Origin: a virus | Lineage: Duplodnaviria > Caudoviricetes | Virus record (IMG/VR): IMGVR_UViG_3300010354_000082 | Location: 814 to 64,813 of that record | DNA length: 64,000 nt | Strand: one strand, 5' to 3' | Shown: piece by piece, positions 1 through 64,000 of the stretch | How positions within the stretch are numbered: the first letter of the stretch is position 1 | How the letters are laid out: each line of letters opens with the position of its first letter | The notes under the pieces: generated by a model | Seen by the model: the letters and a program-made list of their open reading frames with translations, nothing else | Database searches by the model: none | What the model was told of the DNA's origin: nothing | Program-made: the position numbers and the translations under genes

Positions 1-627
1 ACTGTCAAGGGCGATCTCACCGTTCAGGGAACGACCACGACCATCGATACTCAGAACCTGCTTGTGAAAGACGCTATCATTGTCTTCGCGTCAGGAACAG
101 CTGGTCCCAATAAAGACGGAGGCATCGCAATCTTCTCAGGTTCTGCTGACGGAACTGACATGGTTTTCGGTAGAATCGGAAACGATACCTGGGGTGTGGG
201 AACGCTCGATACCCAGAACGGAACTGTAGCGTCTCTTACCTCTATGACCCCTGCTGCTCTTAGAGCTTCTACTTTCCAGGTAGGAGGTTCTTCTTCGACT
301 CTTACGAGGGATGGAACTCAGCTCATTCTTTCGGGCAACGTCGTTGCTATCAGTGGAAGCTCTGTGAACTTCTCTGCTGATGGTGCAGGCATCGCGACCG
401 TAAGCTCTGCAGGTCTTCTACCTCAGGCTGACGTCACCTACAACCTGGGCAGCCCGTCCAAACGCTGGCAGAACATCTACACCGGCGACTTGCACCTTAG
501 AAACGACAGGGGCGACTACACTCTCATCGAAGAGACAGACACACTCACTATCCGTTTCAACAAGACGGGTAAACGCTACCGTTTCGTCCTCGAGAGGGCG
601 CCGGAGTTCGACGAGGAGCCTCTGTAG
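1..627 (+). CDS. tail-fibre-like virion protein, 5'-truncated
   Basis: Frame is open from base 1 (TVKGDLTVQGTTTTIDTQNLLVKD). G/S/T-rich body and C-terminal YNLGSPSKRWQNIYTGDLHL...GDYTLIEE...NKTGKRYRF, typical of T4-like phage fibre C-termini. Confidence 0.65.
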   Translation, partial: TVKGDLTVQGTTTTIDTQNLLVKDAIIVFASGTAGPNKDGGIAIFSGSADGTDMVFGRIGNDTWGVGTLDTQNGTVASLTSMTPAALRASTFQVGGSSSTLTRDGTQLILSGNVVAISGSSVNFSADGAGIATVSSAGLLPQADVTYNLGSPSKRWQNIYTGDLHLRNDRGDYTLIEETDTLTIRFNKTGKRYRFVLERAPEFDEEPL

Positions 628-666
628 AATTCACTGGTTCTCACTGAAGAACTGATGAATTAAATT

Positions 667-716
667 AGAGAGCGTGCTCTAAATTTACAAAAAGGCACGC
701 TCTCTTTTATTTTTTC
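667..716 (+). terminator. intrinsic terminator
   Basis: AGAGAGCGTGC (667-677) / GCACGCTCTCT (695-705) 11-bp stem followed by TTTATTTTTTC. Confidence 0.65.
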
Positions 717-753
717 TATACAATTGATCGCTGCGTAGGTATTGTCGACTATG
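717..753 (+). promoter_or_regulatory. putative sigma70 promoter, leaderless
   Basis: TATACA-17-TATTGT, then 5 nt to ATG at 751; no SD. Confidence 0.4.
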
Positions 754-2637
754 CTCAACAATCCTTTTGCAACGCAGAGCACAGTCAAAATTCCTGCTGA
801 CTGTGAGGTAGTTTTCGTAGCCGACTTTTTTGTCGAGGATCTCATCGGTGGCGCCGAGCTGACGACTGAGGCGCTCATCAAAGCTTCGCCCTTCAAAACT
901 TTCAAAGTGAAGTCGAGAGACATCACGATGGAGACACTGGAGAGCGGACACCAGAAATTCTGGGTTTTCGGCAACTGGGCGGGTCTCAACCGTGACCTCA
1001 TCCCATCGATCGTCGCCAACCTGAAATATTCAGTTCTAGAGTACGACTACAAATTCTGCAGGTATCGATCGCCTGAGAAGCACGAGACTGCTGAGAACAA
1101 GCCCTGCGACTGCGAGAATGATCTCCAGGGCAAGCTCACGTCCACGTTCTATCTCGGTGCAAAATCTCTCTGGTGGATGTCTGAGAGACAGCAGGCAAGA
1201 TACCTGAAACGATTTCCGTTCCTGAGCGGAGTCTCGCAGACTGTCCTCTCCTCAGTGTTCGAAGAGGATTTCTGGATTCTGCTCAGACAGTTGCGAGATA
1301 AAAACGCATCAGTCACTAGAAAAGGATGGATCGTCCTCGGCTCCTCTTCCTGGATCAAGGGGACTGATGACGCAGTCGACTGGTGCACGACAGAGGGTCA
1401 CGAGTACGAGATCATCAGCAGCCTCAGTCCGACAGACTTCCTCGAAAAGCTGTCGAGGGCCGAGGGTCTCGTCTACCTGCCGAAGGGTGGAGACACCTGT
1501 CCGAGAATGGTCATCGAGGCGAAACTCCTCGGCTGCAAGCTACACCTCAACGACAATGTCGAGCATGCAAATGAGGAATGGTTTACGTCCAGCGATCCTC
1601 TTGACACAGAGTCATATCTCTACGCTTCTCGTGAGACTTTCTGGAACGGGATACGACAGGGTATGGAATGGAAACCGACGGTGAGCGGATACACGACTGT
1701 GAGAAACTGCATCTCGCAAGCGTATCCCTGGGAAGACACCATCAATTCGATGCTCGGTTTCTGCGATGAAGTCGTCGTTCTTGACGGTGGTTCGACAGAC
1801 GGGACTTGGGAGAGACTCCTGGAACTCGCGTCTTCCAACGAGAAGATCGTTGCCAAGCAGCTCGTCAGGGACTGGGAATCAAAGCGATTCGCAGTGTTCG
1901 ACGGTGCTCAGAAGGCTGAGGCGAGAAAACTCTGCACGAAAGAGTTCTGCTGGCAGATGGACTCCGATGAAGTCCTTCCCGAGAAAGACTGGCCGAAAGT
2001 GAAAGCGATCTGCCAGAACCTCCACCCCGTCGTCGACCTTGTCTGCCTGCCAGTCGTAGAATACTGGGGGTCGAAAGAGAAAGTTCGACTCGACATTACG
2101 CCCTGGAAATGGCGACTGAGCCGCAATCGTCCGCACATCACACACGGAATTCCCCAACAGCTGCGAATGACTGACGAGAGAGGCGAGCTCTACTCGAAGC
2201 CCGGAACTGATGGCTGCGATTACGTCCACGCCCAGACTGGCGAGCTCATTCCATTTGTCGGATTCTACACCGAAGACGCTCACAGGGCCCGTGCTGCCGC
2301 GATGTCCGGTGATGCTCAGTCTCTGCAGTCTTACGGAGCGTGGTTCCAAGCCGTCGTCGATCAGCTACCTTCGATTCGACACTACTCGTGGTTCGACATC
2401 GAGAGAAAGATCAAGACCTACAAGAATTTCTGGCAGCGACACTGGGAGAGTCTCTACAACATCGCACAGGAAGACACGGCCGAGAACAACATGTTCTTTG
2501 ACAAGCCATGGAGTGAGGTCACCGACGAGGAGATTGCAGCGCTGGCAAAGAGACTTGCCAGTGATCTCGGAGGTCACGTGTTTCACACGAAGGTCGATTG
2601 GTCGAGACCCGCACCACACCTGACTGTGAGAGAGTAA
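751..2637 (+). CDS. two-domain glycosyltransferase (GT-B-like N-terminus + GT2/GT-A C-terminus)
   Basis: N-terminal GGAEL and LVYLPKGGDTCPRMVIEAKLLGC; C-terminal SGYTTVRN, DEVVVLDGGSTDGT, QMDSDE (DxD). Confidence 0.8.
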   Translation: MLNNPFATQSTVKIPADCEVVFVADFFVEDLIGGAELTTEALIKASPFKTFKVKSRDITMETLESGHQKFWVFGNWAGLNRDLIPSIVANLKYSVLEYDYKFCRYRSPEKHETAENKPCDCENDLQGKLTSTFYLGAKSLWWMSERQQARYLKRFPFLSGVSQTVLSSVFEEDFWILLRQLRDKNASVTRKGWIVLGSSSWIKGTDDAVDWCTTEGHEYEIISSLSPTDFLEKLSRAEGLVYLPKGGDTCPRMVIEAKLLGCKLHLNDNVEHANEEWFTSSDPLDTESYLYASRETFWNGIRQGMEWKPTVSGYTTVRNCISQAYPWEDTINSMLGFCDEVVVLDGGSTDGTWERLLELASSNEKIVAKQLVRDWESKRFAVFDGAQKAEARKLCTKEFCWQMDSDEVLPEKDWPKVKAICQNLHPVVDLVCLPVVEYWGSKEKVRLDITPWKWRLSRNRPHITHGIPQQLRMTDERGELYSKPGTDGCDYVHAQTGELIPFVGFYTEDAHRARAAAMSGDAQSLQSYGAWFQAVVDQLPSIRHYSWFDIERKIKTYKNFWQRHWESLYNIAQEDTAENNMFFDKPWSEVTDEEIAALAKRLASDLGGHVFHTKVDWSRPAPHLTVRE

Positions 2638-3494
2638 TGAAACTTGTGACTCAAGACTATGGATGTGGAACTTCTTCATCCATACTCGACTATGGCGTGA
2701 CTGATGTCGTCATAGTGAGCGAAAGCTCATATGATCATGTCTTTGAAGTAGAAGACGATCTTCTTTTTATCGGTCACGATTTTCTCTTCTTTCTGTGGGA
2801 CAATGAAGAGAAGCTAAAGCGGTGGCACGACAGAAAGGGAAAGTGGGAACACTGGGTGTGGTGTTTCGAAAGAGTAGATGCCATAGTTCCTATCTGGTAT
2901 CAAAAAAGTCACTACTCTCTTGGTCTTGCCAAGACGTTTTGCAGTAGAATTTTGGCTTGTGATGAAGACGACTGCGACAAATACGGCTTCGATTGGCTAC
3001 CGCAATGGGCATCCTGTAAGTTCAGTGAGAAGAAAAACACACTCCCGACTACAAACACTGCGCTATTTAGCGGTCAAGCAGCAAAGCCGGAGTACGCAGC
3101 TCGTACTTCTCTTTTGAGAGAAATCGTAGAAGACCCAGAAGTATCGAGCGATCTAAAAATAACAAATATCTCCAGAGATCTCGGTTGGGACGCCTACGTT
3201 GACAATCTTCTCATGCATTCCAGGGTCCTGAACCCTTTAGGTGTTCTCAAAGCCTTGAACACAAGGGCATATGAATCCATTTACTCAGGTCGTCTGTTAT
3301 TACAACAGACAGTCGGAAATTACAAGCGTCATCAAAGTCTTCTAGCAGAAACAGAGAATGTGATGTTTTTTGAAACATTCGGTCAATTGAAAAAGATTTT
3401 GATAGACACCAGAAATTTTTCCATAGTTTATGGCGGCTTTGAACATCATAACATTTATGCTAGGATGAAATCTATTGGAATAGAGATCAAATAA
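2637..3494 (+). CDS. glycosyltransferase-like protein (CgeB/Glyco_trans_1_2-like)
   Basis: TAATG overlap with the upstream gene; ALFSGQ...R..LL...VLNP...LNTRAYESIYSGRLLL motif. Confidence 0.55.
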   Translation: MKLVTQDYGCGTSSSILDYGVTDVVIVSESSYDHVFEVEDDLLFIGHDFLFFLWDNEEKLKRWHDRKGKWEHWVWCFERVDAIVPIWYQKSHYSLGLAKTFCSRILACDEDDCDKYGFDWLPQWASCKFSEKKNTLPTTNTALFSGQAAKPEYAARTSLLREIVEDPEVSSDLKITNISRDLGWDAYVDNLLMHSRVLNPLGVLKALNTRAYESIYSGRLLLQQTVGNYKRHQSLLAETENVMFFETFGQLKKILIDTRNFSIVYGGFEHHNIYARMKSIGIEIK

Positions 3495-3571
3495 GAGCCT
3501 CTATTTCTCAAATCAACAGCAAAGTCAGAAATTCGTATTCTGCTTAATGAAACTAAAATTCTGGAGATAAG

Positions 3572-4261
3572 ATGAAAATGGGTCAAATTACTGAGGTGAG
3601 CCTTGAAAGATGGCAGCAGGCTCAGACTGCTGAGCTCCTGTGCTGGGCACAGGAGCCTATTGATAGTGAGGACTGGAATTCTTGGTGGTCTTCAAAATTT
3701 TCCAATTACAACTTTCTTGCAAATGAGAACATCGACTCTGTGTATGAAGTAGGCTGCGGACCATACGCCAAGAACATCGAACACGTGTTTCAAGCGCTCG
3801 GTAAAATACCGAGTAGGGTATTGCTAGAGGATCCTCTTCTGAAAAGCTACTTGATTTTAGGAAAGAGCGTTGGAAGATTTCTCAGAATGCCGAACGCAGT
3901 CCTACTTTCTCACCCCATGGAGAGTTTTACACTAGAGAAAGCAGGACTGCAGCCCGTAGATTTAGTAATCTGCAACAACGTTCTTGACCACGTCAAGTCT
4001 GTTGAGGAATGTTTCTATCACATAGAGACAGCTCTCAAGCCCGGCGGAATTCTTGTTCTCGGTCAGGAGCTGACAAACGAGGAGGACGAAAAAAATCATC
4101 CTGATCATGACGATGTCATGCACCCTATCATAATTGAAGAATCCAGTCTGGATAAATTTCTCAAACCTTACAAGACAATTAGACGTGAAGTTCTTAGTAG
4201 GGAAGAAGGAAGAAATCCTGACTATCATTACGGAACTCTTCTTTTTGTTGGAAGGAAGTAG
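3572..4261 (+). CDS. class I SAM-dependent methyltransferase
   Basis: VYEVGCGP motif I; VDLVICNNVLDHV; LKPGGIL; SD GGAG upstream. Confidence 0.85.
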   Translation: MKMGQITEVSLERWQQAQTAELLCWAQEPIDSEDWNSWWSSKFSNYNFLANENIDSVYEVGCGPYAKNIEHVFQALGKIPSRVLLEDPLLKSYLILGKSVGRFLRMPNAVLLSHPMESFTLEKAGLQPVDLVICNNVLDHVKSVEECFYHIETALKPGGILVLGQELTNEEDEKNHPDHDDVMHPIIIEESSLDKFLKPYKTIRREVLSREEGRNPDYHYGTLLFVGRK

Positions 4262-4262
4262 T

Positions 4263-5225
4263 ATGATACGCAGCGACATTGGTGTAATGATCGAGCTGGA
4301 ACCTTGGTCTTCCTACGCTAGTAAGATCCCGCTTGTCGCTGTCGTTGGAATGATGGGGGAGTGGATGACCATTTATGCCTGTCTTCAACAGGCATTGAAA
4401 AATTTTGATTATGTCATTGTCTGTGGCGACGGAGCTTCTCCTAAAGCAAGAAAGATGTTCGACAGTTTCATGTCGGATTATGCAACAGTGGTTAGCGGCA
4501 GAGTACAGTTTGTTGAGTTGGACAAGACAGATCCGTGGCCCTGGGTTGCAATGGTTAGACCAGGTGTAGAATACAAGGGCATATCAGATGTCCCCGTGAA
4601 GTCTTGGTCAAAGGCGGGTTTCAAGAGATTCAATTACGCTAGAGCGATTTTCCCAAATTCCATCATGTGCTCTCTCCATTCGGACGTTGTGTTATTCGAC
4701 GGCACTGGCGAAAGGATAAGGAAGAGAATGATGGGGATAGATGATCCGTTTTTTGATTCAGAGTGGTATTCCATGGTGACTATGAACGACAAGAGGACGA
4801 TAATGAGCATTCTTTCCGAAGATTCAGGACCAGGAAATCACAAGGGTCACCCTGCACTCAGACAAAGGAAAACTTACGACTACCCTGGAGACTGGGGTCT
4901 GATGTCGCTGTACGCGTCTTCTGTTCTTTCTGTTGGACCCGATCCTGGGGGACACGAAGCAGAATGTCTGTATCCTTGGAGCAGAAAGACACAGTGCGAA
5001 AAAAAGGGATGTGACGTTTCTGTTCCGCATGCAATACATTTCGAGTGGTTGAGGGATTCCTGCAGAAACAAGGATTTTTCGAGCGTGGCATGGAAGCATG
5101 TTAGCAGGGAATGGATAGAGAAAAATGACAACGATCTTGGAGATCAGTTTCATGTCATTGATGAAGTGTATTTCCCAGTAGATTTTAGAATAGACGAAAA
5201 CAACATTTTGAGGATCTCAGAATGA
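4263..5225 (+). CDS. putative GT-A-fold glycosyltransferase-like protein
   Basis: ATG at 4263; FDYVIVCGDG and SLHSDVV resemble degenerate GT2 motifs; sits in a glycan cluster. Confidence 0.45.
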   Translation: MIRSDIGVMIELEPWSSYASKIPLVAVVGMMGEWMTIYACLQQALKNFDYVIVCGDGASPKARKMFDSFMSDYATVVSGRVQFVELDKTDPWPWVAMVRPGVEYKGISDVPVKSWSKAGFKRFNYARAIFPNSIMCSLHSDVVLFDGTGERIRKRMMGIDDPFFDSEWYSMVTMNDKRTIMSILSEDSGPGNHKGHPALRQRKTYDYPGDWGLMSLYASSVLSVGPDPGGHEAECLYPWSRKTQCEKKGCDVSVPHAIHFEWLRDSCRNKDFSSVAWKHVSREWIEKNDNDLGDQFHVIDEVYFPVDFRIDENNILRISE

Positions 5226-5881
5226 AGCGTGTCATAGCTTTTTCACTGTGGGGCAAAAATCCGAAGTATTGTTTGGGCGCAGTTAAGAATGTCATCGAGG
5301 CAAGAAAATACTATCCTGGTTGGGAGTGCTGGTTCTACTGTGGAAAAAGCACGCCATCAGAAGTCATGCAGTCTCTAATGGACGAAGGCGCCAAAGTGAT
5401 ACTAAGAGATGAAGAAGGCGACTGGACAGGTATGTTTTGGCGATTTGAACCTATCACTAATCCCGAGGTAGAAGTTATGATCAGCAGAGATGCTGATTCA
5501 AGACTTTCTCGAAGAGAAGCGGTAGCAGTAAAAGAGTGGCTAGATTCTGGCAAACTATTTCACGTTATGAGAGACCATCCTGCACATGCCACTGAAATTC
5601 TTGGAGGAATGTGGGGAGCTCGTAAGCCTATTCTCGGTGACCTGATGCATTTGATGAGAGCGTATGTCAAGGGAAATTTTTGGCAAGTTGACCAGAATTT
5701 CCTAAGAGAAGTTGTTTGGCCCAGAGTTTCCTATACTACACACACCAATGATGAGTTCTTTGCTAAGTCACCATTTCCAGAACCTCGCATCGGAGACGAG
5801 TTCGTTGGTCAAGTTTATGATGAGAATGATATTCCAAATTTCGAGTATGCAACTTCTCTTTTGAAAGCTCTGAATCAATGA
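5222..5881 (+). CDS. phage glycosyltransferase-like protein
   Basis: IAFSLWG...Y..GA..N, MFWRF, ISRDADSR (DxD), HVMRDHPAH, ILGGMWG, DQNFL; a family often seen in phage and giant-virus glycan clusters. Confidence 0.6.
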   Translation: MKRVIAFSLWGKNPKYCLGAVKNVIEARKYYPGWECWFYCGKSTPSEVMQSLMDEGAKVILRDEEGDWTGMFWRFEPITNPEVEVMISRDADSRLSRREAVAVKEWLDSGKLFHVMRDHPAHATEILGGMWGARKPILGDLMHLMRAYVKGNFWQVDQNFLREVVWPRVSYTTHTNDEFFAKSPFPEPRIGDEFVGQVYDENDIPNFEYATSLLKALNQ

Positions 5882-6615
5882 AATTAATTCGTGAATCAAA
5901 AACGTCTAATATCGTGGCTTATCATACACATCAAGGGTTCGGGGACCTGATAAGCTGCTCACCAATTGTCAATTATCTTTCTCGAGCTAATCCGTCGTTG
6001 AAAATTGTTATGATCACTCGATCAGAAACATACGCAAAAAACATACGTAGGTTTTGCTACCCAGAAGTTGAAGTTGCGTTTATGACTCAGTATCCTTCAC
6101 ATCAAGAAGCTGATCCGCGGATAGAAGTGGGATTAGTTGATTCTTGGGCAAATTATCATGATGTCTCACTTGTAAGATCTGGATTTGACAGATATCGGTA
6201 CGATGACTCTCAACCTTGGGACAAATCTTTCTACGAAAATGCTGGTGTTTTGTATGAAGCAAAATCAACTCATTTTCATCTACAAAGAGATGAAAAAAAA
6301 GAAAAAGAGGTCCGTGATCTGCTACAGATCAGCAAAGGCGAAAAATACGCGTTTGTGCATGATGATCCACAGAGAGGGCTAGTTTTCACACCAGAAACCA
6401 GCACCAAGATTGTAAAAAATGCAAAGGAAGTTGACATAGCTGACATGGCTTGTGTTCTTGAGGGAGCATCTGAGCTTCATATGATGGGAAGTTCGCTATT
6501 ATGTTTAGCTGACCTTCTCGGTCTTCCTCATGGCGAACAGGAGCTTTACTATTACACGTTTAGAGGCAATCTTAATGCTAGAGGAAAAGAAAAATGGAAG
6601 ATTGTCTCTTCATGA
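5878..6615 (+). CDS. hypothetical protein, GT9/GT11-like glycan cluster protein
   Basis: HTHQGFGDLI N-terminal motif, FVHDD, ASELHMMGSS. Confidence 0.5.
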   Translation: MKLIRESKTSNIVAYHTHQGFGDLISCSPIVNYLSRANPSLKIVMITRSETYAKNIRRFCYPEVEVAFMTQYPSHQEADPRIEVGLVDSWANYHDVSLVRSGFDRYRYDDSQPWDKSFYENAGVLYEAKSTHFHLQRDEKKEKEVRDLLQISKGEKYAFVHDDPQRGLVFTPETSTKIVKNAKEVDIADMACVLEGASELHMMGSSLLCLADLLGLPHGEQELYYYTFRGNLNARGKEKWKIVSS

Positions 6616-6648
6616 GAATCAAGACTTTTGTATGAAGAAGGTTCATCT

Positions 6649-7278
6649 ATGACTGCAAAATCTTACATCTTTGGCAATGGAGGGTTTGCTAGAGAGGTCT
6701 TTTTATTGGCTCAAGACTGCAATGTCGATATTGAAGCGCTGATTTGTCTAGAGACTAGCGGCTATTCAAAACTAAACGAGATCCTGGAACACGAATTTGA
6801 TCCTACAGAAAAATTTCATGCCTATGTTGCAATAGGTCAACCAGCTATTAGAAGAAGTGTTGTGGAGAAACTTATCACCAAGTTTGGAGAAAAAATTACT
6901 TTTCCGAAATTGATACATCCTACTTCAAGAATCATGGGTCTAAGAGATGACAGCTTGGTTGGAGAAGGTTCGGTAATTTGCGCAAACTGTGTGGTGACAT
7001 CTGATGCAAAAATCGGAAAGTTTTCACAACTCAACTTACACACTACTATAGGTCATGATACAATCGTCGGTGATTACTTTACTACAGCACCAGGTGTGAA
7101 CATTAGCGGTTGCTGTCTTCTTCAGCAAGAAGTTTATTTCGGAACGAATTCATGCACCAGAGAAAATATCGAAATTGTATCATCAGTCACAGTTGGGTGT
7201 GGTGCAGCAGTAGTAAAAAATATCACAGAGTCTGGAATTTATGCTGGCACTCCAGCAAGGAGAATTAAGCTTGGCTGA
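6649..7278 (+). CDS. sugar O/N-acetyltransferase (NeuD/PglD/PerB family)
   Basis: IFGNGGFAREV, VAIGQPAIR, LIHP, hexapeptide repeats, TIGHDT, YAGTPAR. Confidence 0.85.
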   Translation: MTAKSYIFGNGGFAREVFLLAQDCNVDIEALICLETSGYSKLNEILEHEFDPTEKFHAYVAIGQPAIRRSVVEKLITKFGEKITFPKLIHPTSRIMGLRDDSLVGEGSVICANCVVTSDAKIGKFSQLNLHTTIGHDTIVGDYFTTAPGVNISGCCLLQQEVYFGTNSCTRENIEIVSSVTVGCGAAVVKNITESGIYAGTPARRIKLG

Positions 7279-7579
7279 CACTTTCGGCGGATTGATTGAT
7301 AAGTTGATCACTGTTGACATGAAGATGTGGAACAATCAAGAGCTTCTGTATGAGATTCGTCGAATGACGTTCGACGAATACAAGGGAAAATACTACTCTG
7401 ATGAAAATGGTGCCCAACTTCTCTGGGAAAGCCTCAAGAAAGCGTGTGATCTCAACGTACAAAGAAATCAACTGATCGATGAGATCGATGTAAAGATTAC
7501 CGAGATGATTAGAGCAGCATCAGCTGGCGAAGATTTAGATTCAGGAAAATACGTTCAAAGAAAACATAAAACATACTGA
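7271..7579 (+). CDS. small helical hypothetical protein (DUF4254/DUF6165-like)
   Basis: TTG start overlapping the upstream gene; GGLIDKLITVDMKMW and DLNVQRNQLIDEID. Confidence 0.45.
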   Translation: MADTFGGLIDKLITVDMKMWNNQELLYEIRRMTFDEYKGKYYSDENGAQLLWESLKKACDLNVQRNQLIDEIDVKITEMIRAASAGEDLDSGKYVQRKHKTY

Positions 7580-7696
7580 GAAGTTGTCTGAATTCATTCA
7601 GACTTGAAGTCATCGGGATTGGCGACATGATTAGCTTTGCTTCTCATGTCGCATTGCATCAACTTGCAGAGATAGCGCAACGTATGTGAGACGACA

Positions 7697-8770
7697 ATGA
7701 TCAAGATCTATGAGCCTTATTGCATAGCAGAATCTTCAACACTCGCTAAAGTGACTATTGACGCAGGTAGACTGACATGTCACAATGAAGAATTTCGTGA
7801 TGTTGCAAATAGACTCACGAAATTGCACGATAGACCTGCCGTGCCTGTTTTCAATGGAACTTGCGCAACTCATCTCGCTTTCAAGGCAATGAAGATGAAA
7901 GTTCCTCGTCTAAAAAGGGTCATAGTTCCCAACAACGTTTACGTTGCTGCATGGAACTCTATGCTCATGGACGGAGATCTGGAGCTGGTGCCGATTGATG
8001 CCGATGACAAAACTTGGTGCGTAGACATCGAAAAATTGAGCAACGAATTGCGATCATCAGATCCAGAAGATACTGGCGTTCTTATCGTTCATAATGTCGG
8101 CGGAATAGTCAACGTACCGCGGTTAATTAGGGAATTTCCACATCACACATTCATAGAAGATAACTGCGAAGGCTTTCTTGGAAAGTACGAAGGTAAACTT
8201 TCTGGAACAGCATCGTTAGCATCAAGCATCTCATTCTATGCAAACAAAACTATCACCTGTGGTGAAGGCGGCGCAGTCATCATCGATCCTTCGCTACAAG
8301 AAATTATCGAAAGAACGCAGAGTCAAGGTCAAACAAGCACCAGATATGTTCACGACATACTTGCCTACAATTACAGGATGACGAATACACAGGCAGCGAT
8401 GCTGATAGGTCAACTTGATCTATTGAGTGAGATTGTCGAAAGAAAGAGCAGAATATTTGAGCTCTATAGGCAGCTTTTGTCTGAAAAGTTTGAATTTCAA
8501 GTTCCCGAAATGAACACTGTCCACTCTGGCTGGATGTTTGCAGTCAGAGTGAGAGGCGGCGACTATTATCAAATGTCCTTCGAAGAAAAATTCGAAACTC
8601 GTCCCATGTTCCACCCGATTTCAGTTCATCGTCATCTTTCTAAATTCGCTAAAGATGAGACAGTCGCCAAACAGCTTTCTAAAGAGTGCTTTATGCTTCC
8701 TTCTCATCCCGGTCTTACAGAAGATGACGTAAGAATTGTGACCAGCATTCTTAATGAGAAAGTAGCATGA
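7697..8770 (+). CDS. DegT/DnrJ/EryC1/StrS PLP aminotransferase, GDP-perosamine synthase-like
   Basis: NGTCATHLA, IEDNCE, SFYANKTITCGEGG (PLP lysine), YNYRMTNTQAA, ETRPMF, LPSHP. Confidence 0.88.
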   Translation: MIKIYEPYCIAESSTLAKVTIDAGRLTCHNEEFRDVANRLTKLHDRPAVPVFNGTCATHLAFKAMKMKVPRLKRVIVPNNVYVAAWNSMLMDGDLELVPIDADDKTWCVDIEKLSNELRSSDPEDTGVLIVHNVGGIVNVPRLIREFPHHTFIEDNCEGFLGKYEGKLSGTASLASSISFYANKTITCGEGGAVIIDPSLQEIIERTQSQGQTSTRYVHDILAYNYRMTNTQAAMLIGQLDLLSEIVERKSRIFELYRQLLSEKFEFQVPEMNTVHSGWMFAVRVRGGDYYQMSFEEKFETRPMFHPISVHRHLSKFAKDETVAKQLSKECFMLPSHPGLTEDDVRIVTSILNEKVA

Positions 8771-9720
8771 ATTTCCTTGTCACTGGCGGAACTGGGCTTC
8801 TCGGTAGAGAAATTTTTCAATCCGACACAAGCGCTGTATGTCTTGGAACGAAAGACTGCAATCTTTTGTCACTGCGATCAGAAGATTCATTCAAGAACAA
8901 AATTTTAAAATTGAAAGAGAGTGGCGCAAAAATTGACGCTGTCATCCACTGCGCTGCAAGAGTCGGAGGTCTAAAAGCAAATACCGATTGCGTTGCAGAT
9001 TTTTTTGATGACAATGTTCGCATGAACATGAACGTTATCAATGCGTGCAAAGAAGAAAAATTAAAGCTTGTGTCCGTTCTTTCAACTTGCATTTATCCTG
9101 ACTCCTCCTACGCAACGTATCCGCTCACAGAAGACCAGCTGCATCTTGGCCCTCCGCACTTTTCAAATTTCGGTTATGCCCATGCAAAGAGAATGCTAGA
9201 AGTTCAGAGCAGAGCATACCGTCAGCAGCATCATTGCAATTTTATTTCGGTGATACCCAATAATTTGTATGGCCCAAACGACAATTATGATCTTGACAGC
9301 GGTCATGTCGTGCCATCTTTGATTCGCAAGTTCTATGAAGCAAAAATTCATAAACTCTCTTACGTAGAAATATGGGGCAGTGGAAAGCCCATCAGAGAGT
9401 TCACGTTTGCTAGAGACGCTGCGAGGATCATTCTTTGGCTTGCAGAAAACTACAGCGGTGAAGAGCCCGTAAACATTGGCAATCCAGATTCCATTTCTAT
9501 TGCGGAACTTGCTCGAATAATCTCAGAAGAAATTGATTACAAGGGTGATCATGTTTTCGACGTCAACAAGCCTGATGGCCAATTTCAAAAGCCTACCTCC
9601 AACAAAAAGCTTCGATCTCTCGGTTGGAATGGGACGTACACACCGCTTCGTGACGGTCTTCGAGAGACAATAAAGTCATTCATCGATAGATACCCAAACG
9701 TCAAGGGTGTTATAGTATGA
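8767..9720 (+). CDS. fcl: GDP-L-fucose synthase
   Basis: [68 protein letters not shown]. Confidence 0.92.
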
Positions 9721-9722
9721 GC

Positions 9723-9725
<3 letters not shown>
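9708..9725 (+). promoter_or_regulatory. extended -10 promoter, leaderless (gmd)
   Basis: TGT-TATAGT (9708-9716), then 6 nt to ATG at 9723. Confidence 0.55.
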
Positions 9726-10699
<974 letters not shown>

Positions 10700-10703
<4 letters not shown>

Positions 10704-10737
10704 ACAATCTGCCGCTTGATGCTAGTATGTTCGTATG
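10700..10737 (+). promoter_or_regulatory. sigma70 promoter, leaderless (glf)
   Basis: TTGAAC-17-TAGTAT with TGn extension, then 6 nt to ATG at 10735. Confidence 0.6.
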
Positions 10738-11832
10738 TATGACTACATCATTGTCGGCTCTGGTCTCTTCGGTTCAATCTTCGCTCACGAGGCTCGCCTC
10801 AAGGGCAAGACAGTCCTTGTCATTGACAAGCGAGGTCACATCGGTGGCAACTGCTACACTGAGAAACGGGAAGGCGTAGACGTTCACGTCTACGGTCCGC
10901 ACATTTTCCACACCTCTGACAAGCGTGTGTGGGACTTTATGAATCGATTCACGGCTTTCAACGGCTTCGTGAATCGTCCCAAGGTGAACTACAACGGAAA
11001 GATTTTCTCTTTTCCGATCAACCTGATGACTCTCCACCAGCTGTGGGGCGTCAACACTCCTGACGAAGCACGACGCAAGCTCGATGAGGTCCGTGTCCCT
11101 TGCGAGAACCCTCGCAACTTGGAAGAGTGGATCCTTTCGCAGGTGGGTCGGGAGGTCTACGAGACATTCATCCACGGCTACACCAAGAAACAGTGGATGC
11201 GTGATCCCGTAGACCTCCCGGCATCGATTATCAAGCGCCTTCCCATTCGCCTGAATTTCGATGACAACTACTTCAACGACACCTACCAGGGAATCCCGGT
11301 CAACGGCTACACTGACATCTTTCACGGTCTGCTAGAGGGAGTAGATCTCGCTCTCGGCGAGGACTTCTTCCAGAATCGAGAGAAGTGGGAGAAGATGGGC
11401 AAGCGTGTCGTCTACACCGGTAAGATCGATGAATACTTCGGGTACGAACACGGCGAGCTCGACTATCGCACCCTGCGCTTCGAGCACACCGTGCAGGATG
11501 GTGACTATCAGGGCAACGCTGTCATCAACTACACCAACCCAGACATCCCCTACACTCGCATCACGGAGCACAAGTATTTCCAACCGCAGCTCCTTGATAA
11601 GACTCCGCGCACTGTCTGGACTCGAGAGTTTCCTGCAGAGTGGAATCGAGACGCTGTTCCCTACTACCCTGTAGGCGACGAGAAGAACACCGAGATCTAT
11701 CGCAAGTATCGCTCTCTTGCAGACTCGCAGTCAAACGTCCTTTTCGGAGGTCGTCTTGCCGAATACAAATACTACGATATGCACCAGGTCGTAGGATCAG
11801 CCCTCCAAAAATCAAGGAAAGAACTTGACTGA
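10735..11832 (+). CDS. glf: UDP-galactopyranose mutase
   Basis: IVGSGLFG FAD motif, HIGGNCY, HVYGPHIFHT, YQGIP, YYP, GRLAEYKYYDM. Confidence 0.96.
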   Translation: MYDYIIVGSGLFGSIFAHEARLKGKTVLVIDKRGHIGGNCYTEKREGVDVHVYGPHIFHTSDKRVWDFMNRFTAFNGFVNRPKVNYNGKIFSFPINLMTLHQLWGVNTPDEARRKLDEVRVPCENPRNLEEWILSQVGREVYETFIHGYTKKQWMRDPVDLPASIIKRLPIRLNFDDNYFNDTYQGIPVNGYTDIFHGLLEGVDLALGEDFFQNREKWEKMGKRVVYTGKIDEYFGYEHGELDYRTLRFEHTVQDGDYQGNAVINYTNPDIPYTRITEHKYFQPQLLDKTPRTVWTREFPAEWNRDAVPYYPVGDEKNTEIYRKYRSLADSQSNVLFGGRLAEYKYYDMHQVVGSALQKSRKELD

Positions 11833-12619
11833 CTTCCCAACTGGCAAGCCCCACGTGTCCTACTCAGAAGTGTCCTGTTGGACAGCGTGCGGCTGGAAAC
11901 ACAAGCTCACGTATGTCGACAAGGTCCCGCTGCCTGACCAGGACTGGATTCACGCGAATTTCGGGACTCACGTCCACGCCGGAGTCGAAAATTACCTGAA
12001 GACTCGGACGATGAACATCGAGGCTGTCACCCAGGCCATCGAGAAAGAGTGGATCGAAAAGGGCCGCAAGGAAATTGAGAAGTGGAAGACGTGGGCTCAC
12101 AACATCCTCACCGACTTTCCGGGATGGATGGACGAGAATTTTCCGGGCTGGGAACTCCTCGGCGCCGAGCTCTCTCTCTACGAGGACATTCCCGAAGAGG
12201 AGTCGATCAAGTTCAAAGGATTTGTGGACTGCGTCATTCGCGCTCCCCTCAATGAGGAGAAGACACGCTGGAAAGTCTGGATTCTCGACTGGAAGACGGG
12301 TCCTGCGTACGGGTGGAAGCGAGAGAAGCTCGAGGACGACCTCACACTCGCCCAGCTCTGGCTCTACAAGTCTTTCCTCACGCGCAAGCTCGATGTCAAC
12401 AGTCGAGAAATGGGCTGCGCATTCGTGGTCCTGAAGAAGGGCGCGAAACCCGGATCGACCATTTCTCGCTATGACATCTCTGTCGGTCCCAAGCCGATGG
12501 AGAAGGGAGAAAAGATGGTCAGAAATATGGTCACCGGAGTCAGAAAGGGAAAGTTCATCAAAAACAAGTATTCTTGCGAGTGGTGTGACTATCGCAAGGC
12601 AGGAATCTGCACGCCGTAA
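11825..12619 (+). CDS. PD-(D/E)xK exonuclease, Cas4/RecB-like
   Basis: SYS..C, FGTHVH, KGFVD, ILDWKTG, QLWLY, C-terminal CEWC...C (Fe-S ligands). Confidence 0.85.
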   Translation: MTDFPTGKPHVSYSEVSCWTACGWKHKLTYVDKVPLPDQDWIHANFGTHVHAGVENYLKTRTMNIEAVTQAIEKEWIEKGRKEIEKWKTWAHNILTDFPGWMDENFPGWELLGAELSLYEDIPEEESIKFKGFVDCVIRAPLNEEKTRWKVWILDWKTGPAYGWKREKLEDDLTLAQLWLYKSFLTRKLDVNSREMGCAFVVLKKGAKPGSTISRYDISVGPKPMEKGEKMVRNMVTGVRKGKFIKNKYSCEWCDYRKAGICTP

Positions 12620-12640
12620 TACTTATTACGTTTACAATCT

Positions 12641-12674
12641 TGCCTCGCGTAAGGATGATGGTTTACGCGAGGCA
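12641..12674 (+). promoter_or_regulatory. 12-bp hairpin covering the SD of the downstream glycosyltransferase
   Basis: TGCCTCGCGTAA / TTACGCGAGGCA perfect inverted repeat with a 10-nt loop; the 3' arm contains GAGG 5 nt before TTG at 12678. Confidence 0.6.
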
Positions 12675-12677
12675 TCT

Positions 12678-13922
12678 TTGCATAAGAAGAAAGTTCTAAT
12701 TCTTTCCGATCACGCTCTCTCGACCAGCGGCGTCGCCACGCAGACGAGACATCTCGTCAACGGCCTCCTGCAGAAGGGTGGGTGGACATTCCGCCAGTTC
12801 GGCGCCGCTCTCAAGCACGCGAACTACCAGACGGTGATGGTGAACGAGGATTTCATCATCAAGCCCATTGACGGCTTTGGAGACAGAAATCTCCTGCGAT
12901 CCGCGATCGTCAACGAGCGACCTGACGCGATTCTCATCTTCACAGACCCCAGGTTCTTCACCTGGCTGTTCGAAATGGAGGACGAGATCCACCAGGTATG
13001 TCCTATCGCGTGGTGGCACGTGTGGGACAACTACCCGGCTCCCGAGTTCAACCGCCCGATGTACGAGGCGACAGACCTCATCAACTGTCACTCGTATCTC
13101 ACATATGAAATTTGCAAGGGAATGTTCCCCGAGAAAACGAACTTCATTCCCCACGCAGTCCCAACGGGAATTTTCAAGTCTCTTCCGAAACAGGAAGTCG
13201 ATGCGTGGAAGCTGCAGCTTCTCGGTCCAGAGCGCAAGGACCACTTCATCGCATTCTGGAACAACAGGAACGCGAGGAGAAAGCGACCAGGCGACGTCCT
13301 CGAGTCCTGGAAGATCTTTCTCGACGAGCTGCAGGCGAAACACGGTCACAAGAAAGCGACTCTGCTGATGCACACCGATCCATTCGATCAGGAGGGTCCA
13401 AATCTTCACGAAGTCTCGAGGATGCTCGGCATCAGTCAGAACGTCACCTACTCGACCGAGAGGATCGACTTTGACAAGATGAACGTCCTCTACAATGTCA
13501 GCGACGTGACGATCAATATCTCTTTTGCCGAAGGATTCGGTCTCTCGACTCTCGAGGCAATGACGATCGGCAAGCCCATTATCGCGCTGAAGACCGGCGG
13601 TCTTACCCGACAGGTCGTCGACCACCGCGACGGCTCGGAGAATGGAGTCGCCCTCCCTGTCGAGCTGCGAACGATCGTCGGGTCGCAGTCGGTCCCATAC
13701 ATCTACGAGGATTACGTCTCTGCAGAGACGACGGCGGCAGCGATTATGAAAATTTACGATCTCGGTCCCGAGGGTCGAGAGGCGCTCGGTAAGAAGGCAC
13801 GCGAATACGTGGAATCGGAATTCTCGATGCAGGCGACCATCGACGCCTGGCACGAGTCTCTCAGCGCTCTCATTGAGAACTGGCGAGAGAAGAGAAAGAG
13901 TTGGACGGTGGAGGCGCTATGA
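12678..13922 (+). CDS. GT4 (GT-B) glycosyltransferase
   Basis: ILSDH...SGVA, NRNARRK, LYNVSD...SFAEGFGLSTLEAM..GKPII..TGGL. Confidence 0.9.
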   Translation: MHKKKVLILSDHALSTSGVATQTRHLVNGLLQKGGWTFRQFGAALKHANYQTVMVNEDFIIKPIDGFGDRNLLRSAIVNERPDAILIFTDPRFFTWLFEMEDEIHQVCPIAWWHVWDNYPAPEFNRPMYEATDLINCHSYLTYEICKGMFPEKTNFIPHAVPTGIFKSLPKQEVDAWKLQLLGPERKDHFIAFWNNRNARRKRPGDVLESWKIFLDELQAKHGHKKATLLMHTDPFDQEGPNLHEVSRMLGISQNVTYSTERIDFDKMNVLYNVSDVTINISFAEGFGLSTLEAMTIGKPIIALKTGGLTRQVVDHRDGSENGVALPVELRTIVGSQSVPYIYEDYVSAETTAAAIMKIYDLGPEGREALGKKAREYVESEFSMQATIDAWHESLSALIENWREKRKSWTVEAL

Positions 13923-15067
13923 AAAAGTCGGTAGTCCTGAGAGCCCCGCTGCTCTCCAATTCTGGTTATGGAACCCACGCCCGACAGATCTTTCGCTGGC
14001 TGGAGACGAGGAACGTTGAGATTGTTTCTGACATCCTCAACTGGGGCGCCACATCGTGGTTCCTCAACCACGATGCAGAGGGTGGACTCGTCGGTAGGAT
14101 CATCAATTCTGCGAAGCAGCCGTCGAAGACCCCTGACCTGATGATCTCCCTCCAGCTGCCGAACGAGTGGCAGCGTCTCCCAGGCGCAAAGTGCGTCGGT
14201 ATGTCGGCGGTGGTGGAGACCGACAGATGTAATCCTGACTGGGTGAAAGCGTGCAATGAGATGGACAGGGTGATCGTTCCTTCGACATTCTGTAAGAGTC
14301 TCATCAGCGCGTCGACGGCCGATGTCAGGGTCGTTCCGGAATCATTTCACGATGACATTGTGACGGCAGAGCCCCTGAACCTGCCGCAGGTGAAGACCAA
14401 GAAGAACTTTCTGCTCGTAGGTCAGCTGTCAGGTATCAAGCCCGAGCTCGACAGAAAGAACATCTTCTACACCGTCAAGTGGTTCTGCGAGGAATTCAAG
14501 GACAGTCCCGACGTCGGCCTGATCATCAAGACAAACCTCGGAACAAACTCGACGTTCAATAAGAACAACCTCCGAAACATCTTCACGAACCTCGTCAATG
14601 AAGTTCGTCGCGCCGGCAAGACACCGCCCATCTATCTCATCAACGGAGAGATGACGACTGCTGAGATTGCGTCGCTGTATCGAAGTCCGAAGGTCACGGG
14701 ACTCCTATCACTCACCCGCGGAGAGGGATACGGTCTTCCGATTCTCGAGGCGGCTGCCTCCGACCTACCGGTCATCTGCACAGGATGGTCGGGTCACCTC
14801 GACTTTATGAATCGCGGCAAGTTCATCAGCGTCGAGCACGATCTCATCCCCGTTCCAACAGAGAAGGTAGACAATCAAATCTTCGTCCCGGGTTCTCAGT
14901 GGGCGATGCCCAAAGAGGCTGACGCAAAGAAGAAGATGAGAAAGTTTATGAATTCTCCTGAGATGCCGAAGAAGTGGGCTGCCGACCTCGGAAAACTTCT
15001 TCGCGCTGAATTCTCTTCTGAAGCGGTCTTCAAGTCATACGACAGAGAACTCGGTGACTTGCTATGA
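13919..15067 (+). CDS. GT4 (GT-B) glycosyltransferase
   Basis: SGYGTHAR, IVPS, DRKNI, TRGEGYGLPILEAAASDLPVICTGWSGHLDF. Confidence 0.9.
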   Translation: MKKSVVLRAPLLSNSGYGTHARQIFRWLETRNVEIVSDILNWGATSWFLNHDAEGGLVGRIINSAKQPSKTPDLMISLQLPNEWQRLPGAKCVGMSAVVETDRCNPDWVKACNEMDRVIVPSTFCKSLISASTADVRVVPESFHDDIVTAEPLNLPQVKTKKNFLLVGQLSGIKPELDRKNIFYTVKWFCEEFKDSPDVGLIIKTNLGTNSTFNKNNLRNIFTNLVNEVRRAGKTPPIYLINGEMTTAEIASLYRSPKVTGLLSLTRGEGYGLPILEAAASDLPVICTGWSGHLDFMNRGKFISVEHDLIPVPTEKVDNQIFVPGSQWAMPKEADAKKKMRKFMNSPEMPKKWAADLGKLLRAEFSSEAVFKSYDRELGDLL

Positions 15068-15354
15068 ACGAGATCGCTCTCTACGCCATCATAGGACTCG
15101 AGACTTCGCTCCTTGTCGTGGCGTTTTTCTATCTCGCTCGGTTCTCGATGACACTCCTCAGATTCCAGGAGGAGATTGAGAAGTCTCTTGACTCTCTGGA
15201 CGAGAGATACCGGTCAATCTCGAAGGTCCTTGAAATTCCGCTGTTCTACGACTCTCCTGAAGTGAGACGGGTAGTAGAGGACGTGAGAGCCTGTCGGGAG
15301 TCCATCCTCCAGGTCGCCCAGAAGCTCGGCCGCGTAGAGGAGGAAGAGTCTTGA
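15064..15354 (+). CDS. small membrane-anchored hypothetical protein
   Basis: N-terminal hydrophobic helix followed by coiled coil; ATGA overlap. Confidence 0.6.
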   Translation: MNEIALYAIIGLETSLLVVAFFYLARFSMTLLRFQEEIEKSLDSLDERYRSISKVLEIPLFYDSPEVRRVVEDVRACRESILQVAQKLGRVEEEES

Positions 15355-16073
15355 GAGGTAAGAAAAAGACGGGGACACCCGCAACGGCTTCGAAGACTCT
15401 CTACTTTGGTCCTGAAGTCCAGGAGTCGATGATCAAATTTCACAGGGAACCCATTCTAGAGAACAAGGAAGACATCTACATACGCGAGATTATGCCTGCG
15501 TTCAACAAGCTCGTAGAGAACCTGATCTTCATCTACGGATTCTCAAAGGGATTCGACAGCGTAAGCGAAGTGAAGTCCGACTGTGTGTGTTTCCTGTATG
15601 AGAATATGCACAAGTTCAACCCCGAGAGGGGAACAAAGGCGTTCTCGTATTTCAACGTGGTCGCTCGAAATTGGTTGATAAACAATTCCAAGCGAAGACA
15701 CAAGGACGACGTCAGGAGCGTGTCTATCGACGATGTCTCCAGACTCTCGGCAGCTGACAGGAGGACAATCTCTCACCACTCGATCGCCCACTCGCCAGAT
15801 GACGTTCTCATCGACAAGGGTCGAAAACAGAGAATCCTGGACGCTCTCGATGACATCGAGGACGATATGGTCGAACCGCACGAGATCTCTGTCATAGCAG
15901 CGCTGAAGACAATTTTCGAAAATTCCGAGGAGATCGATCTCCTCAGCAAGAGAGCGGTGTTCCTCTACATTCGAGAAATTTCTGGCGTCAATCACAAGCA
16001 GATGTCTGCGGCGATGTCATCGATCAGGAAGAAGTATCGAGAAGTGAACAATAGGGTGGGAGGTATCTTTTGA
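15351..16073 (+). CDS. phage RNA polymerase sigma factor (T4 gp55-like, probably late)
   Basis: KLVENLIFIYGF...KSDCVCFLYENMHKFNPERGTKAFSYFNVVARNWL, a sigma region 2 pattern. Confidence 0.75.
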   Translation: MRGKKKTGTPATASKTLYFGPEVQESMIKFHREPILENKEDIYIREIMPAFNKLVENLIFIYGFSKGFDSVSEVKSDCVCFLYENMHKFNPERGTKAFSYFNVVARNWLINNSKRRHKDDVRSVSIDDVSRLSAADRRTISHHSIAHSPDDVLIDKGRKQRILDALDDIEDDMVEPHEISVIAALKTIFENSEEIDLLSKRAVFLYIREISGVNHKQMSAAMSSIRKKYREVNNRVGGIF

Positions 16074-16429
16074 AGAGCGCAGCAAAGGCGATGAAGGATC
16101 TCCAGAACAAAGAGTCGAAGATGAAAAATTTCGGAGATCTCATCGATTCAATCGAGTCCGCAGACGAGAAGAAGAAGTTTCTCTGGAAGCAGATTTATGA
16201 GAACGCTGTCAGCGATCGGGAGCTCGCGAGCGTCCTCTACACGCAGCTCTTCTCTTCGAGCTCGGGCTCGACAAATGATCACAATACTTACGGTCCAATG
16301 CTCGTCAGGTATCTCGAGAGAATGGGAAAGTGCACTGAGCAGCTCATCAAGCTTGCCGAGATGATCGACGACGCAGACAGGAGCACGACAGCTCCGGAAG
16401 ACATGTATGACGCGATCCAGGAGAAGTAA
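16070..16429 (+). CDS. hypothetical protein
   Basis: Helical ORF coupled to both neighbours; SD GGAGG. Confidence 0.6.
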   Translation: MKSAAKAMKDLQNKESKMKNFGDLIDSIESADEKKKFLWKQIYENAVSDRELASVLYTQLFSSSSGSTNDHNTYGPMLVRYLERMGKCTEQLIKLAEMIDDADRSTTAPEDMYDAIQEK

Positions 16430-17829
16430 TGGCAGAATTTTCACAGACACCGTTCGAGAAGGGTGTCGTAGTTGCTGTCTACACGGGTCCTGATAGCTGG
16501 CCCGAGATCAGCAGCACGATCAAGCTCTCGGGAATTCAGGTTCAGCTAGAAAGATTGCCGAGAAATAGCGTTGTCGTGAGAAGAATTGATCGCGGTGCCG
16601 ACCTCACCAACGGAGGAAAGGGATCGTACGCTGTCTGCTACCCGTTTCTTTCGTCCCACATACAGATGCCCGTAAAACCCGCAGAAACAGTCTGGGTCAT
16701 CTTTGACAGGGACAACAAGAACCAAGGGTTCTGGATCTCCAGGGTCACTGGCGACGCTACTGCCGAGGATCTCAATTACAGTCATTTTGATAGAGGGTTT
16801 GTCGGTTCAGTCGAGAAAAAATCAATCGCCAACCCTCCACCGCCTCCTCCACTCGATGATTTTCCGAATAGCTCGCTTGCCAATGTTTCGGGAAGCAACC
16901 CTTACGACACCGTTCTTTCCGGTGCTATTGACTCCTACTCCTCGACGACCCTGCAACCCGTTCCGAGATACACAAAATTTCCAGGTGATTTAGTCCTACA
17001 CGGTTCTAACAATTCTGCCGTCTGTCTGACTGTCGACCGCGGCTGGAAAGAGTCCGACAATCCGACAGTCTCGCCATCCATTTCTTCAAGACGTCCTCGT
17101 CAATTTTCTGGGACTGTAGACATAATCGCTGGAAGAAGTCGCTGGCTGTCTAGAGGGGAGACGGGTCGCACTGTTCCGCCCGTGAGACTCAACAGGAGAA
17201 ATTTTCTCGAGGTCTCGAAGAGGCTCGAGGACTTTAGGTCATCGAAGAAAGCCGAGGGCGATCCTGACTTTTTCGATGACGCAGCAAGAGTCTATGTCAG
17301 CGAGAGCACCGACTTCGTCAGCAACTTTGATGTGTCTTCGGTCCTGCCGTCCCAGTTCGGTCCTGCCGCGCTTCCGTCTCCCACTTCCGCTGTCGTTGCA
17401 AAGGCCGATAACGTCTGCCTCATTGCGAGAAAGGACGACACTCACTCAATCAATGGCAGCGTGCACATCATCAAAGAGGGTGAGAAGGACAGCGATCTCT
17501 CTGCGATAATGATGACGTCGGAAGGAAACGTCAGGATAGCGGGAAATCAGATCTTCTTGGGAAGATCGACTGCCGACGGTGGTGAGGGCAGTGGCCCAGG
17601 GCCTGATGGATCACAACCCTATGTCAAATATCAGCAGCTCGAGACCCTGCTAGTGAACGTCATCAATGACGTCAGGACATTCTGCGACACCCTTCTCACT
17701 CACACCACACCAGGATACGGCGCTCCATCGCTGCAGATCAATAACGCAGCGACCGCCCTGAGATCCGCAATGGACGCGAGAGAGTCTGAGATACCTACTG
17801 TGAAGTCAACCAGGATTTTTGGAGAGTGA
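16429..17829 (+). CDS. baseplate hub/spike protein (gp5-like, no lysozyme domain evident)
   Basis: OB-like CYPF...PVKPAETVWVI...FWISR; PGDLVLHGSNNS beta repeats; upstream of the gp25- and gp6-like genes. Confidence 0.55.
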   Translation: MAEFSQTPFEKGVVVAVYTGPDSWPEISSTIKLSGIQVQLERLPRNSVVVRRIDRGADLTNGGKGSYAVCYPFLSSHIQMPVKPAETVWVIFDRDNKNQGFWISRVTGDATAEDLNYSHFDRGFVGSVEKKSIANPPPPPPLDDFPNSSLANVSGSNPYDTVLSGAIDSYSSTTLQPVPRYTKFPGDLVLHGSNNSAVCLTVDRGWKESDNPTVSPSISSRRPRQFSGTVDIIAGRSRWLSRGETGRTVPPVRLNRRNFLEVSKRLEDFRSSKKAEGDPDFFDDAARVYVSESTDFVSNFDVSSVLPSQFGPAALPSPTSAVVAKADNVCLIARKDDTHSINGSVHIIKEGEKDSDLSAIMMTSEGNVRIAGNQIFLGRSTADGGEGSGPGPDGSQPYVKYQQLETLLVNVINDVRTFCDTLLTHTTPGYGAPSLQINNAATALRSAMDARESEIPTVKSTRIFGE

Positions 17830-17830
17830 G

Positions 17831-18064
17831 ATGCCGATTTCTACACCAGGCAAGCCTGCGCTAATGAATTCTGTCAAAGCGGCGTTCTCTGCTGCAAGGG
17901 ACAGCGGGTCTCAAGACGGCGCAAATTCCGACGCTGTCATTGCGCAGCTGTCAACAGACATCACTGAGGCGATAGATGCGTACGTGAAATCCATCATCGT
18001 CCAGATAAACCCAGGTGGAATCACAGCTACCGGTGACGTAATAACGACTCCGCAGCTATCGTGA
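17831..18064 (+). CDS. small hypothetical virion protein (possible spike-tip associated)
   Basis: SD GGAG; AIDAYVKS motif; lies between the gp5-like and gp25-like genes. Confidence 0.5.
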   Translation: MPISTPGKPALMNSVKAAFSAARDSGSQDGANSDAVIAQLSTDITEAIDAYVKSIIVQINPGGITATGDVITTPQLS

Positions 18065-18104
18065 GCTTCACTTCGTCAATACATAGTAGTGACAAGGAGG
18101 TCCG

Positions 18105-18587
18105 TTGGCAACTGCAAAAGTCTATGACTTCCTCTCAGTAGGCGAGCGAGAATCGACTTACAGGAGAAGGACCAACGTCACTCAGCCACAGGTCCCAATC
18201 GGCATCAAGACTCCCTTGGAAAAGGGTCAGGATGCCGACGGACTTTTCGTGATGCACAAGAATCTCGAAGACACGATCAGTGATAACCTTCGAAATTTGC
18301 TGCTCACGAACCACGGCGAGCGCCTCTTTCGCTACGACTACGGTGCAAACCTTCGCGAGCTCGCTTTCGAGCTCGGCACCGAAGAAGGAGACACCGAAGC
18401 GATTCTCAGAATACGCGAGGCAGTCTCGAAATATCTTCCGTATGTGAACCTCCAGACTTTTGAATCGCGGCAGACTCCGTCGACATACACCGAGCCTTCG
18501 AAAGTGATCGTAAAAGTCACTTACAGCGTTCCTGGAGTGAGTCAGAAACAGAGAGTAATTGAAGTCATCATTTCGGCGGTGAACTAA
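18105..18587 (+). CDS. baseplate wedge/sheath initiator, GPW/gp25 family
   Basis: ISDNLRNLLLTNHGERLFRYDYGANLRELAFE...AVSKYLPYV. Confidence 0.9.
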   Translation: MATAKVYDFLSVGERESTYRRRTNVTQPQVPIGIKTPLEKGQDADGLFVMHKNLEDTISDNLRNLLLTNHGERLFRYDYGANLRELAFELGTEEGDTEAILRIREAVSKYLPYVNLQTFESRQTPSTYTEPSKVIVKVTYSVPGVSQKQRVIEVIISAVN

Positions 18588-20422
18588 TGGCAGGCAGCAG
18601 AGGGACCACAGCACAGCTACAGAGAAACTTTCTCGCCAAAGATTTCGTAGACATTCGCGCCGATCTCACCAGATACGCCTCGACTTTCTATTCGGATCAG
18701 ATCAAGGACTTCTCTGAGTCGGGCCTCGGCGGCATGTTCATCGACCTCGCAGCCTCCGTCGGCGACACTATGAGTTTCTACCTCGATCACCAGTTCAACG
18801 AGCTCTCGTGGACTGACGCCGTCGAGATCCAGAACATCGAACGTCACATCAACAACGCGGGCGTGAAGATCACGGGCGCGAGTCCCTCGACTGTCTCCCT
18901 CTCGTACTTCATCGAGGTCCCATCGACGCTGTCAAACGGTTCTTACGTCCCCCTCGCCACCGCGCTCCCCATCATCCAGGCGGGAACAGTCGCCGCGTCA
19001 GCGGGCAGAATCTCATTCACTCTGATGGACGACATCAACTTCGGCGAGACAGACACTGACGGATTCCTGAAGGCGACAATCAGGGTGGGTGAGACGGACG
19101 CTTCGGGAAACCCGGCGACCTTTGTCCTCTCTCGAACGGGCACGGCGACGTCCTCCACTCGCAGGAGCGAGACCTTCCCAGTCCCATCGGGATACAATCC
19201 GTTCTTCTCTGTCACGCTCACCAGCGCGAACGTGAGTCGCATAGTCTCTGTCACCGACTCCGAGGGGAACAACTACTACGAAGTCGACTCTCTCACGCAG
19301 GACACCGTCTACGCGCCCGTCACGAACATCACGCAGGACTATCAGCTCGTCTCCGACACTCTGGAGGTCATTCCCGCGCCCCGGCGATTCACGACCTCGA
19401 CCTCTCTCGGCACGAGATCGACGTCCCTCACGTTCGGCGGCGGCGACAACGCGCTCACGGAAGACACTGTCTTTGACCCGTCGGACCTCGCTCTGCCCCT
19501 CTACGGTAGGAATCCCGTCGGCAGGTATTCCGTGGACCCGAATCGCCTGCTGAGGTCGAACACGCTCGGCATCGCGCCCTCCAACACCACGCTCACTGTC
19601 ACCTACGAATACGGCGGTGGACTCGATCACAACGTCGCAGCAAACTCCGTGAGGTCGATCACATCCCTCAGTATGATCTTCCCTGGGATTCCGTCAAACT
19701 CCATCGCCGCCTCCGTCCGCGCCTCGACAGATGTCATCAACCCGAGCCCGTCATCCGGCGGCGCGTCCCAGCCCACGGTCGACGAACTTCGTCTCCAGAT
19801 ACCCGCATCGAGAAACTCCCAGCTGAGAGTTGTCACGAAGGACGACCTTCTCGCTCGAGTCTACACACTGCCCACGAAATTCGGCAAGGTCAGCAAGGCG
19901 GGCTGCCGAATGAACCCGAACAACCCGCAGGCGAAGACCCTCTACATTCTCGGTTTCGACTCGGCGGGCAGGCTCACGAGAGCGTCGGACACCCTGAAGC
20001 TGAACCTGAGAAATTACCTCAACGGCCTGCGCCTGATTTCCGACGCTGTCGACATCGTGGACTCTCCGATCGTCAACGTCTCGGTGAGAGCGTCGGTAAT
20101 TGTCGCTCCGTCGGCAATCTCCATCGAAGTCCTACAGGCCGTCGCCGCCGCGATCAGGAACGAACTCAACGTTGCAGAATTCCAGATCGATCAGCCCATC
20201 ATTATCGCCGATGTCGTGAGCGCGATCATCAACACGCCGGGCGTCCTCTCCCTCGTAAACCTGGAATTCTCCAACCGCTCTGGTAATGTGGGAGACACCG
20301 TCTACTCCGACTACCAGTATGACATCGAGCTCGCGACGACGCGGGGTATCATCATCCCACCCCCGGGCGGCATTTTCGAGGTCAGGTATCCAACCAGCGA
20401 CGTCGTAGTCGCCTCCAGCTGA
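18587..20422 (+). CDS. baseplate wedge subunit (T4 gp6/baseplate J-like)
   Basis: KDFVDIRADL..YA...DFSESGLG.MFIDLAA.VGD.MSFYLD.Q.NE; GGA...E.R...SQLRVVTKDD. Confidence 0.88.
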   Translation: MAGSRGTTAQLQRNFLAKDFVDIRADLTRYASTFYSDQIKDFSESGLGGMFIDLAASVGDTMSFYLDHQFNELSWTDAVEIQNIERHINNAGVKITGASPSTVSLSYFIEVPSTLSNGSYVPLATALPIIQAGTVAASAGRISFTLMDDINFGETDTDGFLKATIRVGETDASGNPATFVLSRTGTATSSTRRSETFPVPSGYNPFFSVTLTSANVSRIVSVTDSEGNNYYEVDSLTQDTVYAPVTNITQDYQLVSDTLEVIPAPRRFTTSTSLGTRSTSLTFGGGDNALTEDTVFDPSDLALPLYGRNPVGRYSVDPNRLLRSNTLGIAPSNTTLTVTYEYGGGLDHNVAANSVRSITSLSMIFPGIPSNSIAASVRASTDVINPSPSSGGASQPTVDELRLQIPASRNSQLRVVTKDDLLARVYTLPTKFGKVSKAGCRMNPNNPQAKTLYILGFDSAGRLTRASDTLKLNLRNYLNGLRLISDAVDIVDSPIVNVSVRASVIVAPSAISIEVLQAVAAAIRNELNVAEFQIDQPIIIADVVSAIINTPGVLSLVNLEFSNRSGNVGDTVYSDYQYDIELATTRGIIIPPPGGIFEVRYPTSDVVVASS

Positions 20423-20429
20423 GGTCAAC

Positions 20430-21938
20430 TTGATAGTCATCACAACAGCGAGCGCAGACACTTACATCACCAACAAACTCATCGAGACGATCCCGGCCGT
20501 CTCTGGTAATGTCGGTCGTGCGGGGACTGTCGACATTTTCAAACTCTACGACGAGTCGAATTACGTCACGGGCGCTCTCGAACTCTCTCGCGCTCTCATC
20601 AAATTTGACCTCGGACAGGTCGCTCTCCTCGCCTCATCTTCCATCGACATCGCAGACCCATCTTTCAGGGCCGTCGTGAGAATGCGCAGCCTGTCGGTCG
20701 GTCAGCCCACGCCGAGCAACTTCACGCTCGACCTCTACCCGCTCGCGAATCCGTTCGAAGAGGGAATCGGAAGGGACATCATTTCCTTCGCAGACGTCGA
20801 CTACGCGAATTTCCTCCAGAGAATCTCAGGGTCATCGTGGAACGTCACGGGCGCCGCGGCGAGCGGCAGCCTGGGAGACTCCAACATCGACTACTTTGTG
20901 AGCGGAAACCTACAGGACGGCCAGGGTCTCACCTCCCTTCGCGTGAGTCAAGTTTTCCAGACGGGTCTCGAGGACCTCACGATGGACGTCACTCGCATCG
21001 TCTCTGCAACGATCGCGGGAGTCCTACCCGACAACGGATACAGGATCTCGTTCTCCGCAGCCCAAGAGTCCGACGGCGTGACAAGGTTCGTGAAGAGGTT
21101 CGCCTCGCGACACGTGAGAGACTTTTCGAACCGTCCGACTCTCACAATTTCCTACGACAACAGCGTGATCGACAATCACAGCTCGTCGTATTTCGACACT
21201 GCGAATTCTCTCGTGGTCCACAACACAGTGAGGGGACAGTATAGAAATTTCCTGTCAGGGACCGCGCTGACTCCCATCACGGGTCCGAACTGCGCCATTG
21301 TCAGGCTCGCGACGGGGTCCTACGTGAGCTACGTCACGGCGTCGCAGGTGGTGTGGGCGTCTCCAGTGACGGGAATCTACTCTGCGTCATTCACACTGCC
21401 AGCCGCGAGCACGGGCGTCATCACGGGCAGCGTCACCATCGCCGCTGCCCTCGCGGCGTCAGGGTCCATCACGCTCGACGAGCGCTGGACTTCGATCGAT
21501 GGGACGGTGACTTTCTTCTCCGGGTCCATCACGGTCCAGGGAGTGAGCGCCGCCCCAGCGACCGGTGGACCTCGAAAACTGCGTCCCTCTGTCTTCTCCA
21601 CCCCCGCGGGAGTCACTCGAGGAACGCCGGTCAGATTACGAGTCGCTTTCTTCGATGACTATGAGAATAACAAGGCGTCGAGGTTCCCAATAAGTCCCCG
21701 TCCGCTGCAGGTGAGCGAGGGGAGGCTGAGAATTCGCGACATCGTGACGGGCAGACTCCTGTTTGATTTCGATGATCCGGGTTCGAGACTCTCGTGCGAC
21801 ACAGTGTCCAACTACTTCGATATCCAGACTCACGGGTTCCCGCTGGGGATTCCCCTGTCTGTCGAATTCCAGTTTGACATTGACGGCCAGAGGGTGCAGC
21901 TGACGAACGTCCCGTACAGACTGACTGTGAGCGAGTAA
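20430..21938 (+). CDS. virion structural protein (baseplate-associated)
   Basis: ASADTYI, SRALIKFDL, MDVT.IV, NGYRISF, RPTLTISYD pattern of beta-sandwich phage baseplate proteins. Confidence 0.55.
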   Translation: MIVITTASADTYITNKLIETIPAVSGNVGRAGTVDIFKLYDESNYVTGALELSRALIKFDLGQVALLASSSIDIADPSFRAVVRMRSLSVGQPTPSNFTLDLYPLANPFEEGIGRDIISFADVDYANFLQRISGSSWNVTGAAASGSLGDSNIDYFVSGNLQDGQGLTSLRVSQVFQTGLEDLTMDVTRIVSATIAGVLPDNGYRISFSAAQESDGVTRFVKRFASRHVRDFSNRPTLTISYDNSVIDNHSSSYFDTANSLVVHNTVRGQYRNFLSGTALTPITGPNCAIVRLATGSYVSYVTASQVVWASPVTGIYSASFTLPAASTGVITGSVTIAAALAASGSITLDERWTSIDGTVTFFSGSITVQGVSAAPATGGPRKLRPSVFSTPAGVTRGTPVRLRVAFFDDYENNKASRFPISPRPLQVSEGRLRIRDIVTGRLLFDFDDPGSRLSCDTVSNYFDIQTHGFPLGIPLSVEFQFDIDGQRVQLTNVPYRLTVSE

Positions 21939-24900
21939 TGCCGAGAGTCAAGAAAAATATCGACTACACGAAGACAGACACGCTGCTCTCGCTACAGGGC
22001 AGCAGCACCTCTGCCGGTCTTACGTCCGCTGATGGCTACGATCAGGCGCCGAGCTCCGCGTCGTTCAGGTTCTCGCCTCCGGGGTCGCCCCTTCGGTCAA
22101 CGCAGCAGCTCCCCGTTGACTGGTCCAATTTTGCGAATCACACGTTCTTCAGCTCGGCTGTCGCAAACGTGAACGTTGCGTTCGATAAGATCATCAACAA
22201 TTTTCCCTTTGACGGCACATTCAGAGAGATAGAAGATTTTTTTGATACCCTGACTGGCTACGAAGCCTACGTGTTCAACCTCTTTCCAAAGTCTCTCAAC
22301 AGTCTTTCCTTTGTCGGCTCTTCTTACATCGATGTCACGGACTCTGCAGGCGCCCTGTATCCCGAGCTCTCGAGAAACATCACGGGCGCTTCGGTTCTTG
22401 ACCCAGGACTTCTGTCGCTCTCTCTGCAGACCAAACTCTTCGTTCCCAACAGCAACAATGACAATCAAATAATTGCCCAGAGAGTGTCGTCAGGAAACGG
22501 ATACACTCTTTTCGTGAGTCACTCAACAACCTCTAACGCTGAGGTGTATTTCAATTTCATTTCTGGATCGACGGCTCTATCCTGTTCTGCTTTCATAGAA
22601 AAGGGACAGTGGACCGACATAGCAGCCGTCATCAATCGTCGGCCCGGAATTCATCGATCACAGATCTATGTCAGCGGAACTCTTGCGGGAGAGTCGATGC
22701 CTGTCAGTGAGACGGGTCTCTTTACTGTCCTCTCTTCACCGCTCTACATCGGGTCGGGATCCAATCACGGGACGTTCACGTTCAACCAGGCGTTCAGCGG
22801 TTCACTCGATGACTTCAAAGTCTACGTCGGAAATAGGACACCTGATGAGATACGGGCGGCTGCAACGGGCCCCGCGGAGGCCAGCGAAAAACTTCGTCTC
22901 TACTACAAGTTCAACGAGCCAAGCGGATCCTACGACAGGAACTCATTCGTCATCGACTCATCAGGAAACGGTCTGCACTCGACAATCACGGGTTTCTCAT
23001 CAGCACTGAGAAATTCCAGCGCTCAGACCGGCGGTCCCTCAAATTTTGGCGAGAGACCTTCCTACAATCCTGTCCTTTTCCCGGACTACGCAGATCTCAT
23101 TACAATAAACTCGAATGCCCTAGAGTCTGCAAGAGACTATGACGCTAACAATCCCAACTACATAGTGAAACTCATTCCCGGTCACTATCTCGAACAGGAA
23201 CAGCGTGCAGTGGGACTTTCAACCGTTAACGGAGAGATCGGCAGGGACTTTTCCGATGGCGGAGACCTCCCACGCGCAACGCAGCTAGGCTCAGTCCAGC
23301 TGATAACTTCGCTTCTGCTCATCTGGGCAAAACAGTTCGATGAAATGAAAATGTTCATCGATCAGATGAGCAGACTGAACGCTGTCGGATACACTGAGAC
23401 GGGAGGGATAGCTGACACTTTCATTCCGTATCTGGCAAGAGAATTCGGAATAGAACTGCCCAGGATGTTCAGTTCTCCAACGTACTTACAATACATTCAC
23501 GGAGACAACATCGAAGCTGATACTTCTATCGGTACAAACCCACTCTACGAGCTCGAAGCAGATGTCTGGCGTCGCATACTCGCGTCCTTACCTACGATAA
23601 TAAAGAGCAAAGGAACGACAGACTCAGTGAAGAGTATCATCAGGTCTGTCGGGATTGATCCCGATGTGACTCTCAGGTTCAAGGAATACGGCGGCACTAG
23701 ATCGGGCTACATAACTGGCAGAAAATCTTCCAAGAAGCTGATGAGAACGCTCTCGAGCGGAAGCTTTCTCGTGTCATCACCATATCTCAGCGCTTCGAGA
23801 GTCGAACCTGGCGTCCCTCTGCCGTCTGGTGGTGCAACGCCCACGTCCAGCGACGGGCTGCTGACGAGCGGAAGTTTCACTTTTGAGTCCCACTACCTGT
23901 TGGACAGCTCGAATGTTGCCGACTCATCACTCGTAAGACTCGCGACTACCGGATCTTTCAACGACAAGCCCATACTCTTCAACGTGATCCTACAGCAATC
24001 GGGCACGATTGGCGGAGTCAACGGAAATATCACACTGAGCGGCTCATACTCGTCGGACACGTCAAATCCGCAGAGATTCTCTGTCGAGCTGTCGAATCTC
24101 CCAGTGTTCGATGGATACCCGTTCTATGTCTCTTTCGGTCGCAACAAGCTGTCTTCCGACACCAGCGAACTCTTTCTGAGATTCGGCAAGAGCATCGGTC
24201 AGAACCTCTTCGTCACCGAGTCGGTCTCTACGATAGTCATTCCGCCGTCATCTGACGTCCTGTCCAGCGTAGACTCTGTCAATAACGCAAGCGGAGCGTT
24301 CTTCGAGATCGGAAACTCGACGGTGACAACGAACGCGTCAAACAAATTTCTCAACTACTCCTCCCTTCCAGCGAGCTCGAGACTCGCAACTTTCGGCGGA
24401 AAAGTTTCGCAAGTGAGGTTCTGGTCAAAATACCTCTCCGGCAGCGAGTGGAATGAGCACGTGAAAAACCCGTTCAGCCTCGGTGTCAAGTCACCGTCTG
24501 TCAATTTCAACTTCGTGACGTCCGAGTCGGGATCGTTCGAGCGACTGCGGCTCGACTGCGGCTTCGATCAGCCCGTCACGGCATCCGACGGCAGCGGAAA
24601 CATCACTCTCACAGACTTCAGCCAGAATGGGTTTCACCTCTCTGGAACCGGATTCTCCCCGAGCTCGCCCGTCATCGGCGGCTTCGAGTTCCTGTCAAAC
24701 CCCATTGACCCATACTTTGACGAGTCGTCCACTGACCAGAAAGTTCGAGTGAAATCTTGGGAGACGGAGTCCAACGTCGAGAGATACGGTGGTCGACTCG
24801 GCGCGACATACACGATCGATCCTCACGAGAACTCTGTCGATGACAACAGGTTCGGCATAGAGATCAGCGTTGCACGAGCGCTGAACGAGGATATCGTGCT

Positions 24901-25285
24901 GATGCTCGGCGGTCACGAGCCCCTCGACAATCTCTACGGAAATTCGGCAGACGCTTTTTCGCTGGAATACACGGGCGAGAGACACCTGCGAGACATCTAC
25001 TTCAATCGTCTCGTGGACGCTCCCGTCTACAACAACGTCTTTCTCTTTGCAAAGTGGTTCGAACTCAACCTCGAGCCGCTCATCGCGCAGATGCTGCCGT
25101 TCAACACAAATTTTCTTGGCAGCAATTTCGTAATCGAGAGTCACGCTCTCGAGAGAAAGAAAATCAAGTACGGGTGGTCAGACATCTACCTCGGTCGCGA
25201 ACAGCGAAGCCTGTCTAGAGCCGAGTTTGAGATTATGGGCGATGGAACTTCTATCACACTTTCTGCAGAAATGAGGAGGGCATAG
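21938..25285 (+). CDS. large baseplate wedge protein with LamG domains and a P2 gpI/gp7-like segment
   Basis: LamG: WTDI..QIYVSG..LYIG..FSGSLDDFKVY..LYYKFNE..VIDSSGNGLH. Also IPYLAREFG...VWRRIL..LPTIIKSKGT..SVKSII. Confidence 0.7.
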   Translation: MPRVKKNIDYTKTDTLLSLQGSSTSAGLTSADGYDQAPSSASFRFSPPGSPLRSTQQLPVDWSNFANHTFFSSAVANVNVAFDKIINNFPFDGTFREIEDFFDTLTGYEAYVFNLFPKSLNSLSFVGSSYIDVTDSAGALYPELSRNITGASVLDPGLLSLSLQTKLFVPNSNNDNQIIAQRVSSGNGYTLFVSHSTTSNAEVYFNFISGSTALSCSAFIEKGQWTDIAAVINRRPGIHRSQIYVSGTLAGESMPVSETGLFTVLSSPLYIGSGSNHGTFTFNQAFSGSLDDFKVYVGNRTPDEIRAAATGPAEASEKLRLYYKFNEPSGSYDRNSFVIDSSGNGLHSTITGFSSALRNSSAQTGGPSNFGERPSYNPVLFPDYADLITINSNALESARDYDANNPNYIVKLIPGHYLEQEQRAVGLSTVNGEIGRDFSDGGDLPRATQLGSVQLITSLLLIWAKQFDEMKMFIDQMSRLNAVGYTETGGIADTFIPYLAREFGIELPRMFSSPTYLQYIHGDNIEADTSIGTNPLYELEADVWRRILASLPTIIKSKGTTDSVKSIIRSVGIDPDVTLRFKEYGGTRSGYITGRKSSKKLMRTLSSGSFLVSSPYLSASRVEPGVPLPSGGATPTSSDGLLTSGSFTFESHYLLDSSNVADSSLVRLATTGSFNDKPILFNVILQQSGTIGGVNGNITLSGSYSSDTSNPQRFSVELSNLPVFDGYPFYVSFGRNKLSSDTSELFLRFGKSIGQNLFVTESVSTIVIPPSSDVLSSVDSVNNASGAFFEIGNSTVTTNASNKFLNYSSLPASSRLATFGGKVSQVRFWSKYLSGSEWNEHVKNPFSLGVKSPSVNFNFVTSESGSFERLRLDCGFDQPVTASDGSGNITLTDFSQNGFHLSGTGFSPSSPVIGGFEFLSNPIDPYFDESSTDQKVRVKSWETESNVERYGGRLGATYTIDPHENSVDDNRFGIEISVARALNEDIVLMLGGHEPLDNLYGNSADAFSLEYTGERHLRDIYFNRLVDAPVYNNVFLFAKWFELNLEPLIAQMLPFNTNFLGSNFVIESHALERKKIKYGWSDIYLGREQRSLSRAEFEIMGDGTSITLSAEMRRA

Positions 25286-26118
25286 TGTCAACCATCACGA
25301 GCCTACAGGAGATTGACTCAGACACTTACCGTGAAGGTGTCAATATCCTTACCTATCAACAGTTCTTGAGGTCTCCGATTGCCCGTATGAGACCCAACTC
25401 GCCGGACATCCTTGTCCACGCGGGTCGACTGGTGAGCGACAATTTCTTCGATGAGAACCTGCTCGATATGGGAATGGCGGGCTCGATCACGAACGCGCCA
25501 AGTCCCTATTTGGAAGTGCGGACCCTCGGTGACGCTGATCCCGGATTGCCGGGATTCACTGATATGACCGACTTTCAGCCCGTCGCCTACCTTCTCGACG
25601 AGGGCACCGTGATGTATCCGTCGGTGATGAACGCCGGCGGGTTCTCAGATCCCATAAGGTCGAGCGGAATCGTCGGCATGTTCGAGTCGAGGGCTGAGAT
25701 TGCCGTCGTCAATCCGACTCCTGGGTATGCGAAGCGCGGCATCAAGGCGTCGCCCTGCTGGACTGCGGAGGGCGCAGACAGGAAGAATTACGCTATCGAG
25801 CAGCTCGTTCCGCGGTCGTACTCTGCACAGGAAGAAAAGTCACCCGCTTTCTTTGAAGTGGGGGCAGAAGAGATTTTCTGCCTTCTTGGAACGGTGACTT
25901 ATCCCGACATGCTGCCCACTCCCGCGACATCGTTTGTCGATTCCTGTGACTCTTGCCTCGGCAGCTCGGTGAGCGATCCGCAAATCTCTGCTGTCCTCTC
26001 CGCGGGCACGCCGGGCAGTCCATACATACAACGAGACAAGATATCGTCGACTGCGGGATGGACAATTCTTAACAAAGCGAACGGAACCGATTCAATAGTG
26101 TATAGCGACAGGACGTAA
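25285..26118 (+). CDS. hypothetical virion protein
   Basis: TAGTG-coupled ORF in the baseplate module; ends GTDSIVY. Confidence 0.55.
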   Translation: MSTITSLQEIDSDTYREGVNILTYQQFLRSPIARMRPNSPDILVHAGRLVSDNFFDENLLDMGMAGSITNAPSPYLEVRTLGDADPGLPGFTDMTDFQPVAYLLDEGTVMYPSVMNAGGFSDPIRSSGIVGMFESRAEIAVVNPTPGYAKRGIKASPCWTAEGADRKNYAIEQLVPRSYSAQEEKSPAFFEVGAEEIFCLLGTVTYPDMLPTPATSFVDSCDSCLGSSVSDPQISAVLSAGTPGSPYIQRDKISSTAGWTILNKANGTDSIVYSDRT

Positions 26119-26119
26119 A

Positions 26120-29100
26120 ATGGGAAAATTTGCAGGCGAGCTCGAACCCCTTCTCGATCTCAGGGAGCCCTTTGCAGTAGACCTGCGAGGCAAGATCTAC
26201 AACCTGAGCTCGAGCCTTGTCCTGCAGCAGAGTCTACTCTACCCTTCCACGAGCCTCGCAGATGGGACAGCGTTCACTGGTGGGACAGGAACTGCCGCAA
26301 CATTCGATCCAGGCAGCACGGGACTCACTCCCACTCCGAAGGGTCTTCTCTGCGGGACAACGAGCACAAAGTTCACGCTGCCGTCACCCATTGCCGACTG
26401 CCTGAGCTTCGCTGCTCCCGAGCTCACGCTCTCTGTCTGGGTGAGTGGGTCTCTCCACTCTACGAAGGTCGGCGATCTTCACGAGAAGAGTTTCATCCAG
26501 TCATCTGGGTCTCTCGGCGTGCAGTTTCTCATCGGCAACTGGGACACCTCCGCAACACCGACAGCGTCGCATTTCCTCGCCGCAGTCTACAGCAAGCCCT
26601 CGACAGCAGCCGCGATGAACGTTGTCGCGTCGACTCACAGGACTGCGGGCAAGACGGGTCCCGCAGTGTGGGGATCGAACACGAGAATGGGGTACCACGG
26701 CAGGACCGTGCAGGTCACCACGCCGCTGCCAGACAACAACAACCCGTTCGACGCTTCGAGACCCGGCTGGCACCACGTCGTCTATGTCCAGCGCGCCGCC
26801 CGCTCACCCGTCATACCGCCGACGCAGTTCCTCTTCAACCAGGCGACATCTCCCCTGCTGAACACCTCACAGACGGGAGACGAGGGTCGCTGCGAGATGT
26901 GGTTGGACGGCGAGCTCGTCTACACGACACCGACCTGGGGTCCGTTTCCTGAGGGTCACTCGCCATATTTCTACGAGGACGGGCTCGCCGGACTCAACGG
27001 CTCGACAACATCGAGATTCCTGGAGACAACGACGGACTCGAGCCTGTCCAACGCAACGACGGTCGCAAACAGAGTCCTCCGCCAGGCCGCGCCGTCTGCG
27101 TTCCTCTCCGGCAGCTCGGCAAACGGCGACGCGACAGCCCAGCTCGCAGTCTGGCGCCGAGCTCTCAGCGGAGAGGAGATCACTGCGATCTATCGCGGGA
27201 CCACCCAGGGAGTCTACACGACAGTCGGAACCTCATTCAGCTCGGCTCCCAAGCGCCTCATCGGACAGGATCCGGGCAGTCCGCTCTCGACTGCGAGGAA
27301 CGTGGGCTTCAGCGACGGCGCTGGGACTGGAAAGTCTCCAGAATTTCGTGACCTCTCGAGCGGACTCGAGAGACTTGCGGGATCGACCTATCAGGGAAAT
27401 TTCCACTACAGTCCCTTTGGGACATCGACGCCCCTCTCTCTCACATCGGCAGTGATGACAGACGGCAGCACGATCGTCGGGTCACCCGCGAAGGTCTCGA
27501 CCTTCAGGGACGTGAGCGATCCCACTCAGGGAATTGACGACCCTGAGTTTGTCATTCCGTCCGGATCCGCAGTCATCAGGATCTCCATTCCGAATACCGA
27601 CCCAAACGTTGCAGCGGGTCGCGCCCACAACTCTGGGACAGTCGACACATTTAGCTCGCAGGTGGGACTCGATGCTACGGGATCGATGTGTATTGGCACG
27701 GGATTCCTCTACTACAGCCCGAAGCTCAAGAGGTGGGTCGAGAAGAGGGCTGACGGCGCAACGTCCTTCACATCCGACCGTCGCCTCGTGGTCGACTCAA
27801 CGTCGGCGTCAAATTTCATCTTCCAGGTCTCTTCGAGCCGAGACACAGAAGTTGGAACCTACGGACGAAGGACAATGGTGAAGGTGGGCGGGACTCTCTC
27901 ACAGTTCTCGTGGTCTCCGCAGTTCGGATACTTCTTCAACCACGTCGAGCACCTGCAGCAGGTGGGATACAGTCGGATCGGTTGGCCCACGAGCTTCTTT
28001 GGCGCCCCAAACGCCCCCAAGTATCACGCCTACGATCACGAGACCATAAAACTCAGCGACTACATCGACAGACCCTTCCTGCTCAAGAGGGTCGAACTTC
28101 GAGTTCCCGTAAAGTCAGAGAGGTATTTCGGCGCCAACGATTCCTACGACAACGGCGACGCGGCCTACAATCAGCAGGTGACCAACAAGAAGGACATCGA
28201 CAATTACGTCTTCTTCCTCTATCGCCAGCGCCGAGTCTCGAGAGATCGCGACGGCTATCTGGACAGGGGGACTTCGAAGCGCTACCTCATCGCTTCGGCA
28301 TCTGTCTGCTACTACAACTCTGCGTCTTTCGGCGGCGCCTTCAAGGACGGGTTCTTCACGCAGTCGAACTGGACATCGACTGACGCCTGGGTCCAAGCGC
28401 TCAGCGGGGCACTTGCGAGACCCGGAGACACGCTGGACTATTTCAGCCAGTCTCTCACGCAGATCTCGGGCAACAATCCCATCCTCCACACGCCGCAGTA
28501 CGCGAAAGAGTGGGGCGAGGACAGGTTCACGGGAGCAAACTACCAGATTTCAGAACTGTTTGCAGAGACAACGACGCTCAACCTCACGATGTTTCCGACG
28601 GTGGTTCCTGACTGTCAGGTGTCTCCGAGTCTCATACCGTTCACCGGCTCAGGAATCACTCTTGACGCCAATGCATTCAGCGCCCGCGAGGGCGGCAGTG
28701 TAGTGGCGGGTTCGATAATTGGAATTTCGGGCGGTATGTACGTGACATCAGGAACGCGATCATCTCCGTCATCAACAAGCCCTGCGCCCTATCTTGCGCT
28801 AGTATCTCAGCGCTGGTTCGGCGGCAGTCGACCCGCGCAGATCGTATCATCGGAAGCAGTTGATCCATATGACACTGTCAGACTTCCGTCCAACAATAAC
28901 AACGACGCAAAGGTCAATGGCAGCATGGATGCGAATGTCCACAATACGACAGCCTGGGTCGATGATGTGAAACTTGAGACCAATAGCGAAGGTTTTACGA
29001 GATACGGCGTGAGACTCAATCGCGGCTCATTCCAGTCCCAGGGTTTGAGTCTCGTTCCCCTGGGATACTCTGGTTCGGCAGATCCGACGAGATTTATGAC

Positions 29101-29812
29101 GCAGATGTCGATCGACCCGCAGAATGTGAACTCTCCCGTGCCGGCGGGCGGACGCGCAAACGTCTCACTGCGCGGTCGACAGACAAATTTCGACAATCCG
29201 AACGGTTTCACGACTTCTCACGGCAACACGTACGGTGGATACTACGGTTGGAGGTTCATCTCCAATTTTCAGATTGGAGATTTCAGTGAGCGTCAGCAGT
29301 ATTCTCCCACGCTTCTCGATCCTCACGACGAGCTCGTCATTGGTCTCGACGCAGGGACGTTCGGACCGCCCGATCTCGATGCGGACGACCTTGTGGCAGA
29401 CAACACAGGACCCACGACCGGATACACTCCGGCGGGTCTGCAGCCCGGCGGCACGAAGCGCGCTTTCAAGAACACGCACCTCAAAGAGGACTACAGAAAG
29501 ACGCTGCCCCACTCGAGACTGAAAATCCTCACTGGCGAGGCGGAAATTGTCCTCATCGGAGACTTCTTGCAGGATCAGACTCCTACCGCCGTCCCGAGGT
29601 CGACTCCCGCCGGAGAGGGGATCACCCGAGTGGTCGGCGACGATCCTGTAGTAGACCAGAGCCTGCTGTTCAACCTCGACCTTCTCAGTGGGACTCTGCA
29701 CACGAAAATTTTCACAGGTTCGGAAGGCCCGCAGGGTCTCATCGACGGTCAGTCGTCACCTGACTCTGCAAGAAGGTTTTTCCGCGACGCTGGCAACAGG
29801 CGAGGGAACTAG
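26120..29812 (+). CDS. large virion protein with N-terminal LamG-like domain
   Basis: LTLSVWV...WHHVVYV...MWLDG...QLAVWRRALSGEEITAIY; S/T/G-rich. Confidence 0.6.
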   Translation: MGKFAGELEPLLDLREPFAVDLRGKIYNLSSSLVLQQSLLYPSTSLADGTAFTGGTGTAATFDPGSTGLTPTPKGLLCGTTSTKFTLPSPIADCLSFAAPELTLSVWVSGSLHSTKVGDLHEKSFIQSSGSLGVQFLIGNWDTSATPTASHFLAAVYSKPSTAAAMNVVASTHRTAGKTGPAVWGSNTRMGYHGRTVQVTTPLPDNNNPFDASRPGWHHVVYVQRAARSPVIPPTQFLFNQATSPLLNTSQTGDEGRCEMWLDGELVYTTPTWGPFPEGHSPYFYEDGLAGLNGSTTSRFLETTTDSSLSNATTVANRVLRQAAPSAFLSGSSANGDATAQLAVWRRALSGEEITAIYRGTTQGVYTTVGTSFSSAPKRLIGQDPGSPLSTARNVGFSDGAGTGKSPEFRDLSSGLERLAGSTYQGNFHYSPFGTSTPLSLTSAVMTDGSTIVGSPAKVSTFRDVSDPTQGIDDPEFVIPSGSAVIRISIPNTDPNVAAGRAHNSGTVDTFSSQVGLDATGSMCIGTGFLYYSPKLKRWVEKRADGATSFTSDRRLVVDSTSASNFIFQVSSSRDTEVGTYGRRTMVKVGGTLSQFSWSPQFGYFFNHVEHLQQVGYSRIGWPTSFFGAPNAPKYHAYDHETIKLSDYIDRPFLLKRVELRVPVKSERYFGANDSYDNGDAAYNQQVTNKKDIDNYVFFLYRQRRVSRDRDGYLDRGTSKRYLIASASVCYYNSASFGGAFKDGFFTQSNWTSTDAWVQALSGALARPGDTLDYFSQSLTQISGNNPILHTPQYAKEWGEDRFTGANYQISELFAETTTLNLTMFPTVVPDCQVSPSLIPFTGSGITLDANAFSAREGGSVVAGSIIGISGGMYVTSGTRSSPSSTSPAPYLALVSQRWFGGSRPAQIVSSEAVDPYDTVRLPSNNNNDAKVNGSMDANVHNTTAWVDDVKLETNSEGFTRYGVRLNRGSFQSQGLSLVPLGYSGSADPTRFMTQMSIDPQNVNSPVPAGGRANVSLRGRQTNFDNPNGFTTSHGNTYGGYYGWRFISNFQIGDFSERQQYSPTLLDPHDELVIGLDAGTFGPPDLDADDLVADNTGPTTGYTPAGLQPGGTKRAFKNTHLKEDYRKTLPHSRLKILTGEAEIVLIGDFLQDQTPTAVPRSTPAGEGITRVVGDDPVVDQSLLFNLDLLSGTLHTKIFTGSEGPQGLIDGQSSPDSARRFFRDAGNRRGN

Positions 29813-30687
29813 TGGCATCCAATTTCAGCAATTACTTTCAGAAGGCGTACACGCGAAAGCCGCACTTTGACGAGCTTGTCTACGGCTTCAACGGCACGAG
29901 CGGGTCACAGCGAATGGACGGCTCGAAGCAGGCCATTGGATACGTTGACTATGTCGGCACGGGTATCTCGATTACCAGATCGACCCTGGACAATGACGGA
30001 TTTTCCATCACGGGATCCTATTACGGGACTCCCACGATCCACATCTCAGATGTGAAGATCGACGTTGACAACAGCTACACTGATGGTCAATACTTCATTT
30101 CTTCAAGCAACGAAGTCTGGCTCAGATTGAACGCTAGCGTCATCTCGGGATTGACCATTCGTCCAGATTCTTTGATGAGTTATCTTGCAAGCGTGATCAA
30201 CATTCACAGGCTCTCACCCAGCAACACGGGACCTCCGATCATCGCCACTAGCAGCGGATCGTCTCTGATTCTCACGCAAGTAGATCCTGGACCCGCCGGC
30301 AACATCTGCATGGTCACTAATCTGGGACTATCCGCTGACTTTGAATTTACCGATTTCTCGGGAGGCGACGGCCTCGGCGGCGGTCCCTACGCAATTTCCT
30401 GGGCACCTGTGACAGGAACGGCAGTCGCAACGGGAGTTCGAATCGAGTCTTCCTACGTTCTCTCCCCCGTCCGTCACGGACAGCTCACAGACACATTCTA
30501 CGCACCACCAGATCACTACGTCTACGGTCCGCGCGAGGCCCCACTCGTAAAGTCAAATTTCACGGGCTCGATCGTGATCTCTTCCAATCGCGACGAGCAC
30601 TCTCGCATCTTTTCGAGATATCAGGACGGTGACCCTGGCGAGTCTTACACACTGGCAATCGATCCTACGTTCACGCCGCTCTCATAA
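29812..30687 (+). CDS. hypothetical virion protein
   Basis: TAGTG-coupled; carries a LTQxxPGPxGN...FSGG module. Confidence 0.55.
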   Translation: MASNFSNYFQKAYTRKPHFDELVYGFNGTSGSQRMDGSKQAIGYVDYVGTGISITRSTLDNDGFSITGSYYGTPTIHISDVKIDVDNSYTDGQYFISSSNEVWLRLNASVISGLTIRPDSLMSYLASVINIHRLSPSNTGPPIIATSSGSSLILTQVDPGPAGNICMVTNLGLSADFEFTDFSGGDGLGGGPYAISWAPVTGTAVATGVRIESSYVLSPVRHGQLTDTFYAPPDHYVYGPREAPLVKSNFTGSIVISSNRDEHSRIFSRYQDGDPGESYTLAIDPTFTPLS

Positions 30688-30736
30688 TTCACATCCCGCG
30701 CCTTTGTAGTACAATGGCAAGGGACTAGTTATCAGC

Positions 30737-31627
30737 ATGGCTGGAATACTCGACGGCAAATCTAGAATTATGGACGGGCAGCTCACTCTTCGGGGTCGAG
30801 CTGCTCTTGTCGCTGGCGGCATCAACGTCAAATACGTCTCATTCTCGGACATTGGCGCCCACTACGAGGACGCAGGCGACGGCACGGCAGCTACCCCGCT
30901 GCCAATCGGAATGGAGGCATTCAGCACTCCCAACGACGAGATTACCGTCACTTCCGATGAGTACGGAACGCAGAACGCCTTCTCAGGCAACGGATATGGA
31001 ATCCTGAGAAACGGTGAGATACAGAGCGATCTGACATCTTCCATTCTGACGTTCCTGTATTCGGGCTCTCTGGAATCATTCGATAACCAGCGACTCATCT
31101 CCACACGAGACGTTCTCTTCGATGACCCGGGACTTGTGATAAGTCCAGAGTCGTTATCTTTTCGTGTGACAGACACTTCTCCATTTTTAAAAGATGAACC
31201 CAGCATCGCGTCAGTGGATCAAATTGAAGGACTGTTTGCAGACAAGCGTCTCAGAAGGTCAAAAAGATTTCTCTATCTACCCCCGATTCAAAGAACGATC
31301 TCGACAGTTGGCAATGAAGTCCAGCTTGGAAACTACGTAGACATTCGAGAAAAAGCTATTGACGAGCAAGAGCTTGAGCAGACAATCGCTGCGTTGCCCC
31401 GACAAAGCATGAATTTTTCCAAATACACCAATAGGAACGAGTTGGCCATTCAACTATTCGAAAGTTCTAGCGCTGGCTTGATAAAGCTGGACATAGTCAA
31501 CTACGGTCATCTTGAAAAGAAAGACGATTCTGGAAAACAGAGAGATCTTTACTTTGTTGGGAAGCTTTTAGAAGATTCTTACGGAAATCCTACTTTCGTG
31601 AACTTGTTCGACTTGGTGATAAAGTGA
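30737..31627 (+). CDS. baseplate/tail protein (tail-collar-fibre N-terminal-like)
   Basis: MAGILDGKSRIMDGQLTLRGRAAL...KYVSFSD, similar to the N-terminus of 39844..40551. Confidence 0.55.
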   Translation: MAGILDGKSRIMDGQLTLRGRAALVAGGINVKYVSFSDIGAHYEDAGDGTAATPLPIGMEAFSTPNDEITVTSDEYGTQNAFSGNGYGILRNGEIQSDLTSSILTFLYSGSLESFDNQRLISTRDVLFDDPGLVISPESLSFRVTDTSPFLKDEPSIASVDQIEGLFADKRLRRSKRFLYLPPIQRTISTVGNEVQLGNYVDIREKAIDEQELEQTIAALPRQSMNFSKYTNRNELAIQLFESSSAGLIKLDIVNYGHLEKKDDSGKQRDLYFVGKLLEDSYGNPTFVNLFDLVIK

Positions 31628-33912
31628 AAGCTCTAATTCGCAATGTGGAAAATTTTCTGAGAATAGAAAATCCGCCTTTCAGAGATGCTGCTATCTTCGA
31701 AGAAGATCAAGTTAGCAAGATAAGGTTCACCATCAGATTCGCTTTCAATGCAGTGATCGCTGCAAATGACGGAAACCCCACTGTCAAGCTAAGACTTCTT
31801 AGGGCGCAATCCTCTCCTTCGAAATCCTTGGCAGCATCGAAATATTTTTCGCTTAAAACCATAGGAGAAAGGGCGAAATTCTACTCCGAGATGGACGGCT
31901 CAGATGTCATCTACAAACAAGACTTCAACATTCTCAGATCGCTACCAGACGACAAGTTGTCGTCTCTAAAAAATGGACTCCCCATCAATTACGAATACAC
32001 TACCAGCGTTCAAGTTGTCTCCGATTCCCTAGAAACAGAGAGCGAAGACCCACTTGCAACCAGAAAGTATCTGATTGGTCTACTAGAAAAGGGAATTGAT
32101 CCTGCAGCAATAAGCGAAAATTTTCCTGTCATTGACGCCACAAGGGGAATCGAAGATAAGCATACTGCTAGTAGAGAGTCGAACTACACGAGACAAGTTG
32201 AGAAAAAAAGCTCACAAACACTGAGCAGCGTCAACAGTGAATTTGCTCTTTTTGAACAAGAGGTCGTTATGGATCTCGATAAATTTTCTAAAGCAACAGT
32301 CTACGAATTTTTGTATGCTGGATTTCGAGAAAGAAGGCCCACAAGAAGTAGAGTTCTCATCAACGTTGACGCTTCCAGTATCATAGCAAAAATTCGCGGA
32401 TACACCGAGACGACTCAGACTAAATCATTCGAGAAAAGAATAGACTCTGTTTATGCAATCGTTCCTGACGCATTCACCGAAGCAAGACTCTCAGTTCCTA
32501 AGATTAGCAGAGTTGTCAAGTTGCTAGACTCAGGAGAGTATTCTACAAATTTTACAGGATTGATATCAGGTCGCCCGTCTTCTTCAAATGGAAGAAGCAA
32601 ATTCACTGCAAGGCAAGAGCCCGACATCTTTCCGTTCTACATTCAGGAAAACGCTGGTGTAGTTGAAGCAAAGATAGACAGACTACCACCTGAAACGATA
32701 AGAGTCGATGTTCTTGCCAGAGTCTTGTCAGCAGGACAAGGAAGATATTCAATAGTCGGAAGCTTATCAACAGGATTCTCAAGCTCCGTATCTATTCCCC
32801 TCAACCTTTCAGCGAATGACACGAAATATGAAATCAGAATTGCTGCTTGTGACATTCATTCGAGAGTAACGCAGAGTAGCAACTCTATCATCTATGATAG
32901 CAAGCGAACATTTTCCGGAGCGACCCTGTCTGTCACGTCACCAGAAAGCGCCGGACAAAAAAGGAAAAAAGTTTTTGTAAGTGCTACTCTCACGTCATCT
33001 GGAAGACAAGACCTCGTCAATATCATCGAGCAATTGAACTCCGCCGGGATAAGCAGCGACATAATCGCGTCGATAAAGAATGATCCAACATCATACTCAC
33101 AAATTTTCTCATTCAGAGCTGAAATCATAACGCTTTCCGACGGAAAGCAGACGTTTTCGCAAGAATTCTCGCCTGGAAATGCTGCGGCTGCTGTTGAATA
33201 CTCGTTCAACTCAACTGATCCAGTTGGGACTGTTCTCACAATTTCTCTTGGTATGAAGTCTCCTGATGCACTCGTACCTGCACAATCTAGATACAGATTC
33301 GGAAAATTTGCAGGCAGGTTTAGACAGTCTCAGCCATCAGCTGCTTCTATTGAAAGAAATCAAAAGTCTGGTGAAAGCTTCGATTACGTTGACACAGGAA
33401 TCAAAAAGACAATTTTGATATCGGATTCAAGTCAGCCAGACACCATCAGCAACATAGAGGTCTCAAAAACATTTCGCAGCTCCGTTCTTCTAAGCTGGAA
33501 GTATGATGGACCCGTTCGAGAAGTAGATCACTTTCAAGTCTTCGGTTCGTACGAAGGGTATGAGTGTTTACTGGGCTGCTCTTTTCTTTCTCTTTCCTTC
33601 GAAGACAAAATTCTTGCGAATAGAGTCGGGTCTGTCACCTACAGCGTAAGACCGATCTTTCTCAACATGGTCCCAGGAAATCGAGCGTCGATAACTATCA
33701 AGAATGAAAAATCTCTACCAGACATACTAGACAGCACGTTCTCACAAGGAAAATCTTGGTTGCCAATTACTTACGAATCAGAGAGAAAAAAGCAGGCAGA
33801 GTCTGATTTTGAAGTGAGACAATCGCAAAACGACCTTGTAGTGTCGCCAAACTCCATAAAAAGAAAATTTGTGCAGCGAGTTCCTGCAAGAAGCAAAGGA
33901 GGACCAAGCTAA
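31624..33912 (+). CDS. hypothetical protein with FN3/Ig-like segments
   Basis: 762 aa; VLLSWKY...DHFQVF...FED...VTYSVRP; AT-richer DNA. Confidence 0.55.
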   Translation: MKALIRNVENFLRIENPPFRDAAIFEEDQVSKIRFTIRFAFNAVIAANDGNPTVKLRLLRAQSSPSKSLAASKYFSLKTIGERAKFYSEMDGSDVIYKQDFNILRSLPDDKLSSLKNGLPINYEYTTSVQVVSDSLETESEDPLATRKYLIGLLEKGIDPAAISENFPVIDATRGIEDKHTASRESNYTRQVEKKSSQTLSSVNSEFALFEQEVVMDLDKFSKATVYEFLYAGFRERRPTRSRVLINVDASSIIAKIRGYTETTQTKSFEKRIDSVYAIVPDAFTEARLSVPKISRVVKLLDSGEYSTNFTGLISGRPSSSNGRSKFTARQEPDIFPFYIQENAGVVEAKIDRLPPETIRVDVLARVLSAGQGRYSIVGSLSTGFSSSVSIPLNLSANDTKYEIRIAACDIHSRVTQSSNSIIYDSKRTFSGATLSVTSPESAGQKRKKVFVSATLTSSGRQDLVNIIEQLNSAGISSDIIASIKNDPTSYSQIFSFRAEIITLSDGKQTFSQEFSPGNAAAAVEYSFNSTDPVGTVLTISLGMKSPDALVPAQSRYRFGKFAGRFRQSQPSAASIERNQKSGESFDYVDTGIKKTILISDSSQPDTISNIEVSKTFRSSVLLSWKYDGPVREVDHFQVFGSYEGYECLLGCSFLSLSFEDKILANRVGSVTYSVRPIFLNMVPGNRASITIKNEKSLPDILDSTFSQGKSWLPITYESERKKQAESDFEVRQSQNDLVVSPNSIKRKFVQRVPARSKGGPS

Positions 33913-36900
33913 ATGGCTGTCAGCAAAGTAACAGTTGGATCTCTAATAGCAGTCCAGTCCGACAAGCAGATAATTCAGCAGCTTCCTCTGGAAAGTTTAC
34001 CAGAAAAATCATTATCCACTGCGCTTCCGCCGAACGTTCCCATTCAAGCAGACTCATACTTCGCTAGAGAATCTATCGGTTCTGTAGCTACGGAGTCGAG
34101 CTTTGGGATAACTTTAAGAGACACGACTAGCATTCCTCTACAACCAGCAGTCAATTCTGTCGGCAAAGATTTCTCGCTTTCCGTTGAAAGACCACACATT
34201 CTCGTGACGGCCGATATCACACCTTCTTTTTCTGCAGAAGACAGAGCCAGTGCTGTCGAGTCTATAGAACAAAGTCTTGATGTTCTCAGGATAGATCAAG
34301 ATCTAAATGACGCAGACTATGCATATCTAATGGGTAAAATAGAGAGTGAGAATGAAGGCACAATTGCAGATTTGAAAGACGCGCTTTCAAAGACCCAAGA
34401 AAATGTTGAGAAATTTCTTGACTCAATCTCTAGAATGTCAGCAGCAGGGTCTGAGTTCTCTTATAGAATGGATTTTACGAAGAATTGGGAAAATTTTGTA
34501 GACAACGTAAATGAAAAAAGAAAGAGATACTCAAGTAGATTCGACAGTCAGCAAGAAGCAATTTCTTTCGACAAGGAAAAAGATACCAGCAGCTCGATAA
34601 TTTTGAAAGTGCAGAATGGTCTGAATGCTATTGATACAACAAGACCAGAAGCCGAAGTTATTCAACGATTGATCAACGAAGGAACGGTTCATTCAACGTT
34701 GACAGTTACTACAGTAGCGGGCTCTAGTTACGATTCTTTGAATTCTCTGCAAAAATTTGCCGTGTGCTGTGAAGTCATTTCGAAATTGTTCTCATCAGAA
34801 TTCACACGCCTAAAATTCGGTGAGAGATCTTCACGAAATGTGACCCTTCCAATAGCTGCAGATTCTCGAAATCGTAAATTGCTGTTTGAAAGCAAGAACT
34901 TTCTACTTGATGAAAACTCTGGCCCTTTATCATCGGGACGCGCTTTGTTGAACGTCGCGAATAGACACTCCACACTAGATCTGCAGGAAGCGTTAGCATC
35001 ATCCATCAGGGATTCCATCGATAGCTACGAGTCTTCTTCGTCATTGAATGAGACGATCAACAATTACGATTCCATTGCTTCTCCAATACTCGAGTCAGCA
35101 ATTCGTAGCTCAACAAACAGTGCTTCATCTTTGAAAAGAATATCCGAAATCTATGATTCGATAGACGAAATTACAAGACACAAGCTTGCAACGGGTTTCC
35201 CAAGAGAGTCTTGCACGTCAATTGATCTCTTCCTGGAGTTTCTTTCATTTTTGAGTGATTGCTTTCCTTCATATCGGGAAAGCAATTACGATACATCATT
35301 CGAAGAATATGAGATGATCAATGCTTGCCTGATTTCTCTTGGGACAAAAAGGAGCGGAGCGGACGAACAAATATCAGGACTCGTCAGAGGAATTTTGCTT
35401 GCCTCTGCTCTCGATGATGAGTATTCATGGGCAGAGCCCGTTGCTTTTGATACGGTCACAAATATTGAAACTGTGACATCTGTGGATGGAGAAGAAAAAA
35501 GATCGCAAACAGCAACTGGTCAAGTAACTTTTCAAGGCGGTAATCCCAGCGTTTCAAAGAGCTTCTTTTACGGTCCACTGTATGGAGAGGAAAAGAGAAG
35601 AAAATTGATTCCACCAATGTCCAGAGCTTTTGCATCTGAATGGCTCAAAAACGCAGACGAGGCCGCGATAGACGGCGACGGTTACTTTCCAAGATTTTTT
35701 ACTTACGGGATATCAGAAAGAACAGATTTCGATGAGATAAGAAGAAGCAAGCAGAGTAATACTTCCGTGACAGTCGAAGTAAGAACTTCGCGTGGAGGGT
35801 TGAGCTATGAGCTGCCGGGAAACAGCAGAACATTTTTCAACAAAAACTTGCCATATGATGAAGCTAGAATTCTTTACGTTGACAGAGGGCGTAGAGAAGG
35901 AGAGTTAGACGAAACCAGAAGCGTCACTGTTGCTCCGCTCGACAAGCTCGAGCTCGCAATGAAAGTCTTCGGAAAGTCCAGAAAAAGCTTGCTGTCAACG
36001 TCAATTAAAGACTTGTACTCAAGGATCGTAAAAAAATTCAACGAAGCTTTCAAACTGCAAGATCAACCGAGCTCTTTCTTAGAACCGCAGACAAAAAATG
36101 TCATATCAAAAAACTCGGTCTACGATCTCATTTACGAAGCAATCGCAAACCTGGTGTTGTATTTTGTGGATCCTTCAACGACTTTAGACGCATATCAAGG
36201 AACAACTACACGTTCGAGCGAATCTGAAATCACAGCAAAAATTTACTACCACCCAGGTTACTATCGGGTCGTAAGAGAGTCGACAGTCTCGAACCCAGAC
36301 GCAACAGACTACTACGCTTGGTGGGAAGCAAAAGATTCGTTGTGGTATGCGGAGCAACTGTCAAGCATTGCTGGAGATGTGTCGTCCAGACTTAGCGATC
36401 TGGAATCATCCAGAACTCGCACTTTTGGAGAAACATCATTCAAGACTCAAATTCCGTTCGTGAACGACCTGACCAACAAAACAGTAGTCGATACTCAGTC
36501 GAAATACACACCAGTCGCGATACTTCAACTGGTCAGCGAAATCGCCAATTCATCAGCTTCAATTCTTGAATCTACTATCAATAGAGAGCTAAAAGTTCTG
36601 AAAGAAACTGATATCGCGCTAACGCAAGAAGAAAAAATCGACTCTCTAAAGAGTCTGACGCCAGCTTCAGTCAGCGCCTCACGCCTGAAGTACCACATGT
36701 CCAGAAAATTGACGATGAGAGAATTCGAAAATCGTATTGAGAAAAAGTCTGTCCTGCTGGACATATCGGCTGCAAAATGGTTTTTTAATTGCTTTCAAGA
36801 GACTACCGATGTTTCCAGAGTAATTGCTGTCGGCTTACCCCATGGATTCTATGACAAGATTTCAAGACAGGCACTGGAAGTCAATTCTTTTGATCTGACT

Positions 36901-38106
36901 TTGAAAAACCCTGACAAGACTAGAAATTATCGCTACTACAAAGTCTCTGCAGATGTCCAGTCGATGTTAAGTGAAGCGAACACTAGAACGACTGGAATGC
37001 TAGCAGCATTTCATCCGTACATTCACATCGAACAGTACGATCTCTTCACTGATGAAGATTTTGTAGACTTCGGACAGCCAGGCTATGAACTTTTGGTCGT
37101 GCTAAGACTCGGTAGAAGGTTCAACATCTACCATTACGACGTCTTGAATGGAAAGTGGAAACTTTCGACTTTGCCGGAGCTATCGGATTTTTTGTCATCC
37201 ATCGGAATAGTGAATGCCGAAGAGCAGCAAAAAATACTGTATTGTCATGTAATGGACTCTGTTCTAAGGTCGACATTCAGGATAACATCTGGTATGGAAA
37301 TTTCTGCAGATTCTTTGGGAACTCCATTAAGAGAAGGCAGCAGAAGCGATATGAACGTAGCTTTGCGAATAATGCAATCTGGATCAGGGACTCTGATACC
37401 CAGAGGAAACATGAAAGCAGCAGATTTTTTGACTCGGAATTTGAACGGAAATTACGGAATAATTCCATACTCAAGACTTAGAGGAGAGTCGATGAATTCG
37501 ACGAATCCTTCCGATCACAGTCTTCTTGTTAGATTCTTGAAAACAAGAATCTTCACGAAGTCTTCTCTTCCAAGAGAAGTCATAGTTCCTTCCGCTTTCG
37601 AAAGAGTCTACTTTTTCAACGTCTTTACGTTGATCCCAATAGACGCAGCTATTCAAATTTCGTTCGAGGCAGAGGTCCCGAGAGAAGCTGATGTGGGAAC
37701 AGGAAGCAGAAGGAATAGAAATGGAAATAGACTTTCGCAAGAGTCTTTCAGTGACTTGAGCATTGAGACAGAGTCAACTGCTACCGAAGAGTTGACCAGA
37801 AGACAGCTGGAAATAGAAAAAATTGAGTCTGAAATTGAAGCAGGAAACTTTACAGGTGGACGTGGCTCTCAACCGGGTCCACGAACCCCCATGGGTCTTC
37901 CACGTCCACGAATTCCCAGCGACTTCGTGGAAGACGATCCACGCAATGTCGGTTCAGGTCGCAGCGACCTGAACATTCAGGAATTTATCAGCGACGGCGG
38001 CGCGGCAGGCAATAGCCTCACGAATAGAGATCGAAATAGCTCACGTGGTAGCGGTTCAGCATCCGCCGGCGGAGGGCCGAGCAATCCTGGAACTGGCAGA
38101 ATATGA
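33913..38106 (+). CDS. very large hypothetical protein (1397 aa)
   Basis: Long ORF, no recognisable motif, AT-richer, low-complexity G/S/R C-tail. Confidence 0.6.
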   Translation: MAVSKVTVGSLIAVQSDKQIIQQLPLESLPEKSLSTALPPNVPIQADSYFARESIGSVATESSFGITLRDTTSIPLQPAVNSVGKDFSLSVERPHILVTADITPSFSAEDRASAVESIEQSLDVLRIDQDLNDADYAYLMGKIESENEGTIADLKDALSKTQENVEKFLDSISRMSAAGSEFSYRMDFTKNWENFVDNVNEKRKRYSSRFDSQQEAISFDKEKDTSSSIILKVQNGLNAIDTTRPEAEVIQRLINEGTVHSTLTVTTVAGSSYDSLNSLQKFAVCCEVISKLFSSEFTRLKFGERSSRNVTLPIAADSRNRKLLFESKNFLLDENSGPLSSGRALLNVANRHSTLDLQEALASSIRDSIDSYESSSSLNETINNYDSIASPILESAIRSSTNSASSLKRISEIYDSIDEITRHKLATGFPRESCTSIDLFLEFLSFLSDCFPSYRESNYDTSFEEYEMINACLISLGTKRSGADEQISGLVRGILLASALDDEYSWAEPVAFDTVTNIETVTSVDGEEKRSQTATGQVTFQGGNPSVSKSFFYGPLYGEEKRRKLIPPMSRAFASEWLKNADEAAIDGDGYFPRFFTYGISERTDFDEIRRSKQSNTSVTVEVRTSRGGLSYELPGNSRTFFNKNLPYDEARILYVDRGRREGELDETRSVTVAPLDKLELAMKVFGKSRKSLLSTSIKDLYSRIVKKFNEAFKLQDQPSSFLEPQTKNVISKNSVYDLIYEAIANLVLYFVDPSTTLDAYQGTTTRSSESEITAKIYYHPGYYRVVRESTVSNPDATDYYAWWEAKDSLWYAEQLSSIAGDVSSRLSDLESSRTRTFGETSFKTQIPFVNDLTNKTVVDTQSKYTPVAILQLVSEIANSSASILESTINRELKVLKETDIALTQEEKIDSLKSLTPASVSASRLKYHMSRKLTMREFENRIEKKSVLLDISAAKWFFNCFQETTDVSRVIAVGLPHGFYDKISRQALEVNSFDLTLKNPDKTRNYRYYKVSADVQSMLSEANTRTTGMLAAFHPYIHIEQYDLFTDEDFVDFGQPGYELLVVLRLGRRFNIYHYDVLNGKWKLSTLPELSDFLSSIGIVNAEEQQKILYCHVMDSVLRSTFRITSGMEISADSLGTPLREGSRSDMNVALRIMQSGSGTLIPRGNMKAADFLTRNLNGNYGIIPYSRLRGESMNSTNPSDHSLLVRFLKTRIFTKSSLPREVIVPSAFERVYFFNVFTLIPIDAAIQISFEAEVPREADVGTGSRRNRNGNRLSQESFSDLSIETESTATEELTRRQLEIEKIESEIEAGNFTGGRGSQPGPRTPMGLPRPRIPSDFVEDDPRNVGSGRSDLNIQEFISDGGAAGNSLTNRDRNSSRGSGSASAGGGPSNPGTGRI

Positions 38107-38118
38107 TCGGAGAATGAA

Positions 38119-39786
38119 ATGACATCAATCAAGTCCAACAAATCGATTATCAATTCGCTATTTTCGTCGCCTTCAAATCTCAACGTAAGATTTGACTACT
38201 TGAAATATTCTGCTGACGAGACAATTAGCGAATTTGCCGAAGGGCTCAGAAAAGTGAGCTTGTCATTCGGAATTCCGCCAGCGATGAATGTTGACTCTAC
38301 CGAAAGATGGAAAGAATTTTTTCAAGGCACACCAATTCATAGAATCGGTGATTTATCTTCAAATTTGTTCACGTGTCTCTCGGTGAAAGACACAGCTCTT
38401 CTTAAAAGAGCGCAAGATTCTTTTTTGAGATCTTGCAAACTTAGATCGATTGCAGGCAGTCTCAGTGATAAGTCATATGCTCTCTCAGCAGAACTAAGTC
38501 TCGAACGCAATGGACCGTCTTCTGAAGAAATACAAGCGATTGCATCCAGCGATCAATCTCGAGGGTTGATCTACTATAGTGTTGATAGAGTCATTCAATC
38601 GACAAGATACTCTAAGGCAAACGGAATACATGTCAGCGCTACGATAAGCAACAAAGTCATTCATGAAATTGCTTACAAAACAGAAGAGATAAACTACAAA
38701 ATCTCTCCTACTTCGATAGGTTTGCTGGCAAACGAATCTACTTTACAGAAACAGTCTGAGGAGAGAAGCAGGGGCAGCTCTTACTTTCCAGGAGAAATAG
38801 AGACGTATTTCGAACCAACAGAAAGAGCTGCTCCAGAAGAAATAACTTTGATCTGCTTCTTGATAGAGAGGTCTGAAAATCTGACTAGCGGAGAGAAGAA
38901 CAAAGTTCTTTTCTATTCGCCTCCGACTGTAGGGCTATTCGTCGATACGAGCGTAAGATACGGCTCATCGTACACTTACACCGTAAGCGCAGTCTACTCT
39001 GCAAAGGTAGAATCTATTTCACCGTTGAGTGACTCTTTAGAAGAGTATGAGATTCTTGTAAGTTCTCTTCCTTCCAATGTCGCTACCATTTTCACGATTG
39101 AGAAAGTGCCGCCCCCGCCACCAGTAGATATCAGATTTAGATTTGACCAGACTAAAGGCGAATTTTCTGTAAGCTGGGAGTTCCCGGTCAATAGACCACA
39201 GGACATTACAAGATTTCAAGTCTTCAGGAGAAGAGACGAAAACGAACCGTTCTTGCTTTTGAAAGAGTTTGACTTCGACGTCAGCGAGAGAACTTTTTAC
39301 AGACCCGACGCGCCGCTTCAAGTGAATGTTGCTAGATCAGAATATCCAGTTCGTCGATTTATCGATAGGGACTTCGGTAGATCTTCGAGATACATCTACG
39401 CAATCTGCAGCGTAGATGCTCACGGATACGTTTCTAATTACTCTTCGCAGTATGAGGTTTCTTTTGACGTGAGAAATCGAGGACTAAGAGTCAAATGTCT
39501 CTCTCCGTCAGGCGCTCCGCGACCGTATCCCAACATGTATTTCGATACTATCACGCCCCTTGTCGAAGACTCGATAACCCGAGGTAATATTTCATCAGTA
39601 GATTTTGTTTTTGACCCCGAATACCTCACTGTGCTAAAGAGAATGAGAAGCATGAATTTTTTGAAGTATTCTGACGAAGCAAAATACTACATGAGCGTCC
39701 TAGATACTACAAGAGCGGAACAGATCTCTGTTCCTATCGAAATCGTAGAAGACAGAATAGACCCGCCATCTGCGGACGCCATTTGA
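38119..39786 (+). CDS. FN3-domain hypothetical virion protein
   Basis: FVDTSVRYGSSYTYTV; PPPPVDIRF...VSWEFP...RFQVFRR...FIDRDF...YIYAICSVDAHG..SNYS. Confidence 0.6.
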   Translation: MTSIKSNKSIINSLFSSPSNLNVRFDYLKYSADETISEFAEGLRKVSLSFGIPPAMNVDSTERWKEFFQGTPIHRIGDLSSNLFTCLSVKDTALLKRAQDSFLRSCKLRSIAGSLSDKSYALSAELSLERNGPSSEEIQAIASSDQSRGLIYYSVDRVIQSTRYSKANGIHVSATISNKVIHEIAYKTEEINYKISPTSIGLLANESTLQKQSEERSRGSSYFPGEIETYFEPTERAAPEEITLICFLIERSENLTSGEKNKVLFYSPPTVGLFVDTSVRYGSSYTYTVSAVYSAKVESISPLSDSLEEYEILVSSLPSNVATIFTIEKVPPPPPVDIRFRFDQTKGEFSVSWEFPVNRPQDITRFQVFRRRDENEPFLLLKEFDFDVSERTFYRPDAPLQVNVARSEYPVRRFIDRDFGRSSRYIYAICSVDAHGYVSNYSSQYEVSFDVRNRGLRVKCLSPSGAPRPYPNMYFDTITPLVEDSITRGNISSVDFVFDPEYLTVLKRMRSMNFLKYSDEAKYYMSVLDTTRAEQISVPIEIVEDRIDPPSADAI

Positions 39787-39843
39787 GCCAAGACTCGATT
39801 TACAATCTCTACGCGAGTTGAAAAGTAGAGGATAGGAAAGTCA

Positions 39844-40551
39844 ATGGGTTTTCTAGACAATTCGAACGCCAACATCATCGTCGACGCGGTCCTCACGGAT
39901 CTCGGCAGGCGTCTCCTCGCAGCGAACGACAACTCTTTCTCTATTCGGAGGTTCTCTCTCGCGGACGATGAGGTCGACTACGGGATCATCACACAGTTCG
40001 GTCTTTCGGTGGGCAAGGAGAAGATCGAAAAGAACACGCCGATTTTCGAAGCCCAGACAAATGCAGACCTCGCTCTGAAATACAACTGCGTCTCTCTCAG
40101 CGCCGTTGCACTGACGGCCTATCCGACCCTGTCTCTCGCCAGCACTGGCGGAGCCACTATTACGGGTAATGCAGTGAGTATCATTGCGTCATCGGTCCAA
40201 CCATTCACGCAGGTGCAGGTCTCGCAAAATCCTCCTTCCGGCCTTGCAACAGTGAGCAGCGAACTGAGAGAGGACGGTTTCTACGTGAAAGTCAATCGTA
40301 GATTTCTTTCTCTTGGTTCTCGACCCGAATACTCGCAGCCGAACGGAGTCGACGTGTACCTATCGACGGCTACCAACGGAAGCTCTGGTAATCCGACTTC
40401 GACATTCAGGCTCGCAACGGTTCTCGCCAACACGAGTACCGACTTCACTACATTCGGCAACGGCTCGACAATCATCACACCAGTCAAGATCGTCGGGGTG
40501 AGGACGGGCATCACGATAGACCTCAACGTCAGCATCGCCAAGAGCAGCTGA
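39844..40551 (+). CDS. baseplate/tail protein (tail-collar-fibre N-terminal-like)
   Basis: MGFLDNS..IIVDAVLTDLGRRLLA...FSIRRFSLADDEVDY. Confidence 0.65.
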   Translation: MGFLDNSNANIIVDAVLTDLGRRLLAANDNSFSIRRFSLADDEVDYGIITQFGLSVGKEKIEKNTPIFEAQTNADLALKYNCVSLSAVALTAYPTLSLASTGGATITGNAVSIIASSVQPFTQVQVSQNPPSGLATVSSELREDGFYVKVNRRFLSLGSRPEYSQPNGVDVYLSTATNGSSGNPTSTFRLATVLANTSTDFTTFGNGSTIITPVKIVGVRTGITIDLNVSIAKSS

Positions 40552-40566
40552 TCGGAGTCATAGCAG

Positions 40567-41847
40567 ATGGCAATTTTCAAGGATCTCGACATCAGCACAG
40601 ACATCACGACTGCGAGAACACAGCTCGCGCAGCTCGTGGACATCGTGCAGCAGGACATTTCCGGATCTAGCACGAGAAAGCAGTACGCGATCTTTGTCAC
40701 TGCGTCATCCGACTCGGTCCAGACTTACTCGGTGACGTCATCGCTCTTCCAGACTGTCTACGATCAGGACTACACGTTGCAGGTCTCTAACGCGATGTTC
40801 GACCTCACCGTGGGACTCTTCTACAGCGGCTCGACAGTCCTCACTGCGTCATCGGGCATCGACTCCAACGGCAAGCGTCTCTTCCCGTCGACGTCTCTGA
40901 TGATGCGCGAGAAGACCGAGATGTATCGCCTCTTTGCTGGCAAGCTGCTCGGTGACTCCGACTCCTCTTTCTTTGCTCCCGTCTCATCGACAACGACGAC
41001 TGATAGGATCGACGAGGCGCTCTTCATCTCTTTCAAGAGACTCTTCTCTCGCGACGGAATCCGACGCAACACTTTTGCGATGCGCTTCTATTCTTCCGGT
41101 ACTCTGGACGGTAGCCCCGACGCCACGGCATACGAAAAGCTGCAAACCAACGGCTACACGGGCAGCAACCTCACCAGCACGTCAATTTCCGGCAGCTCGA
41201 TCTTCACGGACTCCACGGAGGCGTCCAACCTGCAGACTCTTTTCGGCGGCAGAGTGGGATCGATCGTCAATGCTGCAAACACCGACCAGAAGGTCGGGCT
41301 CCTGTGGTACGATGCGGGCGTCGCAGTCCTCGATCTCAAGAAGGTCTGTTGGTCGACGCAGCACGTCTCGGGTGTCATCAGCGCAGTGACGGGCGCGACA
41401 GCTCCTGCGCTGAGCAACCAGACAATCATCGGTAGCGGAGCGTTCCCGTCTTCCAATCCTTCTGCGACTCTCATTCCCGACCTGCTCGTTTCCTCTTCGA
41501 TGGATGATCTCGCGAACTACTTTGCAACGACCCGATTCCAGAGCGGCTCTCTCACGGGCATCACGTTTCAGAACGAGACTTCCATCAACAGCACGCTCTT
41601 CTTCTGCAGGGCAAACGCTGACGAGTTCAACTACTCGAACAACCCGACATACTTCAACGATGCTGGCGAGCTCGTAGTGATGAAAGCCCAGAGCACGTCT
41701 ACGAATAATCAAGTTCCGTTCACGTATCCGACGACCATCGGTCTCTACGATGAGCAGAACAGGCTTCTCGCTGTTGCCAAGTTCTCTAGACCCATTGAAA
41801 AGAACGCTGAGAAGGACCTCACGGTACGCGTAAGGCTCGACTTCTGA
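40567..41847 (+). CDS. virion baseplate/tail protein
   Basis: C-terminal FFCRA...EFNYSNNPT...YPTTIGLYD..NRLLAVAKFSRPIEK...VRVRLDF. Confidence 0.65.
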   Translation: MAIFKDLDISTDITTARTQLAQLVDIVQQDISGSSTRKQYAIFVTASSDSVQTYSVTSSLFQTVYDQDYTLQVSNAMFDLTVGLFYSGSTVLTASSGIDSNGKRLFPSTSLMMREKTEMYRLFAGKLLGDSDSSFFAPVSSTTTTDRIDEALFISFKRLFSRDGIRRNTFAMRFYSSGTLDGSPDATAYEKLQTNGYTGSNLTSTSISGSSIFTDSTEASNLQTLFGGRVGSIVNAANTDQKVGLLWYDAGVAVLDLKKVCWSTQHVSGVISAVTGATAPALSNQTIIGSGAFPSSNPSATLIPDLLVSSSMDDLANYFATTRFQSGSLTGITFQNETSINSTLFFCRANADEFNYSNNPTYFNDAGELVVMKAQSTSTNNQVPFTYPTTIGLYDEQNRLLAVAKFSRPIEKNAEKDLTVRVRLDF

Positions 41848-41856
41848 GGGGGCCTC

Positions 41857-44607
41857 GTGTCACTGCTCAAGGCTTCAACTGGCCTTTTCGAAAATTACAC
41901 GTTCATTGCGCGACCTGAGCGGGAGTTCTCGTCATCATCCAGCGGCGTGACAGGGGCTATCCGCCTCTTTCCACAGGCGAGCCCATCTGAAAAGATGGAT
42001 CCCGAGGCGATGACGAGAGTGGTACAGAAGCTCAGTGGGTCTTCCCTGGGTGGTATTGCCGCTTTTGATGAATCAAGAGCAATCTTTACTACGCTCAATC
42101 TTGTGACACGTTCCGATGGTGAACCTGAGTATTTCGTTTCTGTTCGAGATTTCGTGTCTGATCCTCGACAGCGTAAGACTCTCGAGATCGTAAGATCGAC
42201 GCCCCCGCTTTTCCTTACGAGCTCTAATGACATCACCACGGGAACTCTCGAATTCAACACGCTGCGACGTGTCCTGTTCCCACACTACGCTACAGCGTAT
42301 CCCTCTGCCTACTGGGGATACGCGAATTACCTCTGCCTCAACTTCATCTCCGGATCGACGTTCAGCAACAATGCCGCGCTCATCTACGCTAATCCGACGG
42401 GCTCTGACGGCACGTCTCTCCTGACACCTTCAGGGGCGTTCACACTAGAGACATACATCAAGCCCACTGCTAGGGTTTCCGGAACTTATCACGCCGGTAC
42501 GATCTTTCACGTATCATCGTCATTCGCTCTTTCGCTCGTGAGTGGCTCCAGTGTCGATCCCTACGGTCGACCCGCGTCATTCAGACTTATGCTGCAGCTG
42601 AGTCACAGCGCCGACATTCCACCGAGCTCGGTCGATCTCACAGTAGCGAACAACGCGAGAGTCTTTCCACAAGATCTCATCTTCCTCAGCGATGAGTCTA
42701 TCACGTTCAACGGCTGGCACCACGCCGCTGTCAGGTGGGGCGGATCGTCTGTCGACTCCGGCACCGGGTCTTTCTTCATCGATGGCGTGAGATCCGGAGA
42801 TTTCAGCATTCCCTCGGCTTCAGTGACTCGAACAGATTACTCTCCTGAGAATTCGAACGCCCTCTTCATCGGAAATTATTATGAGGGCTCGAACAATTCT
42901 TCGAATGCGATCAGAGGATTCTTCGACACGACCACCGCAGGCATTGAGGGATTCACAGCGCCCTTCACCTCGCCTCCCACATTTCCGACTCACACGATGC
43001 GCCACGGCCTCGGCGCAGAGATTCACGAGACCAGGTTCTGGGAGAGCTATCGTTCTGCAGAGCAGATAGTCTCGGGAACGCTCACGGGATACCCGTCAGG
43101 ATCCGGACCACTCTTCTACCTCGGTCCACACTTCGTTCACGAGTCTCCTGATCGTGACGTTCTGCTGACGCCGTTCTTGGCCGTAATTTCTTCTTCGATA
43201 AATACGCCATTCGTCCGACAGCTTTCGCTCGGTTTCGGCGGACACGTCATCAATACTGAGAATCATCTCAGAGAATTGGTCACGGGATACTATCCGCGCC
43301 ACCTGAACATGACGGCGTCTACAGCCGCAGGCGCACCTGCTGGCTTGACGGTCAACGACATACTCTTCGCAACGAGCTCGGTAGTTCGCAAAAACCTTCT
43401 CATTATGCCCTGCGACAATGGAAAATTCACACCGCACTGGGAGAATCTCTTCACTTCTTCGCTGACACCTCACTATAGGTTTGACAATCCTGGATTTGTC
43501 GATGTGTCTAGACTCTCCACGGGAAGCGGGACCGTGAGCGCCGGAGACAGATTCCTTCTTGAGGGTGAATTCTTCTTTCGAGCGACAGTAGACTTGACGC
43601 ACAATTTTGCGGGAACCTCTTTTTATGCAGGAAAAGAATTTACGCTTGAGTCAACAACCGGAAACAAAAAAACTTATGTCTTTGACAACGGATCGGTCCC
43701 CTATGTTACTGGACAAGTTGTCGGTTTTCTAAGAAAAATAATAATCCAGATTGGCTCTGGAGTGTCGACTGTCGATGCTATAGCGGAAGAAACCTTAAAT
43801 GCAATAACTGGTGATACAGGACAACCCACTGAGTTTATCGTTGTCAGGACTGGCGGCAAAGTGACGATAATACAGGCACGTCCTGGACCCGGCGGTAATA
43901 CCATAATCGAAAATAATTTCCCAGAATTATTTAGTCCGCTAACTCTTAGTTCTAATTCATTCACGGGTGGAGAATTGATCGACCCGTCTCCTGATTTTGC
44001 GTTTTCTAGTCATACTGGCGACAACGCGTCCGAACTTCCCGCTTGCATCCTCACTGCAAACGACTCGTCCTACCTCGCCACGCTCTTCGACGCTTCGAAC
44101 CTCTTCTACGGCAGCAAGATCCACCCGGGAACTTTCGAGATTGTCGATCCGTCATTCACGGGATCTGCAGGGCTCCTCTCTGTTCGTCTCCGCGACAACG
44201 GAATGGGCGGCCTCTACCGCGCCGACGCGACGACTCCCCACGCAAAGTGGAACTCTGTCGGGACGCTCCTCTACGAAGAGGGACTCGCCGTCGTCACGAG
44301 CCCGTATCTCGGTGACCTCTACGGCAAGGACAACTTCAGCGTGAAATTCCGCGGCGAGCAGCCCATCACAGTCCTCAGCACGAACGTCACGGTCCCAGCC
44401 TTCCAGATCAACTCGAGTTCCCTGCCGTCCTACCTGCCGCTCACGGCCTCCAACTACGCCAACGAGGACGGCAACCCGATGACATACATCACTCGAGTGA
44501 ACCTGCACGACGAGAACCTGAACATCGTCGGGAAGGCAGAGCTCGCGCAGCCGATCGCCAAGCGACTCTCCGACAAGTTTGTCATCAAGGTGAAATTTGA
44601 CTTCTGA
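41857..44607 (+). CDS. LamG-domain virion baseplate/tail protein
   Basis: FTLETYIKP, WHHAAVRW, FFIDG, LFIGN; C-terminus YITRVNLHDENLNIVGKAELAQPIAK...IKVKFDF parallels the upstream gene. Confidence 0.65.
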   Translation: MSLLKASTGLFENYTFIARPEREFSSSSSGVTGAIRLFPQASPSEKMDPEAMTRVVQKLSGSSLGGIAAFDESRAIFTTLNLVTRSDGEPEYFVSVRDFVSDPRQRKTLEIVRSTPPLFLTSSNDITTGTLEFNTLRRVLFPHYATAYPSAYWGYANYLCLNFISGSTFSNNAALIYANPTGSDGTSLLTPSGAFTLETYIKPTARVSGTYHAGTIFHVSSSFALSLVSGSSVDPYGRPASFRLMLQLSHSADIPPSSVDLTVANNARVFPQDLIFLSDESITFNGWHHAAVRWGGSSVDSGTGSFFIDGVRSGDFSIPSASVTRTDYSPENSNALFIGNYYEGSNNSSNAIRGFFDTTTAGIEGFTAPFTSPPTFPTHTMRHGLGAEIHETRFWESYRSAEQIVSGTLTGYPSGSGPLFYLGPHFVHESPDRDVLLTPFLAVISSSINTPFVRQLSLGFGGHVINTENHLRELVTGYYPRHLNMTASTAAGAPAGLTVNDILFATSSVVRKNLLIMPCDNGKFTPHWENLFTSSLTPHYRFDNPGFVDVSRLSTGSGTVSAGDRFLLEGEFFFRATVDLTHNFAGTSFYAGKEFTLESTTGNKKTYVFDNGSVPYVTGQVVGFLRKIIIQIGSGVSTVDAIAEETLNAITGDTGQPTEFIVVRTGGKVTIIQARPGPGGNTIIENNFPELFSPLTLSSNSFTGGELIDPSPDFAFSSHTGDNASELPACILTANDSSYLATLFDASNLFYGSKIHPGTFEIVDPSFTGSAGLLSVRLRDNGMGGLYRADATTPHAKWNSVGTLLYEEGLAVVTSPYLGDLYGKDNFSVKFRGEQPITVLSTNVTVPAFQINSSSLPSYLPLTASNYANEDGNPMTYITRVNLHDENLNIVGKAELAQPIAKRLSDKFVIKVKFDF

Positions 44608-45139
44608 CAAGGTCTATCTCGGTCTCGACATCTCGACATCTTCGACGGGCTGGGCTCTCGTCCGCGCCGACGGCTCTCCCATCGACATCGGCTGGTTTGA
44701 CATTGCGGGAATCGAGGGAATGTATCTGAAGGCTGCCGAGGTCGAGAGGGGTCTTCGTGCCCTTCCGCGTCCCGATGGAATCTTTGTCGAGGAGAACGTC
44801 CTCGGCTTCAGTTCAGGCGGCTCGACTGCTCACGTCATCGTCACCCTCGCAAAGTTCAACGCCGTCGTCTCTCACACTTGCTGGAGAATCTGGGACATTC
44901 CGCCCGTGTCGATACCGGCGATCAGGGCCCGCAGCCTCGTGGGTCTCAAGGTTCCTCGCGGTGAGAACGTGAAAGAGCACGTCCTGCGCTGGGCATCCTC
45001 GAGATCCGACCAGCGGTTCTGGCCCACGCGCCTCATCAAGACCGGAAAGAGAAAGGGGCTCGAGGTCCCAGTCCAGGGCTGCTTTGACGCCGCCGACGCG
45101 TTCCTTCTTGCAAACGCGGGCTTGAAAACCCTGTCCTGA
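44597..45139 (+). CDS. RuvC-like Holliday junction resolvase
   Basis: LGLDISTSSTG, FVEE, FDAADA acidic catalytic residues. Confidence 0.8.
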   Translation: MTSDKVYLGLDISTSSTGWALVRADGSPIDIGWFDIAGIEGMYLKAAEVERGLRALPRPDGIFVEENVLGFSSGGSTAHVIVTLAKFNAVVSHTCWRIWDIPPVSIPAIRARSLVGLKVPRGENVKEHVLRWASSRSDQRFWPTRLIKTGKRKGLEVPVQGCFDAADAFLLANAGLKTLS

Positions 45140-45159
45140 CCGAGTATAGTCTTGGTATG
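45122..45159 (+). promoter_or_regulatory. sigma70 promoter, leaderless (primase operon)
   Basis: TTGAAA(45122)-17-TATAGT(45145), then 6 nt to ATG at 45157. Confidence 0.7.
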
Positions 45160-46110
45160 CTGGATGCAAACGAACGCTTGAAGTATCTCTCGGGTGCTCT
45201 CGGAACGGGTCACCTGAGCAGGGATGGTCTCAATGCAAGTTTCCGCTGCCCGAAATGCGGGCACAAGGACAAATTCAAGCTCGTTGTGAAGCTTGATGAT
45301 GAGAAGTGGCACTGCTGGGTCTGCGGCATCAAGGGCGGCTCAGTAGCGTCACTTCTCGCAAAACACGCAAAGGAGCATCGAAGTGGCTGGATACAGCGAT
45401 TCGGCACGGTCGAACAGAAAAAGTTCATCGACGAACCAGAGAAAGAAGAGATTCTCCAGCTGCCTGATGGGTTTCTCCCGCTCGTGGGAACCAGACTCGA
45501 TCCCGACTTCTCAGCTGTCGCCAGGTATCTTGACGATCGAGGAGTGGGGGAAAGAGAGATCTGGCGCTACAGGATTGGGACCACTCTCAGAGGTCGGTGC
45601 CGCCGCCGGGCAGTCATCACATCGTACGACTGCGATGGGAAGCTGAACTACTGGACAGGCAGGGCGATAGACGATACTTCGACAGTGAAGTATGTGAACC
45701 CCAGGGTAGAGAGGCGCGACGTCATCTTCAACGAGATTGACATCGACTGGACTCGCGAGCTCACTCTCGTGGAAGGTCCCTTCGATCTCATTTCCATCGG
45801 TGGAAATTCCACCTGTCTTCTCGGTTCGAGCCTCTCTACCTATCACGCTCTCTTTCAGCGCATCGTCGGCAATCAGACACCAGTCGTCCTTGCTCTCGAC
45901 AGCGATATGAAGAAAAAATCTCACGACATAGCCAAGTTGTTGTTCACACACGGCGTTTCCGTAAGAATCTTAGATACAGGCACATACAAGGACGTGGGAG
46001 AAATGCCCGCAGAAGTCCTACAGGAAGCGCACCAGTCAGCGTCTTCGTGGAACCCTAACGACAGACTCTTCCACCTCATTCGCAACATCACTTCGGGGTC
46101 AATGTTTTGA
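45157..46110 (+). CDS. DNA primase (Zn finger + TOPRIM)
   Basis: CPKC...WHCWVC; YLDDRG; VEGPFD; LALDSD; KDVGEM. Confidence 0.88.
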   Translation: MLDANERLKYLSGALGTGHLSRDGLNASFRCPKCGHKDKFKLVVKLDDEKWHCWVCGIKGGSVASLLAKHAKEHRSGWIQRFGTVEQKKFIDEPEKEEILQLPDGFLPLVGTRLDPDFSAVARYLDDRGVGEREIWRYRIGTTLRGRCRRRAVITSYDCDGKLNYWTGRAIDDTSTVKYVNPRVERRDVIFNEIDIDWTRELTLVEGPFDLISIGGNSTCLLGSSLSTYHALFQRIVGNQTPVVLALDSDMKKKSHDIAKLLFTHGVSVRILDTGTYKDVGEMPAEVLQEAHQSASSWNPNDRLFHLIRNITSGSMF

Positions 46111-49100
46111 GAACCTACAAGATCTGCCACCTTGCCGACGTTCACTGGCGCGGACTCTCGCGACACGAAGAGTATCGGACCGTCTTCAAGAAAATGTTCG
46201 AGGACCTCCGACAGGAGGGGGTCGACGCGATCGTCATCGCCGGGGACATCGTCCACACGAAGACACAGGGAATCTCTCCCGAGGTCATCGACCACCTCAC
46301 GTGGTGGTTCAAGTCATTCGCGGAAATTGCGCCCACCTACGTCACGCTCGGCAACCACGACGGTCTCATTCACAACCCAGACCGCCAGGACGCCATCGGT
46401 CCGATCATCAACGCGATCGGCAGTGACAGGATTCACTTTATGAAAAAGTCGGGGAACTATCCGACTCATATGAAGGGCGTCCGGATTGCGAACTTCTCTC
46501 CCTTCGACGAGGAGGGGTGGGACGACATCGACCGGAAGGGTGAGACTGTCATCGCGATCTTTCACGGCGTGGTGAAGGGCGCGTTCACCGACTCCGACTA
46601 CGCCACCGAGGGTGAGGTCGACCTGAGTCTCTTCGAGGGGTGTCACTACGGGATGTTCGGCGACATCCACAAACACCAGTTCCTCGACCGCGACGGTCGC
46701 TTCGCCTACCCGGGCTCGACCATCCAGCAGAATTTCGGGGAGTCGCAGGACAAGGGATACCTCCTCTGGGAAATTTCTGGTCCCAACTCGTTCAGCGTCG
46801 AGCGCCGAGTTCTCGAGTCTCCCCACCCATACGTCACTGTCCAGTGGGCGGGATCGGTAGATGAGACGATCGAGTCGCTCGCCACCTGTCGCCGCGGCAG
46901 TCGCATCAGGGTCTCCTCCAGCGAGAATCTCCTACAGGAAGAGATCAAACAGCTCTCTGCCTACCTGAAAGAGACCCTCGAGGCGCCTGAGATTGTCTGG
47001 AAGTGGGACACCGAGGTGAACAGGTCTGCAGCGACCGAGCGCCTGGAGAACACTCGAAAGAGCCTGCGCGACATCGAGGCGCACCGCCCGCTCCTCATCG
47101 CAGCGCTGAAGGACGAGACCGACATCGACAAGTATCTCGATGTCGTCGGCAAGACTCTCAGTCGCCTCGAGGACGACGAGGAGATCGTGAGGAACCAGAA
47201 GTGGACCCTCGACAAGCTCGAGTGGGAGAACACTTTCTCCTACGGCAAGGACAACGTCATCGACTTCAAGGGTCTCTCGGGCGTCGTCGGCATCTTCGGT
47301 CGCAACAGGATCGGCAAGTCATCGATCCCAGGGACGATGATGTACGCGCTCTTCAACGCGAGCGACCGCGGCGTCCTGAAGCCGATGAACATCGTCAACA
47401 CCCGCAAGGGTCACTGCATGGCGTCGGCAGAATTCCGCGTCGACGGAGTCCCATACAGGATCGAGCGGATGACTGCGAAGTCCACGAATCGCAAGGGAGT
47501 CACGAACGCATCGACCCAGCTGAACTTCTTCAAGATGAACGAGACGGGAGACACTGAGTCTGACCTCACGGGCGAGCAGCGGAAAGACTCTGAAAAGGTC
47601 CTCCGCAGTCTCGTGGGAACGTCATCTGACTTTCTCCTCACCTCCTTCGCTTCCCAGGGCGAGATGAACACCTTCATCAAGCAGGGCGCGACACAGAGAA
47701 AAGCGCAGCTCGCTCGATTCCTCGACCTCCAGGTCCTCGAGAACGTCTTTCTGAAACTGAAAGAGGACTCGCAGTCCCTGAAGGGGGTCCTCAAGAGTCT
47801 CCCTGACAGGAATTTCCGACTCATTCGCACAGAACTCCTCGACACGATCGCGAGCTGCGACACGAAGATCACTTCTGCTGACCAGGAGATTGTTCGCCTC
47901 GACGAGGAGAGGACGACTCTCAACCAGCGCCTCGCAGGCGTCGAGGAGAAGAAGGGATACACGCAGGACGACGTCGACGACATCGAGCGCCAGCTGAAAA
48001 CCGTCAGGACTCGCCTCACCTCCGAGAAGGAGTCGCTCGCCGAGTGCGAGTCCAAGGTCACGGATCTTACGAGAAAGATCGCGGCAATCGAACAGATCAA
48101 ACTCAAGTTCCCCATCGAGGAAATGAACGCGAGAATTGCCGAGCACACGCAGCTCGAGAAGCGCAGCGTCGAGGCGAAACACCTCGTGGACCGCGAGTCC
48201 ATCGTCCTCTCCTCTCAGGAAAAGTCCGCTTCCCGTCTCAGCGAGGTTCCCTGCGGAGAGAATTTCCCGACCTGCAAGTTCATCCGCGACTCCGTGAAGG
48301 ACAAGAAACTCATCGAGTCCCAGAAGCAGAAATTACAGGAACTCAAGGACTCTCTCCGCGCGATCACCAACGCCCTGAAGTCGAACGACATCGACGAGGC
48401 GGTGGAGAGGGTGAAGAAATACAACGACGCGATGACGAAAGAGAGAGTCTTCGTCTCCGAGAAGTCGGCCCTCGAGTCTCGAATCTCTCTCCTGAAGGAC
48501 GGCATCGAGAAACTCATCTCCCGGTCCGTCTCGCTGGAGAGCAGCCTCGCACACGCTCGAGCCCACATTTCCGACTCCCCTGAGGTCGAGATCGCCTCGC
48601 AGAACCGCCGCCGCCTCGCAGAGGTCGACAGGATGCTGCGAGAGGCCCGCCAGGCCGTCGTCGACTGCAACAAGCGCAAGGCTGTCAGCCAGGAGAAGAT
48701 GCAGACTCTCGATGAAGAGGAGCGCCGCCTCGCAGAAGTGAAGTCCCAGTGGACTTTCTATGAAAAGTTGCTCGGGGCGTATAACAAAGACGGCATTCCG
48801 ATGATGATTATCAGGAATGAACTACCTCGAATCAACGAAGAAATCGCTAAGATTCTTCACGGCATCACTGGATTCACCGTCATTCTCGAGACTGACGAGT
48901 CTGGTTCTGACCTCGACATCTCCATCGACTACGGAGACTCCCGTCGTCCCATCGAGATGGGCTCGGGAATGGAGAAGATGCTCGCGTCGATGGCGATCCG
49001 CGTGGCGCTCATCAACATCTCGAGCCTGCCCAAGTCCGATATGCTCATCATCGACGAGGGCTTCGGGGCGCTCGATGAGCAGAACGTTGAGGCGTGCAAC

Positions 49101-49253
49101 AAGCTGCTCCACTCTCTCAAGCGGTTTTTCAAGACAATCCTCGTCATCTCCCACGTCGATGCTGTGAAGGATGCTGTCGATGGGTTCATTGAGGTCACAA
49201 CGAGAGGGGCAGATGCACATGTTAGCACCGCTGATTCAATACCGAGTAATTAG
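46107..49253 (+). CDS. Mre11/SbcD nuclease-Rad50/SbcC ATPase fusion (gp47-gp46-like)
   Basis: HLADVH, AGDIVH, GNHD, GDIH, YPGS; Walker A GRNRIGKSS, coiled coil, MGSGME signature, IIDEGFGALD, VISH. Confidence 0.93.
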   Translation: MRTYKICHLADVHWRGLSRHEEYRTVFKKMFEDLRQEGVDAIVIAGDIVHTKTQGISPEVIDHLTWWFKSFAEIAPTYVTLGNHDGLIHNPDRQDAIGPIINAIGSDRIHFMKKSGNYPTHMKGVRIANFSPFDEEGWDDIDRKGETVIAIFHGVVKGAFTDSDYATEGEVDLSLFEGCHYGMFGDIHKHQFLDRDGRFAYPGSTIQQNFGESQDKGYLLWEISGPNSFSVERRVLESPHPYVTVQWAGSVDETIESLATCRRGSRIRVSSSENLLQEEIKQLSAYLKETLEAPEIVWKWDTEVNRSAATERLENTRKSLRDIEAHRPLLIAALKDETDIDKYLDVVGKTLSRLEDDEEIVRNQKWTLDKLEWENTFSYGKDNVIDFKGLSGVVGIFGRNRIGKSSIPGTMMYALFNASDRGVLKPMNIVNTRKGHCMASAEFRVDGVPYRIERMTAKSTNRKGVTNASTQLNFFKMNETGDTESDLTGEQRKDSEKVLRSLVGTSSDFLLTSFASQGEMNTFIKQGATQRKAQLARFLDLQVLENVFLKLKEDSQSLKGVLKSLPDRNFRLIRTELLDTIASCDTKITSADQEIVRLDEERTTLNQRLAGVEEKKGYTQDDVDDIERQLKTVRTRLTSEKESLAECESKVTDLTRKIAAIEQIKLKFPIEEMNARIAEHTQLEKRSVEAKHLVDRESIVLSSQEKSASRLSEVPCGENFPTCKFIRDSVKDKKLIESQKQKLQELKDSLRAITNALKSNDIDEAVERVKKYNDAMTKERVFVSEKSALESRISLLKDGIEKLISRSVSLESSLAHARAHISDSPEVEIASQNRRRLAEVDRMLREARQAVVDCNKRKAVSQEKMQTLDEEERRLAEVKSQWTFYEKLLGAYNKDGIPMMIIRNELPRINEEIAKILHGITGFTVILETDESGSDLDISIDYGDSRRPIEMGSGMEKMLASMAIRVALINISSLPKSDMLIIDEGFGALDEQNVEACNKLLHSLKRFFKTILVISHVDAVKDAVDGFIEVTTRGADAHVSTADSIPSN

Positions 49254-49467
49254 TCCAGGACTCCCAAGAGTCGCATCGTTCTGTCCCATCTGCAAGTCAG
49301 CAGTCGGAGACCTCACCGATGTAGAGTCGATGGAGTCTGCCGGCTGCTGTCGCGCTTGCGAGCAGGAATTCTACGAGCCCCGGCGCGAGGAATGGGTCCT
49401 CGGCTGGCGTCCCGCACAGAAAGACATCGAGGCCGCCAGGGAATCGAGAATCTTTGTGGCGCGGTGA
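49213..49467 (+). CDS. small zinc-finger protein
   Basis: CPIC...CCRAC...W..GWRP. Confidence 0.6.
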   Translation: MHMLAPLIQYRVISPGLPRVASFCPICKSAVGDLTDVESMESAGCCRACEQEFYEPRREEWVLGWRPAQKDIEAARESRIFVAR

Positions 49468-49490
49468 ATACTTATTGATCTGGAGTGAAA

Positions 49491-49856
49491 ATGAACTACA
49501 ATCATCTCGCGCAGGCTCTCGAGTGCTGCAAGGGTTCCAAGGACGGCACGACGTCCATCACTTACAAGATTCTCGGTGGTGACAACGTTGAGCTCTGCTA
49601 CACGTGCGTTGTTCACTTCGCTTCCGAGCACTCATTCCGCGCTCAGCAGGAACGAGAGGCTGATCGCGCAAAGGCGATGCTTCGCGAAGCGACAAAGATG
49701 GTGAAGAAGGAATTCAAGTCAATCTCTGGCAGCGAGCTGAACCTGAAGCAGATCGCTGGGTCTGAGAACGACTCTATCGAGATCATTCAGGCAACTGCTC
49801 ACAACCCGCGTCGCATCGCCTACTACAGGTTTAGGACCTCTTTCTCGGTGACCTGA
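49491..49856 (+). CDS. hypothetical protein
   Basis: SD GGAG; preceded by ATACTTA; immediately upstream of terminase. Confidence 0.6.
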   Translation: MNYNHLAQALECCKGSKDGTTSITYKILGGDNVELCYTCVVHFASEHSFRAQQEREADRAKAMLREATKMVKKEFKSISGSELNLKQIAGSENDSIEIIQATAHNPRRIAYYRFRTSFSVT

Positions 49857-49860
49857 TCCG

Positions 49861-51441
49861 ATGCCTACCACAAAGCAGGCGCAGGTCAATGAGATAATCA
49901 AGTGCGGCAAGGATCCCGTCCACTTCATCAACAAGTGGACGAAGATCACGCACCCCGAGAAAGGTCTCATCAAGTTCAGCACCTACCCATTCCAGGACAG
50001 GTGTGTCAAAGAATTTGCAAAGCACCGCTTCAACATCGTTCTCAAGAGTCGACAGCTCGGACTATCGACGGTGACTGCTGCGTTCGCTCTCTGGCGAGCA
50101 ATCTTCTACAAGGAAAAGAACATCCTCGTCATTGCGACGAAGCTGTCGACAGCAGCAAACTTCATCAGAAAGGTGAAGACGATGTTGACAGCCCTGCCGC
50201 CATGGCTGCTCATTCCCGAGATTGTCTCGGAAACGAAGACGGGGATAGAATTCTCGAACGGCTCAGTGATCAAGGCGGTCCCAACGTCGGAGGACGCCGG
50301 TCGTTCTGAAGCCCTGTCGCTCCTCATCATCGACGAGGCTGCGTTCATCAGAAACTTCGAGGAACTCTGGAAGGGTCTCTACCCCACGCTGTCGACGGGT
50401 GGTGCGGCAATCATCCTCAGCACCCCCAACGGCGTGGGAAATCAGTATCACAAGCTGTGGATAGACGCAGAGACTCGAGTCTCCGACTTCAATCCCATCA
50501 AACTTATGTGGGACGTCCACCCAGAGCGAGACCAGGCGTGGTTCGACAAGGAATCACGCCAGATGACAAGAAAACAGGTCGCGCAGGAGCTCCTGTGCGA
50601 CTTTGCCTCGTCAGGCGACACTTACCTGACGGCAGAGGATTTCGAGAGGATACGGACTTCCTCGAGGAGTCCGATAGAGAAGACGGGTCCCAGCAACAAC
50701 GTCTGGATCTGGAAATACCCGCTGCCCGACCACAAGTATGTGATTTCTGCCGATGTCTCGCGAGGGGACGCTGCCGACTTCTCTGCCTTCCACGTGATCG
50801 ACATCAACGAGTCCGAGCAGGTCTGCGAGTTCAAGGGCAAGATACCGCCCGATCAGCTCGGAATTCTCCTCGCAGAGTTCGGCAATCGCTACAACAAGGC
50901 GCTCGTCTGTCCGGAGAACAACACGTACGGGTTCTCGACAATCACGAAACTTCGAGACATCGGCTACCCGAACCTCCACCTCAACGACAGGCGCTACCAG
51001 TATGCGGTCGACGTGCCCATTGGCAAGTTCGGTTTCACGACATCAGCCTCGAGCCGCGGCACGGCGCTCACCAAGCTCGAAGAACACCTCCGCACGGGCG
51101 TCCTGAAGGTCTATTCCGTCAGGCTCATAGAGGAAATGCGGACTTTCGTCTGGCAGGGCGACACGCCCCGAGCGCAGAAGGGGTTCAACGACGACCTCGT
51201 GATGTCTCTTGCCATCGGCTCGACCCTCTATGAGCCCGTCGCAGGAGGGGAAAAGAAGGTCGGCGGCACCCACACCGCGATGCTCGCAGCTTTCGGAGTG
51301 AACAAGTCGCAGCCGCAGCGTCCGCCACCGGTCTACATGGGTAACCCGTTCGCACCGCGGGGATACGATCCACGAATGCACGAAGATTCCACGCAGGCAA
51401 ACGTTCCGATCCCACCGGGCCTCGCCTGGCTTTACAAATAG
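49861..51441 (+). CDS. terL: terminase large subunit (T4 gp17-like)
   Basis: KSRQLGLST Walker A, LLIIDEAAF Walker B, ILSTPNG, SADVSRG..DFS, ENN, NDDLVMSLAI. Confidence 0.96.
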   Translation: MPTTKQAQVNEIIKCGKDPVHFINKWTKITHPEKGLIKFSTYPFQDRCVKEFAKHRFNIVLKSRQLGLSTVTAAFALWRAIFYKEKNILVIATKLSTAANFIRKVKTMLTALPPWLLIPEIVSETKTGIEFSNGSVIKAVPTSEDAGRSEALSLLIIDEAAFIRNFEELWKGLYPTLSTGGAAIILSTPNGVGNQYHKLWIDAETRVSDFNPIKLMWDVHPERDQAWFDKESRQMTRKQVAQELLCDFASSGDTYLTAEDFERIRTSSRSPIEKTGPSNNVWIWKYPLPDHKYVISADVSRGDAADFSAFHVIDINESEQVCEFKGKIPPDQLGILLAEFGNRYNKALVCPENNTYGFSTITKLRDIGYPNLHLNDRRYQYAVDVPIGKFGFTTSASSRGTALTKLEEHLRTGVLKVYSVRLIEEMRTFVWQGDTPRAQKGFNDDLVMSLAIGSTLYEPVAGGEKKVGGTHTAMLAAFGVNKSQPQRPPPVYMGNPFAPRGYDPRMHEDSTQANVPIPPGLAWLYK

Positions 51442-51476
51442 CCGACAGGAACGATAGTTACAGATAGGAGTCTGCA

Positions 51477-60627: not shown

Positions 60628-61080
60628 CCCAAGGTAGTATACACAGCAGCGCGGGGTCTCGTTCAGGAAGCGGGATCAGGTTTTAGCGTCACTAGCGACT
60701 TGGCTCTTACAGGGGGCCTCACAGCCTCGGGGGCTGTTTCACTTGCCTCAACTTTCGGTCTGACTGACATCGGCGCAAAGACGGCCGGTGCTGCCGCCGG
60801 CGGTGAGGGAGGCTCGACTGCTGTCACGAACGTCATCACGATTGCAACCGTTGGAAACGCCAACGATGGTCTGAAGCTTCCGGCCGGTGTGGCGGGCGAC
60901 GTGCGAATTGTCCACAATTTGAGCGCAAACGCTCCGAAAATTTACACTGCTGGAACGGACAAAATTAACGGGTCTGATCCGGGTGGTTCGGGCGATGCTA
61001 CTGTTGTCGCCGCCTCGAAGACAACAATCTTTATCTTCACGGGTGCGACTCGTGGTTGGGTCACTGTGATCAGCGCCTGA
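60625..61080 (+). CDS. small Gly/Ala/Thr-rich virion protein (capsid decoration or fibre-like)
   Basis: MPKVVYTAARGLVQEAGSG; LKLPAG..GD...VHN...KIY..GTDKING...W beta module; between capsid and neck genes. Confidence 0.55.
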   Translation: MPKVVYTAARGLVQEAGSGFSVTSDLALTGGLTASGAVSLASTFGLTDIGAKTAGAAAGGEGGSTAVTNVITIATVGNANDGLKLPAGVAGDVRIVHNLSANAPKIYTAGTDKINGSDPGGSGDATVVAASKTTIFIFTGATRGWVTVISA

Positions 61081-61095
61081 TCTAATACATCACTT

Positions 61096-61132
61096 CGGCT
61101 GGGAGTCTCGATGGCTCCCAGTCGTTGTTTTT
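61096..61132 (+). terminator. intrinsic terminator
   Basis: CGGCTGGGAGTC / GGCTCCCAGTCG stem (G-U allowed) + TTGTTTTT. Confidence 0.8.
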
Positions 61133-61178
61133 AGTTCAACGTCAGCGCGAGTCACCTATTTACAAGTGGGGGATCACG

Positions 61179-62348
61179 ATGGCAACCTTCGCAAGCACTC
61201 TCAGCCCTACGCCCTTCGGCTTCTTTGACTCCGACTCGCAGTTCCAGTCGGAGGCCGACGCGATGGTCACGTTCGTCAAGAGGAAGCTCGGCGACGACAT
61301 CCTCTCGGTGGAGCTCACGTCGAAGCAGATCTGGGCGTGCTTCGAGGAGGCGTTCTGCGAGTATGGCGCGATCGTCAATCAATACCAGGCGAAGTCCCAG
61401 CTCGGCAATCTCATCGGCTCGGCCACGGGGTCTCTCGAGGGAATGGAGCAGAAATATCCCCGTGAGACCCTCGAATTCGCTCTCAAGCTCGCTGAGCCCT
61501 ACGCCGCCACGGCGGGCCTCGGTGGGTCCTACAACACGACGTCGGGCTCCATCCAACTCCAGCAGCGTCGGCAGGACTACGACCTCTACACCGATCTCGT
61601 CGACGGCTCGGGCACGCCGCTCTTCTCTTCGTCGCACAACCCAGGCCGCGGCAAGCTGCGAATCTTCGAGGTGATGCACTACAGCCCACAGGCAGCCTAC
61701 CGCTTCTTCGATACCACGAGCGCGATCAACTACCTCAACAACGAGTTCGCCTTCGAGTCTTTCACACCAGAGACGGTCTTCTACGTCCTGCCCGTCTTCG
61801 AGGACATCCTCCGCGGCGGCCAGATGGCGATGTCGAACAAGGTCCGCAGATCGAACTACAGCTACCAGATCATCGGCAAGAACCTGCGAATCTTCCCGGC
61901 TCCCGTCGCCGACATCCCGCCGAAGCTGTGGATCAACGTGGGATTCCCGCAGGACCCACTCGCTCCCGACATCCCCGATCCCTCGATCTGGGGCGTGAGC
62001 AACCTGTCGAACATTCCCTTCGGCAACTTCGCCTACAGCAGGATCAACTCGATCGGCAGGCAGTGGACCCGTCAGTACACGCTCGCACTCTGCAAGGAAC
62101 TCCTCGGCCTCGTGCGCTCGAAGTTCGGCAGCGTTCCGATCCCGGGCGGCGAGCTCCAGCTGAACGGCAGCGATCTCGTCACCGCAGGCCGCGATGAGAA
62201 GGACAAGCTCGTCACCCAGCTGAAGGAGATGCTCGAGTCCCTCACCTACGACAAGCTCATCGAGGCCCAGGCTCTCGAGGTCGAGAACATTCGCAAGACC
62301 CTCCTCGCCGTGCCGATCCCGATGGGCCGCGCGATCAGGATAGGTTGA
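61179..62348 (+). CDS. neck/head-tail adaptor protein (T4 gp13-like)
   Basis: KRKLG..ILSVELT..QI..C.EEA; W.RQYTLAL.KE.LG.VRSKF...PIPGG..QLNG. Confidence 0.85.
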   Translation: MATFASTLSPTPFGFFDSDSQFQSEADAMVTFVKRKLGDDILSVELTSKQIWACFEEAFCEYGAIVNQYQAKSQLGNLIGSATGSLEGMEQKYPRETLEFALKLAEPYAATAGLGGSYNTTSGSIQLQQRRQDYDLYTDLVDGSGTPLFSSSHNPGRGKLRIFEVMHYSPQAAYRFFDTTSAINYLNNEFAFESFTPETVFYVLPVFEDILRGGQMAMSNKVRRSNYSYQIIGKNLRIFPAPVADIPPKLWINVGFPQDPLAPDIPDPSIWGVSNLSNIPFGNFAYSRINSIGRQWTRQYTLALCKELLGLVRSKFGSVPIPGGELQLNGSDLVTAGRDEKDKLVTQLKEMLESLTYDKLIEAQALEVENIRKTLLAVPIPMGRAIRIG

Positions 62349-62352
62349 GCCG

Positions 62353-63006
62353 ATGGCGCGTCTCTTCATCACCGAGAGGGAGCTCGATCTCATCTCCGAC
62401 CTCACGAAGGAAGTCATCAAGGACGTCATCGGCCAGCGGGTCTTCTACTACCGCGTCCGGGAAGACCTCACGACCGTCCACGATGTCTACAGCGAGTCGC
62501 AGGACAAGGTCCTCGATCCGCCCCTCGAGATTGACGCGCTCGTCGAGTGGACGTCCCCCGAGGTGAACACCGGACAGTTCGGCTCAGAGACCCGCGGCGT
62601 CGTCACCGTGATGATCCACCAGCGGGACATCCTCGACAAGGGGATCGTGGTCCGCGAGGGCGACTACTTCTCCTACGGCCCGACATTCTACGAGATTACC
62701 TCGACAATTCCCATCAGCAAAATCTTCGGTCAGATCGAACACCTGACGGGCTACAAGCTCACGGGCAAGCAGGCTCGCGAGGGTCTCATCGCCCAGCGTC
62801 CCCACGGTCCCCTCGGCGAGGAATTCACAGACGCCGACGCCGTCCAGGACACCTTCGAGCAGCAGCGCGGCGCCGCGTCAAACACTCTCGGCCCGACAAA
62901 CGACACTCGAGCCCTCCAGGAGAAGGGTGTCCTCGAGGCGCCCCTCTCCGCTCCCCGTCGGGTGGTCGAGGACGCCACGGGCTCGTCCTTCTACGGAGAT
63001 GAGTGA
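62353..63006 (+). CDS. head-closure/neck protein (T4 gp14-like)
   Basis: EVIKDVIGQ.VFYY...VY.ES..K...IDALVEW...QFG...VREGDYF.Y..TFYEI; follows the gp13-like gene. Confidence 0.7.
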   Translation: MARLFITERELDLISDLTKEVIKDVIGQRVFYYRVREDLTTVHDVYSESQDKVLDPPLEIDALVEWTSPEVNTGQFGSETRGVVTVMIHQRDILDKGIVVREGDYFSYGPTFYEITSTIPISKIFGQIEHLTGYKLTGKQAREGLIAQRPHGPLGEEFTDADAVQDTFEQQRGAASNTLGPTNDTRALQEKGVLEAPLSAPRRVVEDATGSSFYGDE

Positions 63007-64000
63007 TGCAGACTCGCTACGACAAGAACCGCAGCGTTCCGGGAGTCCTTCCGAGCGGCTACGAGGGAACGAACACCGCCACGAACTTCGAGCTGCCGTC
63101 CTGCGGGATCGAGGACGTCGATCGCGCGTTCTTCGAACTCTTCGACAGGGTCCTCCCGTTCAGCTACCGCGCGCAGAAGGACTCTGAGTCCCGCCGGGTC
63201 CCTGTCGTCTTCGCGTCCGGCGAGCGCTGGGCCCTCGCCTCGAAGAAGTCTCCCATCAGGGACAAGTCGGGGTCCCTCATCCTCCCGATCATCTCGATCT
63301 CCCGCTCGGGCATCGAGCAGACGGCCACGAAGGGTCTCGGCGTCTCGGAATTCTTCAACGAGATGGTCGTTCGCAAGCGCCTCGCCGACGATGATCCCCT
63401 CTTCCAGGCGCTCCGCGGGGCCGACGGCCTGCGCAACACGGGCCGGACGCTCGCGGCGACAGAGGACGGCACCGACTACTATCGCGAGACGGGTCGGCTC
63501 CTGCAGCCCCGGATGGGACCTGCGATCTACGAGACCCTCATCATCCCGATGCCGAAATACTTCACCGTGAAATACGAGATCACGATGTGGGCGCAGTATG
63601 TCGGTCAGCTCAACGCGATGGTGACGACCCTCCTCGGCGCCTACGTGAACGGCCACCGCTCCATCAGGGTGACGACATCGAAGGGATACTGGTTTGTCGC
63701 CTACTTCGATGCTGCCGTGTCGAACGGCAGCAACCTCGACAGCTTCACTGACGATGAACGCCTCGTGAAGGCGTCGCTCACGGCCGAGGTCCCGGGATAC
63801 CTCATCCTCCCGGAGGTCGACGGCGTCCCCCGCGCCATCAAGTCATTCCTCTCTGCGCCCACGGTGTCGTTCGGAGACTTCTCTGGAGACTCTCGCTTGA
63901 CACAGGTCACCCCTGTCGTAAGCGGTAAGGTGGAATCATTCACCCTTTCCGACGTTGCAACGAGTGATAACGAGAGACCCTCTGGGGCTGTGGGCGAGGA
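63006..64000 (+). CDS. tail terminator/sheath stabiliser (T4 gp15-like), 3'-truncated
   Basis: TGATG overlap; translated by hand MQTRYDK...IEDVDRAFF..F...VPVVFASGERW...LPIISISR...PMPKYFTVKYEITMW. Absent from the ORF track because it runs off the window. Confidence 0.7.
   Translation, partial: MQTRYDKNRSVPGVLPSGYEGTNTATNFELPSCGIEDVDRAFFELFDRVLPFSYRAQKDSESRRVPVVFASGERWALASKKSPIRDKSGSLILPIISISRSGIEQTATKGLGVSEFFNEMVVRKRLADDDPLFQALRGADGLRNTGRTLAATEDGTDYYRETGRLLQPRMGPAIYETLIIPMPKYFTVKYEITMWAQYVGQLNAMVTTLLGAYVNGHRSIRVTTSKGYWFVAYFDAAVSNGSNLDSFTDDERLVKASLTAEVPGYLILPEVDGVPRAIKSFLSAPTVSFGDFSGDSRLTQVTPVVSGKVESFTLSDVATSDNERPSGAVGE

Follow-up and report, generated by a model that had tools for sequence, protein, structure and literature searches.

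The jelly roll shared by Laminin_G_3, pentraxin and ConA-like proteins (PF13385) is among the closest described systems for the proteins considered here, two of the five matching it and the model of one of these, the 1115-aa protein, resembling LamG, neurexin LNS and pentraxin domains. Several glycines of the phage motif align with conserved glycines of the pentraxin PTX3 and of 4qvs. However, the flanking residues there are His, Met, Arg, Asn or Glu, whereas the phage clade has conserved Ser/Thr on both sides, and the tripeptide is also enriched in the 502-, 1230- and 426-aa proteins, which have no LamG match. The two-residue type II' hairpin turn has Gly at i+1 and Ser, Thr or Asn at i+2, Gly-Ser being the natural counterpart of D-Pro-Ser. 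Sites 209, 185 and 246 of the 1115-aa protein and sites 295 and 332 of the 502-aa protein resemble it, with Gly first in the loop, but most phage sites are not clean two-residue hairpins and Asn/Asp variants are not enriched. According to one review of miniprotein design, the type II' turn, which favours the formation of beta-hairpins, is promoted by a D-Pro-Ser sequence (PMC10125317).

In the O-heptosylation of the autotransporters AIDA-I and TibA by Aah/TibC (BAHT), many Ser/Thr residues of beta-rich surface proteins are modified in the cytoplasm. Many phage motif sites appear to share the acceptor geometry of this system in the models. The window (the whole stretch of 64,000 nucleotides of phage DNA analysed), however, has no BAHT-type enzyme, only generic GT4 and GT2 glycosyltransferases (GTs), and the phage proteins are beta-sandwiches where AIDA-I and TibA are beta-helices, the phage case being known from sequence and models. 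Phage-encoded GTs reportedly glycosylate virion proteins of mycobacteriophages, and we know of no Ser-Gly-Ser determinant in that system. As far as it is described, the two cases are alike in having GT genes near structural genes. Virion glycosylation in mycobacteriophages is called extensive in work cited in PMC12582341 (Freeman et al. 2023, Cell Host Microbe).

Excess of Ser-Gly-Ser over composition

An earlier note on this DNA had described x-[S/T]-[G/A/S]-[S/T/N/A] as a pervasive motif of the structural proteins and a possible glycosylation sequon. The structural genes concerned, together with their neighbours, are the following.

1..627, + strand: fibre or virion protein, C-terminal fragment (phrog_6002, virion structural protein)
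20430..21938, + strand: 502-aa protein, several beta-sandwich domains
21938..25285, + strand: 1115-aa protein, two helical segments besides jelly-roll domains of LamG/pentraxin type
26120..29812, + strand: 1230-aa structural protein, moderate excess
29812..31627, + strand: 291-aa and 296-aa proteins, weak excess
31624..39786, + strand: 762-, 1397- and 555-aa Ser-rich proteins, no excess, low-GC stretch
40567..41847, + strand: 426-aa structural protein, excess
41857..44607, + strand: 916-aa LamG_3 protein, strongest 3-mer excess
58549..60435, + strand: gp23-type major capsid protein (Pfam Gp23, 256 bits) with a ~300-aa insertion

The T4-like structural module (Gp23, Portal_T4, Peptidase_S77, Terminase_6N, GPW_gp25 and a gp6-type wedge PHROG) lies in one co-oriented block, whose synteny is kept in 34 relatives.

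Against 2000 mono-residue shuffles per protein, [ST][GAS][STNA] is 1.5-2.2-fold in excess in precisely the five proteins of 20430-44607 that the earlier note had named, all of them large outer tail proteins: 502 aa (20 vs 9.1, z 3.7), 1115 aa (33 vs 20.1, z 3.0), 1230 aa (34 vs 22.8, z 2.5), 426 aa (18 vs 10.2, z 2.7) and 916 aa (33 vs 17.0, z 4.3). Composition alone does not explain this excess. The 502-aa protein does contain all 11 of the examples given for it, and it has the strongest excess when a hydrophobic residue stands ahead of the motif (17 vs 3.8, z 7.4; 11 vs 4.1 in the 426-aa protein). "Pervasive" was too strong a word, as the 12 ORFs of 20430-44607 divide into five with enrichment, two with a weak excess (291 aa, 9 vs 5.6; 296 aa, 6 vs 2.7) and five at or below expectation (762 aa, 10 vs 11.6; 1397 aa, 19 vs 20.4; 555 aa, 3 vs 6.5; 277 aa, 1 vs 3.8; 235 aa, 5 vs 5.4). 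GC content is 0.43-0.44 at the 762-, 1397- and 555-aa genes and 0.52-0.57 on both flanks.

The motif as first written captures a real excess but is too broad, the signal lying in the Gly-centred form: [ST]G[ST] occurs 51 times in the five proteins where 15.7 are expected (3.25-fold), whereas the A/S-centred share is at 1.27-fold. In an unbiased tripeptide scan SGS ranks top (26 vs 5.2, z 9.3, 4.96-fold); SGT (12 vs 3.8, 3.17-fold) and TGS (2.91-fold) are also enriched, and TGT (0.69-fold), NGS (1.3-fold), SGD (0.4-fold) and SGG (0.5-fold) are not. Among the residues adjoining Gly, Ser (1.50) and Thr (1.39) are enriched, Asp (1.08) and Asn (0.93) not. Hydrophobic residues are frequent at the flanks (0.54 at -1, 0.48 at +3, background 0.31) and charged residues are scarce there (0.03 and 0.07, background 0.17). 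Read in reverse, the motif occurs about as often as it does forwards (forward/reverse 20/19, 33/25, 34/32, 18/18 and 33/33 in the 502-, 1115-, 1230-, 426- and 916-aa proteins), which is counted in favour of a beta-turn origin.

The 45 SGS copies are encoded by 40 distinct 9-mers, so the signal acts at the protein level, as had been proposed. The copies are indeed not DNA repeats: tandem repeats number zero, and direct repeats comprise only five families of 24-37 nt, at chance level.

Beyond the five proteins, the fibre fragment, which had been included, has no significant 3-mer excess (7 vs 4.3, z 1.4; 5 vs 1.5 with a hydrophobic residue ahead). Of the 18 copies in the capsid protein (9.7 expected), 15 lie within the insertion (aa 61-360), where [ST]G[ST] is at 6 vs 1.85. 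Enzymes, terminase and portal are sparse in the motif, as reported, but their low density is mostly a matter of composition, the counts being at expectation (0.78-1.18-fold); for [ST]G[ST], the DNA and packaging enzymes have 3 vs 3.0 and the sugar-cluster enzymes 1 vs 4.6 (0.22-fold).

It is very improbable that composition or its local heterogeneity produces the excess as a side effect, with Ser, Thr and Gly concentrated in loops and no selection on the tripeptide. The motif proteins are Ser-rich (11-14%) and high in Thr and Gly, the A/S-centred part is near expectation, and the raw density gap between enzymes and structural proteins is largely compositional. This reading is nevertheless contradicted by block shuffles, tripeptide specificity and site conservation. 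The excess is kept in shuffles within blocks of 40, 20 and 10 residues (for [ST]G[STNA] in 10-residue blocks, 11 vs 3.1 in the 502-aa and 16 vs 6.0 in the 916-aa protein); SGG, SGD and NGS, equally loop-prone, are not enriched; the 762-, 1397- and 555-aa neighbours are as Ser-rich and lack the excess; and conservation of the sites is seen in families that average ~40% identity (the 1115- and 916-aa families).

Structural location and conservation of the sites

The AF2 model of the 502-aa protein (pLDDT 82.7) matches chains of Ig/macroglobulin-type domains in Foldseek. The 1115-aa protein matches Laminin_G_3 (PF13385) at 56.7 bits (cut-off 27.6), and its model (mean pLDDT 71.7) matches BACOVA_03559, PAPP-A, neurexin LNS, laminin LG and PTX3 with a Foldseek probability of 1.00 over ~200-260 columns. 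The 916-aa protein is barely over the same cut-off (27.8 bits), and the 502-, 1230- and 426-aa proteins have no match to PF13385 at the gathering score. The 426- and 916-aa proteins have paralogous C-termini (aa 332-426 and aa 829-916, respectively; blastp, E 3e-5).

All 13 [ST]G[ST] sites of the 1115-aa model belong to its beta-rich parts (residues 161-360 and 581-940), and its 395 helical residues (361-580 and 941-1115) contain no motif start; the models thus show sites that appear confined to beta-rich domains. DSSP strings for sites 209, 185 and 246 read, for example, EEEEE, E-- and EEEEE in succession, and sites 295 and 332 of the 502-aa model have a like pattern of strand, two coil residues and strand. 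Of the 53 motif sites that the two models contain, only these 5 are clean two-residue hairpins; the remainder include intra-strand, loop and one helix position. By the DSSP strings of both models, most sites would fall at the ends of strands or in turns, not in cores; the earlier note had expected exposed turns in AlphaFold models. In HMMER alignments 'afSGSlddf' lies on 'afSGRltgf' of PTX3 and 'ylHGMiddf' of the S-layer-domain protein 4qvs, and 'yvSGT' stands opposite 'wvNGE' and 'yiNGE'. Some motif glycines are therefore superfamily-wide structural positions, the canonical LamG/pentraxin glycines.

The 502-aa family comprises 747 proteins at E<=0.001, the best 120 all of ~500 aa, and 9 of 20 sites are kept in at least 80% of 119 homologues. 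The homologues in this family carry 18.8 copies on average, where 9.2 are expected, and the per-site fractions add up to ~12 of the 18.8. Similarly, 11 of 33 sites of the 1115-aa family are kept in at least 83% of 53 homologues, with S/T swaps at both flanks, and 9 of 33 sites of the 916-aa family in at least 84% of 119 homologues, one of them reading S92/T27-G119-S114/T5. Glycine is the best conserved motif residue (e.g. G53/53 in the 1115-aa and G119/119 in the 916-aa family), and Asp or Asn hardly ever takes the place of the first-position hydroxyl in these two families. The alignments thus show ~9-11 fixed sites per protein, which make up the whole excess. Hundreds of relatives keep them, all from one large clade of T4-like phages that are uncultured, with Gly nearly invariant and Ser and Thr exchanging on either side. 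A tblastn search of 50,697 phage records with the 502-aa protein gave no match, and no cultured member of the clade was found in this way.

Across 79 of 79 loci the homologues of the 502- and 1115-aa proteins keep the motif at 2.7-fold or more. The excess is likewise present in five homologues of the 1230-aa family (55 vs 20.2 for [ST]G[ST]) and in the 296-aa family of 14 relatives (23 vs 8.7). In the 916-aa family [ST]G[ST] is at 4.70-fold in the conserved N-terminal part and 3.17-fold in the variable C-terminal part. Forty proteins of the relatives without a BLAST match to the window, non-homologous, fast-evolving and distal, have the motif 305 times where 106.4 are expected, and the gp6 and gp25 families are at 0.40-fold and 0.22-fold.

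That the motif serves another shared function, in contacts with host polysaccharide through lectin-type domains, at interfaces of the baseplate periphery or as the site of a different Ser modification, is doubtful. The ConA-like/LamG lectin folds of the 1115- and 916-aa proteins, the occurrence of the motif in non-homologous outer proteins and the conservation of both flanking hydroxyls, beyond the need of one acceptor, are in keeping with it. However, each protein has some ten sites, distributed across several domains and for the most part with hydrophobic strand flanks, which is unlike a binding site, and no specific ligand or modification was indicated by any search.

Glycosyltransferases and the contrast between phages

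Genes for sugar metabolism and transfer lie upstream of the enriched proteins.

742..11832, + strand: nucleotide-sugar cluster (Pfam, PHROGs, NCBIfam)
12471..15067, + strand: adjacent pair of GT4-type (GT-B) genes (Glycos_transf_1, 45.2 and 27.5 bits), candidates for the phage GTs of the earlier note

The cluster encodes a GT2, a methyltransferase, a NeuD/PglB/VioB-type acetyltransferase, a DegT/LegC-type aminotransferase, a fucose-synthase-like reductase, GDP-mannose 4,6-dehydratase (Gmd; NCBIfam 450.5 bits, cut-off 415) and UDP-galactopyranose mutase (373.7 bits, cut-off 303.75). In a sequence search of the PDB the GT4 pair matches TreT, chlorovirus B736L, BshA and MshA. The GTs of the window have only generic GT4/GT2 matches, all under the NCBIfam cut-offs, and match no known protein-O-GT family (BAHT, GtfA/B, Maf, HMW1C, PglL and the like) in Pfam or NCBIfam.

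It seems unlikely that the motif is an acceptor determinant. On that reading the conserved GT4 pair, or else the GT2, would O-glycosylate in the cytoplasm the Ser/Thr that begins a strand-loop-strand element of a folded outer virion protein, with donors from the phage cluster (a GDP-6-deoxyhexose or amino-sugar, or UDP-galactofuranose). An excess that is real, conserved and specific for hydroxyl residues is what this reading would expect, as is its limitation to peripheral proteins and the capsid insertion, with gp6, gp25 and the sugar cluster depleted. The presumed targets are above composition and the enzymes are not, although five of the 12 interval ORFs are not enriched either. Two donor-pathway enzymes, the mutase and Gmd, exceed their cut-offs, and a nuclease-GT4-GT4 trio occurs directly upstream of the baseplate genes in 34 of the 34 relatives whose upstream DNA extends for at least 8.5 kb. 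The virion glycosylation reported for mycobacteriophages is also counted in favour of this reading. Because the GT4 pair is present in all 34 and the motif in all 79 loci, the clade offers no natural control and no contrast.

Phages outside the clade give a mixed picture. In immuto, Mel-JY01 and RM378 the GT homologues are preceded by a nuclease gene. The Flavobacterium phage immuto has the nuclease-GT-GT trio, a sugar cluster and a similar style of motif (e.g. hyp373, 13 vs 2.4), and T4 has neither GT nor motif excess, none of 15 baseplate/fibre proteins tested exceeding z 1.5 for [ST]G[STNA]; this pairing speaks for glycosylation. Against it, no enrichment is seen in any of the 33 Mel-JY01 ORFs of at least 300 aa (total 1.07-fold), although this phage carries the GT homologues. 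RM378 has the GTs with a diffuse 2.0-fold excess (1 of 50 ORFs significant), and its trio is surrounded by DNA-metabolism genes (ribonucleotide reductase, Erf, helicase), a context that fits DNA or another target equally well as virion proteins. All motif-positive phages belong to one lineage, and the co-occurrence of GTs and motif is therefore not independent. The lack of a known protein-O-GT among the window GTs, the absence of direction in the motif, the fixed sites without turnover and the coincidence of some sites with canonical fold glycines also count against an acceptor role.

A probable beta-turn micro-motif

The excess is probably a lineage-specific, Gly-centred beta-turn micro-motif, a signature of fold and not in itself evidence for a sequon. 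The micro-motif would be hydrophobic-[S/T]-G-[S/T]-hydrophobic, mostly S-G-S, and would mark two-residue hairpins and the places where strands end or begin in all-beta domains (beta-sandwich, LamG/pentraxin jelly rolls) of peripheral baseplate and fibre proteins. We infer that Gly supplies the positive-phi position of the turn and that the flanking hydroxyls cap it. The motif may thus be a fold-stabilising signature inherited by descent, the lineage placing Ser where other LamG proteins have Asp, Asn or other residues.

Several observations are counted against the beta-turn reading. Generic turn propensities leave the specificity unexplained, NGS, SGD, SGG and TGT being set against SGS at 5.0-fold, and the baseplate and fibre proteins of T4 are beta-rich too and lack the excess. 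Few model sites are clean two-residue hairpins. Asp/Asn are nearly absent at the first position, which an acceptor requires and a cap needs less. The excess also extends to the non-homologous distal proteins of the relatives and to the variable C-terminal part of the 916-aa family.

The observation of the earlier note is thus partly confirmed, and its proposal of glycosylation is neither refuted by what can be computed nor positively supported. In this lineage of phages, the SGS excess resembles a fold signature more than a proven sugar-attachment site.

Motif excess in putative outer virion proteins

Pfam and PHROGs matches identify the window as a distant T4-type myophage, with all large ORFs on the + strand. 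The T4-type genes assigned from these matches are:

18105-18587, + strand: gp25
18587-20422, + strand: gp6-type wedge protein
49861-51441, + strand: large terminase
51477-53390, + strand: gp20 portal
54218-54841, + strand: gp21-type protease
58549-60435, + strand: gp23 capsid protein

The gp25 and gp6 genes are followed by 12 ORFs (20430-44607), for which no PHROG match was obtained and of which two have Pfam Laminin_G_3 matches; from their position and fold they are putative outer baseplate or fibre proteins. Among cultured phages, Microcystis phage Mel-JY01 has the nearest capsid protein (35% identity), and those of Flavobacterium phage immuto and Rhodothermus phage RM378 come next; a search for literature mentioning 'Mel-JY01' found none. 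At 46107-49253 one 1048-aa ORF joins an N-terminal part resembling SbcD phosphoesterase to an SbcC/Rad50-like ATPase, whereas in S-SKS1 and other T4-type phages these are the separate genes gp47 and gp46.

The earlier note had described a pervasive [ST][GAS][STNA] pattern in the structural proteins as a possible glycosylation sequon. All 11 examples that it cited from the 502-aa protein are present in the sequence, and counting in 54 ORFs against 2000 residue shuffles per protein, the kind of null it had proposed, gives an excess beyond composition in all five proteins that it named.

Table. Occurrences of [ST][GAS][STNA] in the five named proteins
Protein; position; observed; expected
502 aa; 20430-21938; 20; 9.1
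1115 aa; 21938-25285; 33; 20.1
1230 aa; 26120-29812; 34; 22.8
426 aa; 40567-41847; 18; 10.2
916 aa; 41857-44607; 33; 17.0

Recurrence through the structural proteins holds in part: these five of the 12 ORFs are enriched and those of 291 and 296 aa weakly so, but those of 277, 762, 1397, 555 and 235 aa are at or below expectation. The fibre fragment encoded at 1-627, also listed as a carrier, has 7 copies against 4.3 expected, which is not significant. The capsid insertion is borne out as a carrier, holding 15 of the 18 copies of the capsid protein (9.7 expected). Terminase (5 against 3.6) and portal (6 against 3.6) are at expectation. The enrichment is real, yet narrower than first described. 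The capsid insertion itself comprises about 300 residues (aa 61-360) rich in Gly, Ser and Thr and is probably an outward-facing domain. It is partly common to Mel-JY01, where the alignment with the capsid protein covers 96% of the query. The Ser-rich proteins of 762, 1397 and 555 aa, without motif excess, lie in a low-GC stretch (31624-39786) which, together with a second one at 4001-8000 within the sugar cluster, has a GC of 0.42-0.44 against 0.52-0.61 elsewhere; both look like separately acquired modules.

The excess persists when residues are shuffled within blocks of 40, 20 or 10, and local composition is therefore not its cause; whole-protein and block shuffles together with the tripeptide ratios exclude both composition-only and local-heterogeneity nulls. 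The copies had been described as dispersed, unrelated to DNA repeats and suggestive of selection at protein level, and three lines of evidence agree. There are no tandem repeats in 20430-44607 and direct repeats occur at chance level only; the 45 SGS of the window are encoded by 40 different 9-mers; and all-against-all blastp of the 54 ORFs relates the 426- and 916-aa proteins alone, at their C-termini, which rejects paralogy as the source. SGS in the five non-coding frames numbers 18-29 against 14-20 expected, and this, with the repeat search and the 9-mer diversity, rules out an origin at the DNA level.

In the five proteins, a full and unbiased tripeptide scan places SGS far ahead (26 against 5.2, z 9.3), with SGT second among the frequent tripeptides (12 against 3.8). 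Observed/expected ratios are 4.96 for SGS, 3.17 for SGT, 2.91 for TGS, 2.64 for SGN, 1.3 for NGS, 0.69 for TGT, 0.5 for SGG and 0.4 for SGD. The signal is thus centred on Gly: the [ST]G[ST] class has 51 copies against 15.7 expected, and the A/S-centred share of the original motif merely 70 against 55.0. Hydrophobic residues are frequent around the tripeptide (fractions of 0.54 at -1, 0.46 at -2 and 0.48 at +3, against 0.31), and charged residues are almost missing beside it. Read in reverse, the motif occurs about as often as it does forwards, which makes the pattern non-directional. Avoidance of deamidation at Asn-Gly and Asp-Gly as a reason for Ser was considered and rejected (NG 0.90x, DG 1.25x).

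Conservation and fold of the motif sites

The 502-aa family has at least 747 proteins. In its best 120, all of about 500 aa, the median enrichment is 2.05-fold (5th percentile 1.58) and SGS averages 3.13 against 0.66 expected. Of the 20 sites of the 502-aa query, nine are retained in 80% or more of 119 homologues. The 1115-aa family, with 53 homologues at a median identity of 39%, retains 11 of 33 sites in 83% or more, with Gly almost invariant and Ser and Thr interchanging on both sides (e.g. S44/T8-G53-S30/T20). For the 916-aa protein, 119 homologues retain 9 of 33 sites in 84% or more (e.g. S92/T27-G119-S114/T5). Since the number of conserved sites approximates the size of the excess in each of the three proteins, purifying selection at fixed places, and not the turnover of many weak sites, maintains this excess.

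Table. Family-wide observed/expected ratio of [ST]G[ST] over 80 IMG/VR loci
502 family; 4.84
1115 family; 4.30
1230 family; 2.72
296 family; 2.65
40 large downstream proteins without BLAST match to the window; 2.87
gp6 family; 0.40
gp25 family; 0.22
First GT4 family; 0.59

A tblastn search of phage records with the 502-aa protein gave no match. Seven contigs carrying the family are binned in metagenome-assembled genomes labelled Gammaproteobacteria, Halobacteriovorax, Rhodospirillales, Gemmatimonadetes, Flavobacteriales, Methylococcaceae and an archaeon (L092-L098); as a clue to the host these seven unrelated taxa are uninformative, and the contigs are most likely mis-binned phage DNA.

The model of the 502-aa protein (pLDDT 82.7) is a chain of beta-sandwich domains in which the 20 sites are spread over strands and their beginnings, two-residue hairpins (295, 332) and loops, with one in a helix. 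The 1115-aa model (AF2, pLDDT 71.7) has two helical segments besides LamG/pentraxin-type jelly rolls. Its beta-rich parts (161-360 and 581-940) contain all 13 [ST]G[ST], none of the motif sites begins within the 395 helical residues, and most conserved sites are placed at strand-turn-strand junctions. One helical segment of about 220 residues (aa 361-580), located between a LamG-type N-terminal signature (FNEPSGSY..DSSGNG, aa 325-345) and the beta-rich aa 581-940, could be an insertion splitting a jelly-roll domain. HMMER comparison with solved structures pairs 'afSGSlddfkvy' with pentraxin 'afSGRltgfniw' and with 'ylHGMiddfrif' of 4qvs, and 'yvSGT' with 'wvNGE' and 'yiNGE'. By these alignments some motif glycines are identified as superfamily-wide fold glycines, which makes the Ser/Thr flanks a habit of the phage lineage on generic structural glycines.

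On balance we favor the view that the motif is a Gly-centred beta-turn or strand-junction micro-motif of all-beta virion domains, inherited and conserved, with Ser or Thr as preferred flanks. Generic turn rules do not fully explain the strong preference for Ser over Asn or Asp, nor do they explain the near-total retention of the first hydroxyl, and these two features leave room for a function of the hydroxyls.

Glycosyltransferases and the acceptor question

Upstream of the baseplate genes the window carries:

742-11832, + strand: sugar cluster with GT2, methyltransferase, NeuD/PglB/VioB-type acetyltransferase, DegT/LegC-type aminotransferase, fucose-synthase-like reductase, GDP-mannose 4,6-dehydratase and UDP-galactopyranose mutase
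11825-12619, + strand: PD-(D/E)XK nuclease, after the sugar cluster
12471-15067, + strand: two adjacent GT4-type genes, after the nuclease

The GDP-mannose 4,6-dehydratase and UDP-galactopyranose mutase pass NCBIfam cut-offs. The mutase gene (10735-11832) also occurs in the distant relative RM378 (13986-15137 of the stretch L091) and, in 7 related loci, immediately upstream of the nuclease, which hints that galactofuranose may be a recurrent sugar of this lineage. The first GT4 ORF as listed overlaps the nuclease gene by 149 nt (12471-12619) and has 483 aa against 412-443 aa in relatives; translation probably begins some 60 codons further downstream.

In another reading of the motif, hairpin tips of the form hydrophobic-[S/T]-G-[S/T]-hydrophobic would serve as a structural code that marks acceptors for cytoplasmic sugar-coating by a deep T4-like branch comprising the clade of the window, immuto and perhaps RM378. 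The targets would be outer baseplate proteins, fibres and the capsid insertion, the candidate enzymes the core nuclease-linked GT4 pair, and the donors products of the variable phage sugar island (6-deoxy and amino sugars, galactofuranose). This has a real precedent in Aah/TibC, where a strand-loop-strand is recognized in a manner to which the proposed code would be analogous. The GTs of the window match no known protein-O-glycosyltransferase family in Pfam, NCBIfam or a PDB sequence search. We know of no acceptor determinant for virion glycosylation in Gram-negative or aquatic phages, and the literature searches on phage virion glycosylation listed none. Virion glycosylation is reported for mycobacteriophages in work cited in PMC12582341; the review PMC11139210 does not mention phages.

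Among the relatives whose upstream DNA extends for 8.5 kb or more, 34 in number, the recurrent order is nuclease, GT4, GT4, proteins of 240, 119 and 466 aa, gp25, gp6 and the 502- and 1115-aa homologues; all 34 carry both GT4 genes, and matches to the nuclease and to the 119-aa protein were obtained in 27 and 22 of them, respectively. The motif occurs at 2.7x or more in 79 of 79 scorable loci. As none of the 34 loci is without the GT pair and none of the 79 without the motif, the clade gives no natural control. The 240-aa protein (15351-16073), encoded between the GT4 pair and the baseplate genes, occurs in all 34 relatives. Its NCBIfam match of sigma-70/ECF type is weak (21.7 bits, under the cut-off), and it may act as a late sigma factor of the T4 gp55 kind.

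Table. Motif excess and GT1/GT2 family matches in other phages (ORFs of at least 300 aa)
Phage; ORFs at p<0.01; total observed/expected; GT match
Window; 6/26; 2.19; yes
immuto (91 kb read); 6/32; 2.41; yes
RM378 (whole genome); 1/50; 2.03; yes (tblastn to the first GT4 alone)
Mel-JY01 (125 kb read); 0/33; 1.07; yes
T4 (40 kb of structural genes); 0/14; 0.79; none
S-SKS1 (41 kb read); 0/13; 1.40; –

The cultured phage immuto has both the GT genes with their nuclease and proteins in the same motif style ('flTGSlst', 'stSGSlgv', 'lfSGSfia'). The panel speaks neither for nor against a link between motif and GTs; its positives form one lineage, and Mel-JY01, with GTs and without excess, is a counter-example. 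Head-module stretches of 50 kb from two huge uncultured phages, with counts too low to be of use, gave 1.58x for LR756508, which has a homologue of the first GT4, and 0.64x for LR756511, which has no match. That the motif is a generic property of phage fibres is unsupported, as 15 T4 proteins and the 1348- and 2255-aa proteins of Mel-JY01 have no excess.

Homologues of the first GT4 were found in only seven phage records (four immuto isolates, Mel-JY01, LR756508 and RM378), the same set as the nearest capsid relatives. The gene before the GT genes is annotated as PD-(D/E)XK nuclease in immuto and Mel-JY01 and as 'similar to DNA polymerase I' in RM378, in which the neighbours are DNA-metabolism genes. 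A trio of a nuclease or exonuclease-like gene and two GT4-type genes is common to the clade of the window, immuto, Mel-JY01 and RM378 (11825-15067 in the window; 4009-7928, 376-3933 and 8212-11893 in the compared stretches L088, L087 and L089) and seems to belong to the core genes of this deep T4-like branch. Because the trio of RM378 lies among DNA-metabolism genes, its candidate targets are left wide and include the virion, DNA and the host surface; a NAR 2026 paper on glycosylated 5-hydroxycytosine gave no passage tying such GT4 pairs to DNA. We regard glycan acceptance by the motif as improbable.

Implications for the T4-like lineage

If the motif is a turn signature only, it represents an ordinary though unusually clean lineage-specific sequence style in beta-sandwich virion proteins, and a warning that Ser/Thr-Gly 'sequons' read from the structural proteins of phages can reflect the fold. 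Were the hydroxyls glycosylated, self-made glycans would cover predictable sites on the host-recognition apparatus in a large and abundant group of aquatic T4-like phages, with a bearing on host range, on virion grazing and decay, and on antibody or lectin recognition.
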